A stretch of 37,376 nucleotides of DNA, taken from positions 1-37,376 of the forward strand of contig WRII01000027.1 in the NCBI GenBank assembly GCA_009782825.1, given 5' to 3'. Below the pieces are notes generated by a model, which saw only the letters and a program-made list of their open reading frames with translations, ran no database searches and had not been told where the DNA came from. Positions within the stretch are counted from its first letter, which is position 1. Each line of letters begins with the position of its first letter. This stretch comes from Peptococcaceae bacterium. Its GTDB lineage: Bacteria; Bacillota; Desulfitobacteriia; Desulfitobacteriales; Syntrophobotulaceae. The translations under genes and the position numbers were made by a program. Shown here one piece after another: positions 1 through 37,376 of the stretch.

Positions 1-171
1 AATCCCCCCCCCCCCCCCATTTTTTCCCTTTTTTATCTTTGCCTAACGCCCCTGTAGTGAATAAGCTGTGGATAAGTACACGATTCTCAACAAATACATT
101 ATGTTTTAGGGGAGATATTCTTTATGTGGTAAATATATAAAATCTGAAACTCTTATCCATATCCTGAACAA

Positions 172-211
172 ACAGGTCTGTTAAAATACTTGCATATTTC
201 AACAGACCCGT
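172..211 (-). terminator. Candidate intrinsic terminator downstream of floT (8-bp stem ggtctgtt/aacagacc, 18-nt loop, followed on the minus-strand RNA by UGUUUGUU)
   Basis: A perfect 8-bp inverted repeat is visible directly 3' of the floT stop codon on the minus strand. A U-rich tract follows it. Confidence 0.35.
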
Positions 212-261
212 GTTGTGTTTCCTTTTATTTTTATTTTATCATAAACGATTACGTCTATGAG

Positions 262-1713
262 TTACCCAACCCCATCCCTCTGCGGGACGGCGCTGTCACC
301 CCGATCGGCGCTGTCACTTTGGCCAACGCCATCACCGGAGGCAGGGGAGGGGAGTGTCTTGCCCAAAAACTCCGGCATTTCCATGCCTGCCTGACGGAAA
401 AGCTCGTTCATCGGCGGAATGGACTTCAGCATCCCCGCCAGAAAATTGGCGGTAGCGGGGGATCCGTCCTGGCCGTTCATGCTGTCCCAAACAGTCACTT
501 TGTCAATCTTGAGATTCTTAATGGCTTCAACCTGGATCTGGACCAAATCTTGCAGCTTATCCGCGATCATGAGCTTGACGGCAGCATTAGGATCGCCGCC
601 GGCAGCGGCCACCAGCTGCTGCATCCCGTTGGCCTGACGCATAAGTGTTTCTTCCAGTCCTTTCGCCTGAGCCTGCATCTTCGCAAAGATCGCATCCGCT
701 TCCCCGCGGGCAGTGCGGCGCTTGACCTCGGCTTCAGCCTCCGCAGCAATCTCAGCCTGGCGTTTTTCAATTTCCGCTCGCACAATAACATCGGCTTCCT
801 GAGACGCCTGTTCCAGAGACGCACGGGTCTGCTCCGCTTCCTGTTGAGCAATATAGGCTTCCTGCAACGCTTTTGCCGACTGAACTTTTTCCGCGGCTGT
901 GGCGAGACGCAGAGCCTCGGCTTCCTTTTCCCGGCGTCTTGCTTCGGACTGAGCCACTTGGATCTTCGCGTCGTTTTCCCCCTGGATCGCGGTAGCGTCA
1001 GCGGCAGCCACCTCGATACGCTGATCCCTATGAGCGTTGGCCTGACCGATAGATCCATCTCTGTCTTTTTCCGCCACAGATTTTTTAGCGTCATTGATGG
1101 CCTTAGCGGCAGCTTCTTTACCCAAGGCTTCAATATATCCCGATTCATCGTTGATGTCCGTCACGTTGACATTGATGAGGCGCAGCCCAATCTTTTTCAG
1201 CTCAATCTCGACGTTGTTCGATACAGCCACCAGGAATTTATCCCGGTCTGTATTGATTTCCTCAATATCCATGGTGGCAATCACCAAACGCAGCTGACCG
1301 AAAATAATATCTTTCGCCAATTCCTGAACTTCATTCATCCTCAGGCCCAGCAGGCGCTCAGCGGCATTTTGCATGGTTCCCTGCTCGGTGGAAATCCCGA
1401 CAGTAAAACGGGAGGGAACATCAACACGGATATTTTGCTTAGAAAGCGCGTTTCTCAAGTCCACATTCAGGGATATGGGTGTCAAATCCAGGTATTGGTA
1501 GGACTGCAGAACTGGGATAATAAATGACGCCCCTCCGTGAATACATTTAGCCGAACGGCTCTGTCCGCTGGAATCGGAACCAACCTTCCCGTAGATAACC
1601 AGCACCTTATCAGACGGGCATTTCCGGTAGCGGGATAAGATCGCCGCTATGAGAGCAAAGAGCACCACAGCAAGAACACAAATCCCCACCATAATTTCTA
1701 CCGATAAATCCAT
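262..1713 (-). CDS. floT: Flotillin-like SPFH/band-7 family membrane protein (FloT/YuaG-like)
   Basis: 483-aa ORF with an N-terminal transmembrane segment and an SPFH core. It has a long Ala/Glu/Gln/Lys-rich coiled-coil (EA-repeat region) typical of flotillins. The RBS aaaggaggag precedes the ATG. It lies downstream of an NfeD-like gene, as in the B. subtilis yuaF-floT pair. Confidence 0.85.
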   Translation of the reverse strand: MDLSVEIMVGICVLAVVLFALIAAILSRYRKCPSDKVLVIYGKVGSDSSGQSRSAKCIHGGASFIIPVLQSYQYLDLTPISLNVDLRNALSKQNIRVDVPSRFTVGISTEQGTMQNAAERLLGLRMNEVQELAKDIIFGQLRLVIATMDIEEINTDRDKFLVAVSNNVEIELKKIGLRLINVNVTDINDESGYIEALGKEAAAKAINDAKKSVAEKDRDGSIGQANAHRDQRIEVAAADATAIQGENDAKIQVAQSEARRREKEAEALRLATAAEKVQSAKALQEAYIAQQEAEQTRASLEQASQEADVIVRAEIEKRQAEIAAEAEAEVKRRTARGEADAIFAKMQAQAKGLEETLMRQANGMQQLVAAAGGDPNAAVKLMIADKLQDLVQIQVEAIKNLKIDKVTVWDSMNGQDGSPATANFLAGMLKSIPPMNELFRQAGMEMPEFLGKTLPSPASGDGVGQSDSADRGDSAVPQRDGVG

Positions 1714-1752
1714 ACTTTCTCCTCCTTTAAAAATTGAAGTGAATTGACTGAT

Positions 1753-1799
1753 GCGGGCTTTGCCCGCAAGTGGTCAGTGATCAGTGGTTAGTGGTCAGT
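1753..1799 (-). ncRNA. Intercistronic repeat element, copy 1 (hairpin GCGGGC-ttt-GCCCGC plus GTGGTCA/GTGGTTA heptamer repeats), between nfeD and floT
   Basis: The sequence gcgggctttgcccgc-aagtggtcagtgatcagtggttagtggtcagt is read directly. It lies in the 128-nt gap between co-directional nfeD and floT. Orientation is given relative to minus-strand transcription. Confidence 0.6.
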
Positions 1800-1841
1800 A
1801 TTGGATTTTCTTGTGTATCTACCAAACTGCAGAAAATCGTC

Positions 1842-2480
1842 TCATGATTCCAAATCCTCCCTTTCCTCTTCGACCACCAGAACCCCTGCCCGAACATCCA
1901 TAACCCTGACGACAGTCCCGGAAGGCAAATTTTTTGTGGCGTCGGAGATCGCGTCCGCTTCAATAAAACGCTCTTGCACCACCAGATTCACTTTCCCTTG
2001 CTGGCCGGGAGCAATCGGGATATAGACCTGGCCAGTAACACCAAGGGCGTTTTTAAGAGATATGTTACCGCTGGACGTGAGTCTGCGCGCCGCCCAGACC
2101 AGTTTGGCCACACCATACATAGCGAGAAACCCCATGACACACCCTATGGGTACGGCAAGAAGCAGACTCCCAAAAGCATGATACAGGATCAGGGAAGCCC
2201 AGCCGAATACAGACAGTAAAGCTACAATACCCTGAAGTGAAAAAAGGCGCAATGCGGAGAAATCTCCAACGTGTGCTCCATCTCCGGGATGACCCATATC
2301 AGTCTCCATCTCCACATCCAGACCCAATCCGGAAACATCACTGGGATTGACATCAGCCTCCAAATGTCCCCAGCCTATTAATGTGAGCAGGGTCTGCAGG
2401 AGAAGAATGAGTGTCGCAGGGATGGCTATACAATACAGAATCTGAGATGCGAGATCCAGACTTTCCCACCATACGACCAT
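1842..2480 (-). CDS. NfeD-like membrane protein (YuaF-like, flotillin partner)
   Basis: 212-aa ORF with N-terminal hydrophobic segments and a C-terminal beta-rich OB-like region. The RBS aaggagg sits 8 nt upstream. It is immediately upstream of the flotillin gene on the same strand, which is the canonical nfeD-floT pairing. Confidence 0.7.
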   Translation of the reverse strand: MVVWWESLDLASQILYCIAIPATLILLLQTLLTLIGWGHLEADVNPSDVSGLGLDVEMETDMGHPGDGAHVGDFSALRLFSLQGIVALLSVFGWASLILYHAFGSLLLAVPIGCVMGFLAMYGVAKLVWAARRLTSSGNISLKNALGVTGQVYIPIAPGQQGKVNLVVQERFIEADAISDATKNLPSGTVVRVMDVRAGVLVVEEEREDLES

Positions 2481-2673
2481 ATAAATATCCTCCTTTCGTT
2501 GAGTGATTCTACTCTTGGGGTCTACTCTTGTTAATATTATTTACCTTCACATATTATTATAAAACTTCTGTCGATAATCGTCAAGATATGGCAAGATATA
2601 TTTTATCAAGACACATTGCGTTGAACCAAGTATGACAAATTTTTCGCAAACTTTTGTGGGTCTTTTACTTGAA

Positions 2674-2702
2674 ATTATAAGAACGGCATGTTAAGATGAC
2701 GT
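2674..2702 (+). promoter_or_regulatory. Candidate sigma-A promoter for the XRE/AlbA_2 cassette (-35 TTGAAA, 17-nt spacer, -10 TAAGAT)
   Basis: Hexamers were read from the sequence. The spacing is canonical. The promoter is upstream of the inverted-repeat pair and the XRE start. Confidence 0.3.
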
Positions 2703-2725
2703 TAATATGATTAACACCATTATAT

Positions 2726-2757
2726 AGGGGCTGTAACTAAATAAGTTTGACATTAGG
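2726..2757. repeat. Left copy of the ~30-bp repeat AGGGGCTGTAA..TAAGTTTGACATT. It also forms the left arm of a 21-nt inverted repeat with 2864-2884
   Basis: Direct comparison with 4841-4873 shows 11 identical nt followed by a shared taagttt(g)acatt. A third partial copy, TAGGGGCTGTAACTAAA, is at 11437-11453. Confidence 0.6.
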
Positions 2758-2857
2758 CCGCCGGATTTTTGTCGACAGGCAAGGCGAAAATCCGCAGGCA
2801 ACCTGGAAGGTTTTCAAGGATTTTCAACGAAACATGGCGGCAAAAAGACAAGGAATA

Positions 2858-3409
2858 ATGTCAAAGTTATTTAGTTACAGTCCCATAGCGGGGAAACTTA
2901 TGGACTATAAGGAATTGGGGAAAAGAATTAAAGAGCTGCGCCTGGCAAAAAAATTAACCCAAAGCGAGCTTGTCAGCGACTTTATCACCCGCAGTATGCT
3001 CAGCCAGATTGAAAGTGGAAGCGCAACACCTTCTATGCGGACCCTCGAATATATTGCCCAGAAGCTGCAGATACCCGTATCAGAGCTGGTTCCGGATCAG
3101 TCCGCGAGTCTTGACTGCTTGTTAACCGCTAAGCGGGCCTTGGCCGCGAAAGACTACGACCGGGTACTGCAATTCGCTGAAAAACTTCCTGTAGCCTTAG
3201 CGGATGAAGCCTACGCGTTAAAAGCGAAGGCCCATTTGGAGCTTGCGAAACTCCTCGAAGCACAACACCGGCACAAATCTGCCGCGGACCATGCCCATGC
3301 GGCAGCCTCCAACGCCAGTCAAGGGGTTTACGCATCCCGGCATCTGCGGGCTGATGCTTTGCTGCTGCTGGATGAAGCGGAACATTCCGGAGAGGTGGAA
3401 TCCACATGA
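2858..3409 (+). CDS. XRE-family helix-turn-helix transcriptional regulator (HTH_XRE N-terminal, helical C-terminal domain)
   Basis: The segment LGKRIKELRLAKKLTQSELVSDFITRSMLSQIESGSATPSMRTLEYIAQKLQIPVSEL is a textbook Cro/C1-type HTH. The start is uncertain: ATG at 2858 (RBS aaggaa) or ATG at 2900. The annotated ORF opens at a TTG at 2747, which is unlikely to be the start. The stop overlaps the next gene's start (ATGA). Confidence 0.75.
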   Translation: MSKLFSYSPIAGKLMDYKELGKRIKELRLAKKLTQSELVSDFITRSMLSQIESGSATPSMRTLEYIAQKLQIPVSELVPDQSASLDCLLTAKRALAAKDYDRVLQFAEKLPVALADEAYALKAKAHLELAKLLEAQHRHKSAADHAHAAASNASQGVYASRHLRADALLLLDEAEHSGEVEST

Positions 3410-4842
3410 CATCTGAACATATACAAAATCTGCTTGCCAATGGCGAAGGTTTAGCAGTCGAGTTCAAGGAGTGCGTGAACACACTGAATAATAGTGTCTG
3501 GGAGACAGTCTGCTCATTCTCTAACCGTTATGGAGGACATCTCATTCTCGGCGTGTCGGATGACGGAACGCCAATAGGCGTAAATCCTCAAGCTGCACTA
3601 CAAATGAAAAAGAATTTTGCCAGCATGTTAAACAATCCGCAGAAAACATCACCATCGCTGTTCTTAAGCCTCGAAGAAGTGGAATTGGCCGGCAAACTTC
3701 TGCTCCATACCTATATCCCAGTAAGCTCGCAGATACAGTCCTGCTCAGGCAGGATATACGACCGCAATGAAGATGGGGACTTTGACATCACAAACTCTGC
3801 CGACCTTGTGGCGCATTTGTCTATACGCAAGTTAAACCAGTTCACAGAACGGGAGGTATTTCCTTACGCAACTTTAGACGACCTGCGCCTTGATCTTATC
3901 CTTCAAGTAAAGAGAATGGCAGTTGGGCGTATTCCGGGTCACCCATGGAAAGACATGACCGATATGGAGCTGTTTAAAAGCGCCGGATTGTACGAAAGCG
4001 ACCTGCGGACAGGCAAGAAAGGTTTCAATCGCGCTGCCATACTGCTGTTTGGACGGGAAGAGGTCATCCAGCAAGTTGCACCTGGATATGTTACCGATTG
4101 CCTGTTGCGCGTTAGGAACAAAGACCGCTACGACGACAGGCTGCGTGTGGAAACCAATCTTATTGAGAGTTTTGATGTCCTTATGGAATTTATCTCTAAG
4201 CACACCAATGACCCATTCTTCTTGATAGACAATCTGAATGTAAGCGTGAGAAGTCACATAGCCAAGGAAATCGTTTCAAACATCCTTGTTCATCGAGAGT
4301 TCTCAGGTACATTTCCGGCACGCATCATCATAGAGCAAGACCGCCTTATCGCAGAAAACTGGAACCGCGCCCTTCGCCACGGACGTATAGACCCAGAAAA
4401 TTTTGAGCCATATCCGAAGAACCCTATACTTGCCCGATTTTTTGTTAATATCGGTTACGCGGACACGCTCGGCTCAGGCGTTCGCAACCTTGTGAAGTAT
4501 ACGAAGCTTTATTCAGGTGGAGAGCCGGAACTGATTGAAGGCGAAATATTCAGGACTATTATCCCGCTTGGCACTAATGTGCCAGTTTCTGTTGCCGATA
4601 AAGTTGCCGATAAGTTGCCGATAAAAGTTGCCGATAAATTGACTGTAGCTGAAATAACATTCTTGAAGTTGCTTGAACCCTATCTCCATGAACACGAATG
4701 GATAACAAACGCTGAAGCGAGGGAAATTACCGCAAAAGCGGAAGGAAGTGTAAAACGGTTTCTGCATAACCTTGTGGATAAAGGGGTGCTTGAAATCCGC
4801 GGCGGAAATAAGAACCGCCAGTACCGATTATGTAAGACTTAG
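3406..4842 (+). CDS. AlbA_2 (Schlafen-like 'divergent AAA') plus HATPase_c_4 domain protein with a C-terminal winged-HTH-like region. Putative nucleic-acid-binding regulator or defence-associated ATP-binding protein
   Basis: The N-terminal segment GEGLAVEFKECVN...FSNRYGGHLILGVSDDGTPIGV matches the AlbA_2/Schlafen core. The C-terminal segment NPILARFFVNIGYADTLGSGVRNL matches the HATPase_c_4 signature. An internal VADK(L/V) tandem peptide repeat is encoded by gttgccgataa repeats at ~4594-4650. The gene is translationally coupled to the XRE gene. Confidence 0.7.
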   Translation: MTSEHIQNLLANGEGLAVEFKECVNTLNNSVWETVCSFSNRYGGHLILGVSDDGTPIGVNPQAALQMKKNFASMLNNPQKTSPSLFLSLEEVELAGKLLLHTYIPVSSQIQSCSGRIYDRNEDGDFDITNSADLVAHLSIRKLNQFTEREVFPYATLDDLRLDLILQVKRMAVGRIPGHPWKDMTDMELFKSAGLYESDLRTGKKGFNRAAILLFGREEVIQQVAPGYVTDCLLRVRNKDRYDDRLRVETNLIESFDVLMEFISKHTNDPFFLIDNLNVSVRSHIAKEIVSNILVHREFSGTFPARIIIEQDRLIAENWNRALRHGRIDPENFEPYPKNPILARFFVNIGYADTLGSGVRNLVKYTKLYSGGEPELIEGEIFRTIIPLGTNVPVSVADKVADKLPIKVADKLTVAEITFLKLLEPYLHEHEWITNAEAREITAKAEGSVKRFLHNLVDKGVLEIRGGNKNRQYRLCKT

Positions 4843-4873
4843 GGGCTGTAAGTCCCTTAAGTTTACATTGCTG
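4841..4873. repeat. Right copy of the ~30-bp repeat (AGGGGCTGTAAGTCCCTTAAGTTTACATTG) bounding the XRE/AlbA_2 cassette
   Basis: Seen directly. It overlaps the -35 box of the ileS promoter. Confidence 0.6.
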
Positions 4874-4890
4874 CTGATTTCGCTATAATA
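4862..4890 (+). promoter_or_regulatory. ileS sigma-A promoter (-35 TTTACA, 17-nt spacer, -10 TATAAT)
   Basis: The sequence gtttacattgctgctgatttcgctataat is read directly. It sits 27 nt upstream of the ileS RBS aggagg. Confidence 0.5.
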
Positions 4891-4916
4891 AATAAAGATA
4901 GGAGGTTTTAAGTCAG

Positions 4917-7733
4917 ATGGACTATAAAGACACATTAAATCTTCCGCAAACAAATTTCCCCATGCGCGGAAATTTGCCGGAACGGGAACCGGCTATCCTG
5001 AAAAAATGGGAAGAAAAGGACATCTACCGTCGCGTGCAGACCGCGCGTCACGGGTGTCCAAAATTCGTTCTGCATGATGGACCTCCCTATGCCAACGGGG
5101 CGCTGCATATGGGGCATGCTTTGAATAAAATTTTGAAGGATTTAATTATTCGGTACAAGACCATGGCCGGGTTTGACGCCCCTTATGTCCCGGGCTGGGA
5201 CACCCATGGCCTGCCCATCGAGCAGCAGGTGATCAAAACCTTGGGTGTCAACCGCAAAGCTGTGGATGTGGGCGAGTTTCGTAATCGTTGCCGGGATTAT
5301 GCTCTGGAGTATGTGGATATCCAAAGAGAACAGTTTAAGATGCTTGGGGTTCTTGGAGATTGGGAAAACCCTTATCTGACACTTACCCCGGAATATGAGG
5401 CGGAACAGATCGGCGTCTTTGGCGCCATGGCGCAAAAAGGGTTCATCTACAAGGGGCTGAAACCTGTCTACTGGTGCCCGTCCTGCGAAACAGCTTTGGC
5501 CGAGGCGGAGATTGAGTATGCGGATCGGCGCTCCATGGCGCTCTTTGTCAGGTTTCCTGTCAAAGAGGGTAAGGGAATTCTGCCTGATCAGCCAGACAGA
5601 TCTTGCTCCCTGGTCATCTGGACAACAACGCCCTGGACGCTGCCGGCCAACCTGGCCGTTTGTCTGCATCCAGAATATGAGTACGCCCTTGTCCGCGGAA
5701 ACGACAGTAACGGAATTTTAATGGTCGTAGCCTTAGATCTTTTGGACTCCTTGAGACCCCAATGGGGGATGGAGCTTCCTGTTGAAAAAACCTTCCTGGG
5801 CCGGGATCTGGAAGGCATCGTCTGCCAACACCCCTTATGTGACCGTAATTCCGTTGTCATTATGGGAGATCATGTGACGCTGGAGCAGGGAACCGGATGT
5901 GTACACACAGCCCCGGGACACGGTGTTGATGACTTCGCTGTCGGCCGCGCCAACGGATTGGAAGTTCTGTGTCCGGTAGACTTTCAAGGAAAATTCACCA
6001 CAGAAGGGGGGCCCTACGCCGGGCTCAAAGTCCGGGAAGCCGATTCCCGTATTGTAGAAGACCTGCAGCAGTCGGGCCAGCTGGTTCTATCAGAAAACGT
6101 AACACACAGTTATCCCCATTGCTGGCGCTGCAAGAACCCCATTATTTTCCGCGCTACAGAGCAGTGGTTTGCTTCTATTGATGGATTCCGCCAGGAAGCC
6201 TTGACGGAAATTGATAAGGTTCGCTTTATTCCGCCTTGGGGTCGGGACAGAATCTATAACATGATTGCTGATCGGGGAGATTGGTGTATTTCGCGGCAGA
6301 GAACCTGGGGCGTCCCTATTCCGATCTTTTATTGTGACAGCTGCGAAGGCGAGATTATCACACCGGAGACCATTGCTCATGTGCAGCAGCTCTTCCGCCA
6401 GGAAGGGTCGTCAGCATGGTTTGCGCGGTCAGCCGAGGAGCTTTTGCCGCCCAACTTCGTCTGTTCCTGCGGGGGCACAACCTTTCATAAGGAAACGGAC
6501 ATTATGGATGTCTGGTTTGATTCCGGCAGCAGCCATATGGCCATATTGCGGCGCCGTCCGGAACTCACCTGGCCGGCGGATATGTATCTGGAAGGCTCTG
6601 ATCAGCATCGGGGATGGTTCAATTCCTCACTGTCCACCTCCGTGGCTATCACCGGACAAGCGCCGTATAGGGCCGTTTTGACCCACGGATTTCTTGTGGA
6701 TGAGAAGGGTATCAAGGTGTCCAAATCCTTAGGCAACTATGTTGACCTGCTCAAAGTCATCAAAGACATGGGAGCCGATATCATCCGCCTTTGGGTGGCC
6801 GCTTCCGATTATCAGAATGATGTGGCTGTTTCTCCCCGCATTATGAAACAGATGACAGAGGCCTACCGCAAAATCCGCAATACTTTACGCTTCCTGTTAG
6901 GCAATCTCTATGATTTTAACCCTCAGGAACACGCGATTCCTTATGACGCCCTTACTGAAATTGACACATGGATTTTGGCCAAGCTGGCGGCTCTGATTGA
7001 CCGCTGCCGTCAAGCCTACGATGACTATGAATTCCATACCGTATATCATAGCCTCCATAATTTTTGCACGATTGAGCTGAGTTCGATCTATATGGACATC
7101 ACCAAAGACCGCCTGTATGTTGAGGACAAAACCTCCCTCCTGCGCCGCAGCGCTCAAACAGTGATGAATGAAACAGTGGAGGCTCTCTTGCTTCTGCTGG
7201 CTCCTATTTTGGCGTTCACCACGGATGAGGCTTGGGAGTATTTGCCTTCCGTTCGCTGTCGAAACTCTGGAGACTCACAAGAATCTGAGAATCAAATCAT
7301 CCAATCCGCCTTTATGCCTGAAGTGGATCCTCACTGGCGCAATCCGGATATCCTGGAAACTTGGGAAGCCATCCTGATGCTGCGCGGGGAAATCACCAAG
7401 GCTCTGGAAAGCGCCCGGCAAAACAAACAGATCACCCATTCTTTGACGGCTCACGTGCAATTGTATCCGTCCGATGCCGATCAGGAAGCGTTTTTGCGGG
7501 GTATCCCTCGCCTTCAGGATGTGGTCATCGTCTCTCAGCTGACAATTTATCCGGCCAAAACCCCGGCGCCTTCTCAATCGTGTCCGGCTCAGGACTTCCC
7601 TGGCCTGGTCATCGCTATTGATATGGCGCAAGGGGAAAAATGTGAGCGCTGTTGGATGTACAGCGTGGATGTGGGCCGCGATACGGCGCACCCGGATCTG
7701 TGTCCCCGGTGCTGTAAGGTTTTATCATCATAA
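4917..7733 (+). CDS. ileS: Isoleucine--tRNA ligase
   Basis: 938 aa. Canonical N-terminus [21 protein letters not shown]. The HIGH-type motif [14 protein letters not shown] and the KMSKS motif KVSKSLGN are present. A C-terminal zinc-binding Cys cluster (CERCWMY...CPRCC) is present. Confidence 0.97.
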
Positions 7734-7787
7734 ATTGCTGTAAGGTTTTATCATCATATTGCGATAAGGTCTTATCATCATAAATTA
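7710..7787. repeat. Three tandem ~25-bp copies of (A)TTGCTGTAAGGTTTTATCATCATA spanning the ileS stop codon
   Basis: Read directly: gctgtaaggttttatcatcataa / ttgctgtaaggttttatcatcata / ttgcgataaggtcttatcatcataa. Confidence 0.8.
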
Positions 7788-7801
7788 AAGGAGTATTTTC
7801 T

Positions 7802-8407
7802 ATGCAAAGTTTCAAGGTTCCTGTGGGAATTTCCAACCGGCACCTGCACCTGTCCGAGAAAGACTTAAAAACCCTTTTCGGATCTCAAGCTGAGCTCACT
7901 CATAAAAAGGCCTTGCGCCAGGAAGGCCAGTTTGCCTCCGAAGAAACAGTGACCCTTGCCGGTCCAAAAGGCTCTATGGAAGGCGTGCGTGTGCTTGGCC
8001 CTACCCGGGCGAAAACCCAAGTGGAGCTGACTCTGTCTGATGCCTACAAGCTGGGCATATCTCCGCTGCCGCCTGTGCGCGAGTCGGGGGATCTGGCCGG
8101 ATCTCCTGGTATCGAGATTGTGGGGCCGGTGGGGCGGATCACCCTGGATGAAGGTGTCATTGTCGCCAAGAGGCATGTTCATGTCCGTTCAGAAGACGCC
8201 GTTACCAAGGGAGTTAAGAACGGAGACAGTGTTTCTGTGCGGGTCAATTCAGAGCGGGGAGGGCTCTTCCTGGACGTTGTGATCCGTGTGGATCCAACCT
8301 TCAATCTGGAATTTCACATTGACACAGACGAAAGCAACGCGTTTTCTCTGCAAAATGGCGTTATGGCCGATGTGCTGCCCAATTGGGAAATGGAAAGCGG
8401 GAAGTGA
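7802..8407 (+). CDS. pduL: PduL-family phosphate acyltransferase (phosphate propanoyl/acetyl-transferase)
   Basis: 201 aa with two PduL repeats. Motifs VGISNRHLHLS, ETVTLAGPKG, VRVLGP, GVIVAKRHVHV and IRVDPTFNLEFHIDTDESNA are collinear with Salmonella PduL. The RBS aaaggag is present. Confidence 0.85.
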   Translation: MQSFKVPVGISNRHLHLSEKDLKTLFGSQAELTHKKALRQEGQFASEETVTLAGPKGSMEGVRVLGPTRAKTQVELTLSDAYKLGISPLPPVRESGDLAGSPGIEIVGPVGRITLDEGVIVAKRHVHVRSEDAVTKGVKNGDSVSVRVNSERGGLFLDVVIRVDPTFNLEFHIDTDESNAFSLQNGVMADVLPNWEMESGK

Positions 8408-8419
8408 GAAGCGGGAAAC

Positions 8420-8482
8420 CAAAGCCAAGTGAGCAGAATAAAACCAAGTAAGTAGAATAAAGCCAAGTGAGTAGAATCACTC
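8420..8482. repeat. Intergenic tandem repeat, ~19-bp unit AGCCAAGTGAGTAGAATAA, x3-4, between pduL and lspA
   Basis: Read directly: agccaagtgagcagaataa / aaccaagtaagtagaataa / agccaagtgagtagaatca. Confidence 0.8.
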
Positions 8483-8491
8483 AAGTAGGAG

Positions 8492-9193
8492 TTGGGGGTT
8501 GGTATTTTGTATTATATTTGGATTATTGCAGCTGTCATTTTTCTTCTGGATCGTATCACCAAGCTCTTGGTCATCTCCAACATTAGTCTCGGTACCAGTT
8601 GGCCTGTCATTCACAATTTCTTTTATCTATCACATGTGCAGAATCAAGGCGCCGCCTTTGGCCTGTTTGCGGGCGGCACCCCTTATTTTATTGTTTTTAC
8701 TCTGGTGGTGGGGTGTGCCGCCGCCTTGCTCCTGCGCAAAATGATATCCCACTTGACGAAACCTATCGCCATCTGTCTCGGCTTGATCATTGGCGGAGCT
8801 CTGGGTAACTTTGTTGACCGGGTGTATTGGGGATATGTTGTGGATTTTCTGAATTTTAATTTATTTCCCTTCGTTTTCAACCTTGCGGACAGCGCTCTGG
8901 TGGTGGGCAGCTTCATGCTTGCGGGATTGATGTTTTTTGGTGAAAATACCAAAGCAAAAAAGTTGGAAATGAAAGGGACTGTGGAAGCCGTGGAAACCGT
9001 GCAAGCCCCGGAAACTGTGGAAGCCGTGGAAACCGTGTCTGTGGACGAAGAAGATGAGTCCGGGAAAACGAGTGCCCCTGCAGGAAGGGAAGATGCGCCC
9101 ACAGACACGGATGATGCAGCTGAAGAAGAAGATGTGTCTCAGGAAGAAGAAGATATCCCTGCGGAAATGGAGGCTAGTGCAGCACTCCATTAG
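8492..9193 (+). CDS. lspA: Lipoprotein signal peptidase II with an acidic, repeat-containing C-terminal extension
   Basis: Four transmembrane segments. Conserved motifs NLGTSWPVIHNFFYLSHVQNQGAAFG and VVDFLNF...FNLAD are present (the catalytic Asp lies in the FNLAD box). It sits in the conserved ileS-lspA-rluD position. The start is probably the TTG at 8492, next to the RBS aggag. The last ~90 aa are a Glu/Asp-rich tail with a VEAVETV x2 repeat. Confidence 0.9.
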   Translation: MGVGILYYIWIIAAVIFLLDRITKLLVISNISLGTSWPVIHNFFYLSHVQNQGAAFGLFAGGTPYFIVFTLVVGCAAALLLRKMISHLTKPIAICLGLIIGGALGNFVDRVYWGYVVDFLNFNLFPFVFNLADSALVVGSFMLAGLMFFGENTKAKKLEMKGTVEAVETVQAPETVEAVETVSVDEEDESGKTSAPAGREDAPTDTDDAAEEEDVSQEEEDIPAEMEASAALH

Positions 9194-9235
9194 TAACTTA
9201 TGGACACGAAGCGTCCATAAAAAACAAGAAAATCC

Positions 9236-9295
9236 CTGACCACTAACCACTGACCACTAACCACTAACCACTGACCACTTGCGGGCGTAGCCCGC
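9236..9295 (+). ncRNA. Intercistronic repeat element, copy 2 (six CTGACCAC/CTAACCAC heptamers, then TTGCGGGC-gta-GCCCGC hairpin), immediately upstream of the rluD RBS
   Basis: The sequence ctgaccactaaccactgaccactaaccactaaccactgaccacttgcgggcgtagcccgc is read directly. It is the reverse complement of copies 1 and 3, and so has the same orientation as local transcription. Confidence 0.6.
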
Positions 9296-9307
9296 GCTAG
9301 GAGATTA

Positions 9308-10321
9308 TTGCCTTTGGAAACTATAGATTTTTATGTCGGACACGCTCTTGTTCCCAAGCCCCATAACCCAGCTCTCCTGACAGAGCAGGAATCCCGCGGC
9401 TTTGCCGGACAGCGCCTGGACAAAGCCTTGGCCGCCCTGAGCGGACACAGCCGCGCCATGATCCAAAATCTCATCCGCGGCGGGCACGCCCGGGTCAACA
9501 ATCAGCCAGCGTCTCCCCATCACCTGCTGAAACAGGGTGATCATATTCATCTGGACATTCCCCAAGACCCTCTTCCCGGCGCCGATATGACACGACTAAA
9601 AATTTTGCCGGAAAACATTCCTCTGGACATTATACACGAAGATCAGTCTCTTCTCGTTGTCAATAAGCCTCAAGGCATGGTGGTTCATCCGGCTCCCGGC
9701 ACATACCGGGGAACTCTTGTCAATGCTCTTCTGTATCACTGCCCAAAGCTATCTGGCGTTGCCGGGACCGTGCGGCCCGGGATCGTCCATCGCCTTGATA
9801 AAGATACCTCAGGGCTTTTACTGGTAGCCAAAACCGATGACGCTCATCACGCTTTAGCCCGGCAAATCCAGGCTCACAGCCTTGAGCGGCTCTATAGGGC
9901 TATTCTTCATGGTGTATTTTACGACGCCGGCGCCACTATTGACGCCCCCATTGGCCGCGACCCTCATGACCGCCGCAAGAGAGTTGTCCAGATAAAAAGT
10001 TCCGGTACCCGCCAGGCCATGACTCACATTGAAGTCTTGCAGCGCTTCGAAAATTTTACAGAAATTAAAGCGACTCTGGAAACAGGGCGCCTTCACCAAA
10101 TTCGCGTCCATATGGCTTGGCTGGGACATCCGGTAGTTGGGGATCCGTTCTATGGTCCGAATCCCTCTTTTCGCGACCTGAAAGGCCAGCTTCTCCATGC
10201 GGAACGGATAGGGTTCGCGCACCCGGACACGGGAAAGACCATGGGCTTTGAGGCCCCGCCGCCGCTGCTCTATCAGGAAGTATTAAAGGAATTGCGTAAC
10301 ACGCACCACGCAACAGTGTAA
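9308..10321 (+). CDS. rluD: 23S rRNA pseudouridine synthase, RluD family
   Basis: S4-like N-terminal region followed by PseudoU_synth_2. The catalytic-Asp motif is HRLDKDTSGLLLVAKT. HQIRVHMA is also present. It sits in the conserved position after lspA. The start is probably the TTG at 9308, after the RBS aggag. Confidence 0.9.
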   Translation: MPLETIDFYVGHALVPKPHNPALLTEQESRGFAGQRLDKALAALSGHSRAMIQNLIRGGHARVNNQPASPHHLLKQGDHIHLDIPQDPLPGADMTRLKILPENIPLDIIHEDQSLLVVNKPQGMVVHPAPGTYRGTLVNALLYHCPKLSGVAGTVRPGIVHRLDKDTSGLLLVAKTDDAHHALARQIQAHSLERLYRAILHGVFYDAGATIDAPIGRDPHDRRKRVVQIKSSGTRQAMTHIEVLQRFENFTEIKATLETGRLHQIRVHMAWLGHPVVGDPFYGPNPSFRDLKGQLLHAERIGFAHPDTGKTMGFEAPPPLLYQEVLKELRNTHHATV

Positions 10322-10378
10322 GGCATATTTTTTCTGTAAATGCTCTATAAATGCTTATAAAATGCTTATAAATCCCAT

Positions 10379-10404
10379 TGAAACCATTTTTCAATCATGG
10401 TAAA
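10379..10404 (+). promoter_or_regulatory. Sigma-A-like promoter for the sortase-lipoprotein gene (-35 TTGAAA, 17 nt, -10 TAAAAT)
   Basis: Read directly. It is preceded by a 3x aaatgcttata tandem repeat and followed by the RBS aaaggggtgg. Confidence 0.45.
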
Positions 10405-10433
10405 ATACTGTCGAAAGGGGTGGATATTTTATT

Positions 10434-11429
10434 ATGAAAAAGAGAATAACCTGGCTGCTTATTGTGTCACTTGTACTTATATGCGCTGTGACTTTGGGAT
10501 GTCAAACAAAGGTCGAACCCACGGTTGAGGTCACTGCGGATGTACCGGTCGATAACGAAACGGAATACAGCGGAGATATTGCGGAGTTTTCTTATAGCGC
10601 CAGCGACTCTGCTGACGGACGGAAATATAAAATAGCTCTGGCTGGAGAAGAAATCATACTTACGGCCCAAATGCCCAAGGATACCACTTTAAGCATCGAA
10701 AAGAAACTCAATCCTGACGATCTGAATTCTTTACAGGATATCATCCTGGAAAAAGAGATCTACAAATGGGATGGCTTCGGTCAAAATGACGCTTCCGAGG
10801 ATCAAAGCGACGGCCAAGGCTTTACTTTGAATGTTGTGTATTCGGATGGGAATAAGATCAGCGCCCAAGGCCGTGAAAATTATCCGGATAACTATGACCA
10901 AGGTAATACGGCGCTGTCAGATTATTTTCTGAAGCTGGCAGGCCCCGTTCTGAAGTTTGACGGCGTTTTTGACGGAGCAGCACAAACCCCTACCAAAATC
11001 GTCATTTCTAAAATCGGCGTCAATGAAGGGATCATACCTGTGGGCTTGGACGCCACCGGCGCCATAGCCACGACTAAAGGCGCGTTTGGAATTACCTGGT
11101 ACACAGCCTACTCATCGCCTGGCTGGGGCACGAATGCCATTCTGACAGGCCATCACATATACAATGGCCAGTCAGGGTCATTTGTGAGATTAAAGGATCT
11201 TGTGGCGGGGGATATCATGTATATCTATTACGCCGATGGATCTATTGGCCGCTTTATTATGAAGACATCCACCTTGTATGAAGCCAATAGTGTTCCCGAG
11301 TACGCTGTGGCCAACACAGGAACCCAGCGGACAACCATCATCACCTGTGGGGGAAATCGCTTTCCCCAAGGCGGCTATAGCCACCGCCTTGTTGTCACCT
11401 TTGAAGCGGCCGGACGCCATCGGGGATAA
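10434..11429 (+). CDS. Lipoprotein with a C-terminal sortase-family (peptidase C60) catalytic domain. The Cys (TIITC) and Arg (SHRLVV) are intact
   Basis: Signal peptide with a lipobox-like VTLGC. The C-terminal domain has IPKIGV-like ISKIGV, the TGHH His box, TIITCGG and SHRLVV. These align with the TLxTC/SHRL motifs of class D/E sortases. The N-terminal ~180 aa are of unknown function. Confidence 0.6.
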   Translation: MKKRITWLLIVSLVLICAVTLGCQTKVEPTVEVTADVPVDNETEYSGDIAEFSYSASDSADGRKYKIALAGEEIILTAQMPKDTTLSIEKKLNPDDLNSLQDIILEKEIYKWDGFGQNDASEDQSDGQGFTLNVVYSDGNKISAQGRENYPDNYDQGNTALSDYFLKLAGPVLKFDGVFDGAAQTPTKIVISKIGVNEGIIPVGLDATGAIATTKGAFGITWYTAYSSPGWGTNAILTGHHIYNGQSGSFVRLKDLVAGDIMYIYYADGSIGRFIMKTSTLYEANSVPEYAVANTGTQRTTIITCGGNRFPQGGYSHRLVVTFEAAGRHRG

Positions 11430-11436
11430 AAACAGT

Positions 11437-11453
11437 TAGGGGCTGTAACTAAA
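11437..11453. repeat. Third (partial) copy of the TAGGGGCTGTAACTAAA repeat, overlapping the 3' end of the minus-strand sortase paralog
   Basis: 17/17 identity with 2725-2741 (the left copy at 2726-2757 minus its first-position T). Confidence 0.5.
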
Positions 11454-12063
11454 GCTCTCGGCCATCAACCCCAATATGTTCTGTTGCTGCTAAAGTTACA
11501 ACAAGATAATGGCTGTACCTGCCGGAGGAAGAGGATAACCGGCTTCCAGAACCGGTGATCAGGGTTGTCCGGGTTGGCCCCGAGTTTGCCATAACAGAAT
11601 CAGGAACATTCTCTCCATGATATGTATTTGTGCTCTTAACGACAAAACGACCAATGGATCCATCTTTATAGCGGATTTCCACAACATCGCCAATCTCAAG
11701 CTTTTCCAAGTCCATAAATACCCCTGGCATACCGTCAAAATCATGATGAGCCGCCAGAATAGCGTTGTAGTCCCATCCCGGCGACGCCCCTTTTTCATAC
11801 CAGACGACACCAACATCCTGGGAAGAATCTTCAATATTTCCATATTTATCCATATCTACAGGCTGGATATCTGCGTCTCCGCCAATCTTAGGAATAATAA
11901 TCTTAACTGGTTTTTGCATATCCCCGCCAAAACCCCGGGGTTCCTGTGGGTCCGGATCCAGATCCGCTATAGTCTCTTCATGACACCCTACAGCAACACA
12001 ACAGGTGAAGAGAACCAAAGCCAGAGCCAGACCAAATGTCTTATGTTTCATAGAGTATACCAT
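11449..12063 (-). CDS. Sortase-domain paralog with the catalytic Cys and Arg substituted (TLITGSG; SHYLVV). Predicted catalytically inactive pseudo-sortase lipoprotein
   Basis: It aligns across ~140 aa with the 10434-11429 sortase domain (KIIIPKIGG..., ASPGWDYNAILAAHH..., DGSIGRFVVKST..., RTTLITGSG). It has Cys to Gly and Arg to Tyr at the catalytic positions. The signal peptide has AVGC. It is convergent with its active paralog, with only 19 nt between the stops. Confidence 0.55.
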   Translation of the reverse strand: MVYSMKHKTFGLALALVLFTCCVAVGCHEETIADLDPDPQEPRGFGGDMQKPVKIIIPKIGGDADIQPVDMDKYGNIEDSSQDVGVVWYEKGASPGWDYNAILAAHHDFDGMPGVFMDLEKLEIGDVVEIRYKDGSIGRFVVKSTNTYHGENVPDSVMANSGPTRTTLITGSGSRLSSSSGRYSHYLVVTLAATEHIGVDGREL

Positions 12064-12158
12064 CCTCCTCTTCTCTTTGATTCTGGTGCAAGCCTCTTTA
12101 AATTCTACTATAAGTCACATCTTGTGACAATATGGGTAATTTGATTTATTATTATTAA

Positions 12159-12257
12159 TCAACTATGATGATATCAACTTGATGATATCAACTATGATGA
12201 TATCAACTTGATGATATCAACTATGATGATATCAACTATGCTCAATAATATCAACTG
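12159..12257. repeat. Tandem array, 6 copies of a 14/15-bp unit TGATGATATCAACT(A), in the divergent region upstream of pyrR
   Basis: Read directly: caactatgatgatatcaacttgatgatatcaactatgatgatatcaacttgatgatatcaactatgatgatatcaactatgctcaataatatcaactg. Confidence 0.85.
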
Positions 12258-12275
12258 TGTAGAAGCGAGAAAATA

Positions 12276-12830
12276 ATGGATACTGGAAAGGTGAAAAAAC
12301 AAATCTTAAATGAGGACGGCATCCAAAGAGTCATTGTGCGCATTGCCCATGAAATTTTGGAACGCAATGGAGGCGTAGAGAATCTTGTTTTGTTGGGTAT
12401 CCAGAGGCGCGGCGTCCCTTTGGCCGAACGCATCCGCGCCAAGATGGCGGAAATCGAAGGAATCAACGTCCCCTTGGGGATCCTCGATATCACCCTCTAC
12501 CGCGACGATTTATCGACCATTTCCGAGGATTCTCTGCCTGTGGTTCATGAAACTGCTGTCAAATTTCCGATTCAGGGAAAAGTAGTTATCCTCGTGGATG
12601 ATGTTCTCTTTACAGGCCGGACCATTCGCGCGGCCCTTGACGCTCTTATGGATTTAGGGCGCCCTCAAAAAATCCAATTGGCTGTGCTCGTGGATCGGGG
12701 TCATCGTGAACTGCCCATTCGCGCGGATTTTGTTGGCAAAGACTTGCCAACGTCCTGCCGCGAAACCGTCTCTGTATGTTTACAGGAAATTGATGGCAAG
12801 GAAGAAGTCTTGCTGCTGGAAAGGTATTAA
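12276..12830 (+). CDS. pyrR: Bifunctional pyrimidine operon regulatory protein / uracil phosphoribosyltransferase
   Basis: 184 aa. The PRPP-binding motif [14 protein letters not shown] is present. It aligns end to end with PyrR. It sits in the conserved position before pyrB. Confidence 0.9.
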
Positions 12831-12843
12831 GAAAGGGACGGAT

Positions 12844-13830
12844 ATGCTGGGAAATCACAAAGACCTTCTGGGCATTGAACAATTAACTTCTCAGGATATC
12901 CATCACATATTTAAAACCGCGGCCACAATGAAGGAAATTCTGGAGCGGCCCATTAAGAAGCTGCCGACTTTGCGCGGCAAAGGGGTAGGCATGCTCTTCT
13001 ACGAAGCCAGCACGCGGACGCGGGTATCCTTTGAAACGGCCGCAAAAACATTGGGAGCCGATGTAGGATCCTTTGCGGTAACGACCAGCAGTGTCAACAA
13101 AGGGGAATCCTTGCTGGATACGGCAAAAACTCTGCAGGCCATGAAGTTTGATCTCATTGTTGTCCGGCATGCCAGTTCGGGCGCCGGCGAGTTTTTAGCC
13201 CGCAACTTGAATGCCGGTATTATCAATGCCGGCGACGGCCAGCATGAACACCCTACCCAAGCTTTGCTGGACGCTTTTACCCTTTATGAAAAGTTTGGTC
13301 AACAGGGCGAGGCAGGACACGGCAGGGAAGGCCGGACAAGCCCCGATAGCTCTCTCTTCGCCGGGCGCAAAATTGTCATTGTCGGGGATATCCTCCACTC
13401 CCGGGTGGCACGCAGCAACGCCCTGTGTTTGCAGCGATTAGGCGCTGACGTCACCTTTGTGGGTCCCCCGACCTTGCTGCCTCCGGAAATGGCCTGCTGC
13501 GGCGTCACGTTATCTCATGATTTGGACATCAGCCTTAGGGGCGCCGATGCGGTTATGGCGCTGCGCCTTCAGTTGGAACGGCAGCAGAGCGGATTGTTCC
13601 CCTCTGTGCGTGAATACACGGCTCTCTATGGATTAACATCGGCCAGGCTGGCCCAAGCCAATTGTGCGACAGGTCAGACTCCCTTGGTGCTGCATCCGGG
13701 ACCCATGAACCGAGGTGTGGAAATTGACAGTGTCTTGGCCGACAGTCTCCAGTCTATGATTGAAGAACAAGTCACTAACGGCGTCGCTATTCGTATGGCA
13801 CTTATATATTTGCTTATTGGGGGTAATTAA
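12844..13830 (+). CDS. pyrB: Aspartate carbamoyltransferase catalytic subunit
   Basis: Motifs ASTRTR, HPTQALLD and HPGP are present. An in-frame ATG at 12844 follows the RBS aaggga. The longer ORF from 12706 overlaps pyrR and is unlikely. There is a ~17-aa insertion (QQGEAGHGREGRTSPDSS) relative to typical PyrB. Confidence 0.9.
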   Translation: MLGNHKDLLGIEQLTSQDIHHIFKTAATMKEILERPIKKLPTLRGKGVGMLFYEASTRTRVSFETAAKTLGADVGSFAVTTSSVNKGESLLDTAKTLQAMKFDLIVVRHASSGAGEFLARNLNAGIINAGDGQHEHPTQALLDAFTLYEKFGQQGEAGHGREGRTSPDSSLFAGRKIVIVGDILHSRVARSNALCLQRLGADVTFVGPPTLLPPEMACCGVTLSHDLDISLRGADAVMALRLQLERQQSGLFPSVREYTALYGLTSARLAQANCATGQTPLVLHPGPMNRGVEIDSVLADSLQSMIEEQVTNGVAIRMALIYLLIGGN

Positions 13831-13833
13831 CTG

Positions 13834-15183
13834 ATGTGGTTGATTAAAAATGTTCATGTGGTCGATCCGGCTCAGGATCTGGATGCCATATGCGATGTAG
13901 AATTTGATGAACGTATCCGGAACATTATAAAGCATAATGCGAATACGCAAAACACACTCCCTGTTGATGCTGACTCACCAGATGAACATACAGTGTCAGG
14001 CCGCAAAACATCAGAAGCCGCCCCCTCCGGCAACACTGTTCAAGTCATCGATGGCCGCGGCAAGTATCTGTTTCCCGGCTTTGTGGATGTTCACGCCCAT
14101 CTGCGGGAACCGGGACGGGAGGATAAGGAGGATCTCGCCAGCGGCGCCCAGGCAGCGGCTCGCGGCGGGTTCACCACTGTCCTCTGCATGGCCAACACCC
14201 AGCCTGTCATCGATAATCGGGGTCTTGTGGAATTTGTGATCAATCAGGGATCTCAGGCAGAGGGAGCACGGGTATGGCCTGTTGCCGCTGTGACCAAAGG
14301 CCTGAAAGGGGAAGAGCTGGTCAATATGGTCGAATTACATAACGCGGGAGCCGTGGCTTTTTCCGATGACGGCCGGGGCATTCAACGCGGCCAGACCATG
14401 CTGTTGGCCTTGCAGTACGCCCAGCTGACGGGGCGCCCCATTATTTCTCACTGCGAAGAGGACTCCTTAGCCGCCAACGGATCCATGCGGCGGGGTCCTC
14501 AGAGCGCCCGCTTGGGATTGACCGGCATTCCCGCCGCTGCCGAAAGTGTTATGGCAGCACGGGATATTCTTCTGGCCGAAGAAACCGCGGGCAGACTCCA
14601 TCTGGCTCACATGTCCGCTTCCGCCACTGTGACCCTGTTGGGATGGGCTAAAAAGCAAGGTATAGATGTTACCGGCGAAGTCAACCCTCATCATCTGATT
14701 TTTTGCGATGAAGATATCGGCCTGACCGACACCGCCCTTAAAGTGAATCCTCCCTTGCCTTCAGCCGCGGATCGGGAGATTTTGATAGAAGCGCTGGCCA
14801 ACGGAACTATCGACATGCTGGCCACGGATCATGCGCCTCACACCTGGGAAGAGAAGGCTCAGCCTTTTGCGGAAGCGCCCTTCGGCATCAATGCTTTTGA
14901 AACTGCCCTATCCGCCGTTTGGATGTCCTTGGTAGAACCTGGCAAGTTGTCAGTCAGCCGGCTTGTCCGCGCTTGGTCTCTGAACCCGGCCCGGCGTTTC
15001 AGCCTTGCCGGGGGAAGCCTCAGTCCCGGAACCCCGGCCGATGTTGTGCTTTTTGATCCCAGTCACACCAGAGTGATTGGAGAGGGAACGTGGATGTCAA
15101 AATCTACCAATACCCCGTATTGGGGAAAGCCTATGCATGGATTCGCCATCGCCACCTGGGTGGGCGGTATCAAACACTGTTAA
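13834..15183 (+). CDS. pyrC: Dihydroorotase (class I)
   Basis: Metal-binding VDVHAHLREPG is present, and the HAPH-type motif TDHAPH. It is 449 aa, with a ~35-aa insertion near the N-terminus (NANTQNTLPVDADSPDEHTVSGRKTSEAAPSGNT). Confidence 0.9.
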   Translation: MWLIKNVHVVDPAQDLDAICDVEFDERIRNIIKHNANTQNTLPVDADSPDEHTVSGRKTSEAAPSGNTVQVIDGRGKYLFPGFVDVHAHLREPGREDKEDLASGAQAAARGGFTTVLCMANTQPVIDNRGLVEFVINQGSQAEGARVWPVAAVTKGLKGEELVNMVELHNAGAVAFSDDGRGIQRGQTMLLALQYAQLTGRPIISHCEEDSLAANGSMRRGPQSARLGLTGIPAAAESVMAARDILLAEETAGRLHLAHMSASATVTLLGWAKKQGIDVTGEVNPHHLIFCDEDIGLTDTALKVNPPLPSAADREILIEALANGTIDMLATDHAPHTWEEKAQPFAEAPFGINAFETALSAVWMSLVEPGKLSVSRLVRAWSLNPARRFSLAGGSLSPGTPADVVLFDPSHTRVIGEGTWMSKSTNTPYWGKPMHGFAIATWVGGIKHC

Positions 15184-15211
15184 AACGGTTATACAGGGGA
15201 GGCTGCGACAT

Positions 15212-16144
15212 ATGCTAAGTCAGGAGAAGGTTGTCACCAATCATGCTATGGGACCGGCTCATAACGGCCAAGGCCTTTACAAACTTGTTCTGCACGGTCA
15301 AATTGCCGAACACGCTTACCCGGGACAGTTCGTCGCCATTCGACCCTCGGACACGAACGATCCGCTGCTGCGCCGGCCCTTGAGTATAGCGGGTATTGAT
15401 AAAAAAACCGGGGAGCTGACCCTCTGCTATCGCCTCAAAGGTCCAGGCACCACACTTTTGTCTCGCATCCCGCCGGGAGCTTATGTAGATGTTCTCGGTC
15501 CCCTGGGCCAAGGCTTCTCTCTGGGGAGGCAAGGGTTTAGCAAAACCCTGCCGGACTTTTCGGAAGATCGGCCAGGATTCCAAGGTCATCCTCTGCCTGC
15601 CCGCGTCATTCTTGTCGCTGGGGGAATCGGGATTTTTTCATTATATGCGCTTTTGGAACATCTGCTGCGCAATCCTGCGTTTTGGAAGATCCTTGTCACC
15701 GTCATCTGGGGAGGATTGGATAAGGGTTTTCTTGAACATGCCATGGCAGATGTGCTGTATCAGCTGCCGAAAGAAAATCTGATTCTGTGCACCATGGATG
15801 GGAGCCTCGGATATAAGGGATTGGTGACCGAACCTTTGGAGCACCTGCTCAATACCCGCAAAACTGCGGGCACACTTGAGAGCCCAAACAGATTTGAGAG
15901 TGGGGGAACCTTGGTAGCGGCCTGCGGCCCTAAGGTGATGCTGCATGCTGTGGCTGAACTCTGCGAGAGATTCGGTGTGCCTTCCGAAGTCTGTTTGGAA
16001 GAGCATATGGCCTGCGGTTTGGGCGCCTGCCTCGGGTGCAGCTGCCAAATCAAGGATGAAACCGGCGTTGTGCGGCGTGGGCGCGTCTGTGTGGAAGGTC
16101 CTGTTTTCTCCGGGAAGGAGGTCGTTTGGCATGAGCAGATTTGA
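15212..16144 (+). CDS. pyrK: Dihydroorotate dehydrogenase electron-transfer subunit (FAD/NAD-binding, 2Fe-2S)
   Basis: ATG at 15212 after the RBS aggggagg. A C-terminal Cys cluster CGLGACLGCSC is present, and an RPxS FAD motif (RRPLSIAG). The annotated ORF start at 15077 lies inside pyrC. Confidence 0.85.
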   Translation: MLSQEKVVTNHAMGPAHNGQGLYKLVLHGQIAEHAYPGQFVAIRPSDTNDPLLRRPLSIAGIDKKTGELTLCYRLKGPGTTLLSRIPPGAYVDVLGPLGQGFSLGRQGFSKTLPDFSEDRPGFQGHPLPARVILVAGGIGIFSLYALLEHLLRNPAFWKILVTVIWGGLDKGFLEHAMADVLYQLPKENLILCTMDGSLGYKGLVTEPLEHLLNTRKTAGTLESPNRFESGGTLVAACGPKVMLHAVAELCERFGVPSEVCLEEHMACGLGACLGCSCQIKDETGVVRRGRVCVEGPVFSGKEVVWHEQI

Positions 16145-17057
16145 CAGATCCCTGACCATAAAGGGGCTCCATCTGAAAAACCCCCTTATTGCCTGCTCCG
16201 GTACTTATGGTTTTGGCGACATCTATACTGAGTATGTCCCCGCCTCTGCTTGGGGGGGAATTGCCATGAAAGGCATTACGCCCCAGCCCCGTTTGGGAAA
16301 TCCCGCACCGCGTTTGCGCGAAACCCCGGCCGGTCTTTTGAATGCTGTAGGTTTGGAGAATCCTGGTCTCAAGGAATTTCGGCACAGCTGCCTGCCTGGG
16401 ATGGCGGATATAGGAACAGCGGTCATTGTTAACATTTCCGGCTTTTCTGTGAACGACTTCAAGTTCATGGCTTCCCGGCTTGATCAGGAGCCGAACGTGG
16501 ATGCGTTGGAAGTCAATATTTCCTGCCCCAATATTAAACATGGCGGTATGCAGTTTGGCAGCGACCCCGACAGCGCCGCCGAAGTCGTGCGGGCTGTACG
16601 CGAAAACACGTCTCTTCCGCTTATTGTCAAGCTGTCACCCAATGTCACGGATATTGCGGCCATCGCCCGGGCTGTGGTTCAAGGCGGCGCTGACGCTGTC
16701 TCCCTGATCAATACTTTGCTGGGTATGAGCATTGATATTGAAACTCAGAAACCTTTTTTAGGCAATACTACAGGGGGACTGTCAGGCCCTGCTGTGCGTC
16801 CTGTAGCTGTGCGCATGGTGTATGAGACCTATAAGGCTGTTGATGTGCCCATTATAGGTATGGGGGGGATCACCTGCTGGCAGGATGCTGTGGAATTCAT
16901 GTTGGCCGGCGCCTCAGCGGTGGGGATCGGAACCGCGAATTTCACCAATCCTTTGGCCCCGGTAGAGGTTTTGGAAGGGATTGAGGCTTATGCGCGGGAG
17001 CATGGGTATGGCTCTTTGCGGGAGTTGGTGGGGCGGGCACATAGGTCAGGAGATTGA
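16131..17057 (+). CDS. pyrD: Dihydroorotate dehydrogenase catalytic subunit (class 1B)
   Basis: The start MSRFDRSLTIKGLHLKNPLIACSGTYGFG has the RBS ggaaggagg. It overlaps the pyrK end by 14 nt. A TIM-barrel FMN site is present (VKLSPN, GGI). Confidence 0.9.
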   Translation: MSRFDRSLTIKGLHLKNPLIACSGTYGFGDIYTEYVPASAWGGIAMKGITPQPRLGNPAPRLRETPAGLLNAVGLENPGLKEFRHSCLPGMADIGTAVIVNISGFSVNDFKFMASRLDQEPNVDALEVNISCPNIKHGGMQFGSDPDSAAEVVRAVRENTSLPLIVKLSPNVTDIAAIARAVVQGGADAVSLINTLLGMSIDIETQKPFLGNTTGGLSGPAVRPVAVRMVYETYKAVDVPIIGMGGITCWQDAVEFMLAGASAVGIGTANFTNPLAPVEVLEGIEAYAREHGYGSLRELVGRAHRSGD

Positions 17058-17130
17058 TAGATCATGACACATGACTTGCCCGGCAGACAAGATTGGTTAC
17101 ATCTGTTATTTGCGAAAGATGGTGATTACA

Positions 17131-17823
17131 ATGAACCTCCAAGAGAGGCTTAGCCCGATCTCTCAAGTTATCGTCGCTCTCGACGTAGACAACATTGCCC
17201 GCGCCCATGAACTTGCCCGTTTACTGCAAGGAACAGGCTGCTGGTTAAAAATCGGCATGGAACTTTACGCTCTGAGCGGTATCAGCCTGATTGATGAGTT
17301 CAAAAGTCTTGGTTTTCATATTTTCCTTGACCTCAAGCTCCACGATATTCCCACCACAGTGGAGCGAACGCTGCGTGTCCTCGCGGCTTCGGGCGCCGAT
17401 ATGATCACTGTTCATTGTCTGGGAGGGTATGATATGATGGCCCGGGCCGCTGATGTCTGTCACCAAGCGGACACACTTCTCATGGGTGTGACTGTCCTTA
17501 CCAGCATGGATGAAAAGCATCTGGCCGATATTGGCGTAACGCAGGACATAGACAACCAAGTCGTTCATCTTGCTCAGTTGGCTCACCGGGCCGGACTTGA
17601 CGGAGTTGTGGCCTCAGCTCACGAAGTGCCAAATCTGCGCAAGCAGCTAACCGAATTCCTTTTGGTGACGCCAGGTATCCGTCCCGCCGGCAGTGAAACC
17701 AACGACCAAGCGCGAGTCTTAACCCCACAAGCCGCTTTAGATGCCGGCAGTTCCTACCTTGTTGTCGGGAGACCCATTACGCAGTCACCTGATCCGAGAC
17801 AGGCTCTGTTAAGTTTATTTTAA
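17131..17823 (+). CDS. pyrF: Orotidine 5'-phosphate decarboxylase
   Basis: MNLQERL...VIVALDV...DLKLHDIPTTV...LLVTPGIRP matches the OMPdecase signatures (DxKxxDI, VTPGI). ATG at 17131. Its stop codon overlaps the stop codon of the convergent histidine kinase gene. Confidence 0.9.
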   Translation: MNLQERLSPISQVIVALDVDNIARAHELARLLQGTGCWLKIGMELYALSGISLIDEFKSLGFHIFLDLKLHDIPTTVERTLRVLAASGADMITVHCLGGYDMMARAADVCHQADTLLMGVTVLTSMDEKHLADIGVTQDIDNQVVHLAQLAHRAGLDGVVASAHEVPNLRKQLTEFLLVTPGIRPAGSETNDQARVLTPQAALDAGSSYLVVGRPITQSPDPRQALLSLF

Positions 17824-20789
17824 GTAAAATAATCGACATCCGCACCATCAATCAATGACACAGCCTCATCATACGCGCCGATTAAGACGTTTTGCAAGAT
17901 ATCCTCCACAGTATCTCCCACACGAGGCGTTTGAGTGAATTTTTGCAATTCGCCAACAGCTTTTTTTATCCTGACAGAATCCAAAACATCCAGTGCCACT
18001 TTTAACTCGGAAAGTTCCGCGTGCAGCACGTCTATATCTGGATTCCCTGTCTGATCAAGACCCATATCTTTGGTATGAGTCCTCGCCTGTGTGATCCCTA
18101 TGTTGATCGCATCGAGAAGGGTTTCTAACCCCTTGAAGAACGCATCGCTCCGGGAATGAACAAAATCCACCATTCCTTTTTCAGCTGCGTTCTCCAGCTC
18201 TTGAGCTGCCTCGGCAATCCCTTCGGCTCCGATGTTCCCTGCGGCACTCTTGATTCCATGAGCATATATTCTGTACAACGACAGATTTTCTGCCCTGAGA
18301 CATGCCTTCATTTCCTTGATTGTCTCAAGAGTATCTTTATAAAATGTAGTCAGGATCTTCAAGTAGCTTTGTATCGATCCGCCTGCTATCGCCACGCCCA
18401 CCTTGGTGTTCAGCCCGTCAATATTAATGTTCAGCCCATCAATATTAATATTCAGCCTGTCAACAGGGCAGCTTATGCCGGCGCGGATGTCATCTGGCGT
18501 CCGCTTTATCTGCTTTTCCGGCGGAAGCCATCTTGCCAGCATCATGTCCAGCTTAACAGTATCAATGGGTTTAGACAGAAAATCATTGAATCCATTCTCC
18601 AGAAACATCTTTTTTGTGCCCACAACCGCGTTGGCTGTCAGCGCGATAATCGGCAGGGATGTATAATACGGGTCTTTGCCACCCAGAGCTCTGATTTTTG
18701 CCGTAGCTTCCATGCCGTTCATTGCGGGCATCATATGATCCATGAAGATCAAATCATAACGCTCTCTTTTGAGTATTTCAATAGCCACCTTGCCGCTTTT
18801 GCACACATCCACCTGCATGCCATAAGGCTTGAGCAGCCCTTCGGCAACCTTCAAGTTCGTTTCAATATCGTCAACAATAAGGATTCTCGCCTGAGGCGCG
18901 GTAAAATTCACGACAGGTTCATGAGGGATGACCCTTTCTTCTGAGGCTGATGTCCTCACCGCACCTGAATTGCCTATGCCAAGGCTGGTGTCCTCCGGTC
19001 TGCCGATTAATCCTCCGGCGTGCTGGTATCCTCCGGCTGTGGTATGGGACACTTTGTTTAAGAAGTTGGCTACAGGCAAAGAATAAATGGGGGTGGTCAG
19101 GAGGCTGATATTATGTCCCGCAATGGCCTCCCCAAATTCCGCAATCAGCAAAAACTTGACCCCGGACTTATATCCTTCAGCGCTCTCAAGGTTCGCATAT
19201 TTTTCTTTGACCCTTTCATAGAGAACAGAGGCCAGGAAAACAAAAGAATACTTGCGGCTCATAATTTCGTCATAGAACTCAGCATCCGTGGAAATTGCCT
19301 TATAGGGAACGCCCAGACTTTCCATGGTCTGCACTATGGAGTGTCTGTAGAGTTCACGACGTTCATAAATCAAGACATTCTTTTCCTCCGGGTTTTCCAC
19401 GACCGCCATCTTTTGGTTCGATCTGACCTTCTGTGGCAGCGTCACAGTAAAAGTACTGCCTTCTCCATAGATAGAGTGAACCTCAATCGTTCCCCCCATA
19501 GCGTCAACTAAATTTCGTGTTATGGCCAGCCCCAACCCTGTCCCTTCGATGCCTTTATTGTCTACAAGATCCCCCCGAGTAAATTCATCGAACAGCTTCC
19601 CGATTTCTTCCTCTCTGATGCCTTTACCGCTGTCTTCGACAGTTATGATAAGAATAACTGTATTATCATGATCATCATGATAATCATCATGATCATCATC
19701 ATCATAACCACCATCATCATAACCACCATCATCACTGGGATTTGCCATCTCCTTGAGAATGGATAGGGAAACATATCCTCTTTCCGTATATTTTACGGCA
19801 TTGCTTAACAAATTCATCATGATTTGACGGATTCTTATAGCGTCCCCAAAAAGATCATTAGGAATGTCATTATCGACATTAACCACGAAGCGCAGCCGCG
19901 ACTCCAGGACCCTGGTTTTTATAATATTGACCACATCATTAACCAAAGAGGAGAACAAATAGTCTGCCGGAGCAATTTCCAGGTTGCCTGATTGAATTCT
20001 GGAAAAATCTAAAATATCATTGATGATCGACAATAAGGTAGACCCCGTGTGCTTAATGGTCAGAACATTTTCCTGGACATCCAGCGGAATACTTTTCCTC
20101 AGGGTCAGCTCCGACATGCCGATGATCGCATTCAGAGGGGTGCGCATCTCATGGCTCATTTTCGCTAAAAAAGCGGATTTCGCCTGATCCGCCCCTTTGT
20201 AATAGTGGGCTGCCGCCGCTTGATCCCTCGCCTCAATAATATTGGTCAGATCTCTGAAAATCACAAGGAGTCCGTCATTTTTGTCGCGTTCATATGTAAA
20301 CGGCGCAGCGCTTATCGCATAATGGCGCACCGTTCCCGTATCGCCAAGATCAAGGTTATCTTCAGATTCTTGGATTGCGCCCATGGCAAAAGCTTTCTGG
20401 AAAAGATCCTCCATATGGTCAAGCCACTCTTCGTCAGCAAAAACGGAAAAAATTTGCCTGAAGGGCTTATGGTGCAGAAACTCGGGGCTGGGTATGTTCA
20501 AAAGCGTTAAAAACGATTGGGTGGACAGAAGAAAATGTGCCGCGCTGTCAAGGAGGATAATCATATCCGGCGAATATTCCATGATAACTTGAAGGTGCTT
20601 TTCCTGTTTGGATTTTTCAGCAGTGACGACGGCACTGAGGGTTTCTTGGGCCATCATTATATTTTTATACGTCTCTACCAAATGCTCTGACGCTGCGAGT
20701 TGCCGGGTCAGTCTTCTATTTTCAAGCTCAAGCCGGGTGATTTCTTTAAGCAGGGTTTCCTTTTCCGGCCCCTCAAATTGTTCTGCCAT
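17820..20789 (-). CDS. Hybrid sensor histidine kinase: coiled-coil/PAS, HisKA, HATPase_c, degenerate receiver, receiver, Hpt
   Basis: H-box SHEMRTPLNAIIGM. N-box NLLSNAVKYT. G-box DSGKGI...GTGLGL. REC ILIVDDIETN...DLIFMDHMMPAMNG...IIALTANA. Hpt HGIKSAAGNIGAEG. The start is probably the ATG at 20789 (MAEQFEG; RBS aggag 8 nt upstream). A TTG-extended ORF to 20822 would run into the repeat element. There is an acidic DDGGYDDGGYDDDDHDDYHDDHD insertion between the N-box and G1-box. There is also a NINIDGL x2 repeat. Confidence 0.85.
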   Translation of the reverse strand: MAEQFEGPEKETLLKEITRLELENRRLTRQLAASEHLVETYKNIMMAQETLSAVVTAEKSKQEKHLQVIMEYSPDMIILLDSAAHFLLSTQSFLTLLNIPSPEFLHHKPFRQIFSVFADEEWLDHMEDLFQKAFAMGAIQESEDNLDLGDTGTVRHYAISAAPFTYERDKNDGLLVIFRDLTNIIEARDQAAAAHYYKGADQAKSAFLAKMSHEMRTPLNAIIGMSELTLRKSIPLDVQENVLTIKHTGSTLLSIINDILDFSRIQSGNLEIAPADYLFSSLVNDVVNIIKTRVLESRLRFVVNVDNDIPNDLFGDAIRIRQIMMNLLSNAVKYTERGYVSLSILKEMANPSDDGGYDDGGYDDDDHDDYHDDHDNTVILIITVEDSGKGIREEEIGKLFDEFTRGDLVDNKGIEGTGLGLAITRNLVDAMGGTIEVHSIYGEGSTFTVTLPQKVRSNQKMAVVENPEEKNVLIYERRELYRHSIVQTMESLGVPYKAISTDAEFYDEIMSRKYSFVFLASVLYERVKEKYANLESAEGYKSGVKFLLIAEFGEAIAGHNISLLTTPIYSLPVANFLNKVSHTTAGGYQHAGGLIGRPEDTSLGIGNSGAVRTSASEERVIPHEPVVNFTAPQARILIVDDIETNLKVAEGLLKPYGMQVDVCKSGKVAIEILKRERYDLIFMDHMMPAMNGMEATAKIRALGGKDPYYTSLPIIALTANAVVGTKKMFLENGFNDFLSKPIDTVKLDMMLARWLPPEKQIKRTPDDIRAGISCPVDRLNINIDGLNINIDGLNTKVGVAIAGGSIQSYLKILTTFYKDTLETIKEMKACLRAENLSLYRIYAHGIKSAAGNIGAEGIAEAAQELENAAEKGMVDFVHSRSDAFFKGLETLLDAINIGITQARTHTKDMGLDQTGNPDIDVLHAELSELKVALDVLDSVRIKKAVGELQKFTQTPRVGDTVEDILQNVLIGAYDEAVSLIDGADVDYFT

Positions 20790-20805
20790 AGATACATCTC
20801 CTAAA

Positions 20806-20846
20806 GCGGGCTGCACCCGCAAGTGGTCAGCGATCAGTGGTTAGGG
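20806..20846 (-). ncRNA. Intercistronic repeat element, copy 3 (GCGGGC-tgca-CCCGC hairpin plus heptamers), immediately upstream of the histidine kinase RBS
   Basis: The sequence gcgggctgcacccgc-aagtggtcagcgatcagtggttaggg is read directly. It lies between the radical SAM gene and the histidine kinase, both on the minus strand. Confidence 0.6.
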
Positions 20847-20928
20847 ACTTGTAAGCGCAGGCAATATTCGCAGCGATTACCCTCTATATTTTGGCTCGTA
20901 GTGGACAATTATAATTATCCATTATTTT

Positions 20929-21801
20929 CTATTCGAATAATTTCAGTTGGGCAGCGCTATTTTCCCTTGCATAGGAAGGCATTTCACCCGAAATATCATA
21001 TGTCTTGCAGCTGGTTATAAAAGCGGATTTGAGTTTTTTGTACTGTGGCGATGTGCAGTGATAATAATTCTTGTAACGATTTATGTATTTCTTTCTTAAC
21101 TCCTCGTTGATGTGATTATAGAAATAGGTTCTTTGCCGGTCTCGCAATGTGACGGAAAAAGAGGGATAGACAAAACTCGCTCCAGCTATTTTGGCGTGCT
21201 TCACAATATTAACGATATTTTCTTCGTTGTCGGTTAGATAAGGAAGCGTCGGCATAATGACAACACCGGCTCTGATGCCCATAACAGAGAGGATGCCCAT
21301 AGCTTTGAATCTCTCGCTGGGCAGCGGGGCATGGGGTTCTATGGTTTTGGCTAAAGTATCATCTGCTGTTGTGATTGTGAAGGCGACACACGCGTAATTT
21401 TGTGTGTTGATTTGACTGAGTATTTCTGTGTCCCGTATCACGAGGTTGCTCTTTGTTAACAGAAACAGAGGGAATCGAAATTCTTTGATGACTTCTAAGG
21501 CCTGTTTGGTTAACTCGTACTTCTTTTCAATAGGAACATAGGGGTCGCTTGCCGAGCCAAATCCGATTGTTTCTCTATATCTTTTACGAGATAATTCTTT
21601 CCTCAAGAGCTGTATGGCGTTTGTCTTGACAGAAATAGAAGTGTCAAAATCATCTATATGATAGCACTCTGACCGTGTGTCGCAATAAATACATCCGTGC
21701 ATGCACCCCCGGTAGATATTTAAATAGTATTTGACTCCAAACCAGGAGCTGGGGTGTTTGTTCGTGATTAAAAGGCGTTTGGCTTCGATTTCATTGATCA
21801 T
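20929..21801 (-). CDS. Radical SAM protein of the SplB / DNA-repair-photolyase-like family (COG1533-like)
   Basis: The segment YRGCMHGCIYCD gives a CxxxCxxC cluster near the N-terminus. It is 290 aa, consistent with the spore-photoproduct-lyase-like radical SAM fold. Confidence 0.65.
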   Translation of the reverse strand: MINEIEAKRLLITNKHPSSWFGVKYYLNIYRGCMHGCIYCDTRSECYHIDDFDTSISVKTNAIQLLRKELSRKRYRETIGFGSASDPYVPIEKKYELTKQALEVIKEFRFPLFLLTKSNLVIRDTEILSQINTQNYACVAFTITTADDTLAKTIEPHAPLPSERFKAMGILSVMGIRAGVVIMPTLPYLTDNEENIVNIVKHAKIAGASFVYPSFSVTLRDRQRTYFYNHINEELRKKYINRYKNYYHCTSPQYKKLKSAFITSCKTYDISGEMPSYARENSAAQLKLFE

Positions 21802-21882
21802 AGAATGATTGTATCTTACCGGCTAAGCAAGGGGCAAGAGAAATTTATGAAATATATAGCGCATGGCTTTTGTCGCTTCCCC

Positions 21883-22977
21883 TTAAAATCTTCTCGCTTT
21901 TTCTTTATGCGACAGTGCAATCTCCTGAAACTGATCCGCAACACCCAAAAATAACTCCACACAGTCCGGGTCAAAGTGTGTCCCTTTCCCGTCAACAATA
22001 ATGTCTCGGGCTTCCTGATGAGCAAAAGCTTTTTTATACGGCCTGGCCGAAACCAGGGCGTCATAGACATCAACAAGGGCCATCATCCTGCCCAGCAGTG
22101 GAATCTCCCTGCCTTTTAATCCCTTCGGATATCCGCTCCCATCCCATTTTTCATGATGTGTTCCAACCAATACCTTGGCATAGTCCAAAAACGCGTGCTC
22201 GGTTGTATTTTTTTTGATCCTTTCAATGATTTCTTCGCCGAAAGTCGTATGTCCCTTAATAATCTCAAATTCCTCCGGGGTCAATTTACCTGGCTTTTGC
22301 AGAATCGCATCCGGGGTGGCAATTTTTCCCACATCATGGAGCTGTGACGATTGCAGAACAAGATCCATATCCCACAAGGAGGTTTCTTCCGGATACAGTC
22401 CCTGTTCCAGCAGCTCCCCTAAGAGAACCTTCAAGTAGCTTTGGGTTCTATCGATATGCGCTCCGGTCACATCATCCCGATACTCCACCAGTTCCGCCAT
22501 GGTTTTTAACACAGCATTTTGCAGTTCCACAACTGTTTCCGTCTTCGTGTCAACCATAGCCTGAAGGTTATTATTGAAATGGATGAGTTCCTGTTTTTGC
22601 GATTCGACCAGAAGATGAACTTCAATGCGCTTGAGCAGCAGGGGAGGGGAAAAGGGTTTGGTGATATAATCAATGGCCCCTAACGAAAGCCCTGTGAGTT
22701 CGCTTTTGCTGTCACTTTTTCCTGTCAGGAAGATCACAGGGATGTGACGGGTTTCCGGCTTCGCCTTGATATGCTGTATGGTCTCATATCCGTTCATTTC
22801 CGGCATCTCCACATCTAAAAGAATAAGATCCGGAATATGCCTGTCCAGTATTTTTAAAAGCCGCGGCCCGGAGTTCAGCGAAAAAACATTGTAGAAGTCG
22901 GAAAGTGTGTCGTTGCCTATTGTTAAGTTGGTCATATTGTCATCTACAAGAAAAATGGTCTTTCGATCTGTTTCCAT
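21883..22977 (-). CDS. Response regulator with HD-GYP phosphodiesterase output domain (c-di-GMP hydrolase type)
   Basis: The REC domain has FLVDDN...LILLDVEMPEMNG...IFLTGKSD, with the phospho-acceptor Asp in LLDVEMP. The HD-GYP motifs are HDVGK and HHEKWDGSGYP. The RBS aagggagag is present. Confidence 0.85.
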   Translation of the reverse strand: METDRKTIFLVDDNMTNLTIGNDTLSDFYNVFSLNSGPRLLKILDRHIPDLILLDVEMPEMNGYETIQHIKAKPETRHIPVIFLTGKSDSKSELTGLSLGAIDYITKPFSPPLLLKRIEVHLLVESQKQELIHFNNNLQAMVDTKTETVVELQNAVLKTMAELVEYRDDVTGAHIDRTQSYLKVLLGELLEQGLYPEETSLWDMDLVLQSSQLHDVGKIATPDAILQKPGKLTPEEFEIIKGHTTFGEEIIERIKKNTTEHAFLDYAKVLVGTHHEKWDGSGYPKGLKGREIPLLGRMMALVDVYDALVSARPYKKAFAHQEARDIIVDGKGTHFDPDCVELFLGVADQFQEIALSHKEKARRF

Positions 22978-23085
22978 TGCGGCTCTCCCTTATCTATCTG
23001 GATTCTCTCTCTAGCATAGACTGTTAGGCGCAAAAATATTTGTGTTCATGGAAGTTGATGCTTTACAAGTTCCAAGTCGTTCAAT

Positions 23086-23120
23086 TGGAAGGAACGAGAG
23101 GATTGTGATAAAATGGGTTT
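23086..23120 (+). promoter_or_regulatory. Candidate promoter of the RT operon (-35 TTGGAA, extended -10 TGTGATAAAAT)
   Basis: Read directly ~60 nt upstream of the first gene's ATG. The spacing is about 18 nt. Confidence 0.3.
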
Positions 23121-23180
23121 TAGATTTGCGACGCTATTGGGGAAAATACGACACTTGGCAGTCAGGGGAGGCAGGAACAT

Positions 23181-26042
23181 ATGTCAGGATTATTCCGCAA
23201 ATTTTTCAACTTTTTAAGATCCCTATTCAAAGGTAAAACCCGGTCGGATCATACCGGGCCTGGCGGCACAGACATATCACACACAACAGACACTCTTGAT
23301 AACGCTGACACAGACCGGCTCAGCTCAAGCAGCGGCCCCACACGGATCTACAAGCGTGACGCGCACCCTTTAAGAAAAATATACTTATGGGGCTGGGATC
23401 AAGACAACAATCCCAGCTTTCTCGTGCTGTACGGTGTCCATGAATTTAAAAGCACAGGCCCTCGCGGCAACGTTCTCAAGGAGGATGTGCGCTATACGGA
23501 TTATGCGATTTTTAAAGGCCGGGACGGACATTTTCCTTCCTTTGAGGCTGTGAAAATTATTGAGACACGGGAAAACCGCGCTCATGTCAGGCGCATGTAC
23601 TATAAGAAGGATGTGGAAGGCGTTTGTTATTGGAGCCAGACCAAAAAGGAGACCATGTTAACCTGCTTTAAGACATTAGGCAAGGGCTCCCCAGTCTCTT
23701 TCCCATACTTCCAGCAGATGACTCATGAAGCTTATGTCCATAGCCTGGAAAAACTCCCTGTAACATTTGATAAGTTCAGGCTCGCGAGAACCCCCAGCGA
23801 CGTTCTGCAGCCGGAACCTGGGCTGGCCCCCTATACGGAAACCCTCTGTACTCTTTTGAGCCACCCCAATCTCTATATCCGAAAAAAACATCTGCGTGAC
23901 CTTCTTCTGTCGAACCCGCCAAGAGAATTGTACACGTTCCTGATCCGAGTTGGAAGCAATGAGCTGATTTCCGGCCTGTTCTTGGAACTCAGCCGGCTGA
24001 GAAATGATGTCTTGGTCAGTGAAGCGAAAGCGATGCTGCAGGAGGAAATCACATGGGTCAGCGGCAGGTATTTGGAAGGTCTGAAGAGATGTGCCGCTCT
24101 CTATGTTACTGTTTTTGACAAAGACGCCCGTGAGGCCAGGACAGCTTATCTGCGGCAGACCCTGCTCAAGGGGCCGATAGCCAAGAGTTCGTTATGCGAA
24201 GGTTCAATAAATGAGAATATCAATGGTGTCAACATGATCTCCGCCGACATGATTAATACCGTGAAAGCTATCCTGCAAGAAGCGGAGATCTACGGCTTGG
24301 CTGATGTGATCGGGAAGACCGCTTACGAGTTGGATGCTCCTGAGCTGACGCACCTTTTCAAGAACAGCGGCAAAAGCAAGGCCCTCATATATTTGAGACG
24401 GTACGCCCGGCGCATTATGGATGCTTATGCTGTTCATGATGAAGCGAGGTTCGTGGCAGCTATGAAGACACTTTTTATAAGCTACACTGTTAAGGATTAT
24501 CTGAGCAAATTTCCCGGGAATTTTCAAGACAATTATTTTATCAGACACTACTTATATGCCTTTCAGCGTGAGATCTGGGCGCGGCATGTGGATGACCTCA
24601 TTGAGATTCTAGCCGAAGCAAAGGTTCCTGTTGTGGCCAAAGCCTTCTACTCTCTGCTGAAAGAGTGTGTGAACACGGAATATCTGACGCAGGAAGTCCC
24701 TTACGAAAAACTCTTGCGGCTCATTGGCTCTCCCTATTCAGGTGCGGCGGATATGTTTATGCAAATCTTAGCCCGGAAGCTGGCAGGGGAAGAGCAGTTC
24801 GACAGCACCCTTATGCTTCAATTCTTCCACGGCTCCCATCTGAACACTGATCAGGTTCGGGCGAAAATTCATGACATGGCCATGGCCTATTTTGACCGAA
24901 CCGGAGGCAGGCTTTCTCCTCAAGGGGTGATGACCTTGATGTTTGTCCCCGACAGGGATGAATGGCTCGACATGCACCGTCAAAACCTGGAAGCTTTTGA
25001 TCGTGACGAGTATGTGGCGTTTTTGCATGCGTTGATCCGGCATGTGGCCACAGCCACTTCTCCCGGACGGGGAGGGCGGACCGCTGCCGCCACTTTTGGC
25101 TTGGGCATGACAGAGAATCACCAACAGATACTGATTCAGTCTTTAGGCAAGCTGGCGCCGGTTTCCCGGCCGCAAATGACCGGCTTAATATCCGCGGTCA
25201 CAGACCTCTTACGCCGGAGCAAAAAACTGCCGGATACTCTATATCCCTTCTTGGAAGCCCTTGTTTTAGCCGGGCCAATGACTCAGCCATTGGATAAACT
25301 GAGGAATCTTCTGCCGTCCGTAGATATTTGGGGGAATCAGCACACCCAAAATGTTCAAGGCAGGAACCTCTTCCTCCTTTCTCTCCTGCACGCCGTCAAA
25401 ACAGACACCCTTCCTTCCGACACCACTCTGTCGGACATGCTGGAACTCGATTCGGCCCCTATGATGAACACCTTGATTCAAGTCATCGCCTTCCGGCAGG
25501 CTCTGCTCAGTTCAAGATTTTCTACAGTACTGATCCTTCTGGAGTCCGATATCCCTCCCGTGCAGGGGATTGCTCAAGACGTTTTCAACACCCTGCCCCC
25601 AAGAGAGCAAAAACAGCTCCACGCCCTCATCCTCGATTCCCCTGACCAGAAGGTCTCTGAGTATGGCCTGCACAAATTGCGCGACCTTTATGAACAGCCC
25701 GGAGCCCTGATCCCGGAGGATCTCCTCCTAAGACTGCTCGAACACCCCTCTCGTAACGTCAAATCCTATATTGCCGGCAAATTAACGGACATTATCAAAA
25801 CCTTGGGCAACGGCAGCACAGAAGTGTTCATGTACTATGCCAGAACCCTTCTCCTGCTCCCCAACCGGATCTCCCAAGCCAAAAACACCCTCTATGACGT
25901 TTTTCCCGCCTTTGTCAAAGCCCATCCGGACCGCCAATCCGAAGTAGAATCTCTGCTGCTGGATATTGGCGGCTCCAACATTATCTTAGATGCCGAACGG
26001 GCGTTGATGGCCCTGGCCAAAATCAGAAGGGAGGTCGCTTAG
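23181..26042 (+). CDS. Large (953 aa) predominantly alpha-helical (HEAT/ARM-like repeat) protein of unknown function. First gene of the RT-associated operon
   Basis: RBS gggaggcagg then ATG. The N-terminal ~180 aa are a mixed region (KIYLWGWDQDNNPSFLVLYGVHEF...). The rest is long Leu-rich helical repeats. I can read no catalytic motif. Its stop TAG overlaps the next gene's ATG (gcTTAGATGc). Confidence 0.6.
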   Translation: MSGLFRKFFNFLRSLFKGKTRSDHTGPGGTDISHTTDTLDNADTDRLSSSSGPTRIYKRDAHPLRKIYLWGWDQDNNPSFLVLYGVHEFKSTGPRGNVLKEDVRYTDYAIFKGRDGHFPSFEAVKIIETRENRAHVRRMYYKKDVEGVCYWSQTKKETMLTCFKTLGKGSPVSFPYFQQMTHEAYVHSLEKLPVTFDKFRLARTPSDVLQPEPGLAPYTETLCTLLSHPNLYIRKKHLRDLLLSNPPRELYTFLIRVGSNELISGLFLELSRLRNDVLVSEAKAMLQEEITWVSGRYLEGLKRCAALYVTVFDKDAREARTAYLRQTLLKGPIAKSSLCEGSINENINGVNMISADMINTVKAILQEAEIYGLADVIGKTAYELDAPELTHLFKNSGKSKALIYLRRYARRIMDAYAVHDEARFVAAMKTLFISYTVKDYLSKFPGNFQDNYFIRHYLYAFQREIWARHVDDLIEILAEAKVPVVAKAFYSLLKECVNTEYLTQEVPYEKLLRLIGSPYSGAADMFMQILARKLAGEEQFDSTLMLQFFHGSHLNTDQVRAKIHDMAMAYFDRTGGRLSPQGVMTLMFVPDRDEWLDMHRQNLEAFDRDEYVAFLHALIRHVATATSPGRGGRTAAATFGLGMTENHQQILIQSLGKLAPVSRPQMTGLISAVTDLLRRSKKLPDTLYPFLEALVLAGPMTQPLDKLRNLLPSVDIWGNQHTQNVQGRNLFLLSLLHAVKTDTLPSDTTLSDMLELDSAPMMNTLIQVIAFRQALLSSRFSTVLILLESDIPPVQGIAQDVFNTLPPREQKQLHALILDSPDQKVSEYGLHKLRDLYEQPGALIPEDLLLRLLEHPSRNVKSYIAGKLTDIIKTLGNGSTEVFMYYARTLLLLPNRISQAKNTLYDVFPAFVKAHPDRQSEVESLLLDIGGSNIILDAERALMALAKIRREVA

Positions 26043-27821
26043 ATGCAAGTTACTTATCAATACGCCGGTCCCTCCAAGCTTGTGCGGCATCCCGATCATG
26101 TTACTTTCGGCATGAGCCCGGATCTGTCGCGAGAAGAAAAGGTCTCCTTTGTGGGGAAGTTGAAAAATCCCCTCATCTTTCGGGACGCCATGCTCATGCT
26201 CAGAAAAATTATTGTGTCGGATGCCCGGCAGAAAAAAAAGGAACGCACAGAATTTTTCCAATGGCTGAACGGGGAAATTGAGAGACGCATACAAGAACAC
26301 GAACAGGATCTGCCCGGCGTCAGAGACGCCCTGCAGCAGGAGATCGAAGCTTTGCTCCAGGACATGGCCGGCAAAGACACGGCTCTGGCCCAGCTTGTCA
26401 AAACTCGCAAAAAGATTAGCCAAGAGATAGAAAAGTCCGACGCCTGGCGCGACTATCATAAGCTGGAAAAAAAGTTTTGGCAGTTTATCCGCGACCGGGA
26501 CAGAGACTTATGGTTCGTCCTTGATCCTGTGATCACGGTGCATCCGGATCAAGTTTCCTTTGAAGCCTTCTCTCTGGATGAATCCATATACGGCTGTCTG
26601 TCTATAGGCATGGATGAATTTGATCTGCGCGCCGAACCCAAGCTGGGTACGACCAACATTGACTTTTCCGCCAAACTCGCTCAGGAAATGGAACGGTTTC
26701 GCACCTACTCAGATGTGGAACTCTCTGTGAACCCGGAAGGATTCACCGTAGATACAGGCATCCTTCCCGACTATATCGAAAAGAAAATTGACCTGCCTGA
26801 TACATGGATCAAAGGCTTCACCCAAGTTTCGTCAGCGGCCAATCTAAGCGGCGCAGAGATCTCTTTGACTCCGGTGGATATGTATGACATCTGTTCCTTT
26901 TTGCGGCGGCATAAGGCCCAAAAGAGCCCCAGGCATATGACATGGATTCTGAAAAAAGACCACCCTGTAACAGTACGCTTTGAGCCCTTTGGTCACGAAC
27001 TCACGTTACAGGCGATTTACCACGGCGACAAGGACAGGGAAGAAAAAATATGGGGCCGGCAGCGCTGGCTTGTGGCTGAGAAGCTTCTCCCTCTGGCCAA
27101 GTCCTTTACTGTCAAGCTATTGGGGTTTGGTATGCCTCAGTTTATCATCGCAGATTTAGGAAATATGAACATGACCATCGGCTTTTCTTCCTGGTCCGCC
27201 AACGACTGGGTTAAAGGAACAGCTTTTAACATTATGAGCGGCTTCATCGGAGAAGGGAACTACAGAGAAGTTTATGCCCTGCTCAAACAAAAACGCTCCA
27301 TGACGGTAAACGACATCTGCAGCCAGATCCAATCCCGCACACGAAACACAACCCTTTCCGGTATCGGCAGCCTGCTCAAGCGGGGAGAAGGGTACTTTGA
27401 CGCTGTCAATACCCAGGTACGCTTCCGCCAGCTGTGCAATACCCCCATCCCGCAGGAACTGTACGCCACAACGGAAGCGGAACTCCGAGTGACAAGGTGT
27501 TTGGATGCCGGGATGGATCTTTTCCGTATGAGGCTGTCAGAAAAGAATGAGTATGTTTTTACGAATTCCTATTTGGACAGAGATCCGCTGCGAACACAGC
27601 ACAAGGCACAGCATGAGACAGAAATCATGATTGATGAAGACGGTCAGATTGGTCGTGTGGTATGCTCATGCAAAGAATTCAAAAGAGGGCCGCGCAATAT
27701 CTCCGCACCATGCCCCCATATTTTAGCCCTATACATCACCGCCGCGAAATTCACCCGGCTCAGGCTGGAGCAGGGGAGAGTGTATGGGATCAATGATATT
27801 ATGGAGGTGGTGCTATCATGA
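26043..27821 (+). CDS. 592-aa protein with a C-terminal SWIM-type zinc finger. Second gene of the RT-associated operon
   Basis: RBS gggagg. The C-terminal VVCSCKEFKRGPRNISAPCPHILALY gives the CxC...CxH SWIM pattern. Its stop overlaps the RT start (ATGA). Confidence 0.65.
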   Translation: MQVTYQYAGPSKLVRHPDHVTFGMSPDLSREEKVSFVGKLKNPLIFRDAMLMLRKIIVSDARQKKKERTEFFQWLNGEIERRIQEHEQDLPGVRDALQQEIEALLQDMAGKDTALAQLVKTRKKISQEIEKSDAWRDYHKLEKKFWQFIRDRDRDLWFVLDPVITVHPDQVSFEAFSLDESIYGCLSIGMDEFDLRAEPKLGTTNIDFSAKLAQEMERFRTYSDVELSVNPEGFTVDTGILPDYIEKKIDLPDTWIKGFTQVSSAANLSGAEISLTPVDMYDICSFLRRHKAQKSPRHMTWILKKDHPVTVRFEPFGHELTLQAIYHGDKDREEKIWGRQRWLVAEKLLPLAKSFTVKLLGFGMPQFIIADLGNMNMTIGFSSWSANDWVKGTAFNIMSGFIGEGNYREVYALLKQKRSMTVNDICSQIQSRTRNTTLSGIGSLLKRGEGYFDAVNTQVRFRQLCNTPIPQELYATTEAELRVTRCLDAGMDLFRMRLSEKNEYVFTNSYLDRDPLRTQHKAQHETEIMIDEDGQIGRVVCSCKEFKRGPRNISAPCPHILALYITAAKFTRLRLEQGRVYGINDIMEVVLS

Positions 27822-29386
27822 GACAAGAACACTATCGAGCTGTCCATGATATGGGAAAAAAAGAATATACCCTGCTCAAAATGCAGGAATACGGCTTTTG
27901 GCCGGAAGATCTGCCGACGCCCTATGAAAGGCAAGCGCACGAATCCGCGCAAGACTACAACAAGAGACAAGCCCTCTTCAAGGAATATGAGCAGATCGCT
28001 GGTCGGATAGCCAATTTGTATAGTGAGAAAGACGAGATCAATACCCGGTTAAAAGACTTACGGAAACACTATGATCAGACATGGGATTATGAAAAGATAA
28101 GGAAAGACGTCGCCCAAACCATCCTGCGGGAATCCCTGGCCCGGCGCGCGGAAAGAAAACGACAGAAAGAACTTCAGAAGCAAAGGATCTCTGAAGCCTG
28201 GCAAAAACGCAAGGCCGAAAGTATTGTTTTCATTGGCCGGGGCTATTCGGGGCTGCTCTCTGATAAGACCGGCGACGCGGACAAACTGCGCGCCTCCAAT
28301 CTGCCCCTCATCCCTGACGATAAAGCCCTAGCCGCTCTTCTTGGCCTTACGTATACAGAGCTGCGTTTTTTGGCCTATCACAGAGATGTGGTTGTGGCCG
28401 ATCATTACCACCGGTACGAGATTCCTAAAAAGAATGGCGGACACAGACGTATTGCCGCGCCAAAGCCGCTGCTCAAAAAGACCCAAAGAAAGATCTTGGA
28501 ACTCATATTGGAGAAAATAGATATCTCGGAACAGGCTCACGGGTTCGTGAAAGGGCGATCTGTAGTCACCGGCGCTCAAGCTCATAAAACTCATATCGGA
28601 AATCCTTCGCTGCTGATCACTCTCGACCTGGAAGATTTCTTTCCCACCATTACTTTTGAGCGCGTCCGAGGCCTTTTTAAATCTTTTGGCTATTCAGGGT
28701 ATATTGCCTCACTTTTGGCTATGATATGCACCTATTGCGAACGCGTGCCCATTGAAGTCAAAGGTCAGATCAAATATGTACGATCCTCTGAGAGAATCCT
28801 CCCGCAAGGATCCCCGGCCAGCCCCATGATTACAAATATCATCTGCCGCAGGATGGACGCCAAGATCAGAGACCTCGCCACGAACTTCCCGTCCGGCCAC
28901 CCTGTCCAGTCCGGTCACCCTGCCCAGTCCGGTCACCCTGTCCAATCCGGTCACCCTGCCCAAACAAATTCCCCTGCGAGCTGCCGGTGTACATATACAC
29001 GGTACGCCGATGATATGAGCTTTAGCTTTGACAGCACCTTGCCCATAGACGCGGAACACATCAAAAAATTCATCCACCAAATTCAGCGCATCGTCCACAG
29101 CGAAGGTTTTAAAATTAATAAACAGAAAACACGCTATCTAAAACACAACAACAGACAAGCCGTCACTGGCATTGTCATTAATAATGAAGAGATCTCTGTT
29201 CCCAAGGTATGGCTCAAAAAGATGAGAGCGGCCCTCTATAATGCCAAAAAGCAAAAAGAACAGGGGACTCTTGATCCCGGCAAAATACATGAGATAGCCG
29301 GCATGGCCTGCTGGTTGAACTCCGTGAATCCCACCAAGTACAAAAAAATGATTGATGAAGCCAAGGATTTGCAAAGCTCGTCTTAG
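27818..29386 (+). CDS. Reverse transcriptase of retron/retron-like type with a ~190-aa basic coiled-coil N-terminal extension
   Basis: RT motifs are in order: IPKKNGGHRRIAAP (1/2), GFVKGRSVVTGAQAH (retron-type NAxxH-like box), LDLEDFFPTI (A), LPQGSPASPMITN (B'), YTRYADDMSF (C), and NRQAVTGIVINNEE plus LKKMRAALYNAK (the retron-specific RxVTG(L/I)xVN thumb motif). A 4x SGHP(V/A)Q repeat insertion sits between motifs B' and C. The RBS ggaggtgg is present. Confidence 0.85.
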   Translation: MRQEHYRAVHDMGKKEYTLLKMQEYGFWPEDLPTPYERQAHESAQDYNKRQALFKEYEQIAGRIANLYSEKDEINTRLKDLRKHYDQTWDYEKIRKDVAQTILRESLARRAERKRQKELQKQRISEAWQKRKAESIVFIGRGYSGLLSDKTGDADKLRASNLPLIPDDKALAALLGLTYTELRFLAYHRDVVVADHYHRYEIPKKNGGHRRIAAPKPLLKKTQRKILELILEKIDISEQAHGFVKGRSVVTGAQAHKTHIGNPSLLITLDLEDFFPTITFERVRGLFKSFGYSGYIASLLAMICTYCERVPIEVKGQIKYVRSSERILPQGSPASPMITNIICRRMDAKIRDLATNFPSGHPVQSGHPAQSGHPVQSGHPAQTNSPASCRCTYTRYADDMSFSFDSTLPIDAEHIKKFIHQIQRIVHSEGFKINKQKTRYLKHNNRQAVTGIVINNEEISVPKVWLKKMRAALYNAKKQKEQGTLDPGKIHEIAGMACWLNSVNPTKYKKMIDEAKDLQSSS

Positions 29387-29401
29387 AATGTTAAAATTAG
29401 G

Positions 29402-29600
29402 GCATAGGTTTTTTGGCAGGTATGCTATGGTGTTGCGCCATAGTTGAGGAATGTTATGTATACATCACCAAATTGTGCGCAATTCGCTTCGCATCGACTA
29501 ATGGCGCCTTAAAATCTATCCTACGGTGTAGGCGCCATTAGTCGAGCTCCGCTGAAGTGTCACAATTAGATGAGAGATCTTTTAGCAAAAAACCTATGAG
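29402..29600 (+). ncRNA. Candidate retron msr/msd-like non-coding RNA downstream of the RT. The a1-like arm is 29403-29416 and the a2-like arm 29585-29598. The central 15-bp perfect hairpin is 29494-29508 / 29531-29545
   Basis: cataggttttttgg pairs with gcaaaaaacctatg (12 contiguous bp plus 2). Between the arms, tcgactaatggcgcc-N22-ggcgccattagtcga forms a perfect 15-bp stem. A further hairpin is ctatggtgttgcgccatag. No ORF spans the region. Confidence 0.35.
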
Positions 29601-29760
29601 ATAGGGGCTGTTGCCAGCCTCTTCAATCATTGATGAAGGTCTGAGGATATGATGGAAAAATTGAGAGATCTGCCCTTTCAGGTCATTGTCACGGATCAAC
29701 AGAAAGCAGACATTGAGGATGACTCTGAAGATGGAGAAGAGGTTAATTTGGAGGGGTTTG

Positions 29761-30198
29761 ATGTGGAAATATGAAGCAGTCAATGAATACAATACAATCA
29801 GCTTGCATGATTGCTATATAATGCATATTGATGAGCAAGATGGCAATATTATATTCAGCTTTGAACGTGGATTTTGGATTATTGAAACCAACAACAAAAA
29901 CCCTTTTCACAAGACTTTAAGAACTGAGGATGGGGCTAAACTCACACTCACAAATGCTAATTGTGTTGAAATTCTTTTCGAAGATAAAAATATCAGTTGG
30001 CATGAGTTTTGTCGAAGAATTAATGCTGACGAATGGAAATTTGAGTGTATTCATGATAATTATACAGCAAATCAATGCGCCTACGAAGGTTGGATTTACT
30101 TTGACAAAGAACCTTATCATATGGAGTTAGGCCTAAAGTTTACTTTTGGTGACGCAATATACCATTGGAATGAAATCTGTGAGAATAGGCCGTGGTAG
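29761..30198 (+). CDS. Hypothetical 145-aa Cys/His/Trp-rich protein in an AT-rich tail
   Basis: Strong RBS tggagggg 4-6 nt before the ATG at 29761. The annotated ORF from 29686 has earlier ATGs without an RBS. Local GC is much lower than in surrounding genes. No recognisable motif. Confidence 0.4.
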   Translation: MWKYEAVNEYNTISLHDCYIMHIDEQDGNIIFSFERGFWIIETNNKNPFHKTLRTEDGAKLTLTNANCVEILFEDKNISWHEFCRRINADEWKFECIHDNYTANQCAYEGWIYFDKEPYHMELGLKFTFGDAIYHWNEICENRPW

Positions 30199-30632
30199 TG
30201 TTTACACACTAAAAGTATTTTCCATACTTCAAATCGCTCATTAATATAGGCACCCCAACGAAACAGATTAACTCCTATATTCATTGCTGATTCATATCTC
30301 TCATGGATATAAACGACCATTATCTGTCACTTCCAAAAGTAAAGTCTTATGCATCTTCTCGAATCTCGCCTCGTGCCCACACTGTGATGGTATCATGAGC
30401 CGTCAGAAGAACAGAATATTTTCTTCCTTGGATTTCCAATTGAGGCGGAACGAGGCAGAAACGATTCCATTCAATCCATTATTTATAAAACTTCCATTAC
30501 CCAGTACGGGCTACTCTCCGTAGACCATGTTTCACAAAATGCTTTAACAGCGGGTAACAAATCCTCTATTCCAACGCAATGTTTCTTAAGTTTTCCGCTT
30601 ACATTTTTAGGGTAATGAATTGACGTGTTATA

Positions 30633-31742
30633 TCATTCCCCATATCCCATCAGTCCTCGGACAGACACCTCACTTGCATTTAACGCCAAAGTCTCTCCTG
30701 TGGGAAGCTGCACAATCAATTCTCCGGCAGGGTTGAGGGCAACAGCTCGTCCGCAAATCTCTTTATTGTGGTAAATCGCCTTGATCTCCCGGCCCAAAGT
30801 TACACAGTTGTCTTGGTAAAGAGGAAGAATATCCGTGACAAATTTATGCCGTATAAGGAGATCATACAGAGGTTCAAAACAATTGAGAATAGCAGCAGCC
30901 AAGGAAGTAAGTTGAAAAGTTTCAATTTGTTGAGATTTTTCAACCCGTGAATACGCTCTTTTTGTCTCTAGGAACAAAGAAGTCGCTGAATCCGCCAATT
31001 CCGGCGGAAATGAAGAAATATGCACATTGACGCCGATACCCACCACCAACGCTTTAATATGTTCAACCTCAGCTGTCAGCTCTGTGAGAATTCCCGCAGC
31101 CTTCTTATTATTGAGAAGAATATCATTCGGCCATTTAATGACGGGTTGCAAAGCGGTATTGTGCAATGTGCGTTGCAGGTGATACTCTTCATCCGTTCCT
31201 TTGTACATTGCTTGCTGCATGGTCTGCTGCATCACCTGCTGCATCTCCTGCTGCATGGCCTGCTGCACGGCCAATCCGGCAGCCAAGGTCACTTGGGCCG
31301 CATTATTGATAGGAATCTCAGGACGCAGCAGGAGAGACATCATAAGACATGTATGCCGTGGAGCATACCAGGCACGACCCAGACGGCCCCGTCCCGCTGT
31401 CTGTTCCTGAGCGGCAAACACAGCTCCATGGACGGCCCCGTTTTCCGCCGCATGCAAAGCCTGCCGGTTGGTGGATTCGACACTTTCATAAAGAGTCAGG
31501 CTGCGGCCCAAATATTCAGTGGTCAACAGAGATTGCAGATCATCAGCCTGCAAAATATCCGGGCTGGCCGTGAGACGATAGCCCCGGTTTGTCACAGCTT
31601 CAATTGTATAACCATCCTCTTGCAAAGCCTTGATTGTTTTCCAGACAGCAGAGCGAGTCACCTCCAGGACACGGCTGATGTCCGCCCCAGAGATAAAACT
31701 GTCCGGTTTTTGGCGCAAAAGAAAGAGCACATCATCTTTCAT
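30633..31742 (-). CDS. birA: Bifunctional biotin--[acetyl-CoA-carboxylase] ligase / biotin operon repressor
   Basis: N-terminal wHTH (ISGADISRVLEVTRSAVWKTIKALQ). The ligase core has the biotin-binding motif QTAGRGRLGRAW and KWPNDILLNNKKAAGIL. C-terminal SH3-like domain. An in-frame MQQ(x)MQQ pentad repeat insertion (QQAMQQEMQQVMQQTMQQAM) is encoded by 12-bp repeats at ~31195-31262. Confidence 0.9.
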   Translation of the reverse strand: MKDDVLFLLRQKPDSFISGADISRVLEVTRSAVWKTIKALQEDGYTIEAVTNRGYRLTASPDILQADDLQSLLTTEYLGRSLTLYESVESTNRQALHAAENGAVHGAVFAAQEQTAGRGRLGRAWYAPRHTCLMMSLLLRPEIPINNAAQVTLAAGLAVQQAMQQEMQQVMQQTMQQAMYKGTDEEYHLQRTLHNTALQPVIKWPNDILLNNKKAAGILTELTAEVEHIKALVVGIGVNVHISSFPPELADSATSLFLETKRAYSRVEKSQQIETFQLTSLAAAILNCFEPLYDLLIRHKFVTDILPLYQDNCVTLGREIKAIYHNKEICGRAVALNPAGELIVQLPTGETLALNASEVSVRGLMGYGE

Positions 31743-31747
31743 ACACT

Positions 31748-32248
31748 CTATTTTTCCCTCTCAAAAACCGCGAAAGATTCTCCTATCATCCCTATCGTAT
31801 CTCCCTGGTAGTTCAACGCTCCTTCGGTGATTACAAAGGCAAACTGTTCAACTTCATCACCCAAAAATCCATAAAAATCTCTGGAACTCACCTTGCATTC
31901 TATTTTATCCCCATTACGGCTGTATGTCCCGTTGATATTGCCCATTCCTTCATAGAGATTTACAACCAACTCAAATGTCATATCTTCTTTCAAGATCAAT
32001 ACATTATAGTGTTCCAGTTTTGCAGAGTCGTTTTCCCTGAAAATCCATCTTCCAGTAACATCCTTGACGGTATCATTGTCCTGATTGTTCTGATTGTTCT
32101 GATCAGTATTATTCTGTTGGGAATTCGTCCGATCCGTATTATTGTTTTGTTCTAAAATAGTATTTGTAGTACATCCCGCCATAAAGAATACCGCCATAAC
32201 AACCACAGCCACAAACATCACGATCCATTTAACTTGACTTTTGTTCAT
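31748..32248 (-). CDS. Hypothetical lipoprotein with an Asn/Gln-rich linker, co-transcribed upstream of birA
   Basis: Signal peptide with lipobox-like FMAGC. Low-complexity NNTDRTNSQQNNTDQNNQNNQDN linker. The RBS aaggaagg is present. Its stop lies 5 nt before the birA start. Confidence 0.55.
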   Translation of the reverse strand: MNKSQVKWIVMFVAVVVMAVFFMAGCTTNTILEQNNNTDRTNSQQNNTDQNNQNNQDNDTVKDVTGRWIFRENDSAKLEHYNVLILKEDMTFELVVNLYEGMGNINGTYSRNGDKIECKVSSRDFYGFLGDEVEQFAFVITEGALNYQGDTIGMIGESFAVFEREK

Positions 32249-32436
32249 CTGTCTAACACCTTCCTTAAAATAATAGAAACCCTATCATACGTAAAATATA
32301 CTTAATATTTTGCATCTTAGCAAGATTTATAATACTCTCTTTTTGCATACCCCGGAACAGATGGCTGAAAGTGTTGACCAGATATATTCGCGACAAAAAC
32401 GAGGGAGGGAAGAGGGGGCTATAACCACAGACCACA

Positions 32437-32510
32437 AGGCAGGGCTGCAGAGCTATGACCACACTGCAGGGCACCTGCAGGGCTATGACCATTGCAGGGC
32501 TATGACCACT
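32437..32510. repeat. Intergenic tandem repeat (unit ~GCAGGGCTATGACCA, 3-4 copies) upstream of wecB
   Basis: Read directly: gcagagctatgaccacact / gcagggcacct / gcagggctatgaccatt / gcagggctatgaccact. Confidence 0.75.
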
Positions 32511-32585
32511 CGCCAAATCCCATCATATGATGTACAATAGAGACGTGTAAAAACATTACGCAGAATTGACAGAAAGGCTCAGATC

Positions 32586-33713
32586 ATGTCAGAAAAAAAA
32601 AGAATCATGAGCGTCTTTGGAACCCGCCCCGAAGCCATTAAAATGGCGCCGCTGGTTCAAGCCTTGCATGGCCATCCTCAGATTGAAAGCTTGGTCTGCG
32701 TCACCGGTCAACACCGGGATATGCTGGATCAAGTGCTCACCATTTTCTCCATCACCCCCGATATCGATCTGAATATCATGCGTTTCAATCAAGATCTCAC
32801 TTCCATTACCACACGAACCCTAGAAGGATTAGCGCCGGTTTTAGCCGAATATCAACCTGATTTGATCCTCGTCCACGGAGATACCACCACATCAGTCTCC
32901 GCAGCCCTGGCAGCCTTCTACCAGAAAATCCCTGTCGCTCATGTGGAAGCCGGGCTGCGCTCCCAGGATCCATATTCCCCGTTCCCTGAAGAAATGAACC
33001 GCTGCCTGATCAGCCGTCTGGCCCGGCTGCACTTTGCGCCCACAGAGTCCAATGCCAACAACTTACGGCAAGAACATATCCAAGGTCTGATCGAAGTCAC
33101 CGGGAACACCGTCATTGACGCGCTGCTCTCTATGGTCTATGATGCCTACACATTCCAACACCCCCTTCTGAGTGACTTCAATTTTGCCGCAGGCCCTGCC
33201 ATTTTGCTGACAGCCCACCGCCGGGAAAACTTCGGCCAGCCGATTTACAACATATGCCAAGCTGTGCGGCGCCTGCTCCAAGACCATCCCTCTTTGCGGG
33301 TTATCTATCCGGTTCATCCCAATCCGCAAATCCAGGAACCCGTCAGAGACTATCTGGAAGGCGTTCAACGCCTCAATTTGATTGCTCCGCTGGACGTCCA
33401 AGAGATGCACAATCTGATGGCCCGCTGCACCTTTGTGATGACAGATTCCGGCGGACTGCAGGAAGAAGCCCCCGCTTTAGGCAAGCCCGTTCTCGTTCTC
33501 CGCACGGAAACAGAGCGCCCGGAAGCCGTTGCGGCGGGAACTGTCGAAGTCGCCGGAGTCGAGGAAGAAAAGATCTATCAATCAGCCCACGCCCTGTTAA
33601 CAGACCCGCAGAAATTTGACCGGATGGCCATGGCCGTTAACCCTTACGGAGACGGTCATGCCTGTGAGCGCATCGTGGCCTGTATTGAAAAATGGGCTGG
33701 TATTCGAACCTGA
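32586..33713 (+). CDS. wecB: UDP-N-acetylglucosamine 2-epimerase (non-hydrolysing)
   Basis: The N-terminus VFGTRPEAIKMAPL, and the segments HGDTTT and HVEAGLRS, are hallmark Epimerase_2 motifs. 375 aa. Confidence 0.9.
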   Translation: MSEKKRIMSVFGTRPEAIKMAPLVQALHGHPQIESLVCVTGQHRDMLDQVLTIFSITPDIDLNIMRFNQDLTSITTRTLEGLAPVLAEYQPDLILVHGDTTTSVSAALAAFYQKIPVAHVEAGLRSQDPYSPFPEEMNRCLISRLARLHFAPTESNANNLRQEHIQGLIEVTGNTVIDALLSMVYDAYTFQHPLLSDFNFAAGPAILLTAHRRENFGQPIYNICQAVRRLLQDHPSLRVIYPVHPNPQIQEPVRDYLEGVQRLNLIAPLDVQEMHNLMARCTFVMTDSGGLQEEAPALGKPVLVLRTETERPEAVAAGTVEVAGVEEEKIYQSAHALLTDPQKFDRMAMAVNPYGDGHACERIVACIEKWAGIRT

Positions 33714-33766
33714 CGACCCTCAAAACCTGGCGAACCTCAGACCCTGACGACCCTCAGACCCTCAAG
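33705..33766. repeat. Short tandem/interleaved repeat (GAACCTGACGACCCTCA / GACCCTCAG units) at the wecB 3' end and in the wecB-cdaA spacer
   Basis: Read directly: cgaacctgacgaccctcaaaacctggcgaacctcagaccctgacgaccctcagaccctcaag. Confidence 0.7.
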
Positions 33767-33787
33767 TAAAAGTAGGAGCCTGAACAC

Positions 33788-34609
33788 ATGCAGGAGATTC
33801 TCAGACAGATTTCAAATTTACCTATGAATTGGTTAAGCATCATCGACATCATTATTGTGGCGGTGATCATTTATCAAATCCTAATCCAGTTCAAAGGCAC
33901 CCGTGCCATGACCCTGTTGAACGGCCTGCTGATTCTGGCCATCGTCACCTACCTGGCTGCTCTGCTCAACCTGCAAACCCTGTCCTGGGCGTTGACCGGC
34001 GCCTGGGCTATGATGGCCGTGGCTCTGCCCGTGGTCTTTCAGCCCGAATTGCGCCGAACCTTGGAACGGCTCGGACGTCAGTCGCCTTTGAATATCCATA
34101 CCCATTCGGCCAGCGCGGAAGAAATGGAAGTCGCCATGCGGGAAATCGTGAAAACTGTCAAAAATCTCTCCGACAATCGTATCGGCGCCCTTATTGTCTT
34201 AGAAAAAAACACCGGCATTCAGGAATACATCGACACCGGCCTCAAAATAGAAGGTTCCGTCTCCGCGGAACTTTTGCTCAGTATCTTTATGCCCTCGACC
34301 CCTCTCCACGACGGAGCCGCCATTATCCGCGGCGCCCGTGTGATGGCCGCCGGATGTTTTCTGCCTCTGTCTCAGAACACCTCTCTGCAGCAAACCCTGG
34401 GAACACGCCATCGAGCCGCGCTTGGCCTGTCAGAAGTCTGCGACGCGCTGATTATTATTGTCTCAGAGGAAACGGGCATTATTACCACCGCCCAGCATGG
34501 TCAGATAAAAAGATCCCACGATGAGAAGAGCTTGCGCGACGCCCTCAGAAATGAATTTATGGTAGACAAAAAAGAAGATATCAAAAAAGATTTCATGTTT
34601 TGGAAATGA
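33788..34609 (+). CDS. cdaA: Diadenylate cyclase (c-di-AMP synthase), membrane-anchored DisA_N type
   Basis: Three N-terminal transmembrane helices. The DAC domain has GALIVLE, the DGA motif (PLHDGAAII) and RHRAALG. The RBS aggag is present. Confidence 0.9.
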   Translation: MQEILRQISNLPMNWLSIIDIIIVAVIIYQILIQFKGTRAMTLLNGLLILAIVTYLAALLNLQTLSWALTGAWAMMAVALPVVFQPELRRTLERLGRQSPLNIHTHSASAEEMEVAMREIVKTVKNLSDNRIGALIVLEKNTGIQEYIDTGLKIEGSVSAELLLSIFMPSTPLHDGAAIIRGARVMAAGCFLPLSQNTSLQQTLGTRHRAALGLSEVCDALIIIVSEETGIITTAQHGQIKRSHDEKSLRDALRNEFMVDKKEDIKKDFMFWK

Positions 34610-34626
34610 TTCAGGAGGTTATAGGC

Positions 34627-35607
34627 ATGAACATCAAGATTCGTCATCTCTTCAGCCGTAATATAGGTTATAAAATTTTCTCTGTGGTGTGCGCTGTCAT
34701 CGTTTGGTTTGTGGTCACAGGACAGGCGGAGACATTCAGCTTTCTTGGCACCAAAACCGTCCCCGTACAAGTTGAACTGCGAAACACCCCGGCTAATCTG
34801 ATTGTCCTTAATGAGCTGCCAACTATTCATGTGGATGTCAGCGCTCAAAACAGCGATAAAGAAATCCATGCCTATATTGACCTCGAAAATGCCGCCATTA
34901 ATACCGACACCGGGCCAACCTCTTACACCATCAAAGTCGATCCCGGAGAAGGAGGCACTGTAAAAAAGGTTAGTCCCAGCACCCTCCCTCTGGATATTGA
35001 CAAGTTAAGTGATAAGTCGATGCATGTCGAGACCCAGATAATAGGAAAACCAGCCAAAGGATATGTGGCGGGAGATCCTATTCTGACCCCCAGTGAAGTA
35101 GTGGTCAGAGGACCTCAAAGCATCATCGACAAGATGGAAAAAGTGGGGGTGGAAGTCAATATCGACGGCGCAGACAGTACATTGCGCACATCCCGTCCCA
35201 TTGTGTATAAGGATTTTGGCGTATTCAACATTTTTTCTCCTGATCCCGAATATAAGAGATTGACAGCTTTGACAGGGGCTGTGGATGTCATTGTCCCCAT
35301 TTATGAAGCCGGCAGTATAAGTAAAATAGTCCCTCTCAGCGTCACCATCGACGGAACAGTTGCCAACGGATATGAAGTGCTCTCCGCTGAACCGCTGCCT
35401 GCCGTCATAACACTGATCGGTCCTGAGCAGACGCTGGCTGAGATCTCTGAAGTTCATCTCGGCGCCCTCTCTGTTGACGACCTGAACAGCAGCAAAGTTT
35501 TCGACATTGACTCCGCGGCTCTCTCTCTGCCGGAAAAGGTCATCATGGTTCTGGATACAAAAATCAAGGTTCTAATCAGCCTCCATGATAAGATAGTTAA
35601 TATCTAA
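34627..35607 (+). CDS. cdaR: CdaA regulatory protein CdaR (YbbR-like repeat protein)
   Basis: N-terminal transmembrane anchor followed by repeated YbbR-like beta modules. It occupies the conserved position between cdaA and glmM. ATG at 34627 after the RBS ggagg. The annotated ORF start at 34600 overlaps cdaA. Confidence 0.8.
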   Translation: MNIKIRHLFSRNIGYKIFSVVCAVIVWFVVTGQAETFSFLGTKTVPVQVELRNTPANLIVLNELPTIHVDVSAQNSDKEIHAYIDLENAAINTDTGPTSYTIKVDPGEGGTVKKVSPSTLPLDIDKLSDKSMHVETQIIGKPAKGYVAGDPILTPSEVVVRGPQSIIDKMEKVGVEVNIDGADSTLRTSRPIVYKDFGVFNIFSPDPEYKRLTALTGAVDVIVPIYEAGSISKIVPLSVTIDGTVANGYEVLSAEPLPAVITLIGPEQTLAEISEVHLGALSVDDLNSSKVFDIDSAALSLPEKVIMVLDTKIKVLISLHDKIVNI

Positions 35608-35637
35608 AGTCATTACGAAAGGAAGTCGTGCATAGAT

Positions 35638-37020
35638 ATGGAAAAACTATTTGGAACTGACGGTGTCCGCGGTATAGCCAATAGAGATCTGACACCGGAG
35701 CTGGCTTTTCGCCTTGGGCAGGCCGCTGCCTACCATCTGGGAAAACAGAGGACTTCGGACACCCCCCCCAAGGCAGAGACGAAAGGAAAATTTATTATCG
35801 GACGGGATACACGGATATCCGGCAGCATGCTGGAAGCCGCGCTGGCGGCGGGCATTTGCTCCATGGGCGTCGATGTGTATACCGCGGGAATTCTCCCGAC
35901 ACCGGCGGTGGCTTTTTTGACCAAAAAACTTGAAGCCTGTGCGGGGGTGGTCATCTCGGCATCCCACAATCCGGCTCCGGATAACGGCATCAAATTTTTT
36001 AGTCTGTCAGGATATAAATTTCCTGACGAGGTGGAACAAGAGATCGAAGCCCAGGTTCACCGGGATCTGGAAGGCGAAAGACCTGTGGGAGACCGTGTGG
36101 GGCGCATTATCCCTATGCCCCAAGCCGGAGAGGAATATATGGCCTTTCTGAAAGGCCTGGCGCCTTCTTTGGAGGGGCTCAACGTTGTGGTGGACTGCGC
36201 GAATGGCGCCGCGGGAGCTATCGCGCCCCGTCTTTTTAAGGCTCTGGGAGCGGCGAGTGTGATTCCGGTTTATGACAGTGTTGATGGCATGAGCATCAAT
36301 GTGATGTGCGGATCTACGCATCCTGAACGGATGTCGCAAAAAGTGGCGGCGTGTCACGCGGATTTGGGGCTGGCTTTTGACGGCGACGCCGATCGAGTTA
36401 TTGCTGTGGATGAGAATGGCTGTATCGTTGACGGAGACGCCATTATGCTTGTCTGCGCCCTCCACTTGAAGGAACGTCAGCTTTTGAGACACAATAAGAT
36501 TGTGCTGACAGTGATGAGTAATTTGGGACTGCGCCGGGCTTTGGCTGACCACGGCATTGATATCGAAGAAACGGCCGTGGGGGACCGCTATGTTTTGGAG
36601 CGGCTGCAGGCCACGGATACGGTGTTGGGCGGGGAACAGTCCGGACATATTATTTTTGCGCAGCATGCCACGACTGGGGACGGGATTTTATCAGCGTTGA
36701 AGCTGATGGAGGTCATGAAGGACACAGGAAAGAAGCTGTCGGAGTTGACAGCGCCTTTTCAGCGCTATCCTCAAGTGCTTCAAAATACCCGGGTCAAAGA
36801 TAAGGAGGCTGTTCTTCAGAGTTCTGAGCTTCGCACTGTTATTGCCCAAGTGGAGGACCGCTTGGGGGACAATGGCAGAATTTTGGTTCGTCCTTCGGGC
36901 ACAGAGCCGCTGATTCGCGTTATGCTGGAGGGTCCTGAGAAGGAAGAGCTGGAAGCTATCGCTCAGGAAGTGATTGATGTGATTGATGGGGTTGATGGGG
37001 TTGATGGGGTTGGGGAATAA
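35638..37020 (+). CDS. glmM: Phosphoglucosamine mutase
   Basis: MEKLFGTDGVRGIAN. The active-site motif GVVISASHNPAPDNGIKFF has the phospho-serine. GEQSGHIIF is present. It carries an 18-aa insertion (GKQRTSDTPPKAETKGKF). The C-terminal tail repeat VIDVIDGVDGVDGVGE is encoded by gttgatgggg x3. Confidence 0.92.
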   Translation: MEKLFGTDGVRGIANRDLTPELAFRLGQAAAYHLGKQRTSDTPPKAETKGKFIIGRDTRISGSMLEAALAAGICSMGVDVYTAGILPTPAVAFLTKKLEACAGVVISASHNPAPDNGIKFFSLSGYKFPDEVEQEIEAQVHRDLEGERPVGDRVGRIIPMPQAGEEYMAFLKGLAPSLEGLNVVVDCANGAAGAIAPRLFKALGAASVIPVYDSVDGMSINVMCGSTHPERMSQKVAACHADLGLAFDGDADRVIAVDENGCIVDGDAIMLVCALHLKERQLLRHNKIVLTVMSNLGLRRALADHGIDIEETAVGDRYVLERLQATDTVLGGEQSGHIIFAQHATTGDGILSALKLMEVMKDTGKKLSELTAPFQRYPQVLQNTRVKDKEAVLQSSELRTVIAQVEDRLGDNGRILVRPSGTEPLIRVMLEGPEKEELEAIAQEVIDVIDGVDGVDGVGE

Positions 37021-37073
37021 GTAGTATTTGATAATCCTACAAATTTAGATTAGTTAGGAAAGTGAGTGGAATT

Positions 37074-37271
37074 ATGGGCAACGAAAAGATATTTTATTAT
37101 ATGTCTGGAGAAGAAGCAAATAAAGTTTTTGATTTAGAGACTTTGACTCTTCACACAGGTGGGTTGTATGAACCATGCATAAAAGGCCGTATGCTTTTTG
37201 TGTACAACGGGGATCTTGTCATTGATCTTAAAGAAAACGAGAATTTCTATATTAACCTAAAAGTCGGCTAA
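37074..37271 (+). CDS. Small hypothetical protein (65 aa)
   Basis: ORF with ATG at 37074. A weak RBS (gtgagtgg) is present. No recognisable motif. Near the window end. Confidence 0.25.
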   Translation: MGNEKIFYYMSGEEANKVFDLETLTLHTGGLYEPCIKGRMLFVYNGDLVIDLKENENFYINLKVG

Positions 37272-37376
37272 CCTGTACTTAAGACGAAACCCCCACCAAT
37301 AACCCCCCCCTTATATTAAAAAAAGCTTGAAATAGAGCATTTTCCGCTTGCGTTTTATTTAAGTATATGATATAAT

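Follow-up and report, generated by a model that had tools for sequence, protein, structure and literature searches.

The window analyzed here, a 37,376-nucleotide stretch of contig WRII01000027.1 from a Peptococcaceae bacterium (assembly GCA_009782825.1), carries three copies of one repeated element (W1, W2, and W3), which are probably three insertions of a non-coding, non-autonomous selfish repeat of MITE/REP/BOX-like type that has multiplied in intergenic spaces. As best read from the sequences, the family would be a new one of this type that is tolerated inside operons, and the case for its mobility rests on its distribution and on empty sites in relatives. The element looks like a selfish, mobile-type repeat and not like a dedicated regulator of the neighboring genes.

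Three copies of one element in the window

The first-pass annotation had described three copies of an intercistronic element at positions 1753-1799, 9236-9295, and 20806-20846, and all three are present at those coordinates. A 29-nt junction pattern, CTRACCACTRAYCRCTGACCACTTGCGGG, has exactly three matches in the window (1763-1791 on the minus strand, 9257-9285 on the plus strand, and 20816-20844 on the minus strand) and none in 100 shuffles, and GCGGGY-N3-5-RCCCGC matches at the three copies only, against 0.03 matches expected in the window. The shared core is (CTRAYCA)n-CTT-GCGGGY-NNN-RCCCGC, for which the chance expectation is none, bearing out the proposal that W1 to W3 belong to the same family. 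The heptamers (CTGACCA, CTAACCA, CTGATCA, or CTGATCG) recur with a period of 7, with four units in W1, six in W2, and three in W3. The intervals given above hold for the core, but the true elements are longer: W2 (9191-9301, plus strand) is a full-length copy (profile match positions 1-101, E=6e-28), W1 (1747-1821, minus strand) is a short form without hairpin 1 (positions 32-101, E=2e-20), and W3 (20800-20856, minus strand) is a short form with an internal deletion, likewise without hairpin 1 (positions 54-101, E=1e-10).

W2 fills the spacer between lspA and rluD. It opens with the stop codon of lspA, TAG (9191-9193), and continues on the plus strand with hairpin 1, ATGGACAC-GAA-GCGTCCAT (9200-9218, from the alignment and folds), an A-rich leader, AAAAAACAAGAAAATCC (9219-9235), that is kept across full-length copies, the array of six CTGACCA or CTAACCA units (9236-9277), and CTT plus hairpin 2, GCGGGC-GTA-GCCCGC (9278-9295, the hairpin itself at 9281-9295). 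Its last bases, GCTAG, together with the flanking GAG give an AGGAG Shine-Dalgarno sequence (9299-9303) ahead of the rluD start, which is a TTG at 9308 or 9314. W1 lies between a 212-aa gene (1842-2480) and floT (262-1713) and reads, on the minus strand, TAGAT plus the leader ACACAAGAAAATCCAATA (1821-1799), four heptamers (1798-1771), CTT (1770-1768), hairpin 2 as GCGGGC-AAA-GCCCGC (1767-1753), and the tail ATCAGT (1752-1747). W3, between a radical SAM gene (20929-21801) and a hybrid histidine kinase gene (17820-20789), consists on the minus strand of a 5' part, CTTACAAGTCCC (20856-20845), the heptamers CTAACCA CTGATCG CTGACCA (20844-20824), CTT (20823-20821), hairpin 2 as GCGGGT-GCA-GCCCGC with one G.U pair (20820-20806), and the tail TTTAG (20805-20801), whose AG (20802-20801) opens an AGGAG Shine-Dalgarno sequence (20802-20798). 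The sequence of W2 is identical in loci L001 and L002 and that of W1 in locus L137; between the two to three assemblies carrying W1 and W2 there was no variation in presence or heptamer number, and hence no sign of recent activity.

Pfam supports the flanking genes FloT/Band_7, LspA, RluD, radical SAM, and hybrid histidine kinase; the gene that had been called nfeD is not supported, its 212-aa product having no Pfam match. The placement described for the window stands: each copy lies between same-strand genes just 5' of the next Shine-Dalgarno sequence, from which hairpin 2 is separated by 3 nt (W2), 3 nt (W3), or about 25 nt (W1). The loop of that hairpin had been described as variable and 3 or 4 nt long. 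All three hairpins are instead 15 nt, with a 6-bp stem and a 3-nt loop, the supposed 4-nt loop of W3 being a 3-nt loop closed by a G.U pair, and the loop is constrained, with a purine as first base in all family members and A as last base in 23 of 24.

Architecture and structure of the family

The full unit consists of TAG and then TAACTTACA, hairpin 1, the A-rich leader, (CTRAYCA)1-6, CTT, hairpin 2, and an RTTAG tail. The element is roughly 100 bases in size, with insertions of 70-110 nt, and the profile census gives heptamer numbers of 1-6 across the family. Sub-families differ in their heptamers (CTGACCA versus CTGAATA/CTGGATA) and stems, and internal-deletion forms and tandem direct copies occur. 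Hairpin 1, preceded by TTACA, has the family consensus GACGC-GAA-GCGTC and holds the GCGAAGC mini-hairpin motif (PMC13037366). All 24 copies have the same CTT 5' of hairpin 2, and the A before it is nearly invariant. The stem of hairpin 2 is paired in all 24, with compensatory changes at two pairs, in keeping with the selection that had been claimed for it; judged from the alignment, the stem is maintained by selection or by palindrome maintenance. Both one-sided changes in this stem yield G.U on the sense strand. G.T wobbles favor the sense strand in either hairpin (2 versus 0 in hairpin 2, about 4 versus 1 in hairpin 1), and only the sense strand carries the GCGNAGC DNA mini-hairpin motif.

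Full-length copies have one subterminal hairpin near each end (the short forms lack hairpin 1) and fold as two local hairpins plus an unpaired array. W1, W2, and the consensus fold with z-scores between -2.5 and -3.4; the W3 region, at z = +0.5, does no better than shuffled sequence. Terminal inverted repeats are absent, the 5' end TAACTTACAGACGC and the 3' reverse complement CTAACGCGGGC... sharing at most TAAC. Stop triplets stand at the element ends on both strands (TAG-TAA at the start, and TTAG at the end, which is CTAA on the other strand), so that genes entering either end reach a stop codon at once.

The element does not fit an intrinsic (Rho-independent) terminator, which has a run of U after its G+C-rich hairpin, the tails here being RTTAG in the sense and AAGTGG in the antisense direction; neither a terminator-like nor a promoter-like site was found inside any of the three window copies. 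Integron attC sites have RYYYAAC...GTTRRRY cores paired via a long imperfect palindrome and stand at the 3' end of one-orientation cassettes beside intI. This identity does not fit either: only the terminal TAAC...GTTA of the element can pair, the fold has two local hairpins and an unpaired array, and the neighbors are housekeeping genes that do not share one orientation.

Distribution, empty sites, and competing explanations

A profile search over about 110 kb of related metagenome and MAG contigs returned about 30 copies, 85-100% similar and set in unrelated flanks, which come from several contigs and samples and from two or more organisms; the loci were chosen for holding a copy, which biases density estimates. 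The hosts are an uncultured termite-gut-type 'Peptococcaceae' lineage and a related MAG. The first-pass annotation had held that the element is always oriented with transcription and that a random orientation and placement, with antisense and intragenic copies, would refute a function. All of the approximately 30 copies are intergenic, with no intragenic copy seen among them, but antisense copies were found, and the regularity breaks down outside the window: the 21 with assignable neighbors comprise 13 in sense orientation, 6 antisense to Pfam-verified genes, and 2 between convergent genes. The 13:6 sense excess is not significant (two-sided binomial, about 0.17) and could reflect function or selection. 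Genes converging on the 3' end of the element stop within its last 5 nt in six cases of eight. Close pairs of copies (in L118, L119, L120, L121, and L122) are in direct orientation in 5/5 cases, in L120 one copy begins where the 3' tail of the preceding one ends, and contig Ga0082212_10001812 has five copies in 14 kb. Contigs end inside the element in L003, L130, and L138, as expected of a multi-copy repeat. There was no Rfam match in the window at the gathering threshold or, in five loci, at the elements with E<=1, and phage, plasmid, and viral collections and the literature gave no match to the element.

At the loci of four relatives, there is an 8-nt overlap of lspA and rluD (ATGATTAG), in contrast to the 114-nt, element-filled spacer in the window; these empty-site relatives are distant (RluD 59-64% identical), and the insertion point is not readable at the nucleotide level. 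One locus with the 8-nt overlap, L135, is from the same MAG as L053, which carries other copies. Ahead of floT, the window has a 128-nt spacer and L141, with an 86% identical FloT, one of 19 nt. It had been argued that a REP-type repeat would not show the regularity seen in the window, an argument undercut by orthologous junctions that consist of an 8-nt overlap or a 19-nt spacer without the element. These empty junctions imply that the Shine-Dalgarno-proximal position is what remains of a 70-110-nt insertion tolerated in a tight operon junction. The order of stop codon, element, and Shine-Dalgarno sequence is then the footprint of tolerated insertions and no evidence for a dedicated regulatory role.

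The same observations make it unlikely that the element is a cis-acting RNA module of polycistronic mRNAs, whose ACCAC-rich heptamers would bind a protein or act as a standby site and whose G/C hairpin would be a processing site, a 3'-exonuclease block, or a translational-coupling device. Such a module would fit the sense orientation of 3/3 window copies and 13/21 family copies, the position of the 3' end 6-33 nt before the next start codon in nine of ten sense copies, the compensatory and G.U stem changes, which suit the sense strand only, and a C-rich, G-poor array with the fold z-scores of W1, W2, and the consensus. However, the six antisense copies are antisense to both or the sole adjacent real genes, two more lie between convergent genes, the orthologous junctions in relatives work without the element, and the flanking genes have no functional theme. 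The difference in heptamers between sub-families argues against a single protein-binding code, the W3 region folds like shuffled sequence, and Rfam holds no match. GNRA and UNCG tetraloops are common in functional RNAs, whereas the loops here are GNA/AAA triloops; the RNA counterparts of this DNA mini-hairpin motif are much less stable (PMC13037366).

We give slightly less credence again to a DNA-level signal recruited by the host, as proposed for some REP/BIME, with the heptamers as an iterated site for a nucleoid-associated, gyrase-like, or partition-like protein, or the mini-hairpins as ssDNA priming or hairpin-promoter signals. The high local density on Ga0082212_10001812, the tolerance of both orientations, and the direct arrangement of neighboring copies are compatible with it, and the GCGNAGC motifs resemble those known at single-strand initiation sites and phage N4 hairpin promoters (PMC13037366). 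Against this, no candidate binding protein is known, the element is patchy among relatives (the related MAG lacks a copy between lspA and rluD), the heptamers vary in sequence and number between sub-families, and internal-deletion forms persist, as expected of decaying selfish DNA.

The element ends bear on how a selfish repeat of this kind might have inserted. Ahead of TAAC stands TAG in 10 of the 12 full-length copies and the longer TTAG in 7 of them; because the right end too is TTAG, an inherited end looks the same as a target duplication. The tail variant ATCAG is found at three unrelated loci (W1; L121, 3517-3617; and L117, 2750-2861) and so was probably inherited with the element and not made by target duplication. 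The CTAAC/CTGAT core of the heptamers is complementary to the GTTAG/ATCAG tail. IS5-group elements use a YTAR target, and a cut-and-paste MITE from a DDE insertion sequence (IS5-like), with TTAG at both ends as a duplicated 4-bp YTAR-type target, would account for TTAG, CTAG, or TTAA at both boundaries of many copies and for the identical tetranucleotide (always the consensus TTAG) on both sides of 5 of the 12 full-length copies, but it is the least probable explanation, given the absent terminal inverted repeats, the ATCAG tail shared by unrelated loci, and non-consensus end variants that are never common to both sides of one copy.

Relation to known repeats and possible route of spread

The element is like REP/REPIN/BIME sequences in being built of short, G+C-rich palindromes that are multi-copy, strictly extragenic, often cotranscribed inside operons, and clustered, and some REP stems, such as that of the Pseudomonas putida REP (...GCGGGCgTGCCCGC...), resemble hairpin 2 (PMC2817692). 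In REP sequences the palindrome is preceded by a conserved GT(A/G)G head (PMC2817692), whereas the element has (A)CTT 5' of hairpin 2 and TTACA before hairpin 1; REPs occur as inverted doublets or in alternating orientation, unlike the direct pairs here; and the element is a composite of two different hairpins and a heptamer array in a Firmicute-type lineage. The likeness to Streptococcus BOX (boxA-boxBn-boxC), which is often cotranscribed and whose mobilizing enzyme is uncertain (PMC3049150), is one of architecture only, with fixed 5' and 3' modules and variable tandem internal modules. The internal module is 7 nt here and about 45 nt in BOX, and the ends of BOX pair with each other, whereas the end modules here are two local hairpins. 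Operon-compatible MITEs (Correia, ERIC, and Chunjie) are also small repeats between operon genes that leave the operon intact, and they can change where genes end, contribute signals, and influence mRNA processing (PMC3049150). Terminal inverted repeats and target duplications (TA or other) are features of those MITEs, but neither is demonstrable in the element. Chunjie of Geobacter uraniireducens was reportedly described as an operon-compatible MITE by Chen et al. in Genetics in 2008. Cyanobacterial STRRs are intergenic and consist of tandem heptamers almost identical in sequence (TGACCAC in the element; STRR2 is said to be TTGGTCA, complement TGACCAA, after Mazel et al. 1990), but they are free-standing arrays in another phylum, whereas the array here is an internal module between fixed ends, and the likeness is probably coincidental.

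Non-autonomous derivatives of IS200/IS605 (palindrome-associated transposable elements) share with the element the lack of terminal inverted repeats, a small hairpin near each end, strand-specific features, and a left end that lies against a short, conserved sequence; for IS608, insertion is always 3' of a TTAC (PMC5027513). They differ in that the two hairpins of the element are unlike each other and that an internal tandem heptamer array is foreign to that family. Features that speak for single-strand mobilization are the hairpin near each end with no terminal inverted repeats, the TAG/TTAG before the left end, the ATCAG tail shared by three unrelated loci, the 5'-to-3' abutment in L120, the sense-strand G.T wobbles, and the restriction of GCGNAGC to the sense strand. 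The window copies (-, +, -) follow gene direction in 3/3 cases and do not all match one replication-fork direction, which speaks against a strict lagging-strand rule. A single-strand, IS200/IS605-like route is one candidate.

By that route, a trans-acting enzyme would recognize both small hairpins on a single DNA strand, and the left end would be joined beside (T)TAG by IS200/IS605- or RAYT-like single-strand chemistry. Survival inside operons would be helped by the lack of an intrinsic terminator and of a promoter-like site; a gene running into either end is closed at once by the TAG-TAA or CTAA stops, and in W2 and W3 the terminal TAG with the flanking GAG rebuilds an AGGAG ribosome-binding site. 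Heptamer number may drift through replication slippage, and hairpin 2, where cotranscribed, may have side effects on mRNA decay or on translational coupling.

A bolder and quite tentative extension, which we hold to be improbable as it stands, is that the family is a new kind of strand-specific ssDNA mobile element in Firmicutes, with GCGNAGC mini-hairpin ends on one strand, which joins beside (T)TAG, ends in TTAG, and regenerates the signal it has split, the heptamer array acting in end recognition or copy-number control. If this were true, the regenerated signals would be stop codons, on either strand, or TAGGAG ribosome-binding sites, and such 'self-healing' ends would allow the element to colonize overlapping, translationally coupled gene pairs.

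Copies and modular architecture of the repeat

The first-pass annotation had reported three copies of a heptamer-and-hairpin element, and a direct look at the window bore out their positions; as complete repeats, we place them at 1747-1821 (W1, minus strand), 9191-9301 (W2, plus strand) and 20800-20856 (W3, minus strand). A 29-nt pattern spanning the array-hairpin junction had exactly three matches in the window and none in 100 dinucleotide-preserving shuffles, and the G/C-clamped hairpin pattern was confined in the window to the same three sites, with 0.03 matches expected. The array has a period of 7 nt and consists of CTGACCA, CTAACCA, CTGATCA and CTGATCG units, four in W1, six in W2 and three in W3. 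In each copy the hairpin that follows (hairpin 2) consists of a 6-bp stem capped by a 3-nt loop, and the closing pair in W3 is G.U.

Alignment of copies yielded a full-length element of ~100-113 nt. It starts at a left boundary (T)TAG followed by TAACTTACA, and its 5' terminus, TAACTTACAG, precedes hairpin 1 (GACGC-GAA-GCGTC in the family alignment); a leader, AATAAAAAACAAGAAAATCC(AATA), then connects hairpin 1 to the heptamer array, (CTRAYCA)n, which is followed by CTT, hairpin 2 (GCGGGC-RNA-GCCCGC) and the 3'-terminal tail RTTAG. Of the window copies, W2 is full length. Hairpin 1 is missing from W1 and W3, and the junctions of these short forms (TACA/CAAG and TTACA/AG, respectively) look like deletions between two ACA repeats flanking that hairpin.

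Our scan of the genome collection used a 15-mer, CTRACCACTTGCGGG, which was too unspecific: nearly all of the 112 stretches returned were chance matches, and the sole true locus was L053, on contig WRJI01000026 of the metagenome-assembled genome (MAG) 'Peptococcaceae bacterium Nt197P3bin79' (GCA_009778595.1). Scanning metagenomes (JGI24704J35079, JGI24705J35276 and Ga0082212) with TRACCACTTGCGGGYNNNGCCCGC returned 16 loci, including one chance hit (L125). Nine full-length copies served to build a profile, which detected ~30 copies in ~110 kb of window and related contigs and none in the 111 chance-hit genome loci. Extension past the window via its end genes added no sequence; the window is an entire MAG contig of 37,376 bases. 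A second sub-family differs in its heptamers (CTGAATC, CTGAATA, CTGGATA and CTGACTC) and also in its stems. Heptamer number ranges from 1 to 6 across loci and is constant among assemblies sharing one locus, a pattern that fits occasional replication slippage.

In one copy (L117, 2750-2861, minus strand), hairpin 2 is replaced by GCGGT-ACTGATGCAATCGGAG-ACCGC, as if by insertion into the loop, which is 16 nt long; the foot of the stem is retained, with a compensatory change. Short-read contigs of the organism start or stop inside the element (L003, 6337-6381; L130, 1760-1839; L138, 1-29), evidently because its copies are so many that assemblies break at them.

Probable insertion into operon junctions

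W1 lies between a 212-aa 'nfeD' gene, whose product had no Pfam match, and floT (Band_7); W2 lies between lspA (LspA) and rluD (RluD, a precomputed Pfam assignment on the called gene); and W3 separates genes for a radical SAM protein and a hybrid histidine kinase, both recognized by Pfam. Among 21 family copies with assignable neighbors, 13 are sense (W1-W3 included), two lie between convergent genes (SpoIID/SmpB and PGA_cap/FKBP), and six are antisense. The Pfam-supported neighbors of the antisense copies are QueH/amylase-like, cyclophilin/LOR-like (the LOR match falling under the Pfam cut-off), Band_7, Ser/Thr kinase, NfeD/histidine kinase and F420-ligase-like. The earlier statement that the element always runs with transcription is a small-sample impression because antisense and convergent copies exist and the 13:6 ratio of sense to antisense is not significant (two-sided binomial ~0.17, by our own arithmetic). 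That annotation had named random orientation and placement, with antisense and intragenic copies, as what would refute its reading; the former occur, and the latter number zero among the 21.

Relatives provided a view of sites without the element. Four loci (RluD 59-64% identical) show an 8-nt overlap of lspA with rluD (ATGATTAG); one of these, L135, belongs to a MAG carrying other copies of the element. At L132, a fifth locus, the overlap between the two gene calls exceeds 8 nt. The window spacer is 114 nt, corresponding to the element plus 6 nt, and excising 9194-9300 (TAAC...GCTAG) would reconstruct a compact junction, ...CAT-TAG/GAGATTA-TTG, in which the lspA stop would sit inside the rluD ribosome-binding site. 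For W1, the comparison locus is L141, where a FloT homolog is 86% identical and the spacer to the upstream gene is 19 nt (TAAaaccgacaGGAGGcgtactATG) versus 128 nt in the window; the product of that upstream gene and the 212-aa product in the window share 37% identity. Two assignments involving L053 were discarded: its copy at 3251-3338 as the W2 ortholog, where the flank likeness was the element's own 5' module (the true locus being L135, which has no copy), and its nfeD/Band_7 pair as an empty site for W1, where the proteins are not orthologous.

No terminator-like or promoter-like sites were found inside W1-W3 in a scan of the window, and an intrinsic terminator or promoter within the element was rejected. 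The 5' end of the element reads TAG-TAA, and lspA terminates at that TAG; read from the opposite strand, the 3' tail is CTAA or CTGA, and six of eight genes converging on the 3' end terminate in the final 5 nt of the element. AGGAG arises in W2 and W3 from the element's final TAG and a flanking GAG, and it lies 4-10 nt ahead of the start codon. The 3' end of sense copies lies 6-33 nt ahead of the next start in nine of ten cases, with the Shine-Dalgarno sequence of these in the flank, outside the element. We read this pattern of stop, element and Shine-Dalgarno as the residue of purifying selection after 70-110 nt landed in tight operon junctions. On this reading, the lspA/rluD site is a clean example, an insertion splitting an overlapping, translationally coupled pair with neither gene visibly broken; the element has stop triplets at both ends and no terminator, and its 3' junction rebuilds the ribosome-binding site.

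Other repeats and defense genes in the window

Other intergenic spacers of this gene cluster contain local tandem repeats 3' of ileS (7710-7786, 26 nt x3), before lspA (8421-8477, 19 nt x3) and upstream of pyrR (12158-12240, 14/15 nt x5.7). In a relative (L134), the ileS-PTAC and PTAC-lspA spacers are 21 and 12 nt; their window counterparts are inflated by tandem repeats, and the genome seems generally prone to spacer expansion. The C-terminal tail of LspA itself (lspA, 8492-9193) is long, acidic and repetitive and is encoded in part by a 9/18-nt tandem repeat (GTGGAAACC x6.3) at 8981-9037; tail length varies among relatives, with whole LspA measuring 180-233 aa.

The block at 262-2480 encodes a FloT 80-87% identical to Lachnospiraceae/Oscillospiraceae MAG proteins; for RluD, the closest relative reaches only 64% identity. 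L001 (1-7900), another assembly from this strain background, has other genes upstream of the HTH/AlbA_2 pair, and the floT block seems to have been acquired horizontally and to vary between strains. That pair (2747-4842, plus strand), a 220-aa HTH protein and a 478-aa AlbA_2/Schlafen-like protein whose genes overlap by 4 nt, lies directly upstream of ileS; it has weak defense-model matches (HTH_VI/RmrA/CapH-like and Aga PNTD-like) and may be a small defense or toxin-regulator pair. T-box leaders are frequent upstream of ileS in Firmicutes; Rfam at gathering threshold found no family in the whole window and no T-box upstream of ileS (4843-4916).

A three-gene type XIII retron defense locus occupies 23181-29386 (plus strand) and encodes a WGR-type protein (953 aa; PADLOC WGR_XIII, 5e-16), a SWIM-type protein (592 aa; SWIM_XIII, 4e-174) and a reverse transcriptase (522 aa; RT_XIII, 5e-151; Pfam RVT_1), whose gene contains an 18-nt x4 tandem repeat (28887-28962). 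We set aside this reverse transcriptase as a possible mobilizing enzyme, since nothing ties it to the element.

Hairpin strand, affinities and possible route of copying

Hairpin 2 is fully paired in all 24 distinct copies, and two of its stem pairs have changed on both sides (GCGGTC/GACCGC and GTGGGC/GCCCAC); on this basis, the earlier suggestion of selection on the stem holds. Both one-sided changes produce U.G pairs on the sense strand, where the opposite strand would have A.C mismatches, and hairpin 1 shows ~4 G.U events versus one A.C (by inspection of the alignment). The strand that matters for the hairpins is the sense strand as written. Folding predicts two local hairpins with the array open; in the main sub-family, the array core CTGAC/CTAAC/CTGAT could pair with the GTTAG/ATCAG tail. 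Hairpin 2 loops begin with a purine in 24/24 copies and end with A in 23/24. GCGAAGC in hairpin 1 and GC-GNA-GC in 15/24 hairpin 2 copies represent the DNA 'mini-hairpin' motif, which is highly stable in DNA and far less so in RNA and is known at sites of single-strand priming and in the hairpin promoters of phage N4 (PMC13037366, PMC3201870). Sequence cannot separate an RNA from a single-stranded DNA role, and the loop type leans toward DNA.

We consider the element most likely to be a non-autonomous, selfish-type interspersed repeat. The first-pass proposal of a functional RNA is right that structure is conserved; the tie to transcription is not obligate, and a dedicated regulatory role is without evidence. 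Tentatively, and with considerable doubt, copying might proceed by IS200/IS605- or RAYT-like single-strand processing (PMC5027513, PMC6006769, PMC2817692). Such a route would accord with a hairpin close to either end of the element and no terminal inverted repeats, strand-specific structural features, a conserved (T)TAG at the left boundary, a right-end variant ATCAG at three unrelated loci, and direct tandem copies, one of which (L120) has its 5' end abutting the preceding copy's tail. Against it, no transposase partner emerged, and W1-W3 differ in orientation relative to replication. Target-site duplication was not supported by the boundaries of aligned copies.

Among known families, the architecture parallels that of pneumococcal BOX, in which tandem internal modules are flanked by one fixed module on the 5' side and another on the 3' side (PMC3049150). 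Correia, ERIC and Chunjie-type MITEs behave in parallel fashion inside operons. The heptamer resembles cyanobacterial STRR2, probably through coincidence. Lacking the GT(A/G)G head and inverted doublets, the element is not REP/REPIN, and without terminal inverted repeats it is not a classical MITE. Integron attC (TAAC...GTTRR ends) was rejected because the folds show no palindrome joining the two ends and the surrounding genes do not fit. The element had no match in Rfam, in scanned viral contigs, in BLAST of its consensus against phage and plasmid collections, or in a literature search for its literal sequences.

If the reading as a selfish-type repeat is true, the small interspersed repeats known in bacteria gain a new family, whose source is an uncultured and poorly sampled lineage of Firmicutes. 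It breaks short-read assemblies, inflates operon spacers and can pass for a regulatory motif. REP/RAYT systems are best known from Proteobacteria, and the one-strand GNA mini-hairpins would make this element a candidate, outside that group, for single-strand DNA processing of the HUH type.

Follow-up and report, generated by a model that had tools for sequence, protein, structure and literature searches.

Bacterial variable-number tandem repeats (VNTRs) or minisatellites, on which MLVA typing is based, consist of head-to-tail units of ~6-100 bp, often lie in frame within genes, are made and altered by slippage, and by definition vary in copy number among strains. In Plasmodium falciparum and Dictyostelium, low-complexity inserts in housekeeping enzymes are credited to slippage together with weak selection. 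Rickettsia palindromic elements represent a palindromic mobile element present in dispersed copies and are said to have been described in 2000, by Ogata and colleagues, as inserted in frame in conserved genes. The heptanucleotide STRR repeats of cyanobacteria and the REP/BIME/MITE-type repeats are intergenic repeat families. In the simple-sequence contingency loci of phase variation, for example in Haemophilus, Neisseria and Helicobacter, length changes in tracts of 1-7 nt units switch the reading frame or the promoter spacing of surface or virulence genes (PMC4081817, PMC12721329). Proliferation of short repeats has further been described as a transient way in which prokaryotic proteins evolve, whereby slippage-born, lineage-specific repeats appear in coding genes, ancestral (housekeeping) functions are also hit, and mutation erodes the repeats (Persi, Wolf, Karamycheva, Makarova and Koonin, 2023; PMC10120016).

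Here we analyzed positions 1-37,376 of contig WRII01000027.1 (assembly GCA_009782825.1, forward strand; referred to as the window), which derives from the MAG of an uncultured Peptococcaceae bacterium of the higher-termite gut. Gene identities in the window are backed by Pfam matches. An earlier note had described seven peptide repeats in its genes; all are present according to TRF and unit-by-unit reading, at or a few bases from the places given there. Two coding arrays and seven intergenic or gene-boundary arrays had been overlooked.

Density and distribution of tandem arrays

Tandem repeats with a TRF score of at least 50 were counted as arrays. The window contains 16 of them (0.43/kb), compared to 0.13 expected from its dinucleotide shuffles and 2.6 expected from 160 real bacterial loci (2.17 Mb; Poisson P = 2e-8), in which the background is ~0.07 arrays/kb. 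This density is extreme without being unique among the control loci, the densest of which (3 of 77 loci of at least 15 kb) reach 0.29-0.37 arrays/kb. The sampling comprises 37 kb of the Peptococcaceae MAG and ~60 kb from two relatives, and a genome-wide rate is an extrapolation from these.

Nine arrays are coding and seven are intergenic or located at gene boundaries. The repeats had been taken as a specifically in-frame, genic phenomenon, which the distribution contradicts: intergenic DNA holds 2.04 arrays/kb and coding DNA 0.27/kb, an ~8-fold difference, and periods are multiples of three in 9/9 coding arrays but only in 2/7 intergenic ones (Fisher p = 0.005). The coding hosts are housekeeping and system genes, including the essential enzymes BirA, GlmM and LspA, whose frame-preserving arrays bear out the view that insertions are tolerated in essential enzymes. 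As all coding periods are multiples of three, on/off switching of genes is not possible. Contingency loci resemble the window in tandem-repeat slippage and in the placement of some repeats within promoters or 5' regions, but differ from its coding arrays in period and in host, and a phase-variable contingency locus was rejected on both grounds.

In line with a comparison that the earlier note had proposed, two related MAGs were found to be rich in arrays as well (0.28-0.31 arrays/kb versus 0.07 in the control), each with its own private set. The sister MAG GCA_009778595.1 carries 13 arrays in 42 kb, with private in-frame arrays in HtpG ((ETQ)n), BirA (SPIPSY), PyrC (RDAAx/QDAAI x5) and a P-type ATPase, and the third MAG, GCA_009783315.1, carries 5 in 17.8 kb. 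The excess is clade-wide, at ~4-6 times the background density. The arrays in BirA, GlmM, the histidine kinase and LspA are missing from all relatives compared; those in the AlbA_2 protein and the lipoprotein had no comparable relatives, and the reverse transcriptase (RT) was judged by its PADLOC family profile alone.

Coding arrays and lineage-specific inserts

The AlbA_2/Schlafen-like protein (4591-4638, + strand) contains a 12-bp unit, GTTGCCGATAAA, in four copies that read VADK VADK LPIK VADK and occupy the linker from the HATPase_c_4 region to the C-terminal part. Unit-by-unit reading identified LPIK as the VADK DNA unit read one base off frame, because a compensated -1/+1 indel pair in A runs shifts the frame of the third unit. 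In LspA (8981-9037, + strand), an 18-bp unit (VEAVET, 3.2 copies) lies in the cytoplasmic C-terminal tail, within an acidic extension of ~85 aa that is missing from both relatives with an lspA orthologue. GlmM ends in 9-bp units reading VID VID GVD GVD GVG (36972-37012, + strand), which derive from the native ...EVIDKIDAVQ end, as read in the sister genome.

Three arrays reside in the hybrid histidine kinase (HK), all on the - strand. A 21-bp duplication in the REC-Hpt linker (NINIDGL x2, 18407-18463) provides one additional copy of the native I.IDGLN motif, and 2 synonymous changes in 21 nt are the sole differences between the copies. An 18-bp unit in 2.1 copies (AGGYQH/AGGLIG, 19010-19045), one of the two missed previously, sits in a private 33-aa insert in the kinase-receiver domain linker. 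The third, an acidic tract of 24 aa (19665-19734; DDGGY x2, then a D/H/Y run), lies in the hairpin loop of HATPase_c between N box and G1 box and is missing in 10 relatives. The other array missed previously, 9-bp x3.2 (QNN/QDN, 32075-32103, - strand), belongs to the N-terminal low-complexity linker of a putative lipoprotein.

In BirA (31213-31272, - strand), a 12-bp unit (QQxM x5) lengthens the helix before the invariant strand KWPND; the array is missing from the three closest relatives. Its units vary mainly at the single 'x' codon, with the Q, Q and M codons fixed. According to an AF2 model (pLDDT 89), the array lengthens a surface helix that is predicted to be regular, and a second insert is disordered.

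The RT array (28887-28976, + strand), SGHP(V/A)Q x4 in units of 18 bp within a larger 36-bp repeat, directly precedes the YADD motif, and it is at the start of the array, residue 356, that the RT_XIII profile match breaks. Adjoining genes (23181-29386) gave PADLOC matches to RT_XIII (5e-151), SWIM_XIII (4e-174) and WGR_XIII (5e-16), by which the operon is classed as a retron of type XIII (RT with SWIM and WGR/ARM partners). The region 3' of the RT (29403-29600), a candidate for the msr-msd ncRNA from which a retron makes msDNA, has a strong predicted fold (z = -5.7), in which a long hairpin forms the inner part and a stem the outer part; an Rfam search of this region gave no match.

All nine coding arrays are placed peripherally, in loops, helix extensions, linkers or tails. 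A check for surface loops, suggested in the earlier note, agrees with this for the surface helix of BirA, the CA-domain hairpin loop and the linkers of the HK, and the tails of LspA and GlmM. Coding-array units show 72-95% matches and 0-28% divergence (TRF), with pS ~0.15 and pN/pS ~0.26 between units (21 differences in total).

The inserts noted before in PyrB, PyrC, PyrK and GlmM are real, as judged by alignment to orthologues. PyrB carries an 18-aa insert, QQGEAGHGREGRTSPDSS (13300-13353, + strand), at the two-domain junction; an insert of diverged sequence occupies this site in the sister MAG, and no insert is present in the seven nearest genomes from outside the clade. In the variable N-terminal loop of PyrC, a private 13-aa insert, IKHNANTQNTLPV (13927-13965, + strand), is missing even in a 78%-identical relative. 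The insert of ~22 aa in PyrK (GRQGFSK...RPGFQGH, 15524-15595, + strand) echoes the flanking native LGQGFSL at the peptide level, its GQGFS being probably copied native sequence, and at this site the insert of the sister is a different one. BirA has a 12-aa insert that relatives share in position, with diverged sequence. In the DNA of the non-repetitive inserts, hardly any trace of repeats is left. The counter-hypothesis of ancient inserts, shared by relatives with diverged DNA, fails for the arrays that have comparable relatives and holds within the clade for the PyrB and PyrK inserts. By site sharing and divergence, the latter two are older than the private arrays, and near-perfect private arrays beside diverged, site-shared inserts (PyrB, PyrK and the 12-aa insert of BirA) make up an age series.

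Intergenic arrays and a dispersed heptamer-hairpin element

At the 3' end of ileS (7710-7786, + strand), the last 8 codons and the stop (CCKVLSS*) are followed by two further downstream copies (26/24-bp units), which are untranslated because every unit carries a stop codon. Together with the out-of-frame LPIK in the AlbA_2 protein, this copying of a gene end including its stop upholds the earlier idea that the repeats stem from slippage-type events at the DNA level. Further arrays are found upstream of lspA (8421-8477, 19-bp x3), downstream of rluD (10337-10373, 11-bp x3.5), upstream of pyrR (12158-12240, 29-bp x2.8, units 100% identical), in the spacer that separates the lipoprotein gene from the divergent epimerase gene (32430-32508, 17/30-bp, TGCAGGGCTATGACCA-like units), and at the UDP-GlcNAc 2-epimerase stop codon, where the array starts and from which it extends into the spacer preceding cdaA (33706-33762, + strand, 17-bp x3.2). 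Only two arrays, both intergenic (at 12158 and 9239), have units with 100% identity.

The array at 9239-9279 is part of a composite element (9194-9305, + strand) directly upstream of the rluD RBS, which comprises, in this order, hairpin A, AAAAAACAAGAAAATCC, six ACCACTR heptamers and a GCGGGC-GTA-GCCCGC hairpin. Two further copies, both on the - strand, lie upstream of an SPFH/flotillin gene (1748-1810; 4 heptamers, TRF score 48) and upstream of the start of the hybrid HK (20796-20850; 3 heptamers). The element thus occurs in both orientations, three times in the window and at least nine times in 42 kb of the sister genome. The heptamer is genome-specific (ACCACTR, ATACTGA and CAATGGA in the three MAGs), and the two genomes that carry the element share a conserved hairpin/A-rich framework. 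TTAG recurs at both element ends, which is suggestive only. In being dispersed and intergenic, with tandem heptamers and GC-rich palindromic hairpins that fold as expected, the composite element, and it alone, resembles STRR and REP/BIME/MITE-type repeats; the STRR heptanucleotide repeats belong to another phylum and have other sequences.

Assemblies obtained with megahit (k141), by Logan and by JGI match the window over 3805-37376, save one 29-bp unit and one N (JGI). All nine coding arrays are identical in every covering assembly, with 1-4 sample accessions per array representing effectively one strain; those at 4.6-9 kb are covered by one sample accession only. The sole copy-number difference, likewise within effectively one strain, concerns the 29-bp array at 12158-12240, with 2 full units in the window and 1 in the ERZ27257305 contig, which shows no other difference across 21.4 kb. 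As slippage depends on how alike the units are, this array, the one long array whose units are all identical, is where a difference would be expected.

Origin and fate of the arrays

The reading of the earlier note, by which the coding arrays are currently hypermutable, VNTR-like minisatellites causing strain-level polymorphism in protein length, can point to the 29-bp intergenic difference between otherwise identical assemblies and to the 3, 4 and 6 heptamers in the three element copies of the window. The former, however, could be an assembler collapse. While the arrays resemble VNTRs in their head-to-tail units, those in coding regions comprise 2-5 imperfect units and are invariant in the assemblies compared, a comparison of effectively one strain and thus of little power. 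At the observed unit divergence and pS they would be stable against slippage, even the HK duplicate having acquired its two synonymous changes; the high unit identity that goes with frequent slippage is not seen in the coding arrays, and 'unusually active' is not supported for them. An active, polymorphic minisatellite is weakly supported by these data, and we consider it unlikely. Retention of the arrays as useful low-complexity surface modules, such as the helical arm of BirA, the acidic His/Asp tract of the kinase and the acidic tails, with no mutational excess, would accord with the regular BirA helix and the fixed Q, Q and M codons. The pN/pS between units likewise hints at peptide-level constraint on some arrays and runs counter to a purely neutral view of 'tolerated junk', this hint resting on a small sample of 21 substitutions. 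Yet the same excess, denser and with arbitrary periods, is found in non-coding DNA, the relatives carry different, non-homologous arrays in other proteins, one AlbA_2 unit is a frameshifted reading and the duplicated ileS end is untranslated, which together leave this explanation distinctly improbable.

Rickettsia palindromic elements offer a parallel in the extra surface peptides tolerated on conserved essential proteins, and an abundant hairpin/heptamer element is indeed dispersed in the genome. A window-wide repeat search, however, found no similarity of the coding inserts to this element, to one another or to anything else in the window; they are non-palindromic, local tandem copies of flanking native sequence with no dispersed copies in the window. 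A small mobile or palindromic element inserted in frame was rejected for these reasons as very improbable. Assembly or binning artefacts might be suspected in a short-read MAG, the more so as Logan contigs break at two repeats. Against them stand arrays that three assemblers reproduce base for base, from as many as four sample accessions, reading frames that are open through the arrays, and array lengths that never exceed 90 bp, which an Illumina HiSeq read is long enough to span; the chance of an artefact is close to nil.

A clade-wide excess of short tandem duplications, followed by a selection filter, is the best reading and in our judgement a likely one. Short (7-36 bp) local tandem duplications would accumulate in this termite-gut lineage at several times the usual bacterial density, presumably by strand slippage or misalignment in replication or repair. 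The process would be indifferent to coding status and copy local sequence already present, as the VID units of GlmM, the I.IDGLN motif of the HK and the ileS 3' end suggest. Purifying selection would then let any period persist in intergenic DNA, and within genes only multiples of three in surface loops, helix extensions, linkers and termini, a filter that would yield the in-frame pattern of the coding arrays; a duplicated unit with a stop codon would also be harmless. With unit divergence, an array would cease to be slippage-prone and decay through point mutation, probably to end as a non-repetitive, lineage-specific insert.

Repetitive segments in conserved-enzyme loops are likewise lineage-wide in Plasmodium falciparum and Dictyostelium, which differ in being eukaryotes whose base composition is extreme and whose repeats resemble homopolymers; GC content is ~49% here and units measure 9-36 bp. 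The arrays share slippage, lineage specificity and an effect on housekeeping genes with the low-complexity regions of Persi et al. (PMC10120016), and are head-to-tail DNA copies with native-derived units, missing from the relatives compared. That study describes a general statistical trend; here, it takes the form of a concrete clade at ~4-6 times background, with BirA, GlmM, LspA and PyrC among the hosts, and beyond the trend there is a parallel, stronger intergenic signal. The lineage is an extreme instance of a known process, with no new mechanism.

Tandem arrays in the window and their density

Tandem arrays were counted as TRF rows with a score of at least 50, overlapping rows being merged, which gave 16 arrays in the window (0.43/kb). 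All seven peptide repeats that the earlier note had listed were recovered, each encoded by head-to-tail DNA repeats, and the identities of the repeat-bearing genes were all confirmed by Pfam. The repeats are located in the AlbA_2 protein (12 bp x4, 4591-4638), LspA (18 bp x3.2, 8981-9037), the hybrid histidine kinase (HK; 21 bp x2.7, 18407-18463, and an acidic GAT-rich tract, 19665-19734), the reverse transcriptase (RT; 18/36 bp x4, 28887-28976), BirA (12 bp x5, 31213-31272) and GlmM (9 bp x4.6, 36972-37012). Two further coding arrays, in HK (19010-19045) and a lipoprotein (32075-32103), and seven more at intergenic or gene-boundary positions were detected by TRF and are absent from the earlier list.

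The arrays lie in C-terminal tails in LspA and GlmM, occupy inter-domain linkers in HK and AlbA_2 and, in HK, also a hairpin loop in the ATP-binding domain of the kinase, and lie immediately before the YADD motif in RT. An AlphaFold2 model of BirA with 68 homologues (pLDDT 89, pTM 0.88) agrees with a surface location: the MQQx array, modelled at reduced confidence (66-81), prolongs a native surface helix (H145-180) and returns in a short helix. A second insert comes out disordered, with the catalytic core unaltered.

Dinucleotide-preserving shuffles of the window yielded a mean of 0.13 arrays versus the 16 observed. As a fairer control, TRF was run on 160 real loci (2.17 Mb) taken from the surroundings of pyrB and glmM in diverse bacteria; at their 0.070 arrays/kb, 2.6 arrays are expected in the window (P = 2e-8). 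A few control loci attain 0.29-0.37/kb, and the density of the window is extreme, though with precedent among them. In the sister MAG GCA_009778595.1, 42 kb from two loci carry 13 arrays (0.31/kb; 2.95 expected, P = 1e-5), some of them in frame within HtpG, BirA, PyrC and a P-type ATPase, and one 17.8 kb locus of a third MAG, GCA_009783315.1, carries 5. Loci of the nearest outgroups (Dichloromethanomonas and others) have 0-0.17 arrays/kb. A metagenome scan with GlmM returned only relatives of <=50% identity, which were used as background controls and provided no close comparators.

Nine arrays (0.27/kb) lie in coding DNA, which accounts for 91% of the window, versus 7 arrays in 3.4 kb of intergenic DNA (2.0/kb). 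The period is a multiple of 3 in 9/9 coding and 2/7 intergenic arrays (Fisher p = 0.005), a contrast that is the signature of sequence-blind duplication followed by selection against frameshifts; the stress of the earlier note on in-frame repeats is not supported by these data. At the AlbA_2 array, LPIK comes from the DNA unit that encodes VADK, GTTGCCGATAAA, translated in a frame shifted by one base; an A is missing from one copy and the next has one extra. The array at 7710-7786 consists of the last eight ileS codons with the stop codon and two more, untranslated copies downstream, and the array at 33706-33762 begins at the epimerase stop codon. From these details it follows that duplication acts on DNA, copying local sequence.

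Comparison with relatives and age of the arrays

The nearest species-level genomes (Ca. Dichloromethanomonas, Desulfosporosinus and Desulfitobacteriaceae MAGs; 55-67% protein identity) are without the PyrB, PyrC and PyrK inserts, and the LspA tail is missing in both of those that have an lspA orthologue. The window pyr operon lacks carAB, which in Dichloromethanomonas is located between pyrC and pyrK. Closer uncultured relatives were obtained by protein searches. A literature search with the sample and assembly accessions gave no hits. As related MAGs have accessions (WRJI, WRHI) inside the WQRH-WRNX range of 589 higher-termite gut MAGs, 16 of them Peptococcaceae (PMC7024585), the habitat is taken to be the higher-termite gut.

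In ordinary BirA, about 6 residues connect the AGLAV helix to the invariant KWPND strand; in the window this loop holds QQxM x5 and 20 further residues. Among BirA proteins of uncultured relatives, P0007 has an unrelated Ser/Pro insert carrying its own SPIPSY repeat, P0008 has a different insert together with a CPPGSS...CPRGSS insert at another place, and P0009, the closest, is without the MQQ array and has in common with the window a diverged 12-aa insert at a second site. GlmM ends in ...EVIDKIDAVQ in the sister and in ...EVID VID GVD GVD GVG E in the window, the native end having been expanded by 9-bp units. The 13-aa PyrC insert is absent even in a 78%-identical relative, and sister PyrC has a C-terminal array of its own (RDAAx/QDAAI x5). 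In HK (17823-20789, minus strand), none of ten relatives has the extra NINIDGL copy, the acidic tract or the insert of 33 aa in the linker, and each shows one I.IDGLN motif. One HK relative, at 56%, is from a Peptococcaceae MAG; the other closest relatives (43-52%) belong to Treponema, Fibrobacteres/Fibromonas, Desulfovibrionaceae and other taxa with termite-gut-like MAG names, which hints at possible sharing of this gene inside the gut community. Where PyrB has its 18-aa insert and PyrK its own, the sister has inserts of diverged sequence; these two are older than the split between window and sister, yet clade-restricted. The same segments in relatives' orthologues, which the earlier note held would mark them as ancient, were not found for the BirA, GlmM and HK arrays or the PyrC insert, and for PyrB and PyrK the sites are shared with the sister. 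The sister CdaR (YbbR; locus L172, 6523-7770) has 415 aa versus 326 aa in the window (34627-35607), the surplus being a C-terminal segment of about 89 aa.

The units of the coding arrays are imperfect (72-95% matches), with 11 synonymous and 10 non-synonymous differences to the consensus of each array, corresponding to a pS of about 0.15, a pN of about 0.04 and, at these small counts, a ratio of about 0.26. This indicates that the coding arrays postdate the split from the sister genome but are by no means recent, and that they may be under some peptide-level constraint. A search for cryptic DNA repeats within the PyrB, PyrC and PyrK inserts yielded one 10-nt near-repeat only, in PyrB; a descent of the non-repetitive inserts from former arrays is plausible.

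Other assemblies and intergenic elements

Positions 3805-37376 are covered by contigs of ERZ27257305 (ENA, megahit k141), Logan SRR6220664 and SRR5248970, and JGI 3300002505, with zero real mismatches, and the window proteins are residue-identical to MAG proteins MCL19182xx ('Peptococcaceae bacterium'). Since these assemblies agree with the window, an assembly artefact is excluded as source of the repeats. All assemblies end on the right near 37.39 kb, and the left end is covered by short contigs only, so that the DNA sampled from this genome is the window itself. Window 1-35 is a C15 homopolymer followed by T-rich runs; the other assemblies stop within about 20-40 bp of it, and the window start probably marks the end of a contig or an assembly limit set by low-complexity sequence. 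Two apparent SNPs proved to be an N and a base at a contig end; the assemblies therefore contain no strain diversity, are effectively one strain, and carry little information on polymorphism between strains. Length differences in the radical SAM protein (257 vs 290 aa), YbbR (333 vs 326 aa) and a sister gene (319 vs 376 aa) were attributed to gene calling, the DNA being identical. Length variants were also sought in 90% clusters of six window proteins, each of which was a singleton cluster.

Within this one strain, all in-frame arrays are invariant between assemblies. The sole difference is intergenic: the array at 12158-12240, upstream of pyrR, has exactly one 29-bp unit fewer in the ERZ27257305 contig, which is otherwise without mismatches to the window across 21.4 kb. 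It may reflect real heterogeneity or assembler collapse, and both Logan contigs break within the array. As this is the sole long array with 100% identical units, the difference agrees with the age picture, and the ongoing hypervariability anticipated for the in-frame repeats was not seen.

A dispersed intergenic composite element of about 110 nt is present in three window copies (9194-9305, plus strand; 1748-1810 and 20796-20850, minus strand) and in at least nine copies, in both orientations, in the 42 kb of the sister genome (about 3770-3877, 4926-5007, 13235-13410 and 18045-18115 in L172; 6408-6453, 8222-8334, 15772-15893 and 19833-19936 in L177, its second locus). It is composed of an ATTAGT...CTTA start, hairpin A, AAAAAACAAGAAAATCC, a tandem heptamer tract of 3-6 units depending on the copy, CTT-GCGGGC-NNN-GCCCGC and a closing NTTAG, with TTAG at both ends. 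The array at 9239-9279, among the 16 counted, and a sub-threshold one at 1769-1799 are part of it. The framework is conserved between window and sister, whereas the heptamer differs (ACCACTR vs ATACTGA). In the third MAG (locus L180), long intergenic tracts without the hairpin framework are found at 1352-1418, 1588-1674, 17093-17139 and 17396-17444 (CAATGGA x9.6, CATTGTC x12.7, CCCACAT x6.9). It appears to be a trait of the clade that intergenic DNA carries heptamer satellites whose unit differs from genome to genome. The composite element resembles REP/MITE-type repeats and cyanobacterial STRR heptamers. All three window copies are directed toward the downstream gene; a fixed 5'-UTR role was rejected on the orientations of the sister copies.

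A search of the whole window at the Rfam gathering threshold gave zero matches, so neither the intergenic arrays nor the composite element belong to a described RNA family. At this score, neither a T-box leader before ileS (4843-4916), where the spacer has only 74 nt, nor a PyrR-binding attenuator in front of pyrR (12064-12275) was detected; the pyrR leader has an ATCAACT(A)TGATGAT repeat array instead. The 200 nt 3' of RT (29403-29600) have a very strong fold (z = -5.7), in which an outer stem encloses a long hairpin, and are a candidate msr-msd ncRNA of the three-gene retron type XIII operon (23181-29386, plus strand; PADLOC RT_XIII, SWIM_XIII, WGR_XIII). The decamer TAGGGGCTGT occurs four times, always on the plus strand (2725, 4840, 11437, 29602; 0.06 expected), each time at or just past the point where a gene or the candidate ncRNA ends; the 29-nt inverted repeat at 2727-2755/2856-2884, which flanks the HTH_3 gene start, includes it.

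Origin and significance of the excess

The best-supported reading is that short local tandem duplications are in excess throughout the clade, which could result from commoner slippage, weaker removal, or both; selection would then filter the arrays by frame and position, and those retained would decay by mutation. The repeats listed in the earlier note are confirmed and its interpretation is partly supported: the replication slippage or repeat expansion that it proposed is largely right, whereas its accents on reading frame and ongoing variability find no support in these data. The same mechanism has been reported for low-complexity regions in prokaryotic proteins (PMC10120016), relative to which the window is unusually dense and has its arrays within essential enzymes. 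An origin of the inserts as mobile elements that landed in frame is excluded, as none of them has a dispersed copy in the window. Adaptive retention may be behind some arrays, but does not account for the parallel excess in intergenic DNA.

Instead of generic slippage with weak selection, the termite-gut Peptococcaceae clade might have a heritable 'tandem-duplication mutator' state, which we regard as rather unlikely. Replication or repair with a specific peculiarity, or else some activity linked to the heptamer-bearing REP-like elements, would then continually seed duplications of 7-36 bp genome-wide, remodelling the surfaces of essential enzymes and producing intergenic heptamer satellites whose unit is swapped wholesale per genome (ACCACTR, ATACTGA, CAATGGA).

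For a clade-wide excess of local duplications, the mechanism is textbook, and the interest lies in the size of the excess and its spread over the clade. For annotation and structure prediction, lineage-specific surface inserts split profile matches, as in RT, where the RT_XIII match is interrupted at residue 356, the start of the SGHPxQ array. If the excess is genome-wide, the clade would be a natural system for the rates of birth, tolerance and decay of peptide segments in essential enzymes, and could show which factor governs the rate at which bacteria acquire short tandem duplications, the candidates being repair capacity, element activity and the population size that a host-restricted niche allows.

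Follow-up and report, generated by a model that had tools for sequence, protein, structure and literature searches.

A very probable type XIII retron with a downstream msr-msd RNA in a Peptococcaceae-like genome

The locus described here is, with high confidence, a complete retron of type XIII, from the Bacillota subgroup, located in a Peptococcaceae-like genome. Its four parts are the three genes of an operon (ORF1, ORF2 and the reverse transcriptase (RT) gene, ORF3) and, shortly after the RT gene and in the same orientation, an ncRNA with a transcription unit of its own (Table 1). It lies in a window of 37,376 nucleotides, by which we mean the whole stretch of DNA analysed. Type XIII was defined by Mestre et al. 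2020 (PMC7736814; NAR 48:12632) as an RT accompanied by a C-terminal SWIM protein and a WGR-like/HEAT-ARM protein. In that work the SWIM partner, cluster 114_1, has a DEDE motif, a winged helix and a C-terminal SWIM finger (CxCx12CxH), the WGR-like or HEAT-ARM repeat proteins encoded upstream fall into clusters 216, 259, 1688 and 3262, and the validated msDNA producers are Retron-Mxa1 (Mx162), Mxa2 (Mx65), Sau1 (Sa163) and Nex2 (Ne144).

PADLOC holds four models for this type (RT_XIII, SWIM_XIII, WGR_XIII and HEAT-ARM_XIII), and its type XIII models match all three proteins, with WGR_XIII matching ORF1 weakly. The DEDE motif, winged helix and SWIM finger of cluster 114_1 are all present in ORF2, and ORF1 qualifies as the accessory protein by its partial WGR_XIII match together with an alpha-solenoid in its structure model. 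The locus thus has in common with the published type a clade-10 RT with an N-terminal extension, a winged-helix/SWIM partner preceded by a WGR-like/HEAT-ARM protein (cluster 216), and an msr-msd ncRNA of the class listed in Mestre et al. as “XIII (Firmicutes/...)”. The partner genes are truly linked to the RT, as the initial annotation had claimed: of 80 related loci, 77 have the SWIM gene next to the RT and 71 have the helical-protein gene, eight of the nine misses being contig ends. With such conservation, the gene linkage is not a matter of chance.

Table 1. Predicted features of the retron locus (positions in the window)
Feature	Position	Strand	Size	Basis
Operon promoter-like site, TTGGAA-18-TAAAAT with upstream TG	23085..23114	+		Consensus scan; pattern match only
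ORF1, type XIII accessory protein	23181..26042	+	953 aa	PADLOC WGR_XIII, structure model
ORF2, type XIII primary associated (SWIM) protein	26043..27821	+	592 aa	PADLOC SWIM_XIII
ORF3, retron reverse transcriptase, type XIII clade	27818..29386	+	522 aa	PADLOC RT_XIII, RVT_1, motifs
In-frame tandem repeat inside RT gene	28887..28962	+	18 nt, 4.2 copies	TRF and repeat search
ncRNA promoter-like site, TTGCAA-17-TAAAAT with upstream TG	29369..29397	+		Consensus scan
Retron ncRNA gene (msr-msd)	29401..29600	+	200 nt	Folding, covariation, covariance model
ncRNA arm a1	29403-29415	+		
ncRNA candidate branching G	29416	+		Invariant
ncRNA msr hairpin	29424-29444	+		
ncRNA RNA-only helix	29471-29487 with 29551-29567	+		
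ncRNA msd stem-loop	29491-29547	+		
ncRNA arm a2	29586-29598	+		

Operon and ncRNA

Direct reading of the sequence bears out the coupled three-ORF operon proposed earlier, with its TAGATG and ATGA junctions and a ribosome-binding site before each ORF. GGGGAGG stands 5′ of ORF1. At the ORF1/ORF2 junction (...GGGAGGTCGCTTAGATGCAA) the ATG directly follows the stop codon TAG and the ribosome-binding site is GGGAGG, and at the ORF2/ORF3 junction (...GGAGGTGGTGCTATCATGAGA) there is a 4-nt ATGA overlap, with GGAGGTGG as the ribosome-binding site. The promoter-like site of the operon is located 67 nt upstream of the ORF1 start.

The non-coding DNA downstream of the RT had been flagged as relevant, and it is, because the ncRNA is encoded there. 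The canonical features of a retron ncRNA are all predicted in it: a1/a2 arms, an msr hairpin, a long msd stem and, where a1 ends, a conserved G. The fold has a minimum free energy of −77.4 kcal/mol (z −4.9), and a 19-sequence alignment shows compensatory changes in 33 of its 53 pairs. Double changes occur in 41 of 53 pairs. Over 88 distinct sequences, paired cells amount to 94.9%, against 34–45% when the partners are slid; the covariation score reaches 0.614, versus 0.19 after shuffling. The covariance model finds a single copy in the window (191.8 bits, E 2e-43). Positions T29414, G29415 and G29416 and the TAGCA at 29583–29587 are invariant, and G.U pairs make up 0.4–2% of the msd stem compared with 16–25% of the msr helix and helix 3, which are RNA-only. 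The ncRNA is kept in 65 of the 80 related loci. Searches of Rfam, by E-value and by gathering thresholds, returned no family for it and nothing else in the window. The minus strand also folds well (z −6.5), but a minus-strand ncRNA was rejected, since the covariance model, the G.U pairs, the promoters found upstream and the order with the msr first all agree with the plus strand.

The promoter-like site of the ncRNA overlaps the RT stop codon, with 4–6 nt between its end and the start of the ncRNA. In related loci the ncRNA copies are preceded by clear TTGACA / TGnTATAAT promoters, and many are followed by hairpin terminators. In 31 loci the ncRNA is found upstream of ORF1 on the opposite strand, and therefore it is not co-transcribed with the RT there. 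Judged from these sequence patterns, the ncRNA is an independent transcription unit whose position and strand vary between lineages. Mx162, the first retron discovered, has its msr-msd directly upstream of the RT; unlike it, the locus carries the ncRNA downstream of the RT, with a promoter-like site of its own, and unlike the myxobacterial host of that type XIII retron, the host here belongs to the Bacillota (a Peptococcaceae MAG). A 2026 preprint calls the type XIII ncRNA unidentified, which conflicts both with Table 1 of Mestre 2020 (PMC7736814) and with the ncRNA at 29401–29600.

Genomic setting and role

The locus had been read as an acquired defence island ending in an AT-rich, foreign-looking tail. 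The tail (29601–30632) is AT-rich indeed, with a GC content of 0.378, but the three retron genes (0.49–0.51) stand at the window mean of 0.491. The reading as an acquired island does not hold: besides this native composition, the neighbouring genes have housekeeping or signalling functions (birA, a cdaA-ybbR-glmM block and a two-component system), no integrase or transposase gene was found by the locus, no att-like flanking repeats were found, and none of the 2.9 M viral contigs scanned carries a relative. The tRNA scan was negative, and thus there is no tRNA-linked island boundary. The 170-aa ORF at 29686–30198 is not taken for a fourth component of the system, being absent from all 80 related loci.

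It is possible, although we consider it rather doubtful, that the locus is a domesticated, non-defence retron, in which an msDNA complex together with a clamp-like protein (ORF2) and a HEAT scaffold (ORF1) would serve host DNA metabolism or regulation and be inherited vertically. Mestre et al. (PMC7736814) found a moderate correlation (0.78) between type XIII and host 16S and proposed domestication for some retrons; such a correlation suggests that the type is inherited vertically and may have a role other than defence. The location between housekeeping genes, the native composition, the partners without detectable toxin-like domains and the lack of relatives on viral contigs point in the same direction. 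On the other hand, reviews describe each retron type tested so far as anti-phage, and the flanking genes show no synteny among related loci. In addition, the msd stems diverge fast, and arrays of variant ncRNAs are seen in some relatives, a pattern that resembles arms-race evolution. PADLOC and DefenseFinder list type XIII under defence systems, without validation, and our literature search returned no experimental phage-defence test reported for any type XIII retron.

Partner proteins and a proposed mode of action

ORF1 consists of an unassigned N-terminal beta-rich domain (about aa 55–175) followed by a long HEAT/ARM-like alpha-solenoid; the structure model thus agrees with the HEAT/ARM-like character first attributed to the protein. 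Its match to WGR_XIII is weak and partial (E 5e-16), and the same model is matched by 29 of 30 ORF1 homologues. On these profile matches, ORF1 is a divergent branch of the type XIII accessory family. ORF1 has no Pfam WGR hit, so a WGR-like nature of the N-terminal beta domain is not supported by Pfam, and the relation to DUF4132/WGR proteins suggested before finds no Pfam match in ORF1 (E ≤ 0.1) or in its 29 homologues (E ≤ 0.01). What the locus shares with the pairs of WGR/DUF4132 (MolR/YehI-like) and SWIM (YehQ-like) proteins is the common theme of a large helical protein beside a SWIM protein; no DUF4132 or WGR match links ORF1 to the MolR/YehI-like proteins. The PDB sequence search gave nothing for ORF1, NCBIfam has no family for ORF1 or ORF2, and PHROGs returned nothing for either protein or for the downstream 170-aa ORF.

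ORF2 matches SWIM_XIII over its full length (E 4.2e-174). Its N-terminus (aa 1–155) is made of strands and long helices, and is followed by a predicted PCNA-like double clamp domain (about aa 160–385), a winged helix (about aa 405–465) and the C-terminal SWIM zinc finger. The finger, C541-x-C543-x13-C557-x-H559, was already recognised in the initial annotation and is corroborated by its four residues being invariant in 27 homologues, with a Pfam SWIM match slightly under threshold (17.4 vs 19.6 bits). All three modules, PCNA-like, winged-helix and SWIM, are of kinds that bind nucleic acids or proteins.

The working of the retron can be outlined as follows. In the computed fold, a1 pairs with a2, which would set the unpaired, invariant G29416 beside the 3′ end of the template. 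Following the established biochemistry of retrons, the RT would prime on the 2′-OH of this candidate G, copy the RNA leftwards, starting at about 29585 and passing across the msd stem, and stop before the msr hairpin. The expected product is a branched msDNA of roughly 100–140 nt with a DNA hairpin derived from 29491–29547; that the msd stem pairs also as DNA is supported by the near absence of G.U pairs in this stem alone. The RT–msDNA complex may then join the HEAT-repeat scaffold and the SWIM protein. Mestre et al. (PMC7736814) reported that the RT co-evolves with the accessory family. By analogy to other retron types, the complex would most likely be a phage-sensing guard, in which a disturbance of the msDNA alters the activity of both partners.

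Profile and structure searches found no recognisable catalytic or toxin-like domain in ORF1 or ORF2. Because neither partner shows a catalytic domain, the output is more likely to be a clamp-like binding or blocking of DNA than the action of the nuclease proposed in 2020. We hypothesize, tentatively, that the SWIM partner, modelled as a PCNA/9-1-1-like clamp joined to a winged helix and a SWIM finger, has the msDNA hairpin or a DNA junction as its target and, with the HEAT scaffold, loads onto or blocks DNA such as phage replication intermediates. There would be no toxin–antitoxin pair with an enzymatic effector, and in some lineages tandem ncRNA arrays with different msd stems might provide a single RT with a repertoire of msDNAs.

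An enzymatic effector was the proposal of Mestre et al. 2020 (PMC7736814), who described the motif Dx7[D]x4Ex30-32Dx37E in cluster 114_1 and suggested a DEDE nuclease. Under this explanation, ORF2 would be a nuclease derived from IS256/Mutator transposases and the msDNA would restrain its DNase activity, as in a classical toxin–antitoxin system. The motif is there: D161-x7-D169-x4-E174-x32-D207-x38-E246 agrees with the published one to within one residue, and its five residues are invariant in 27 homologues. However, the region of ORF2 that contains them takes, in the structure model, a two-domain sliding-clamp fold and not an RNase H-like DDE fold, and clamps are the only top hits of two independent structure searches. 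The PDB sequence search found no match to a solved nuclease or transposase, only coiled-coil noise, and no nuclease family of Pfam or PHROGs matches the protein. Confidence in the model is moderate (pLDDT 72.7), with disordered loops at aa 232–253 within the clamp region. We consider the nuclease unlikely; since its supposed core models as a clamp, the system has no obvious enzymatic effector. The likeness of ORF2 to PCNA, 9-1-1, beta sliding clamps and herpesvirus processivity factors is one of fold only and implies no membership, because the sequence identity is 5–17% and the PDB sequence search showed no homology at the sequence level. Sliding clamps of the PCNA/beta family have two or three clamp domains per subunit and form a closed ring around DNA; unlike in those clamps, the clamp domain of ORF2 is followed in the same protein by a winged helix and a SWIM finger and preceded by a long helical N-terminal region.

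Reverse transcriptase and relation to described systems

ORF3 was first described as a retron-type RT, and the analysis supports this. It has the YADD motif, the region-X box GAQAH (NAxxH type) and the region-Y VTG triplet in RQAVTGIVIN, and it matches RT_XIII with E 5.4e-151 and 501.8 bits, about twice the score of the next-best model (255.9). Pfam RVT_1 is matched with E 6e-24, and the top PADLOC, NCBIfam and PDB matches are all retron RTs. The RT_XIII score would place ORF3 in clade 10 of Mestre et al., and its N-terminal extension of ~190 aa is conserved. The closest solved structures (E ~1e-27 to 5e-28 in the PDB sequence search) are the RTs of two antiphage retrons, Retron-Eco1 (Ec86, type II-A) and Retron-Eco2 (Ec67, type I-C). 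With these the locus has in common the RNA logic of an a1/a2 duplex, a branching G and an msd hairpin. Their effectors, in contrast, are enzymes (an NDT N-glycosidase and a fused Toprim nuclease, respectively), whereas here the RT is accompanied by a clamp-like/SWIM protein and a HEAT solenoid, neither of them a recognisable enzyme. If the clamp fold without an enzymatic effector is true, the mechanism of type XIII retrons differs from that of the retron types solved so far.

The initial annotation went further and saw an undescribed RT-based system, with partners outside the known retron effector classes and a SWIM/helical pair never before linked to reverse transcription. The last statement is wrong, since an RT with a SWIM and a helical protein is what defines type XIII, and the SWIM and WGR-like/HEAT-ARM proteins are the published partners of the type. 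Pfam and NCBIfam assign no family to ORF1 or ORF2 and standard annotation would call both “hypothetical protein”, which could make the locus look new. Yet the type is already catalogued, the PADLOC models match and the definition agrees with the locus gene for gene. A canonical a1/a2 msr-msd RNA is also present, and the models of DRT/UG defence RTs score far under their cutoffs (Drt2 20.7 bits against 390, Drt3a 14.8 against 200, Drt5 13.6 against 550). An undescribed system or a DRT/UG member is thus highly improbable. A group II intron, which had been argued against from the start, or a diversity-generating retroelement is hardly conceivable: the group II resemblance is weak (63 bits to the TIGR04416 intron equivalog against a cutoff of 300, and E 4e-6 to the GsI-IIC RT), ORF3 has no maturase or endonuclease domain, no group II intron RNA or other Rfam family is matched in the window, there is no template/variable repeat pair within 13 kb, and the only direct repeat >36 nt in 20000–33000 is the tandem repeat within the RT gene.

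For a catalogue the locus is an ordinary entry, and PADLOC-type tools would call it a type XIII retron. Its value is that of a compact and complete example of a functionally uncharacterised retron type, comprising a promoter-like site, the three genes and a trans-encoded ncRNA in which the a1/a2 arms, the msd stem and a candidate for the branching G are defined. The main text of a retron census preprint does not mention type XIII.

The tandem repeat in the RT gene encodes four copies of SGHP(V/A)Q and sits between RT motifs 4 and 5. This insertion is private to ORF3, and since the homologue consensus is without it, the PADLOC match to ORF3 is split.

The three-gene operon as a type XIII retron

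The locus is very probably a functional type XIII retron. When the retron type XIII profiles of PADLOC were searched against the three proteins, RT_XIII matched ORF3, the RT (E 5.4e-151, 501.8 bits versus 255.9 bits for the next retron RT profile), and SWIM_XIII matched the SWIM protein ORF2 over aa 1-567 (E 4.2e-174). ORF1 gave a partial match to WGR_XIII (E 5e-16) and a faint one to HEAT-ARM_XIII; since 29 of 30 ORF1 homologues also match WGR_XIII, its profile-based assignment is weak but consistent. As defined by Mestre et al. 2020 (PMC7736814), type XIII combines a retron RT of clade 10 with a cluster 114_1 protein (DEDE motif, winged helix, SWIM finger at the C-terminus) and, in most cases, a WGR-like/HEAT-ARM protein encoded upstream; among its members are the historic retrons Mx162, Mx65, Sa163 and Ne144. 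The RT, the SWIM protein and an upstream WGR_XIII-matching protein are all in place here. With the definition published and the PADLOC models matching, the system is therefore not undescribed, contrary to the initial annotation. What the analysis most usefully adds is the exact predicted ncRNA gene and the clamp-fold lead.

The three-ORF anatomy first read was accurate in its coordinates, in its junctions (a TAG stop with ATG directly after, read from the sequence, and a 4-nt ATGA overlap) and in the purine-rich Shine-Dalgarno sequences before all three starts. ORF3 is an RT as claimed (RVT_1, E 6e-24), with YADD, GAQAH as its region-X box and the VTG triplet of region Y, and the SWIM-type motif CxCx13CxH is found at the C-terminal end of ORF2. 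Among solved structures, ORF3 is closest to the RTs of retrons Ec86 and Ec67. A group II intron, already discounted in the initial annotation, is rejected (the equivalog reaches 63 bits, with its cutoff at 300; no intron RNA in Rfam searches of the window), as is a Drt-class RT, whose models score far under their cutoffs; no TR/VR repeats were found. Inside the RT gene, an 18-nt tandem repeat (4.2 copies) encodes four SGHP(V/A)Q units in a loop between RT motifs 4 and 5, seen in no homologue examined.

The three-gene linkage held when one genome per species was scanned, a search that gave 80 related loci in Clostridium, Lachnospiraceae and other Bacillota, plus a few on contigs that binning assigned to Asgard archaea. 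By tblastn, the SWIM gene lies directly upstream of the RT in 77/80 and an ORF1 homologue upstream of the SWIM gene in 71/80; eight of the nine exceptions are contig ends, and the ninth (L021) carries a different 502-aa ORF there. An identical RT protein is on record from one Peptococcaceae MAG and several metagenome assemblies, in the same neighbourhood. In Oceanirhabdus seepicola (locus L008), the ORF1 and SWIM genes are separated by an inserted 462-aa TnpB-like IS ORF, whose C-terminal zinc-finger region resembles that of TnpB. A TerD domain (PF02342) lies at the C-terminus of some RT homologues (~700-725 aa), and one homologue has a BRCT domain (PF00533). Near-complete type XIII retrons are also present on contigs that binning placed in Hermod-, Prometh-, Thor- and Lokiarchaeota, with RTs 52-55% identical to that of the window and leucine-rich repeats fused to some ORF1 homologues; either horizontal transfer or contaminated bins may account for these.

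Features of the window and of related loci (L) and homologous proteins (P)
Feature	Position	Strand	Remark
ORF1	23181-26042	+	953 aa
ORF2	26043-27821	+	592 aa
ORF3 (RT)	27818-29386	+	522 aa
RT-gene tandem repeat	28887-28962		
Promoter-like site	29369-29397	+	TTGCAA-17-TAAAAT; ends just before ncRNA
Predicted ncRNA (msr-msd)	29401-29600	+	covariance model, single copy
a1 arm	29403-29415	+	CATAGGTTTTTTG; pairs with 29586-29598
Assigned msd stem	29491-29547		helices 4-6
AT-rich part	29601-30632		GC 0.378
Orphan ORF	29686/29761-30198		145-170 aa
Histidine kinase insert	18700-18800	-	translation; within ORF 17820-20822
IS ORF, L008	4428-5816		462 aa
ncRNA array, L035	2000-3312	-	
ncRNA array, L075	1818-3193	-	
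ncRNA array, L054	2138-3177	-	
ncRNA array, L052	2347-3315	-	
ncRNA array, L039	2490-3149	-	
ncRNA array, L026	9469-10190	+	
ncRNA arrays, L049, L047, L064			
TerD/BRCT-bearing RT homologues			P0030, P0050, P0058, P0071 (loci L077, L018); P0066
Asgard-binned retrons			L021, L026, L051, L064, L082; P0299, P0328, P0330

The retron ncRNA

A 13-bp inverted repeat starts 17 nt past the RT stop codon and encloses one short and one long hairpin; a like arrangement, highly conserved in sequence, lies 3' of the RT in many relatives. The covariance model built from an alignment of 19 sequences (53 consensus pairs, 33 with compensatory changes) finds the element once in the window (191.8 bits, E 2e-43) and in 65/80 loci. 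Across 88 distinct sequences, 94.9% of cells pair, versus 34-45% with partners slid by 1-3 columns, and the covariation score is 0.614 versus 0.19 in shuffles. T29414, G29415 and G29416 do not vary; the a1/a2 stem is closed by G29415, and the unpaired G29416 is the candidate branching guanosine, a geometry that fits a retron. G.U pairs make up 25% of the msr hairpin and 16.5% of helix 3 and only 0.4-2.3% of helices 4-6; as near-absence of G.U is expected if a stem must pair as its DNA copy, the latter were assigned as the putative msd stem.

In 34 loci the ncRNA follows the RT on the same strand, as it does in the window; in another 31, mostly Lachnospiraceae (L034-L075, about 2900-3300, - strand, versus 29401-29600 in the window), it sits upstream of ORF1 and is encoded on the opposite strand. 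Because position and strand differ between these lineages, the ncRNA appears to be an independent transcription unit acting in trans, not co-transcribed with the RT. Every ncRNA copy in the related loci comes with a strong promoter of its own; relatives have theirs at the site of the window's promoter-like sequence, with terminators after the ncRNA in many. Natural tandem arrays of 2-6 ncRNA genes also occur beside one type XIII operon, with a1/a2 arms, msr hairpin and helix 3 nearly identical between copies and the msd stem varying in sequence with pairing retained. In the literature we found only engineered "retron arrays".

Partner proteins and possible role

The ORF2 model contains a clamp-like region resembling viral processivity factors in fold. 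The invariant acidic residues D161, D169, E174, D207 and E246, read by Mestre et al. (PMC7736814) as a transposase-like DEDE motif, all fall inside it, and no nuclease fold or family was detected for ORF2. The clamp-like family comprises ~700 clusters at 50% identity, most with the same architecture; in the literature searched, we found no paper linking retrons to PCNA-like proteins. That this protein is a DNA-encircling or junction-binding effector seems to us rather unlikely. The helical-repeat reading of ORF1 agrees with its model (pLDDT 82), which predicts a long alpha-solenoid; the beta domain at its N-terminus is unassigned, and no part of the model has an enzyme fold.

Computation gives good support to the retron RNA and RT logic. 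The RT would make msDNA from the ncRNA, and msDNA-RT would assemble with ORF1 and ORF2 into a complex with an anti-phage role. We lean slightly towards phage defence, for which no experiment with a type XIII retron was found in the literature. A non-defence role is plausible because the system lacks an enzymatic effector and because Mestre et al. 2020 (PMC7736814) give a hint of vertical inheritance for type XIII.

Genomic context

The data do not support the further proposal of an acquired defence island: the three genes have GC of 0.49-0.51 (window mean 0.491), mobile-element genes, tRNAs and flanking repeats are absent around the retron, and a search of viral contigs gave no relatives. As for the "AT-rich foreign-looking tail", AT-richness is confined to the segment after the ncRNA. 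Neighbours include a hybrid histidine kinase, a radical SAM protein, a response regulator with an HD domain, birA, UDP-GlcNAc 2-epimerase and a cdaA-ybbR-glmM block.

An orphan ORF in the AT-rich spacer before birA has no above-threshold Pfam and no PADLOC, NCBIfam or PHROG match. In its 170-aa form (29686-30198) it has a counterpart in 0/80 related loci and is not part of the retron system. It is present in 5/5 metagenomic copies of this genome region. The upstream hybrid histidine kinase carries an acidic low-complexity insert, DDGGYDDGGYDDDDHDDYHDDHD, in its catalytic region.

What the first reader, a model, noticed from the sequence alone, without database searches (positions are those of the whole stretch)
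27818..29386. RT carries a ~190-aa basic coiled-coil N-terminal extension and a 4x SGHP(V/A)Q minisatellite insertion between palm motifs B' and C
Residues 1-~190 precede the first RT motif. They are K/R/E-rich (RRAERKRQKELQKQRISEAWQKRKAE) and may be an extra nucleic-acid-binding or oligomerisation module not seen in classic retron RTs. Between QGSPASP (motif B') and YTRYADD (motif C) sits SGHPVQSGHPAQSGHPVQSGHPAQ. It is encoded by four near-identical 18-bp units (28886-28960), in a loop where retron RTs normally have only ~20 residues. A length-variable repeat at the edge of the active site could modulate activity or be a recent slippage insertion.
Basis: seen in the sequence. Interest (0 to 1): 0.55.

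Follow-up and report, generated by a model that had tools for sequence, protein, structure and literature searches.

The report
Type XIII retron RT with repeat insertion
This gene is the reverse transcriptase of a known kind of bacterial retron (type XIII, the Mx162 kind): its long N-terminal arm is a known hallmark of that family, and its only unusual feature is a private 32-residue repeat-derived loop that looks like a tolerated slippage insertion.

Summary
ORF 27818-29386 encodes a 522-aa RT with four 18-bp units (28892-28963) coding SGHP(V/A)Q between motif B' and YADD.

It is the RT of a complete type XIII retron: a HEAT/WGR gene, a SWIM/DEDE gene, the RT, and a structured msr-msd ncRNA at 29398-29603.

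The N-terminal extension is not new. It aligns over residues 2-191 in relatives from several phyla. Simon et al. 2019 already describe an extended N-terminus for Mx162, Mx65, Sa163 and Ne144. Only about 150 aa is extra relative to Ec86.

The repeat is private to this lineage. The motif B'-to-C spacing is 24 aa in 113 of 117 protein homologues, in all 80 genomic loci and in Ec86, but 56 aa here. The nearest relative is only 63% identical and lacks the insert.

AlphaFold2 models the insert as a low-confidence coil between two confidently modelled elements. The RT keeps 107 of 110 family-invariant residues. All recovered contigs are clonal, so copy-number variation could not be tested. At least seven other in-frame coding repeats lie in the window, one inside BirA.

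The best reading is a tolerated slippage insertion in a surface loop. Interest is low.

A by-product is more interesting: some related loci carry tandem arrays of retron ncRNAs with hypervariable msd stems.

The parts
23181..26042 (+). First gene of the operon: a 953-aa accessory protein of the type XIII WGR/HEAT-ARM class.
   Evidence: PADLOC WGR_XIII E 5.3e-16 and HEAT-ARM_XIII E 0.0084. Homologues sit at the same position upstream of SWIM and RT in 46 related loci. No Pfam, NCBIfam or PDB sequence match.
26043..27821 (+). Second gene: a 592-aa SWIM zinc-finger protein with a DEDE motif, the putative type XIII effector (cluster 114_1).
   Evidence: PADLOC SWIM_XIII E 4.2e-174 over residues 1-567. 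Pfam SWIM 532-566, below the curated cut-off. DEDE-type motif at 161-246 and CxCx13CxH at 541-559, as described by Mestre 2020. Its start follows the previous gene's stop directly, and its end overlaps the RT start by 4 nt. Found next to the RT in 71 of 80 related loci.
27818..29386 (+). Retron reverse transcriptase, 522 aa, type XIII (clade 10).
   Evidence: PADLOC RT_XIII E 5.4e-151. Pfam RVT_1 E 6e-24. Best PDB sequence match is Ec86 RT, E 5e-28. Best fold match is Ec86 RT 7v9x_A, E 4e-20, TM 0.66. Motifs found: DLEDFF 270, QGSPASP 330, YADD 396, GAQAH 252 (region X), VTG 449 (region Y).
27818..28267 (+). Type XIII-specific N-terminal extension (about residues 1-150). It has short helices 2-40 carrying the invariant GFWP and PYE motifs. 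A long helical hairpin follows (residues 44-85 and 91-134; the basic helix is 105-134).
   Evidence: Other retron RT models and Ec86 start aligning only at residues 154-167. Invariant residues lie throughout the region. Residues 1-195 alone hit distant relatives with E 1e-8 to 1e-21. AF2 helices have pLDDT about 67-91. No Pfam match and no PDB fold match.
28889..28984 (+). Lineage-specific 32-aa insertion (residues 358-389, PSGHPVQSGHPAQSGHPVQSGHPAQTNSPASC) in the connector between the motif B' helix and the motif C strand.
   Evidence: It appears as a gap in all 42 aligned homologues. Spacing is 56 aa against 24 aa. Ec86 has 4 residues where the query has 36. AF2 pLDDT is below 50 for residues 363-386, modelled as coil. 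GC is 67% against 49% for the gene.
28892..28963 (+). Four in-frame 18-bp tandem units encoding SGHP(V/A)Q (residues 359-382). The units differ at 1-3 positions (ggc/ggt, gtc/gcc, cag/caa).
   Evidence: TRF, pattern scan and direct reading of the sequence.
29369..29397 (+). Promoter-like element (TTGCAA, 17-nt spacer, TG-extended TAAAAT) ending 5 nt before the ncRNA's a1 arm. Consensus match only.
29398..29603 (+). Retron ncRNA (msr-msd). The a1/a2 closing stem is 29403-29415 with 29586-29598. The candidate branching G is 29416. The msr hairpin is 29424-29444. The long msd stem-loop is 29471-29567, with a perfect 16-bp distal stem at 29494-29509 and 29530-29545.
   Evidence: Fold -77.4 kcal/mol, z -5.8. 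Inverted repeats. Homologous element downstream of the RT in related loci. 26 of 50 pairs carry compensatory changes, 95% of cells are paired, 0 of 500 shuffles reach this, and slid controls give 2-5. Covariance model match of 206.5 bits, full length. No Rfam family matches.

Best explanation
The ORF is the reverse transcriptase of a complete, apparently intact type XIII retron. The operon is a HEAT/WGR protein, a SWIM/DEDE protein and the RT, followed by the msr-msd ncRNA with its own promoter-like site.

By analogy with characterised retrons, the RT should bind the ncRNA through the a1/a2 stem. It should prime from the 2'-OH of the G after a1 (candidate G29416) and copy the msd part into msDNA. 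The RT-msDNA complex would then hold the SWIM/DEDE and HEAT/WGR partners in check until a trigger arrives. All these steps are inferred, and none is shown for type XIII.

The N-terminal extension of about 150 aa is an ancient, conserved module of this RT clade. It consists of a helical hairpin with a basic face and invariant GFWP, PYE, TWD and GxGYS motifs. It most likely serves as the clade-specific docking surface for the long msDNA stem and/or the co-evolving HEAT/WGR partner. That role is inferred.

The SGHP(V/A)Q repeat is a private 32-aa in-frame insertion. It arose by replication slippage or unequal recombination of a GC-rich 18-bp unit. It lies in the connector between the motif B' helix and the motif C strand, and it is predicted to be a disordered surface loop at the end of that strand far from the catalytic aspartates. 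It is tolerated rather than purpose-built, in a genome that accumulates such in-frame coding minisatellites.
For: System identity:
- PADLOC gives RT_XIII 5e-151, SWIM_XIII 4e-174 and WGR_XIII 5e-16.
- Gene order is conserved in 46 related loci, and the SWIM gene is present in 71 of 80.
- The SWIM protein has the DEDE and SWIM motifs, matching Mestre 2020.
- The ncRNA has an a1/a2 stem, strong covariation and a 206-bit covariance-model match.

N-terminal extension as a family trait:
- All 120 listed homologues cover 97-100% of the query.
- Invariant residues run through residues 13-144.
- Relatives from other phyla match residues 2-191.
- The literature describes it.
- Co-evolution of the RT with the HEAT partner is reported.

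Insert is private and tolerated:
- Spacing is 24 aa in 113 of 117 homologues, in 80 of 80 loci and in Ec86, against 56 aa here.
- The nearest relative, at 63% identity, lacks it.
- Residues 363-386 are coil with pLDDT below 50, flanked by elements with pLDDT about 90.
- The RT keeps 107 of 110 columns invariant in the other 42 sequences. It loses 9 of 198 columns conserved at 90% or more, within the family range of 0-18.
- The partner genes and the ncRNA are intact.
- The units have diverged by 1-3 substitutions, including synonymous ones, while the frame stays open.

Genome-wide habit: in-frame repeats occur in at least seven other places in six other ORFs of the window. One is a roughly 30-aa insertion carrying an (MQQx)5 repeat inside BirA, seen by comparison with S. 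aureus BirA.
Against: The 24-aa spacing is strictly conserved across phyla, which suggests that length matters there. A 32-aa insert could therefore impair the enzyme.

AlphaFold2 cannot show functional damage, and low pLDDT is expected for any sequence absent from the alignment.

No within-species diversity was available. Neither neutrality nor stability of the copy number could be tested.

No type XIII retron has a solved structure or a demonstrated mechanism. The roles given to the N-terminal arm and to the partner proteins are therefore analogies.

The 3D position of the loop relative to the active site is inferred from secondary structure and canonical RT topology, not measured on coordinates.
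Confidence: 0.72

Rival explanations
1. The repeat is a selected functional module. It could be a flexible Pro/Gly/His-rich surface loop that tunes RT activity, msDNA termination or contact with the HEAT/SWIM partners. It could also let the RT escape a phage inhibitor, with copy number acting as an in-frame tuning knob.
For: The insertion persists in an otherwise well-conserved, intact RT and system. The units have diverged, so it is not brand new. It breaks an otherwise invariant length. Four His residues plus a CxC just downstream could bind metal, which is speculation from the sequence alone.
Against: It occurs in a single lineage only. No second allele was found among 745 homologues or in the clustered protein collection. 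It is predicted to be disordered. Similar in-frame repeats occur in unrelated housekeeping genes nearby, such as BirA and GlmM, which points to a mutational habit rather than selection on the RT.
Confidence: 0.13
2. The insertion is a damaging lesion. The RT, and with it the retron, is inactive or decaying, and the open frame is retained only because the repeat unit is a multiple of three.
For: The strict 24-aa spacing in about 195 relatives and in Ec86 implies a constraint that is violated here. The insert ends 6 residues before the YADD strand.
Against: There are no frameshifts or stops in any of the three genes. 107 of 110 invariant residues are kept, and the three changes are conservative. 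All catalytic and retron-specific motifs are present. The ncRNA is full length at 206 bits. Other family members tolerate 30-60-aa insertions in other loops.
Confidence: 0.13
3. The repeat is an assembly or sequencing artefact.
For: Tandem repeats can be mis-assembled.
Against: The sequence is identical on 6 contigs in at least 5 samples held by three sources (ENA, Logan, JGI). From general knowledge, a 72-bp array is shorter than typical short reads.
Confidence: 0.01

Closest known systems
Type XIII retrons (RT clade 10), including Retron-Mxa1 (Mx162), Mxa2 (Mx65), Sau1 (Sa163) and Nex2 (Ne144); Mestre et al. 2020, Simon et al. 2019
   Same: The RT matches the RT_XIII model end to end, including the extended N-terminus. 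The SWIM/DEDE protein and the HEAT/WGR protein are adjacent, and there is a long structured ncRNA.
   Different: This is the Bacillota subgroup, at 32-36% identity to Gram-negative members. The ncRNA lies downstream of the RT with its own promoter-like site, not upstream. It carries a private 32-aa repeat-derived loop before motif C, which no other member has.
Retron Ec86 RT (PDB 7v9u, 7v9x)
   Same: It is the best sequence and fold match among solved structures. It shares the motifs, the YADD box and the 24-aa motif B'-to-C spacing seen across the type XIII family.
   Different: Ec86 lacks the first ~145 residues of the query. It also lacks an 18-aa beta-hairpin between the ICTYC segment and motif B' (query about 308-326), which is a family trait. 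It has 4 residues where the query has 36. Its effector is of a different type.
In-frame coding minisatellites (slippage-derived loop insertions)
   Same: It is a short GC-rich unit whose length is a multiple of 3, repeated head to tail inside an ORF and coding a low-complexity loop. Several other examples lie in the same window.
   Different: No variation in copy number has been observed for this one. It lies in an enzyme core connector of otherwise invariant length, rather than in a surface protein or linker.

Membership tests
Retron reverse transcriptase | RT palm and fingers motifs with a YADD catalytic box | tested here: met
   Pfam RVT_1 E 6e-24. DLEDFF 270, QGSPASP 330 and YADD 396 are present. 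The best PDB sequence and fold matches are retron RTs.
Retron reverse transcriptase | Retron-specific regions X (NAxxH) and Y (VTG). The regions are named in Simon 2019; the motif strings are from my own knowledge. | tested here: met
   GAQAH at 252-256, where G replaces N as in the family consensus GAxxH. VTG at 449-451.
Retron reverse transcriptase | Adjacent ncRNA with a1/a2 inverted repeats closing an msr-msd fold and a G next to a1 | tested here: met
   A perfect 13-nt a1/a2 pair at 29403-29415 and 29586-29598, with an invariant G at 29416. Covariation in all four helices.
Retron reverse transcriptase | Production of branched msDNA with a 2'-5' linkage | not testable with these tools
   This needs expression and nucleic-acid analysis.
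Type XIII retron system (Mestre 2020) | The RT belongs to clade 10 (RT_XIII) | tested here: met
   PADLOC RT_XIII scores 501.8 bits (E 5e-151), against 255.9 bits for the next model.
Type XIII retron system (Mestre 2020) | Linked protein with a DEDE motif and a C-terminal SWIM zinc finger (cluster 114_1) | tested here: met
   SWIM_XIII E 4e-174. Dx7Dx4E...D...E at 161-246. CxCx13CxH at 541-559, where the paper gives x12.
Type XIII retron system (Mestre 2020) | Preceding HEAT/ARM-repeat protein, with a WGR-like domain in cluster 216 | tested here: met
   WGR_XIII E 5e-16, partial, residues 463-566. HEAT-ARM_XIII E 0.008. A full-length homologue sits at the same position in 46 loci at 26-41% identity. 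The domain composition itself was not verified by structure.
Type XIII retron system (Mestre 2020) | Type XIII (Firmicutes) ncRNA structure | tested here: inconclusive
   A conserved structured ncRNA accompanies the RT in 51 loci. I could not compare it with the authors' covariance model, and Rfam has no such family.
Type XIII retron system (Mestre 2020) | Extended N-terminus of the RT (Simon 2019) | tested here: met
Anti-phage defence system | Protection against phage, with effector toxicity released on a trigger | not testable with these tools
   No experimental report on type XIII was found. Mestre 2020 notes vertical inheritance and possible domestication.
Contingency (copy-number-variable) locus | Different repeat numbers among cells or strains | tested here: inconclusive
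   Only the 4-copy allele is known. All 6 contigs are 99.98-100% identical over 4-19 kb, so they are one clone. No near-identical variant protein exists in the collection. Two metagenome scans found nothing.

The most novel reading that the evidence does not exclude
The SGHP(V/A)Q array is a selected, length-tunable surface loop on a retron RT. In-frame gain or loss of units would alter how the RT-msDNA complex engages its HEAT/WGR and SWIM partners or a phage-encoded inhibitor. That would make it a contingency-type tuning element inside a retron enzyme.
Probability: 0.06. Interest if true: 0.5.

Novelty: new member of a known kind. Interest (0 to 1): 0.2.

Why it matters
For the finding itself, it matters little. 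It shows that the connector before motif C of a retron RT, which has an invariant length in about 195 relatives, carries a 32-residue low-complexity insertion in an otherwise intact gene. If the RT is active, this marks a candidate permissive site for engineering tags or fusions into retron RTs used in genome editing.

The N-terminal arm is a known but functionally unexplained hallmark of the Mx162 clade. Its strong conservation across phyla (GFWP, PYE, TWD and GxGYS motifs plus a basic helical hairpin) gives concrete residues to mutate.

The by-product could matter more. Some related loci hold tandem arrays of retron ncRNAs with identical scaffolds and hypervariable msd stems. If confirmed, one RT would serve many msDNAs.

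Tried and rejected
- Rfam scan of the whole window at gathering thresholds found nothing.
- Two metagenome DNA scans aimed at other alleles, one with the upstream flank and one with a repeat dimer, found nothing.
- An identity look-up of the protein returned only clonal contigs, so it could not inform on copy-number variation.
- Pfam on the N-terminal 192 aa at E up to 10 gave only chance-level coiled-coil hits.
- NCBIfam has no type XIII model, and the RT falls below the cut-offs of the other retron models.
- A separate AF2 model of residues 1-195 had pTM 0.29, and Foldseek against the PDB gave nothing with E below 1. The fold of the extension therefore stays unassigned.
- PDB sequence searches with the SWIM and HEAT/WGR proteins found nothing.
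- Literature searches for a type XIII mechanism or structure found nothing beyond Mestre 2020, Simon 2019 and a 2026 survey.
- A search for natural retron ncRNA arrays found only engineered 'multitrons'. One preprint could not be opened.

Considered and rejected:
- DGR-like diversification. I saw nothing resembling a template/variable repeat pair in the parts of the locus I read, but I ran no dedicated search for one.
- Frame-shifting phase variation. The unit is 18 bp, so the frame is always kept.
- A dispersed repeat or mobile element as the source. The unit occurs nowhere else in the window.
- A protein on the opposite strand. The 129-aa ORF 28709..29098 (-) merely mirrors the repeat.
Full report

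Yes. ORF 27818..29386 (+) encodes 522 aa. Pfam finds RVT_1 at residues 202-447.

Tandem Repeats Finder reports an 18-bp unit x4.2 at 28887-28962 and a 36-bp unit x2. The four in-frame units are at 28892-28963. A degenerate pattern for the unit matches four times against 0.10 expected, and none of 100 shuffles reached four. The units read tcc ggc cac cct gtc cag / tcc ggt cac cct gcc cag / tcc ggt cac cct gtc caa / tcc ggt cac cct gcc caa. They encode SGHPVQ-SGHPAQ-SGHPVQ-SGHPAQ at residues 359-382, between QGSPASP (330-336) and YADD (396-399).

The identical sequence lies on six contigs in at least five samples, from ENA, Logan and JGI. It is therefore not an assembly artefact.

**2. What is the gene?**

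PADLOC assigns the three consecutive, translationally coupled genes to the type XIII retron:
- 23181-26042 matches WGR_XIII (5e-16) and weakly HEAT-ARM_XIII.
- 26043-27821 matches SWIM_XIII (4e-174).
- 27818-29386 matches RT_XIII (5e-151, twice the score of any other retron RT model).

The SWIM protein carries the DEDE-type motif at 161-246 and CxCx13CxH at 541-559. These are the features Mestre et al. 2020 describe for cluster 114_1. That paper places Mx162, Mx65, Sa163 and Ne144, the classic myxobacterial retrons, in this type.

The order HEAT/WGR, SWIM, RT recurs in 46 related loci. A SWIM gene is next to the RT in 71 of 80 loci.

Among solved structures the best matches are retron RTs. Ec86 leads, with sequence E 5e-28 and Foldseek E 4e-20 at TM 0.66. 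No type XIII component has a solved relative for its N-terminal arm or its partner proteins.

**3. The ncRNA**

Rfam finds nothing in the window. Directly 3' of the RT, however, lies a textbook retron ncRNA on the + strand:
- a perfect 13-nt a1/a2 inverted repeat at 29403-29415 and 29586-29598, with a G at 29416;
- a short hairpin at 29424-29444;
- a long stem-loop at 29471-29567, with a perfect 16-bp distal stem.

The fold energy is -77.4 kcal/mol, z -5.8.

The same element follows the RT in related Clostridia loci, with the same spacing of about 171 nt between a1 and a2. On eight sequences, 95% of cells pair. Twenty-six of 50 pairs show changes on both sides, against 11.2 +/- 2.1 in shuffles (0 of 500 reach 26) and 2-5 in slid controls.

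A covariance model built from these sequences finds 60 copies in 51 sources. The window copy scores 206.5 bits at full length. A promoter-like site (TTGCAA, 17-nt spacer, TG-extended TAAAAT) ends 5 nt before a1. This is a consensus match only. The locus is therefore a complete retron.

**4. The N-terminal extension**

It is a family trait, not a novelty.
- All 120 listed homologues, at 48-63% identity, cover 97-100% of the query and are about 485-500 aa long.
- The alignment shows invariant residues throughout the region: G13, K21-P29 with GFWP, P35-Y36-E37, T88-W89-D90, R109-R110 and G140/G142-Y143-S144.
- Relatives at 32-36% identity from Bacteroidota, Planctomycetota and Proteobacteria match query residues 2-520.
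- Residues 1-195 alone hit those relatives over 2-191, with E from 1e-8 to 1e-21.
- Simon et al. 2019 state that the RTs of Mx162, Mx65, Sa163 and Ne144 have an extended N-terminal region of unknown function.

Other retron RT models and Ec86 begin to align at residues 154-167. The clade-specific part is therefore about 150 aa rather than 190.

AlphaFold2 (43-sequence alignment, mean pLDDT 80.9) gives short helices at 2-40 and two long helices at 44-85 and 91-134. I read the two long helices as a hairpin. Residues 105-134 hold 11 K/R against 5 D/E. Neither Pfam nor Foldseek on a separate model of residues 1-195 (pTM 0.29; no hit with E below 1) assigns the fold.

Mestre 2020 reports that the RT co-evolves with the HEAT/WGR partner. 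My inference is that the arm docks that partner and/or the long msDNA stem. This has not been tested.

**5. The repeat insertion**

The distance from the end of QGSPASP to the Y of YTRYADD is 24 aa in 113 of 117 scorable protein homologues. It is 27 aa in two others and 56 aa only here. It is 24 aa in all 80 genomic loci across phyla and 24 aa in Ec86 (ungapped alignment). Ec86 has 4 residues where the query has 36.

The insert is therefore 32 aa, residues 358-389, nt 28889-28984. It consists of P, the four units, then TNSPASC, which may be a degenerate fifth unit. In the multiple alignment it is a gap in all 42 other sequences.

The nearest relative is only 63% identical, and no near-identical variant exists in the protein collection. 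The age of the insert is therefore bounded only loosely. The units differ by 1-3 substitutions, two of them synonymous sites, so the array is not brand new. Its GC content is 68%, against 49% for the gene.

**6. Consequences for the protein**

In the model the insert (363-386) is coil with pLDDT below 50. The flanking helix 344-356 and strand 391-396 have pLDDT about 90.

In the canonical right-hand RT fold, the motif B helix leads away from the dNTP site and the motif C strand leads back to the catalytic aspartates at the hairpin tip. The helix-to-strand connector therefore lies at the far end of the strand. That would put it roughly 20 Å from the aspartates. This is my estimate from the element lengths, not a measurement on coordinates, which I could not access.

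The RT retains 107 of the 110 columns that are invariant in the other 42 sequences. The three changes (Y5H, F17Y, M103L) are conservative. It loses 9 of 198 columns conserved at 90% or more, within the family range of 0-18. All catalytic and retron-specific motifs are present, and the partner genes and ncRNA are intact. This argues against decay but cannot prove activity.

**7. Variability**

I could not test this beyond the databases. The contigs that carry the protein are 99.98-100% identical over 4-19 kb, so they represent one clone. Two metagenome DNA scans found nothing. 'Length-variable' remains unsupported.

**8. Genomic habit**

The window holds many in-frame coding repeats:

| Repeat | Coordinates |
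|---|---|
| VADK x4 | 4591-4638 |
| VEAVET x3 | 8981-9037 |
| LNINIDG x2.7 | 18407-18463 |
| HxxAGG x2 | 19010-19045 |
| D/G/Y/H-rich tract | 19665-19734 |
| (MQQx)5 | 31213-31272 |
| NNQ x3 | 32075-32103 |
| VDG x4 | 36972-37012 |

The MQQ repeat lies in a roughly 30-aa insertion within BirA. The query jumps from residue 167 to 200 where S. aureus BirA goes from 170 to 174. The RT repeat is thus one instance of a general mutational tendency of this organism. That favours a neutral or nearly neutral origin.

Other family members carry long insertions in other loops. P0103, P0110 and P0114 have them between region X and motif A, apparently with repeated INKDxI units. P0096 has one after motif C.

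**9. Verdict**

This is a new member of a known kind, a Bacillota type XIII retron. The 'extra' N-terminal module is the known hallmark of the clade. The only peculiarity is a private, repeat-derived, probably tolerated loop insertion. Rival readings, a functional tuning loop or an inactivating lesion, remain possible at about 0.13 each. The interest of the finding as posed is low.

**10. By-product**

The covariance-model search showed three arrangements:
- In Clostridium-like loci the ncRNA follows the RT.
- In Lachnospiraceae-like loci it lies about 5 kb upstream on the opposite strand.
- In several loci it forms tandem arrays of 2-7 full-length copies: L018 with 7, L041 with 6, L029 with 4-5, L022 and L055 with 3.

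Within an array, the a1/a2 arms, the msr hairpin and the proximal scaffold are nearly identical. The distal msd stem differs completely in each copy yet stays self-complementary.

I found no description of natural retron ncRNA arrays in two literature searches. Only engineered multitrons turned up. The window itself has a single copy.

Noticed in passing
Related loci, not the window: L018:1-1315 (-), L041:51-1196 (-), L029:344-1318 (-), L022:487-1152 (-), L055:7500-8250 (+), L050:7541-7996 (+), L051:1426-1888 (+), L027:856-1289 (-): These loci hold tandem arrays of 2-7 full-length type XIII retron ncRNAs per locus. Copies share nearly identical a1/a2 arms, msr hairpin and scaffold. The distal msd stem is completely different in each copy yet remains self-complementary. 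This would mean several msDNAs for one RT. Two literature searches found only engineered arrays.
   Followed up: partly
window 29398-29603 (+): The retron msr-msd ncRNA lies directly downstream of the RT. It has a perfect 13-nt a1/a2 stem, an invariant G at 29416 and strong covariation. Rfam has no match for it.
   Followed up: yes
window 29369-29397 (+): A promoter-like site with a TG-extended -10 overlaps the 3' end of the RT gene and ends 5 nt before the ncRNA. It suggests the ncRNA is transcribed on its own.
   Followed up: no
window 31213-31272 (- strand ORF 30633..31742, BirA): A 12-bp x5 in-frame repeat encodes (MQQx)5. It lies in a roughly 30-aa insertion in the biotin ligase/repressor relative to S. 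aureus BirA, where the query jumps from residue 167 to 200 and 6apw goes from 170 to 174.
   Followed up: partly
window 4591-4638, 8981-9037, 18407-18463, 19010-19045, 19665-19734, 32075-32103, 36972-37012: Further in-frame coding tandem repeats occur in unrelated ORFs: VADK x4, VEAVET x3, LNINIDG x2.7, HxxAGG x2, a D/G/Y/H-rich tract in the hybrid histidine kinase, NNQ x3, and VDG x4 at the GlmM C-terminus. The genome seems prone to coding minisatellites.
   Followed up: partly
window 28739-28795 (RT residues about 308-326): An 18-aa beta-hairpin (ERVPIEVKGQIKYVRSSER; strands 309-314 and 317-322) lies between the ICTYC segment and motif B'. It is conserved across the type XIII family but absent from Ec86 RT.
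   Followed up: partly
Homologues P0030, P0050, P0058, P0071 (RT+TerD, PF02342), P0066 (RT+BRCT, PF00533), P0120 (819 aa): Some type XIII RTs are fused to TerD or BRCT domains. P0120 carries extra sequence ahead of the RT N-terminus that reads like the end of a HEAT/WGR-type partner (compare the string with the translation). I did not test this.
   Followed up: no
L011, L028, L043, L055; protein P0101: Type XIII retron loci at 52-64% identity to clostridial ones sit on contigs binned as Asgard archaea (Hermod-, Prometh-, Thor- and Lokiarchaeota MAGs). L028 and L043 carry HEAT/WGR, SWIM and the ncRNA; in L011 only SWIM and the ncRNA were detected. In L055 the RT match stops at residue 312. This could be horizontal transfer or binning contamination.
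   Followed up: no
Homologues P0103, P0110, P0114 (between region X and motif A) and P0096 (after motif C): Other family members carry 20-60-aa insertions in other surface loops. The one in P0103 seems to hold repeated INKDxI units. Loop insertions thus recur in this RT clade, but at different sites.
   Followed up: no
L056-L085 (Gram-negative type XIII loci): In many loci a gap of about 360-420 nt separates the SWIM gene from the RT; in others the gap is larger or SWIM lies downstream. The short gaps fit the classic placement of msr-msd upstream of the RT. The Bacillota covariance model does not detect an ncRNA there.
   Followed up: no
window 29686-30198 (+): A small ORF of 145-170 aa lies just after the ncRNA. 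No Pfam family is on record for it, and its function is unknown.
   Followed up: no

Follow-up and report, generated by a model that had tools for sequence, protein, structure and literature searches.

The myxobacterial retrons Mx162, Mx65, Sa163 and Ne144 are classic producers of branched msDNA. The msr-msd region of Mx162 is said to lie upstream of its reverse transcriptase (RT) gene. In the classification of Mestre et al. 2020 (PMC7736814), which we follow for retron type names, these four elements belong to type XIII, which corresponds to RT clade 10, and within that clade separate ncRNA structure families are distinguished for Firmicutes, Mx162, Mx65 and Ne144. The position of the type XIII Firmicutes ncRNA is stated neither in the text of that paper nor in the legend of its Figure 5. 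We found no functional test of a type XIII system in the literature searched, and its role is not established there.

The ncRNA family treated here is already known: it was predicted in 2020 (PMC7736814) and one member was validated in 2024 (PMC10849725). That member, "Retron Terminal 1609" or "Mestre-1609", comes from Clostridium chromiireducens (clade 10, type XIII; Khan 2024, PMC10849725 supplement 3); the entry derives from the predictions of Mestre et al. 2020 (PMC7736814) and was tested in the census (PMC10849725). It has a 197-nt ncRNA and a sequenced RT-DNA of 131 nt, and it produced 2.0x as much RT-DNA as Eco1 by PAGE (PMC10849725). Its editing in human cells was 25.9x that of Eco1 (PMC10849725 supplement). 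We mapped the census ncRNA onto the corresponding locus of C. chromiireducens DSM 23318 (L022), where it occupies 7712-7908 on the + strand, which is the RT strand, and begins 164 nt after the RT stop; the downstream position of this ncRNA follows from that mapping. The Mestre-1609 RT-DNA is the complement of ncRNA positions 54-183, and its 5' end lies at the base immediately 5' to the conserved G in front of a2.

Here we examine a 37,376-nt stretch of DNA from an uncultured Peptococcaceae bacterium (GCA_009782825.1 WRII01000027.1:1-37376), referred to as a whole as the window. With a probability of roughly 93%, we assign 29403-29598 on the + strand as the msr-msd ncRNA gene of the type XIII retron encoded just upstream. 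This element is 70.2% identical to the Mestre-1609 ncRNA over its whole length and is a new, somewhat divergent member of the family, in a different family of Bacillota. The evidence from the window consists of homology, structure, covariation and gene context, and it is complemented by the RT-DNA production and end points reported for the 70%-identical homologue Mestre-1609 (PMC10849725).

The retron operon and the element downstream of it

Three + strand genes upstream of 29403-29598, encoding a WGR/HEAT protein, a SWIM protein and an RT, make up a type XIII retron (Table 1). RT_XIII was the top PADLOC match for the RT, Pfam identified RVT_1 (E 6e-24), and the protein is 100% identical to a deposited RT labelled "MAG: Peptococcaceae bacterium". 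Its motifs include YADD, AVTGIVINN (the VTG motif) and TGAQAH, the last being the form taken here by the NAxxH motif. The Pfam SWIM match of the 592-aa protein was weak. SWIM relatives share 55-70% identity with the window's protein, and wherever a related locus reaches that far, a WGR gene lies immediately 5' of its SWIM gene. In the window, the end of the SWIM gene and the RT gene's start overlap by 4 nt, and the RT ORF is full length, as are the two accessory ORFs. The gene order WGR-SWIM-RT and the short junctions are kept in every related locus covering the whole operon, so there is no space for an ncRNA between the genes. The type XIII features are therefore present, namely a clade-10 RT with YADD and VTG and a linked SWIM gene preceded by a WGR / HEAT-ARM gene.

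The RT gene itself contains an 18-nt tandem repeat at 28887-28962 (+; 4.2 copies, 89% matches) that encodes SGHP[V/A]Q about four times, roughly at amino acids 358-381 and about 15 residues before YADD. This repeat accounts for most of the extra length of the window's RT, which has 522 aa compared with about 490 in relatives. Some RTs of the clade carry C-terminal fusions, to TerD (PF02342) in P0030, P0050, P0058 and P0071 and to BRCT (PF00533) in P0066. In L013 and L073 the RT reading frame is about 600 nt longer, and the ncRNA is still found 3' of the longer gene.

Table 1. Coordinates of the retron genes and of the elements of the ncRNA, counted from the first letter of the window.
Feature	Position	Strand	Basis
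Accessory gene 1, WGR-like / HEAT-ARM repeat protein, 953 aa	23181..26042	+	PADLOC WGR_XIII, E 5.3e-16
Accessory gene 2, SWIM zinc-finger protein, 592 aa	26043..27821	+	PADLOC SWIM_XIII, E 4.2e-174
Retron RT, 522 aa, clade 10 / type XIII	27818..29386	+	PADLOC RT_XIII, E 5.4e-151
Promoter-like site TTGCAA-N17-TGtTAAAAT	29369..29397	+	Consensus scan
Complete retron ncRNA (msr-msd), a1 through a2, 196 nt (probable)	29403..29598	+	Model R2 and homology
a1 arm (CATAGGTTTTTTG), pairs with a2	29403..29415	+	13 bp perfect
Candidate branching (priming) G, directly 3' of a1	29416	+	G in 87/88 copies; equivalent to G14 of Mestre-1609
msr hairpin (GCTATGGTG-TTG-CGCCATAGT), 9-bp stem 29424-29432 / 29436-29444	29424..29444	+	MFE structure
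Predicted msd template, 129 nt	29456..29584	+	Alignment transfer from Mestre-1609 RT-DNA
Long msd stem-loop: conserved basal stem, variable distal stem, conserved apical loop	29471..29567	+	MFE and RNAalifold consensus
Distal msd stem (TCGACTAATGGCGCCT / AGGCGCCATTAGTCGA), 29494-29509 / 29530-29545	29494..29545	+	16 bp perfect, 20-nt loop
G opposing the branching G, directly 5' of a2	29585	+	G in 86/88 copies
a2 arm (CAAAAAACCTATG), pairs with a1	29586..29598	+	13 bp perfect and covariation

A first-pass annotation, made from the sequence alone, had proposed that the interval 3' of the RT holds a retron msr/msd RNA whose a1/a2 arms flank a long msd hairpin. An independent covariance model, covariation and the validated homologue all uphold that proposal, with some changes to its outline. 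There is indeed a structured element within the annotated interval (29387-29760), but it begins 16 nt after the RT stop and ends at 29598. The remainder, 29599-29760, lies outside it; a weak hairpin and a possible 41-aa ORF are found there, and the next gene begins with the ATG at 29761. The outer arms are 13 nt long and 100% complementary, with 170 nt between them. They had been drawn as 14-nt repeats, off by one, around much the same length of sequence; what was taken for a 14th pair is an unpaired G·G opposition in which G29416 faces G29585. The inner perfect stem is likewise present, with 16 bp and a 20-nt loop rather than 15 bp and 22 nt. The small hairpin ctatgg-N7-ccatag turned out to be part of the conserved msr hairpin. 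Another, cctat-gag-atagg (29594-29606), does exist but is probably incidental: it overlaps a2, and the sequence 3' of a2 varies between the loci compared.

The 196-nt RNA has a minimum free energy of -76.1 kcal/mol, compared with -48.3 ± 4.2 for shuffled sequences (z = -6.6), and none of 200 shuffles folded as well. The fold also includes a weak middle hairpin and a small hairpin before a2. The element thus combines the features of a retron ncRNA: a1/a2, opposed conserved Gs, an msr hairpin and a long msd stem-loop, next to a retron RT. The msr hairpin is likely to be the element recognised by the RT.

The interval had also been described as free of ORFs. This is roughly correct, except that a 42-aa ORF with a TTG start (29413-29541) overlaps the element mechanically. 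We rejected it as a gene because variation in this stretch follows base-pairing, as expected for RNA; for the small-protein reading, the stop-free length is uninformative in a 200-nt element.

The apical loop of the msd stem (about 29510-29529), at the tip of the variable stem, is conserved, with the consensus AAAA-n-CGATCCTTCGGTTA; at A29518 and T29522, conservation is 97% or higher across 88 copies. The ncRNA family therefore combines a conserved tip with a hypervariable stem.

The ncRNA is bracketed by a 10-nt direct repeat, ATTGATGAAG, at 29351-29360 and 29629-29638. This sequence occurs three times in the window, compared with 0.23 expected, the third copy being at 27630. A 15-nt inverted repeat (87%) also spans the ncRNA, at 29347-29361 / 29617-29631. 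The ATTGATGAAG copy 3' of the ncRNA reads I-I-D-E-G-L-R-I-stop, which resembles M-I-D-E-A-K at the RT C-terminus. The flanking repeats may be the footprint of an insertion of the ncRNA cassette into the 3' end of the RT gene, or they may be due to chance.

Conservation and covariation in related loci

Relatives were collected with an RT-alignment scan that kept one genome per species, which yielded 80 loci. In the Clostridium-type loci, the region 3' of the RT contains inverted repeats of 9-16 nt, mostly 169-181 nt apart (commonest, 171); the stem between them, of 11 bp, corresponds in relative position to the window's. The arm pairs differ between loci in a compensatory way (TAGATTTCTTG/CAAGAAATCTA, ACAGTTCCCTTG/CAAGGGAACTGT and TAAATTTCCTG/CAGGAAATTTA, with TAGGTTTTTTG/CAAAAAACCTA in the window). 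MAFFT, which is blind to structure, aligned 20 copies end to end with a mean column identity of 77%. From this alignment RNAalifold derived 53 pairs, 33 of them compensatory.

A covariance model built from the 20-copy alignment gave 88 matches in 64 of the 80 loci, plus one in the window. Over the 88 copies, 93.7% of cells were paired, compared with 32-44% when the partners were slid by 1-3 columns, and 43 of the 53 pairs had changed on both sides. The covariation score was 0.611, versus at most 0.107 for slid partners, and the observed values were reached in 0 of 500 shuffles. Because the 88-copy alignment was fitted to the model, we rely on it jointly with the MAFFT-based result. Folding and covariance analysis of homologous loci had been suggested in the first-pass annotation as a check on its reading, and both outcomes (the z-score of -6.6 and the 43 compensatory pairs) speak for it.

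Compensatory changes were distributed over the length of the element. The a1/a2 helix had them at 12 of its 13 pairs, with 98% of cells paired. The msr helix was 100% paired, with 4 of 8 pairs compensatory and many G-U pairs. Helices 3-6 of the msd stem-loop contributed 27 pairs with compensatory changes. The distal stem (helices 5 and 6) is where the family varies most, with a between-copy identity of 0.33-0.43 versus 0.66-0.81 elsewhere; all 16 of its pairs vary on both sides and are still 93-95% paired. G-U cells outnumbered A-C cells (377 vs 159), which favours an RNA read from the + strand; at one pair, 86 of 87 distinct copies have G-U. Conservation also bears on the priming position. 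The GG at 29419-29420, put forward in the first-pass annotation as the branching G, is not conserved, since the window reads GCAGGT there while most relatives read GCCTTT; the near-invariant G is G29416.

A second model, R2, drew on 25 relatives, among them the locus of the validated Mestre-1609 RNA, and left the window out. Its match to the window, at 29400-29601 (+), scored 182.7 bits (E 1.4e-40), spanned the entire model (1-203 of 203) and was the sole one in these 37 kb. The element is thus recognised by a model of type XIII "Firmicutes" family relatives that excludes the query. Rfam returned only noise, both in a gathering search of the whole window and in an E-value search of 29350-29660, which is explained by the absence of the family from Rfam.

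The family was also sought beyond the RT loci. A metagenome scan with the pattern AAGTGTCANAACN{15,40}GTTAGCA gave no model-scoring sequence among 80 of the 120 matched stretches; the matches look like chance, the pattern being too loose. A scan of viral contigs with GCTRAAGTGTCANAAC gave no model match among 80 of the 93 matched stretches and so no evidence of a phage-borne ncRNA.

Not every related operon has the RNA at its side. A homologous ncRNA was found with the RT in 64 of the 80 loci, and in six loci with an intact WGR-SWIM-RT operon (L004, L038, L039, L053, L063 and L079) none was detected within 6 kb. In five of these about 6 kb was available on both sides of the RT, and in L053 the upstream side extended over 4.9 kb. 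A model search with filters off, run on seven loci that had given no match, found nothing real. The six relatives with full flanks indicate that the RNA is not always adjacent; in these loci it may be farther away or lost.

Five contigs assigned by binning to Asgard archaea (MAGs of Hermod-, Prometh- and Thorarchaeota; L016, L021, L046, L059 and L078) carry the retron together with the ncRNA, and their RTs are 52-55% identical to the window's. This could reflect horizontal transfer or binning error.

Placement, transcription and alternative explanations

The first-pass annotation considered a position downstream of the RT to be unusual. This holds for retrons in general, but within the clade 3' placement is the norm for the Clostridium branch: all ncRNAs detected in Clostridium-type loci are encoded downstream of the RT and on its strand, usually with a start 16-280 nt beyond the stop codon. 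L046 and L065 are exceptions in distance, the ncRNA of L046 lying 3.2 kb downstream of the RT. The 16-nt gap in the window is the shortest among the downstream-type loci examined.

In 27 of 30 downstream-type loci, the window included, a promoter-like site scoring at least 9 of 12 was found within 70 nt before the ncRNA, and in 26 of 30 a terminator-like hairpin follows a2. The promoter-like site in Clostridium loci is typically TTGAAT-N17-TG-TATAAT and mostly lies 19-32 nt before a1. With its own promoter-like site and terminator-like hairpin, the ncRNA looks like a transcription unit of its own in downstream-type relatives. The window departs somewhat from this arrangement. Its promoter-like site overlaps the RT stop codon and ends 5 nt before a1; judged by its match to the consensus, it is a possible promoter of the ncRNA. 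No clear intrinsic terminator was found after a2 in the window. Since the promoter-like site is 5 nt from a1 rather than 19-32, transcription may be organised differently here.

In Lachnospiraceae/Eubacterium-type loci the ncRNA is found on the other strand, upstream of the WGR gene and divergent from it (L025-L071 and L080, at about 200-1300 on the minus strand; L294, 2966-3168 and 4366-4569 on the minus strand). Being 3' of the RT in some loci and divergent, 5' of the operon, in others, the ncRNA behaves as a cassette able to change position.

These observations can be weighed against several other explanations of the region. The first-pass annotation named one alternative, a Rho-independent terminator cluster. 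In the form considered here, such terminators or attenuators would close the WGR-SWIM-RT operon and yield no RNA product of their own, which would suit a region with several stable hairpins directly after the stop codon of the last gene. We consider it very unlikely. No + strand hairpin in 29403-29598 is followed by a T-run, a terminator scan found none, and the conservation of the 200-nt architecture, with compensatory changes, extends from end to end. Moreover, the Lachnospiraceae-type RNA, upstream of the operon and on the opposite strand, is unable to terminate it, the Clostridium-type ncRNA has its own promoter-like site and terminator-like hairpin, and the homologue Mestre-1609 makes RT-DNA. 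We give as little weight to a cis-regulatory leader or small RNA controlling the two overlapping ORFs 3' of the element, at 29649-29774 (+; 41 aa, acidic) and 29761-30198 (+; 145 aa). Both are on the same strand as the element, downstream of it, and both have plausible ribosome-binding sites, which in the 145-aa ORF is GGAGGGG. However, neither had a significant Pfam or PADLOC match or a homologue adjoining any of the 80 related RT loci, and they are probably unrelated neighbours. The RNA itself is found with the RT in 64 of the 80 loci, in varying positions and on one strand or the other. A miniature transposable element, in which the 13-bp arms would be terminal inverted repeats acting at the DNA level, seems hardly credible. 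The inverted repeats enclose about 170 bp, ATTGATGAAG occurs on both sides (29351 and 29629), and the SWIM protein family has been compared with transposases (PMC7736814). Yet these direct repeats do not adjoin the arms, from which they are separated by 43 and 30 nt; the element is present in a single copy in the window, and all copies found lie within type XIII operon flanks. The internal helices also covary as well as the arms do, and strand-specific G-U pairs are frequent, including the nearly invariant one described above. Taken together, the length-wide covariation, the strand-specific wobble pairs, the exclusive link to the retron at changing positions and strands, and the non-conserved downstream ORFs contradict all three of these explanations.

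A retron ncRNA by descent could also be inactive or decaying in this organism, so that no msDNA is made. The unusual promoter geometry, the lack of a clear terminator and the extra 18-nt tandem-repeat insertion in the RT would be compatible with decay. On the other hand, the window keeps all 32 positions whose conservation in the family is 97% or more, every helix of its element is fully paired, and the full-length RT, with the catalytic YADD, and the two full-length accessory ORFs show no sign of it. We regard decay as improbable and favour an intact msr-msd gene.

In nine of the 64 ncRNA-bearing loci the ncRNA is present in 2 to at least 6 copies, mostly head-to-tail. On the minus strand such multi-copy sets occur in L030 (1-1316), L071 (53-1194), L049 (137-1178) and L034 (489-1150); the others are L047, L044, L042, L021 (7468-8191, +) and L059 (2423-2895, +). 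Tandem Repeats Finder (TRF) reported a period of 223 nt and 5.9 copies for the L030 array, which runs to the edge of the locus. Identity among array copies is about 81% in a1, msr, basal msd and a2, and about 33% in the distal msd stem. This last value is about random, and the distal stems stay self-complementary despite it. When we searched the literature for natural retron ncRNA arrays of several copies or for hypervariable msd stems, we met only engineered "multitron" arrays; that no description of natural ones turned up is weak evidence. We tentatively suggest, as a possibility we would not bet on at even odds, that the ncRNA is a movable, separately transcribed cassette whose distal msd stem (29494-29545 in the window) is a diversifying specificity module. 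If so, one RT would make a repertoire of msDNAs, and the single, unique stem of the window would define what its system senses or binds. The more interesting lead is the multi-copy arrays with divergent msd stems, which are found in relatives and not in the window.

Predicted msDNA and comparison with known retrons

Alignment to Mestre-1609 allows the product of the window's element to be predicted. By homology, the branching G would be G29416, reverse transcription is predicted to start at A29584, and the predicted msDNA, of about 129 nt, would be the reverse complement of 29456-29584. This DNA is predicted to fold as a long hairpin (-29 kcal/mol, z = -6.2). In the mechanism that we propose, the RNA would be transcribed by read-through from the operon or from the promoter-like site at 29369-29397. 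Its ends would pair, a1 (29403-29415) with a2 (29586-29598), which would place G29416 opposite G29585, and the RT would recognise the msr hairpin (29424-29444). The RT would then prime from the 2'-OH of G29416 and copy from A29584 back to about A29456. The expected product is a branched msDNA of about 129 nt, forming a long hairpin tipped by the 16-bp stem. That the same RT-DNA chemistry operates in the window's organism, and with these exact ends, is what we infer by analogy with Mestre-1609. By analogy with other retron defence systems, the msDNA-RT complex presumably holds or licenses the SWIM and WGR/HEAT effectors.

The assignment adds an msr-msd gene, with a predicted priming G and predicted msDNA ends, to an otherwise complete type XIII retron of an uncultured Peptococcaceae. 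Pipelines that search only upstream of retron RTs would miss the Clostridium-type ncRNA. The one family member tested made RT-DNA efficiently and edited strongly in human cells (25.9x Eco1; PMC10849725), so new members with different msd stems are candidate editing scaffolds.

Among known systems, Mestre-1609 is the closest. Like the window's element, it has the order a1, G, msr hairpin, long msd stem, G and a2, and its ncRNA lies downstream of the RT, on the RT strand, next to a WGR-SWIM-RT operon. The two differ in host (Clostridium vs a Peptococcaceae MAG), in the start of the ncRNA (164 nt vs 16 nt after the RT stop) and in the distance of the promoter-like site from a1 (25 nt vs 5 nt), and the window is without a clear terminator. 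Their distal msd stem sequences are unrelated, with ACCAATACTGTGCGCT in Mestre-1609 and TCGACTAATGGCGCCT in the window.

The myxobacterial elements Mx162, Mx65, Sa163 and Ne144 (Retron-Mxa1, Mxa2, Sau1 and Nex2) share with the window the retron type, the RT clade and the SWIM and HEAT/ARM partners (PMC7736814). Their ncRNAs are set apart from the window's by the family listing of Mestre et al. 2020 (PMC7736814). Retron-Eco1 (Ec86) resembles the window's element in general architecture, with a1/a2, two opposing Gs, one or more short msr hairpins, a long msd hairpin and an adjacent RT (PMC7736814). In contrast to Eco1, the window's ncRNA follows the RT, and in the window's relatives it forms what looks like a separate transcription unit. 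The effector set is also different, and there is no detectable sequence similarity between the two (no Rfam match).
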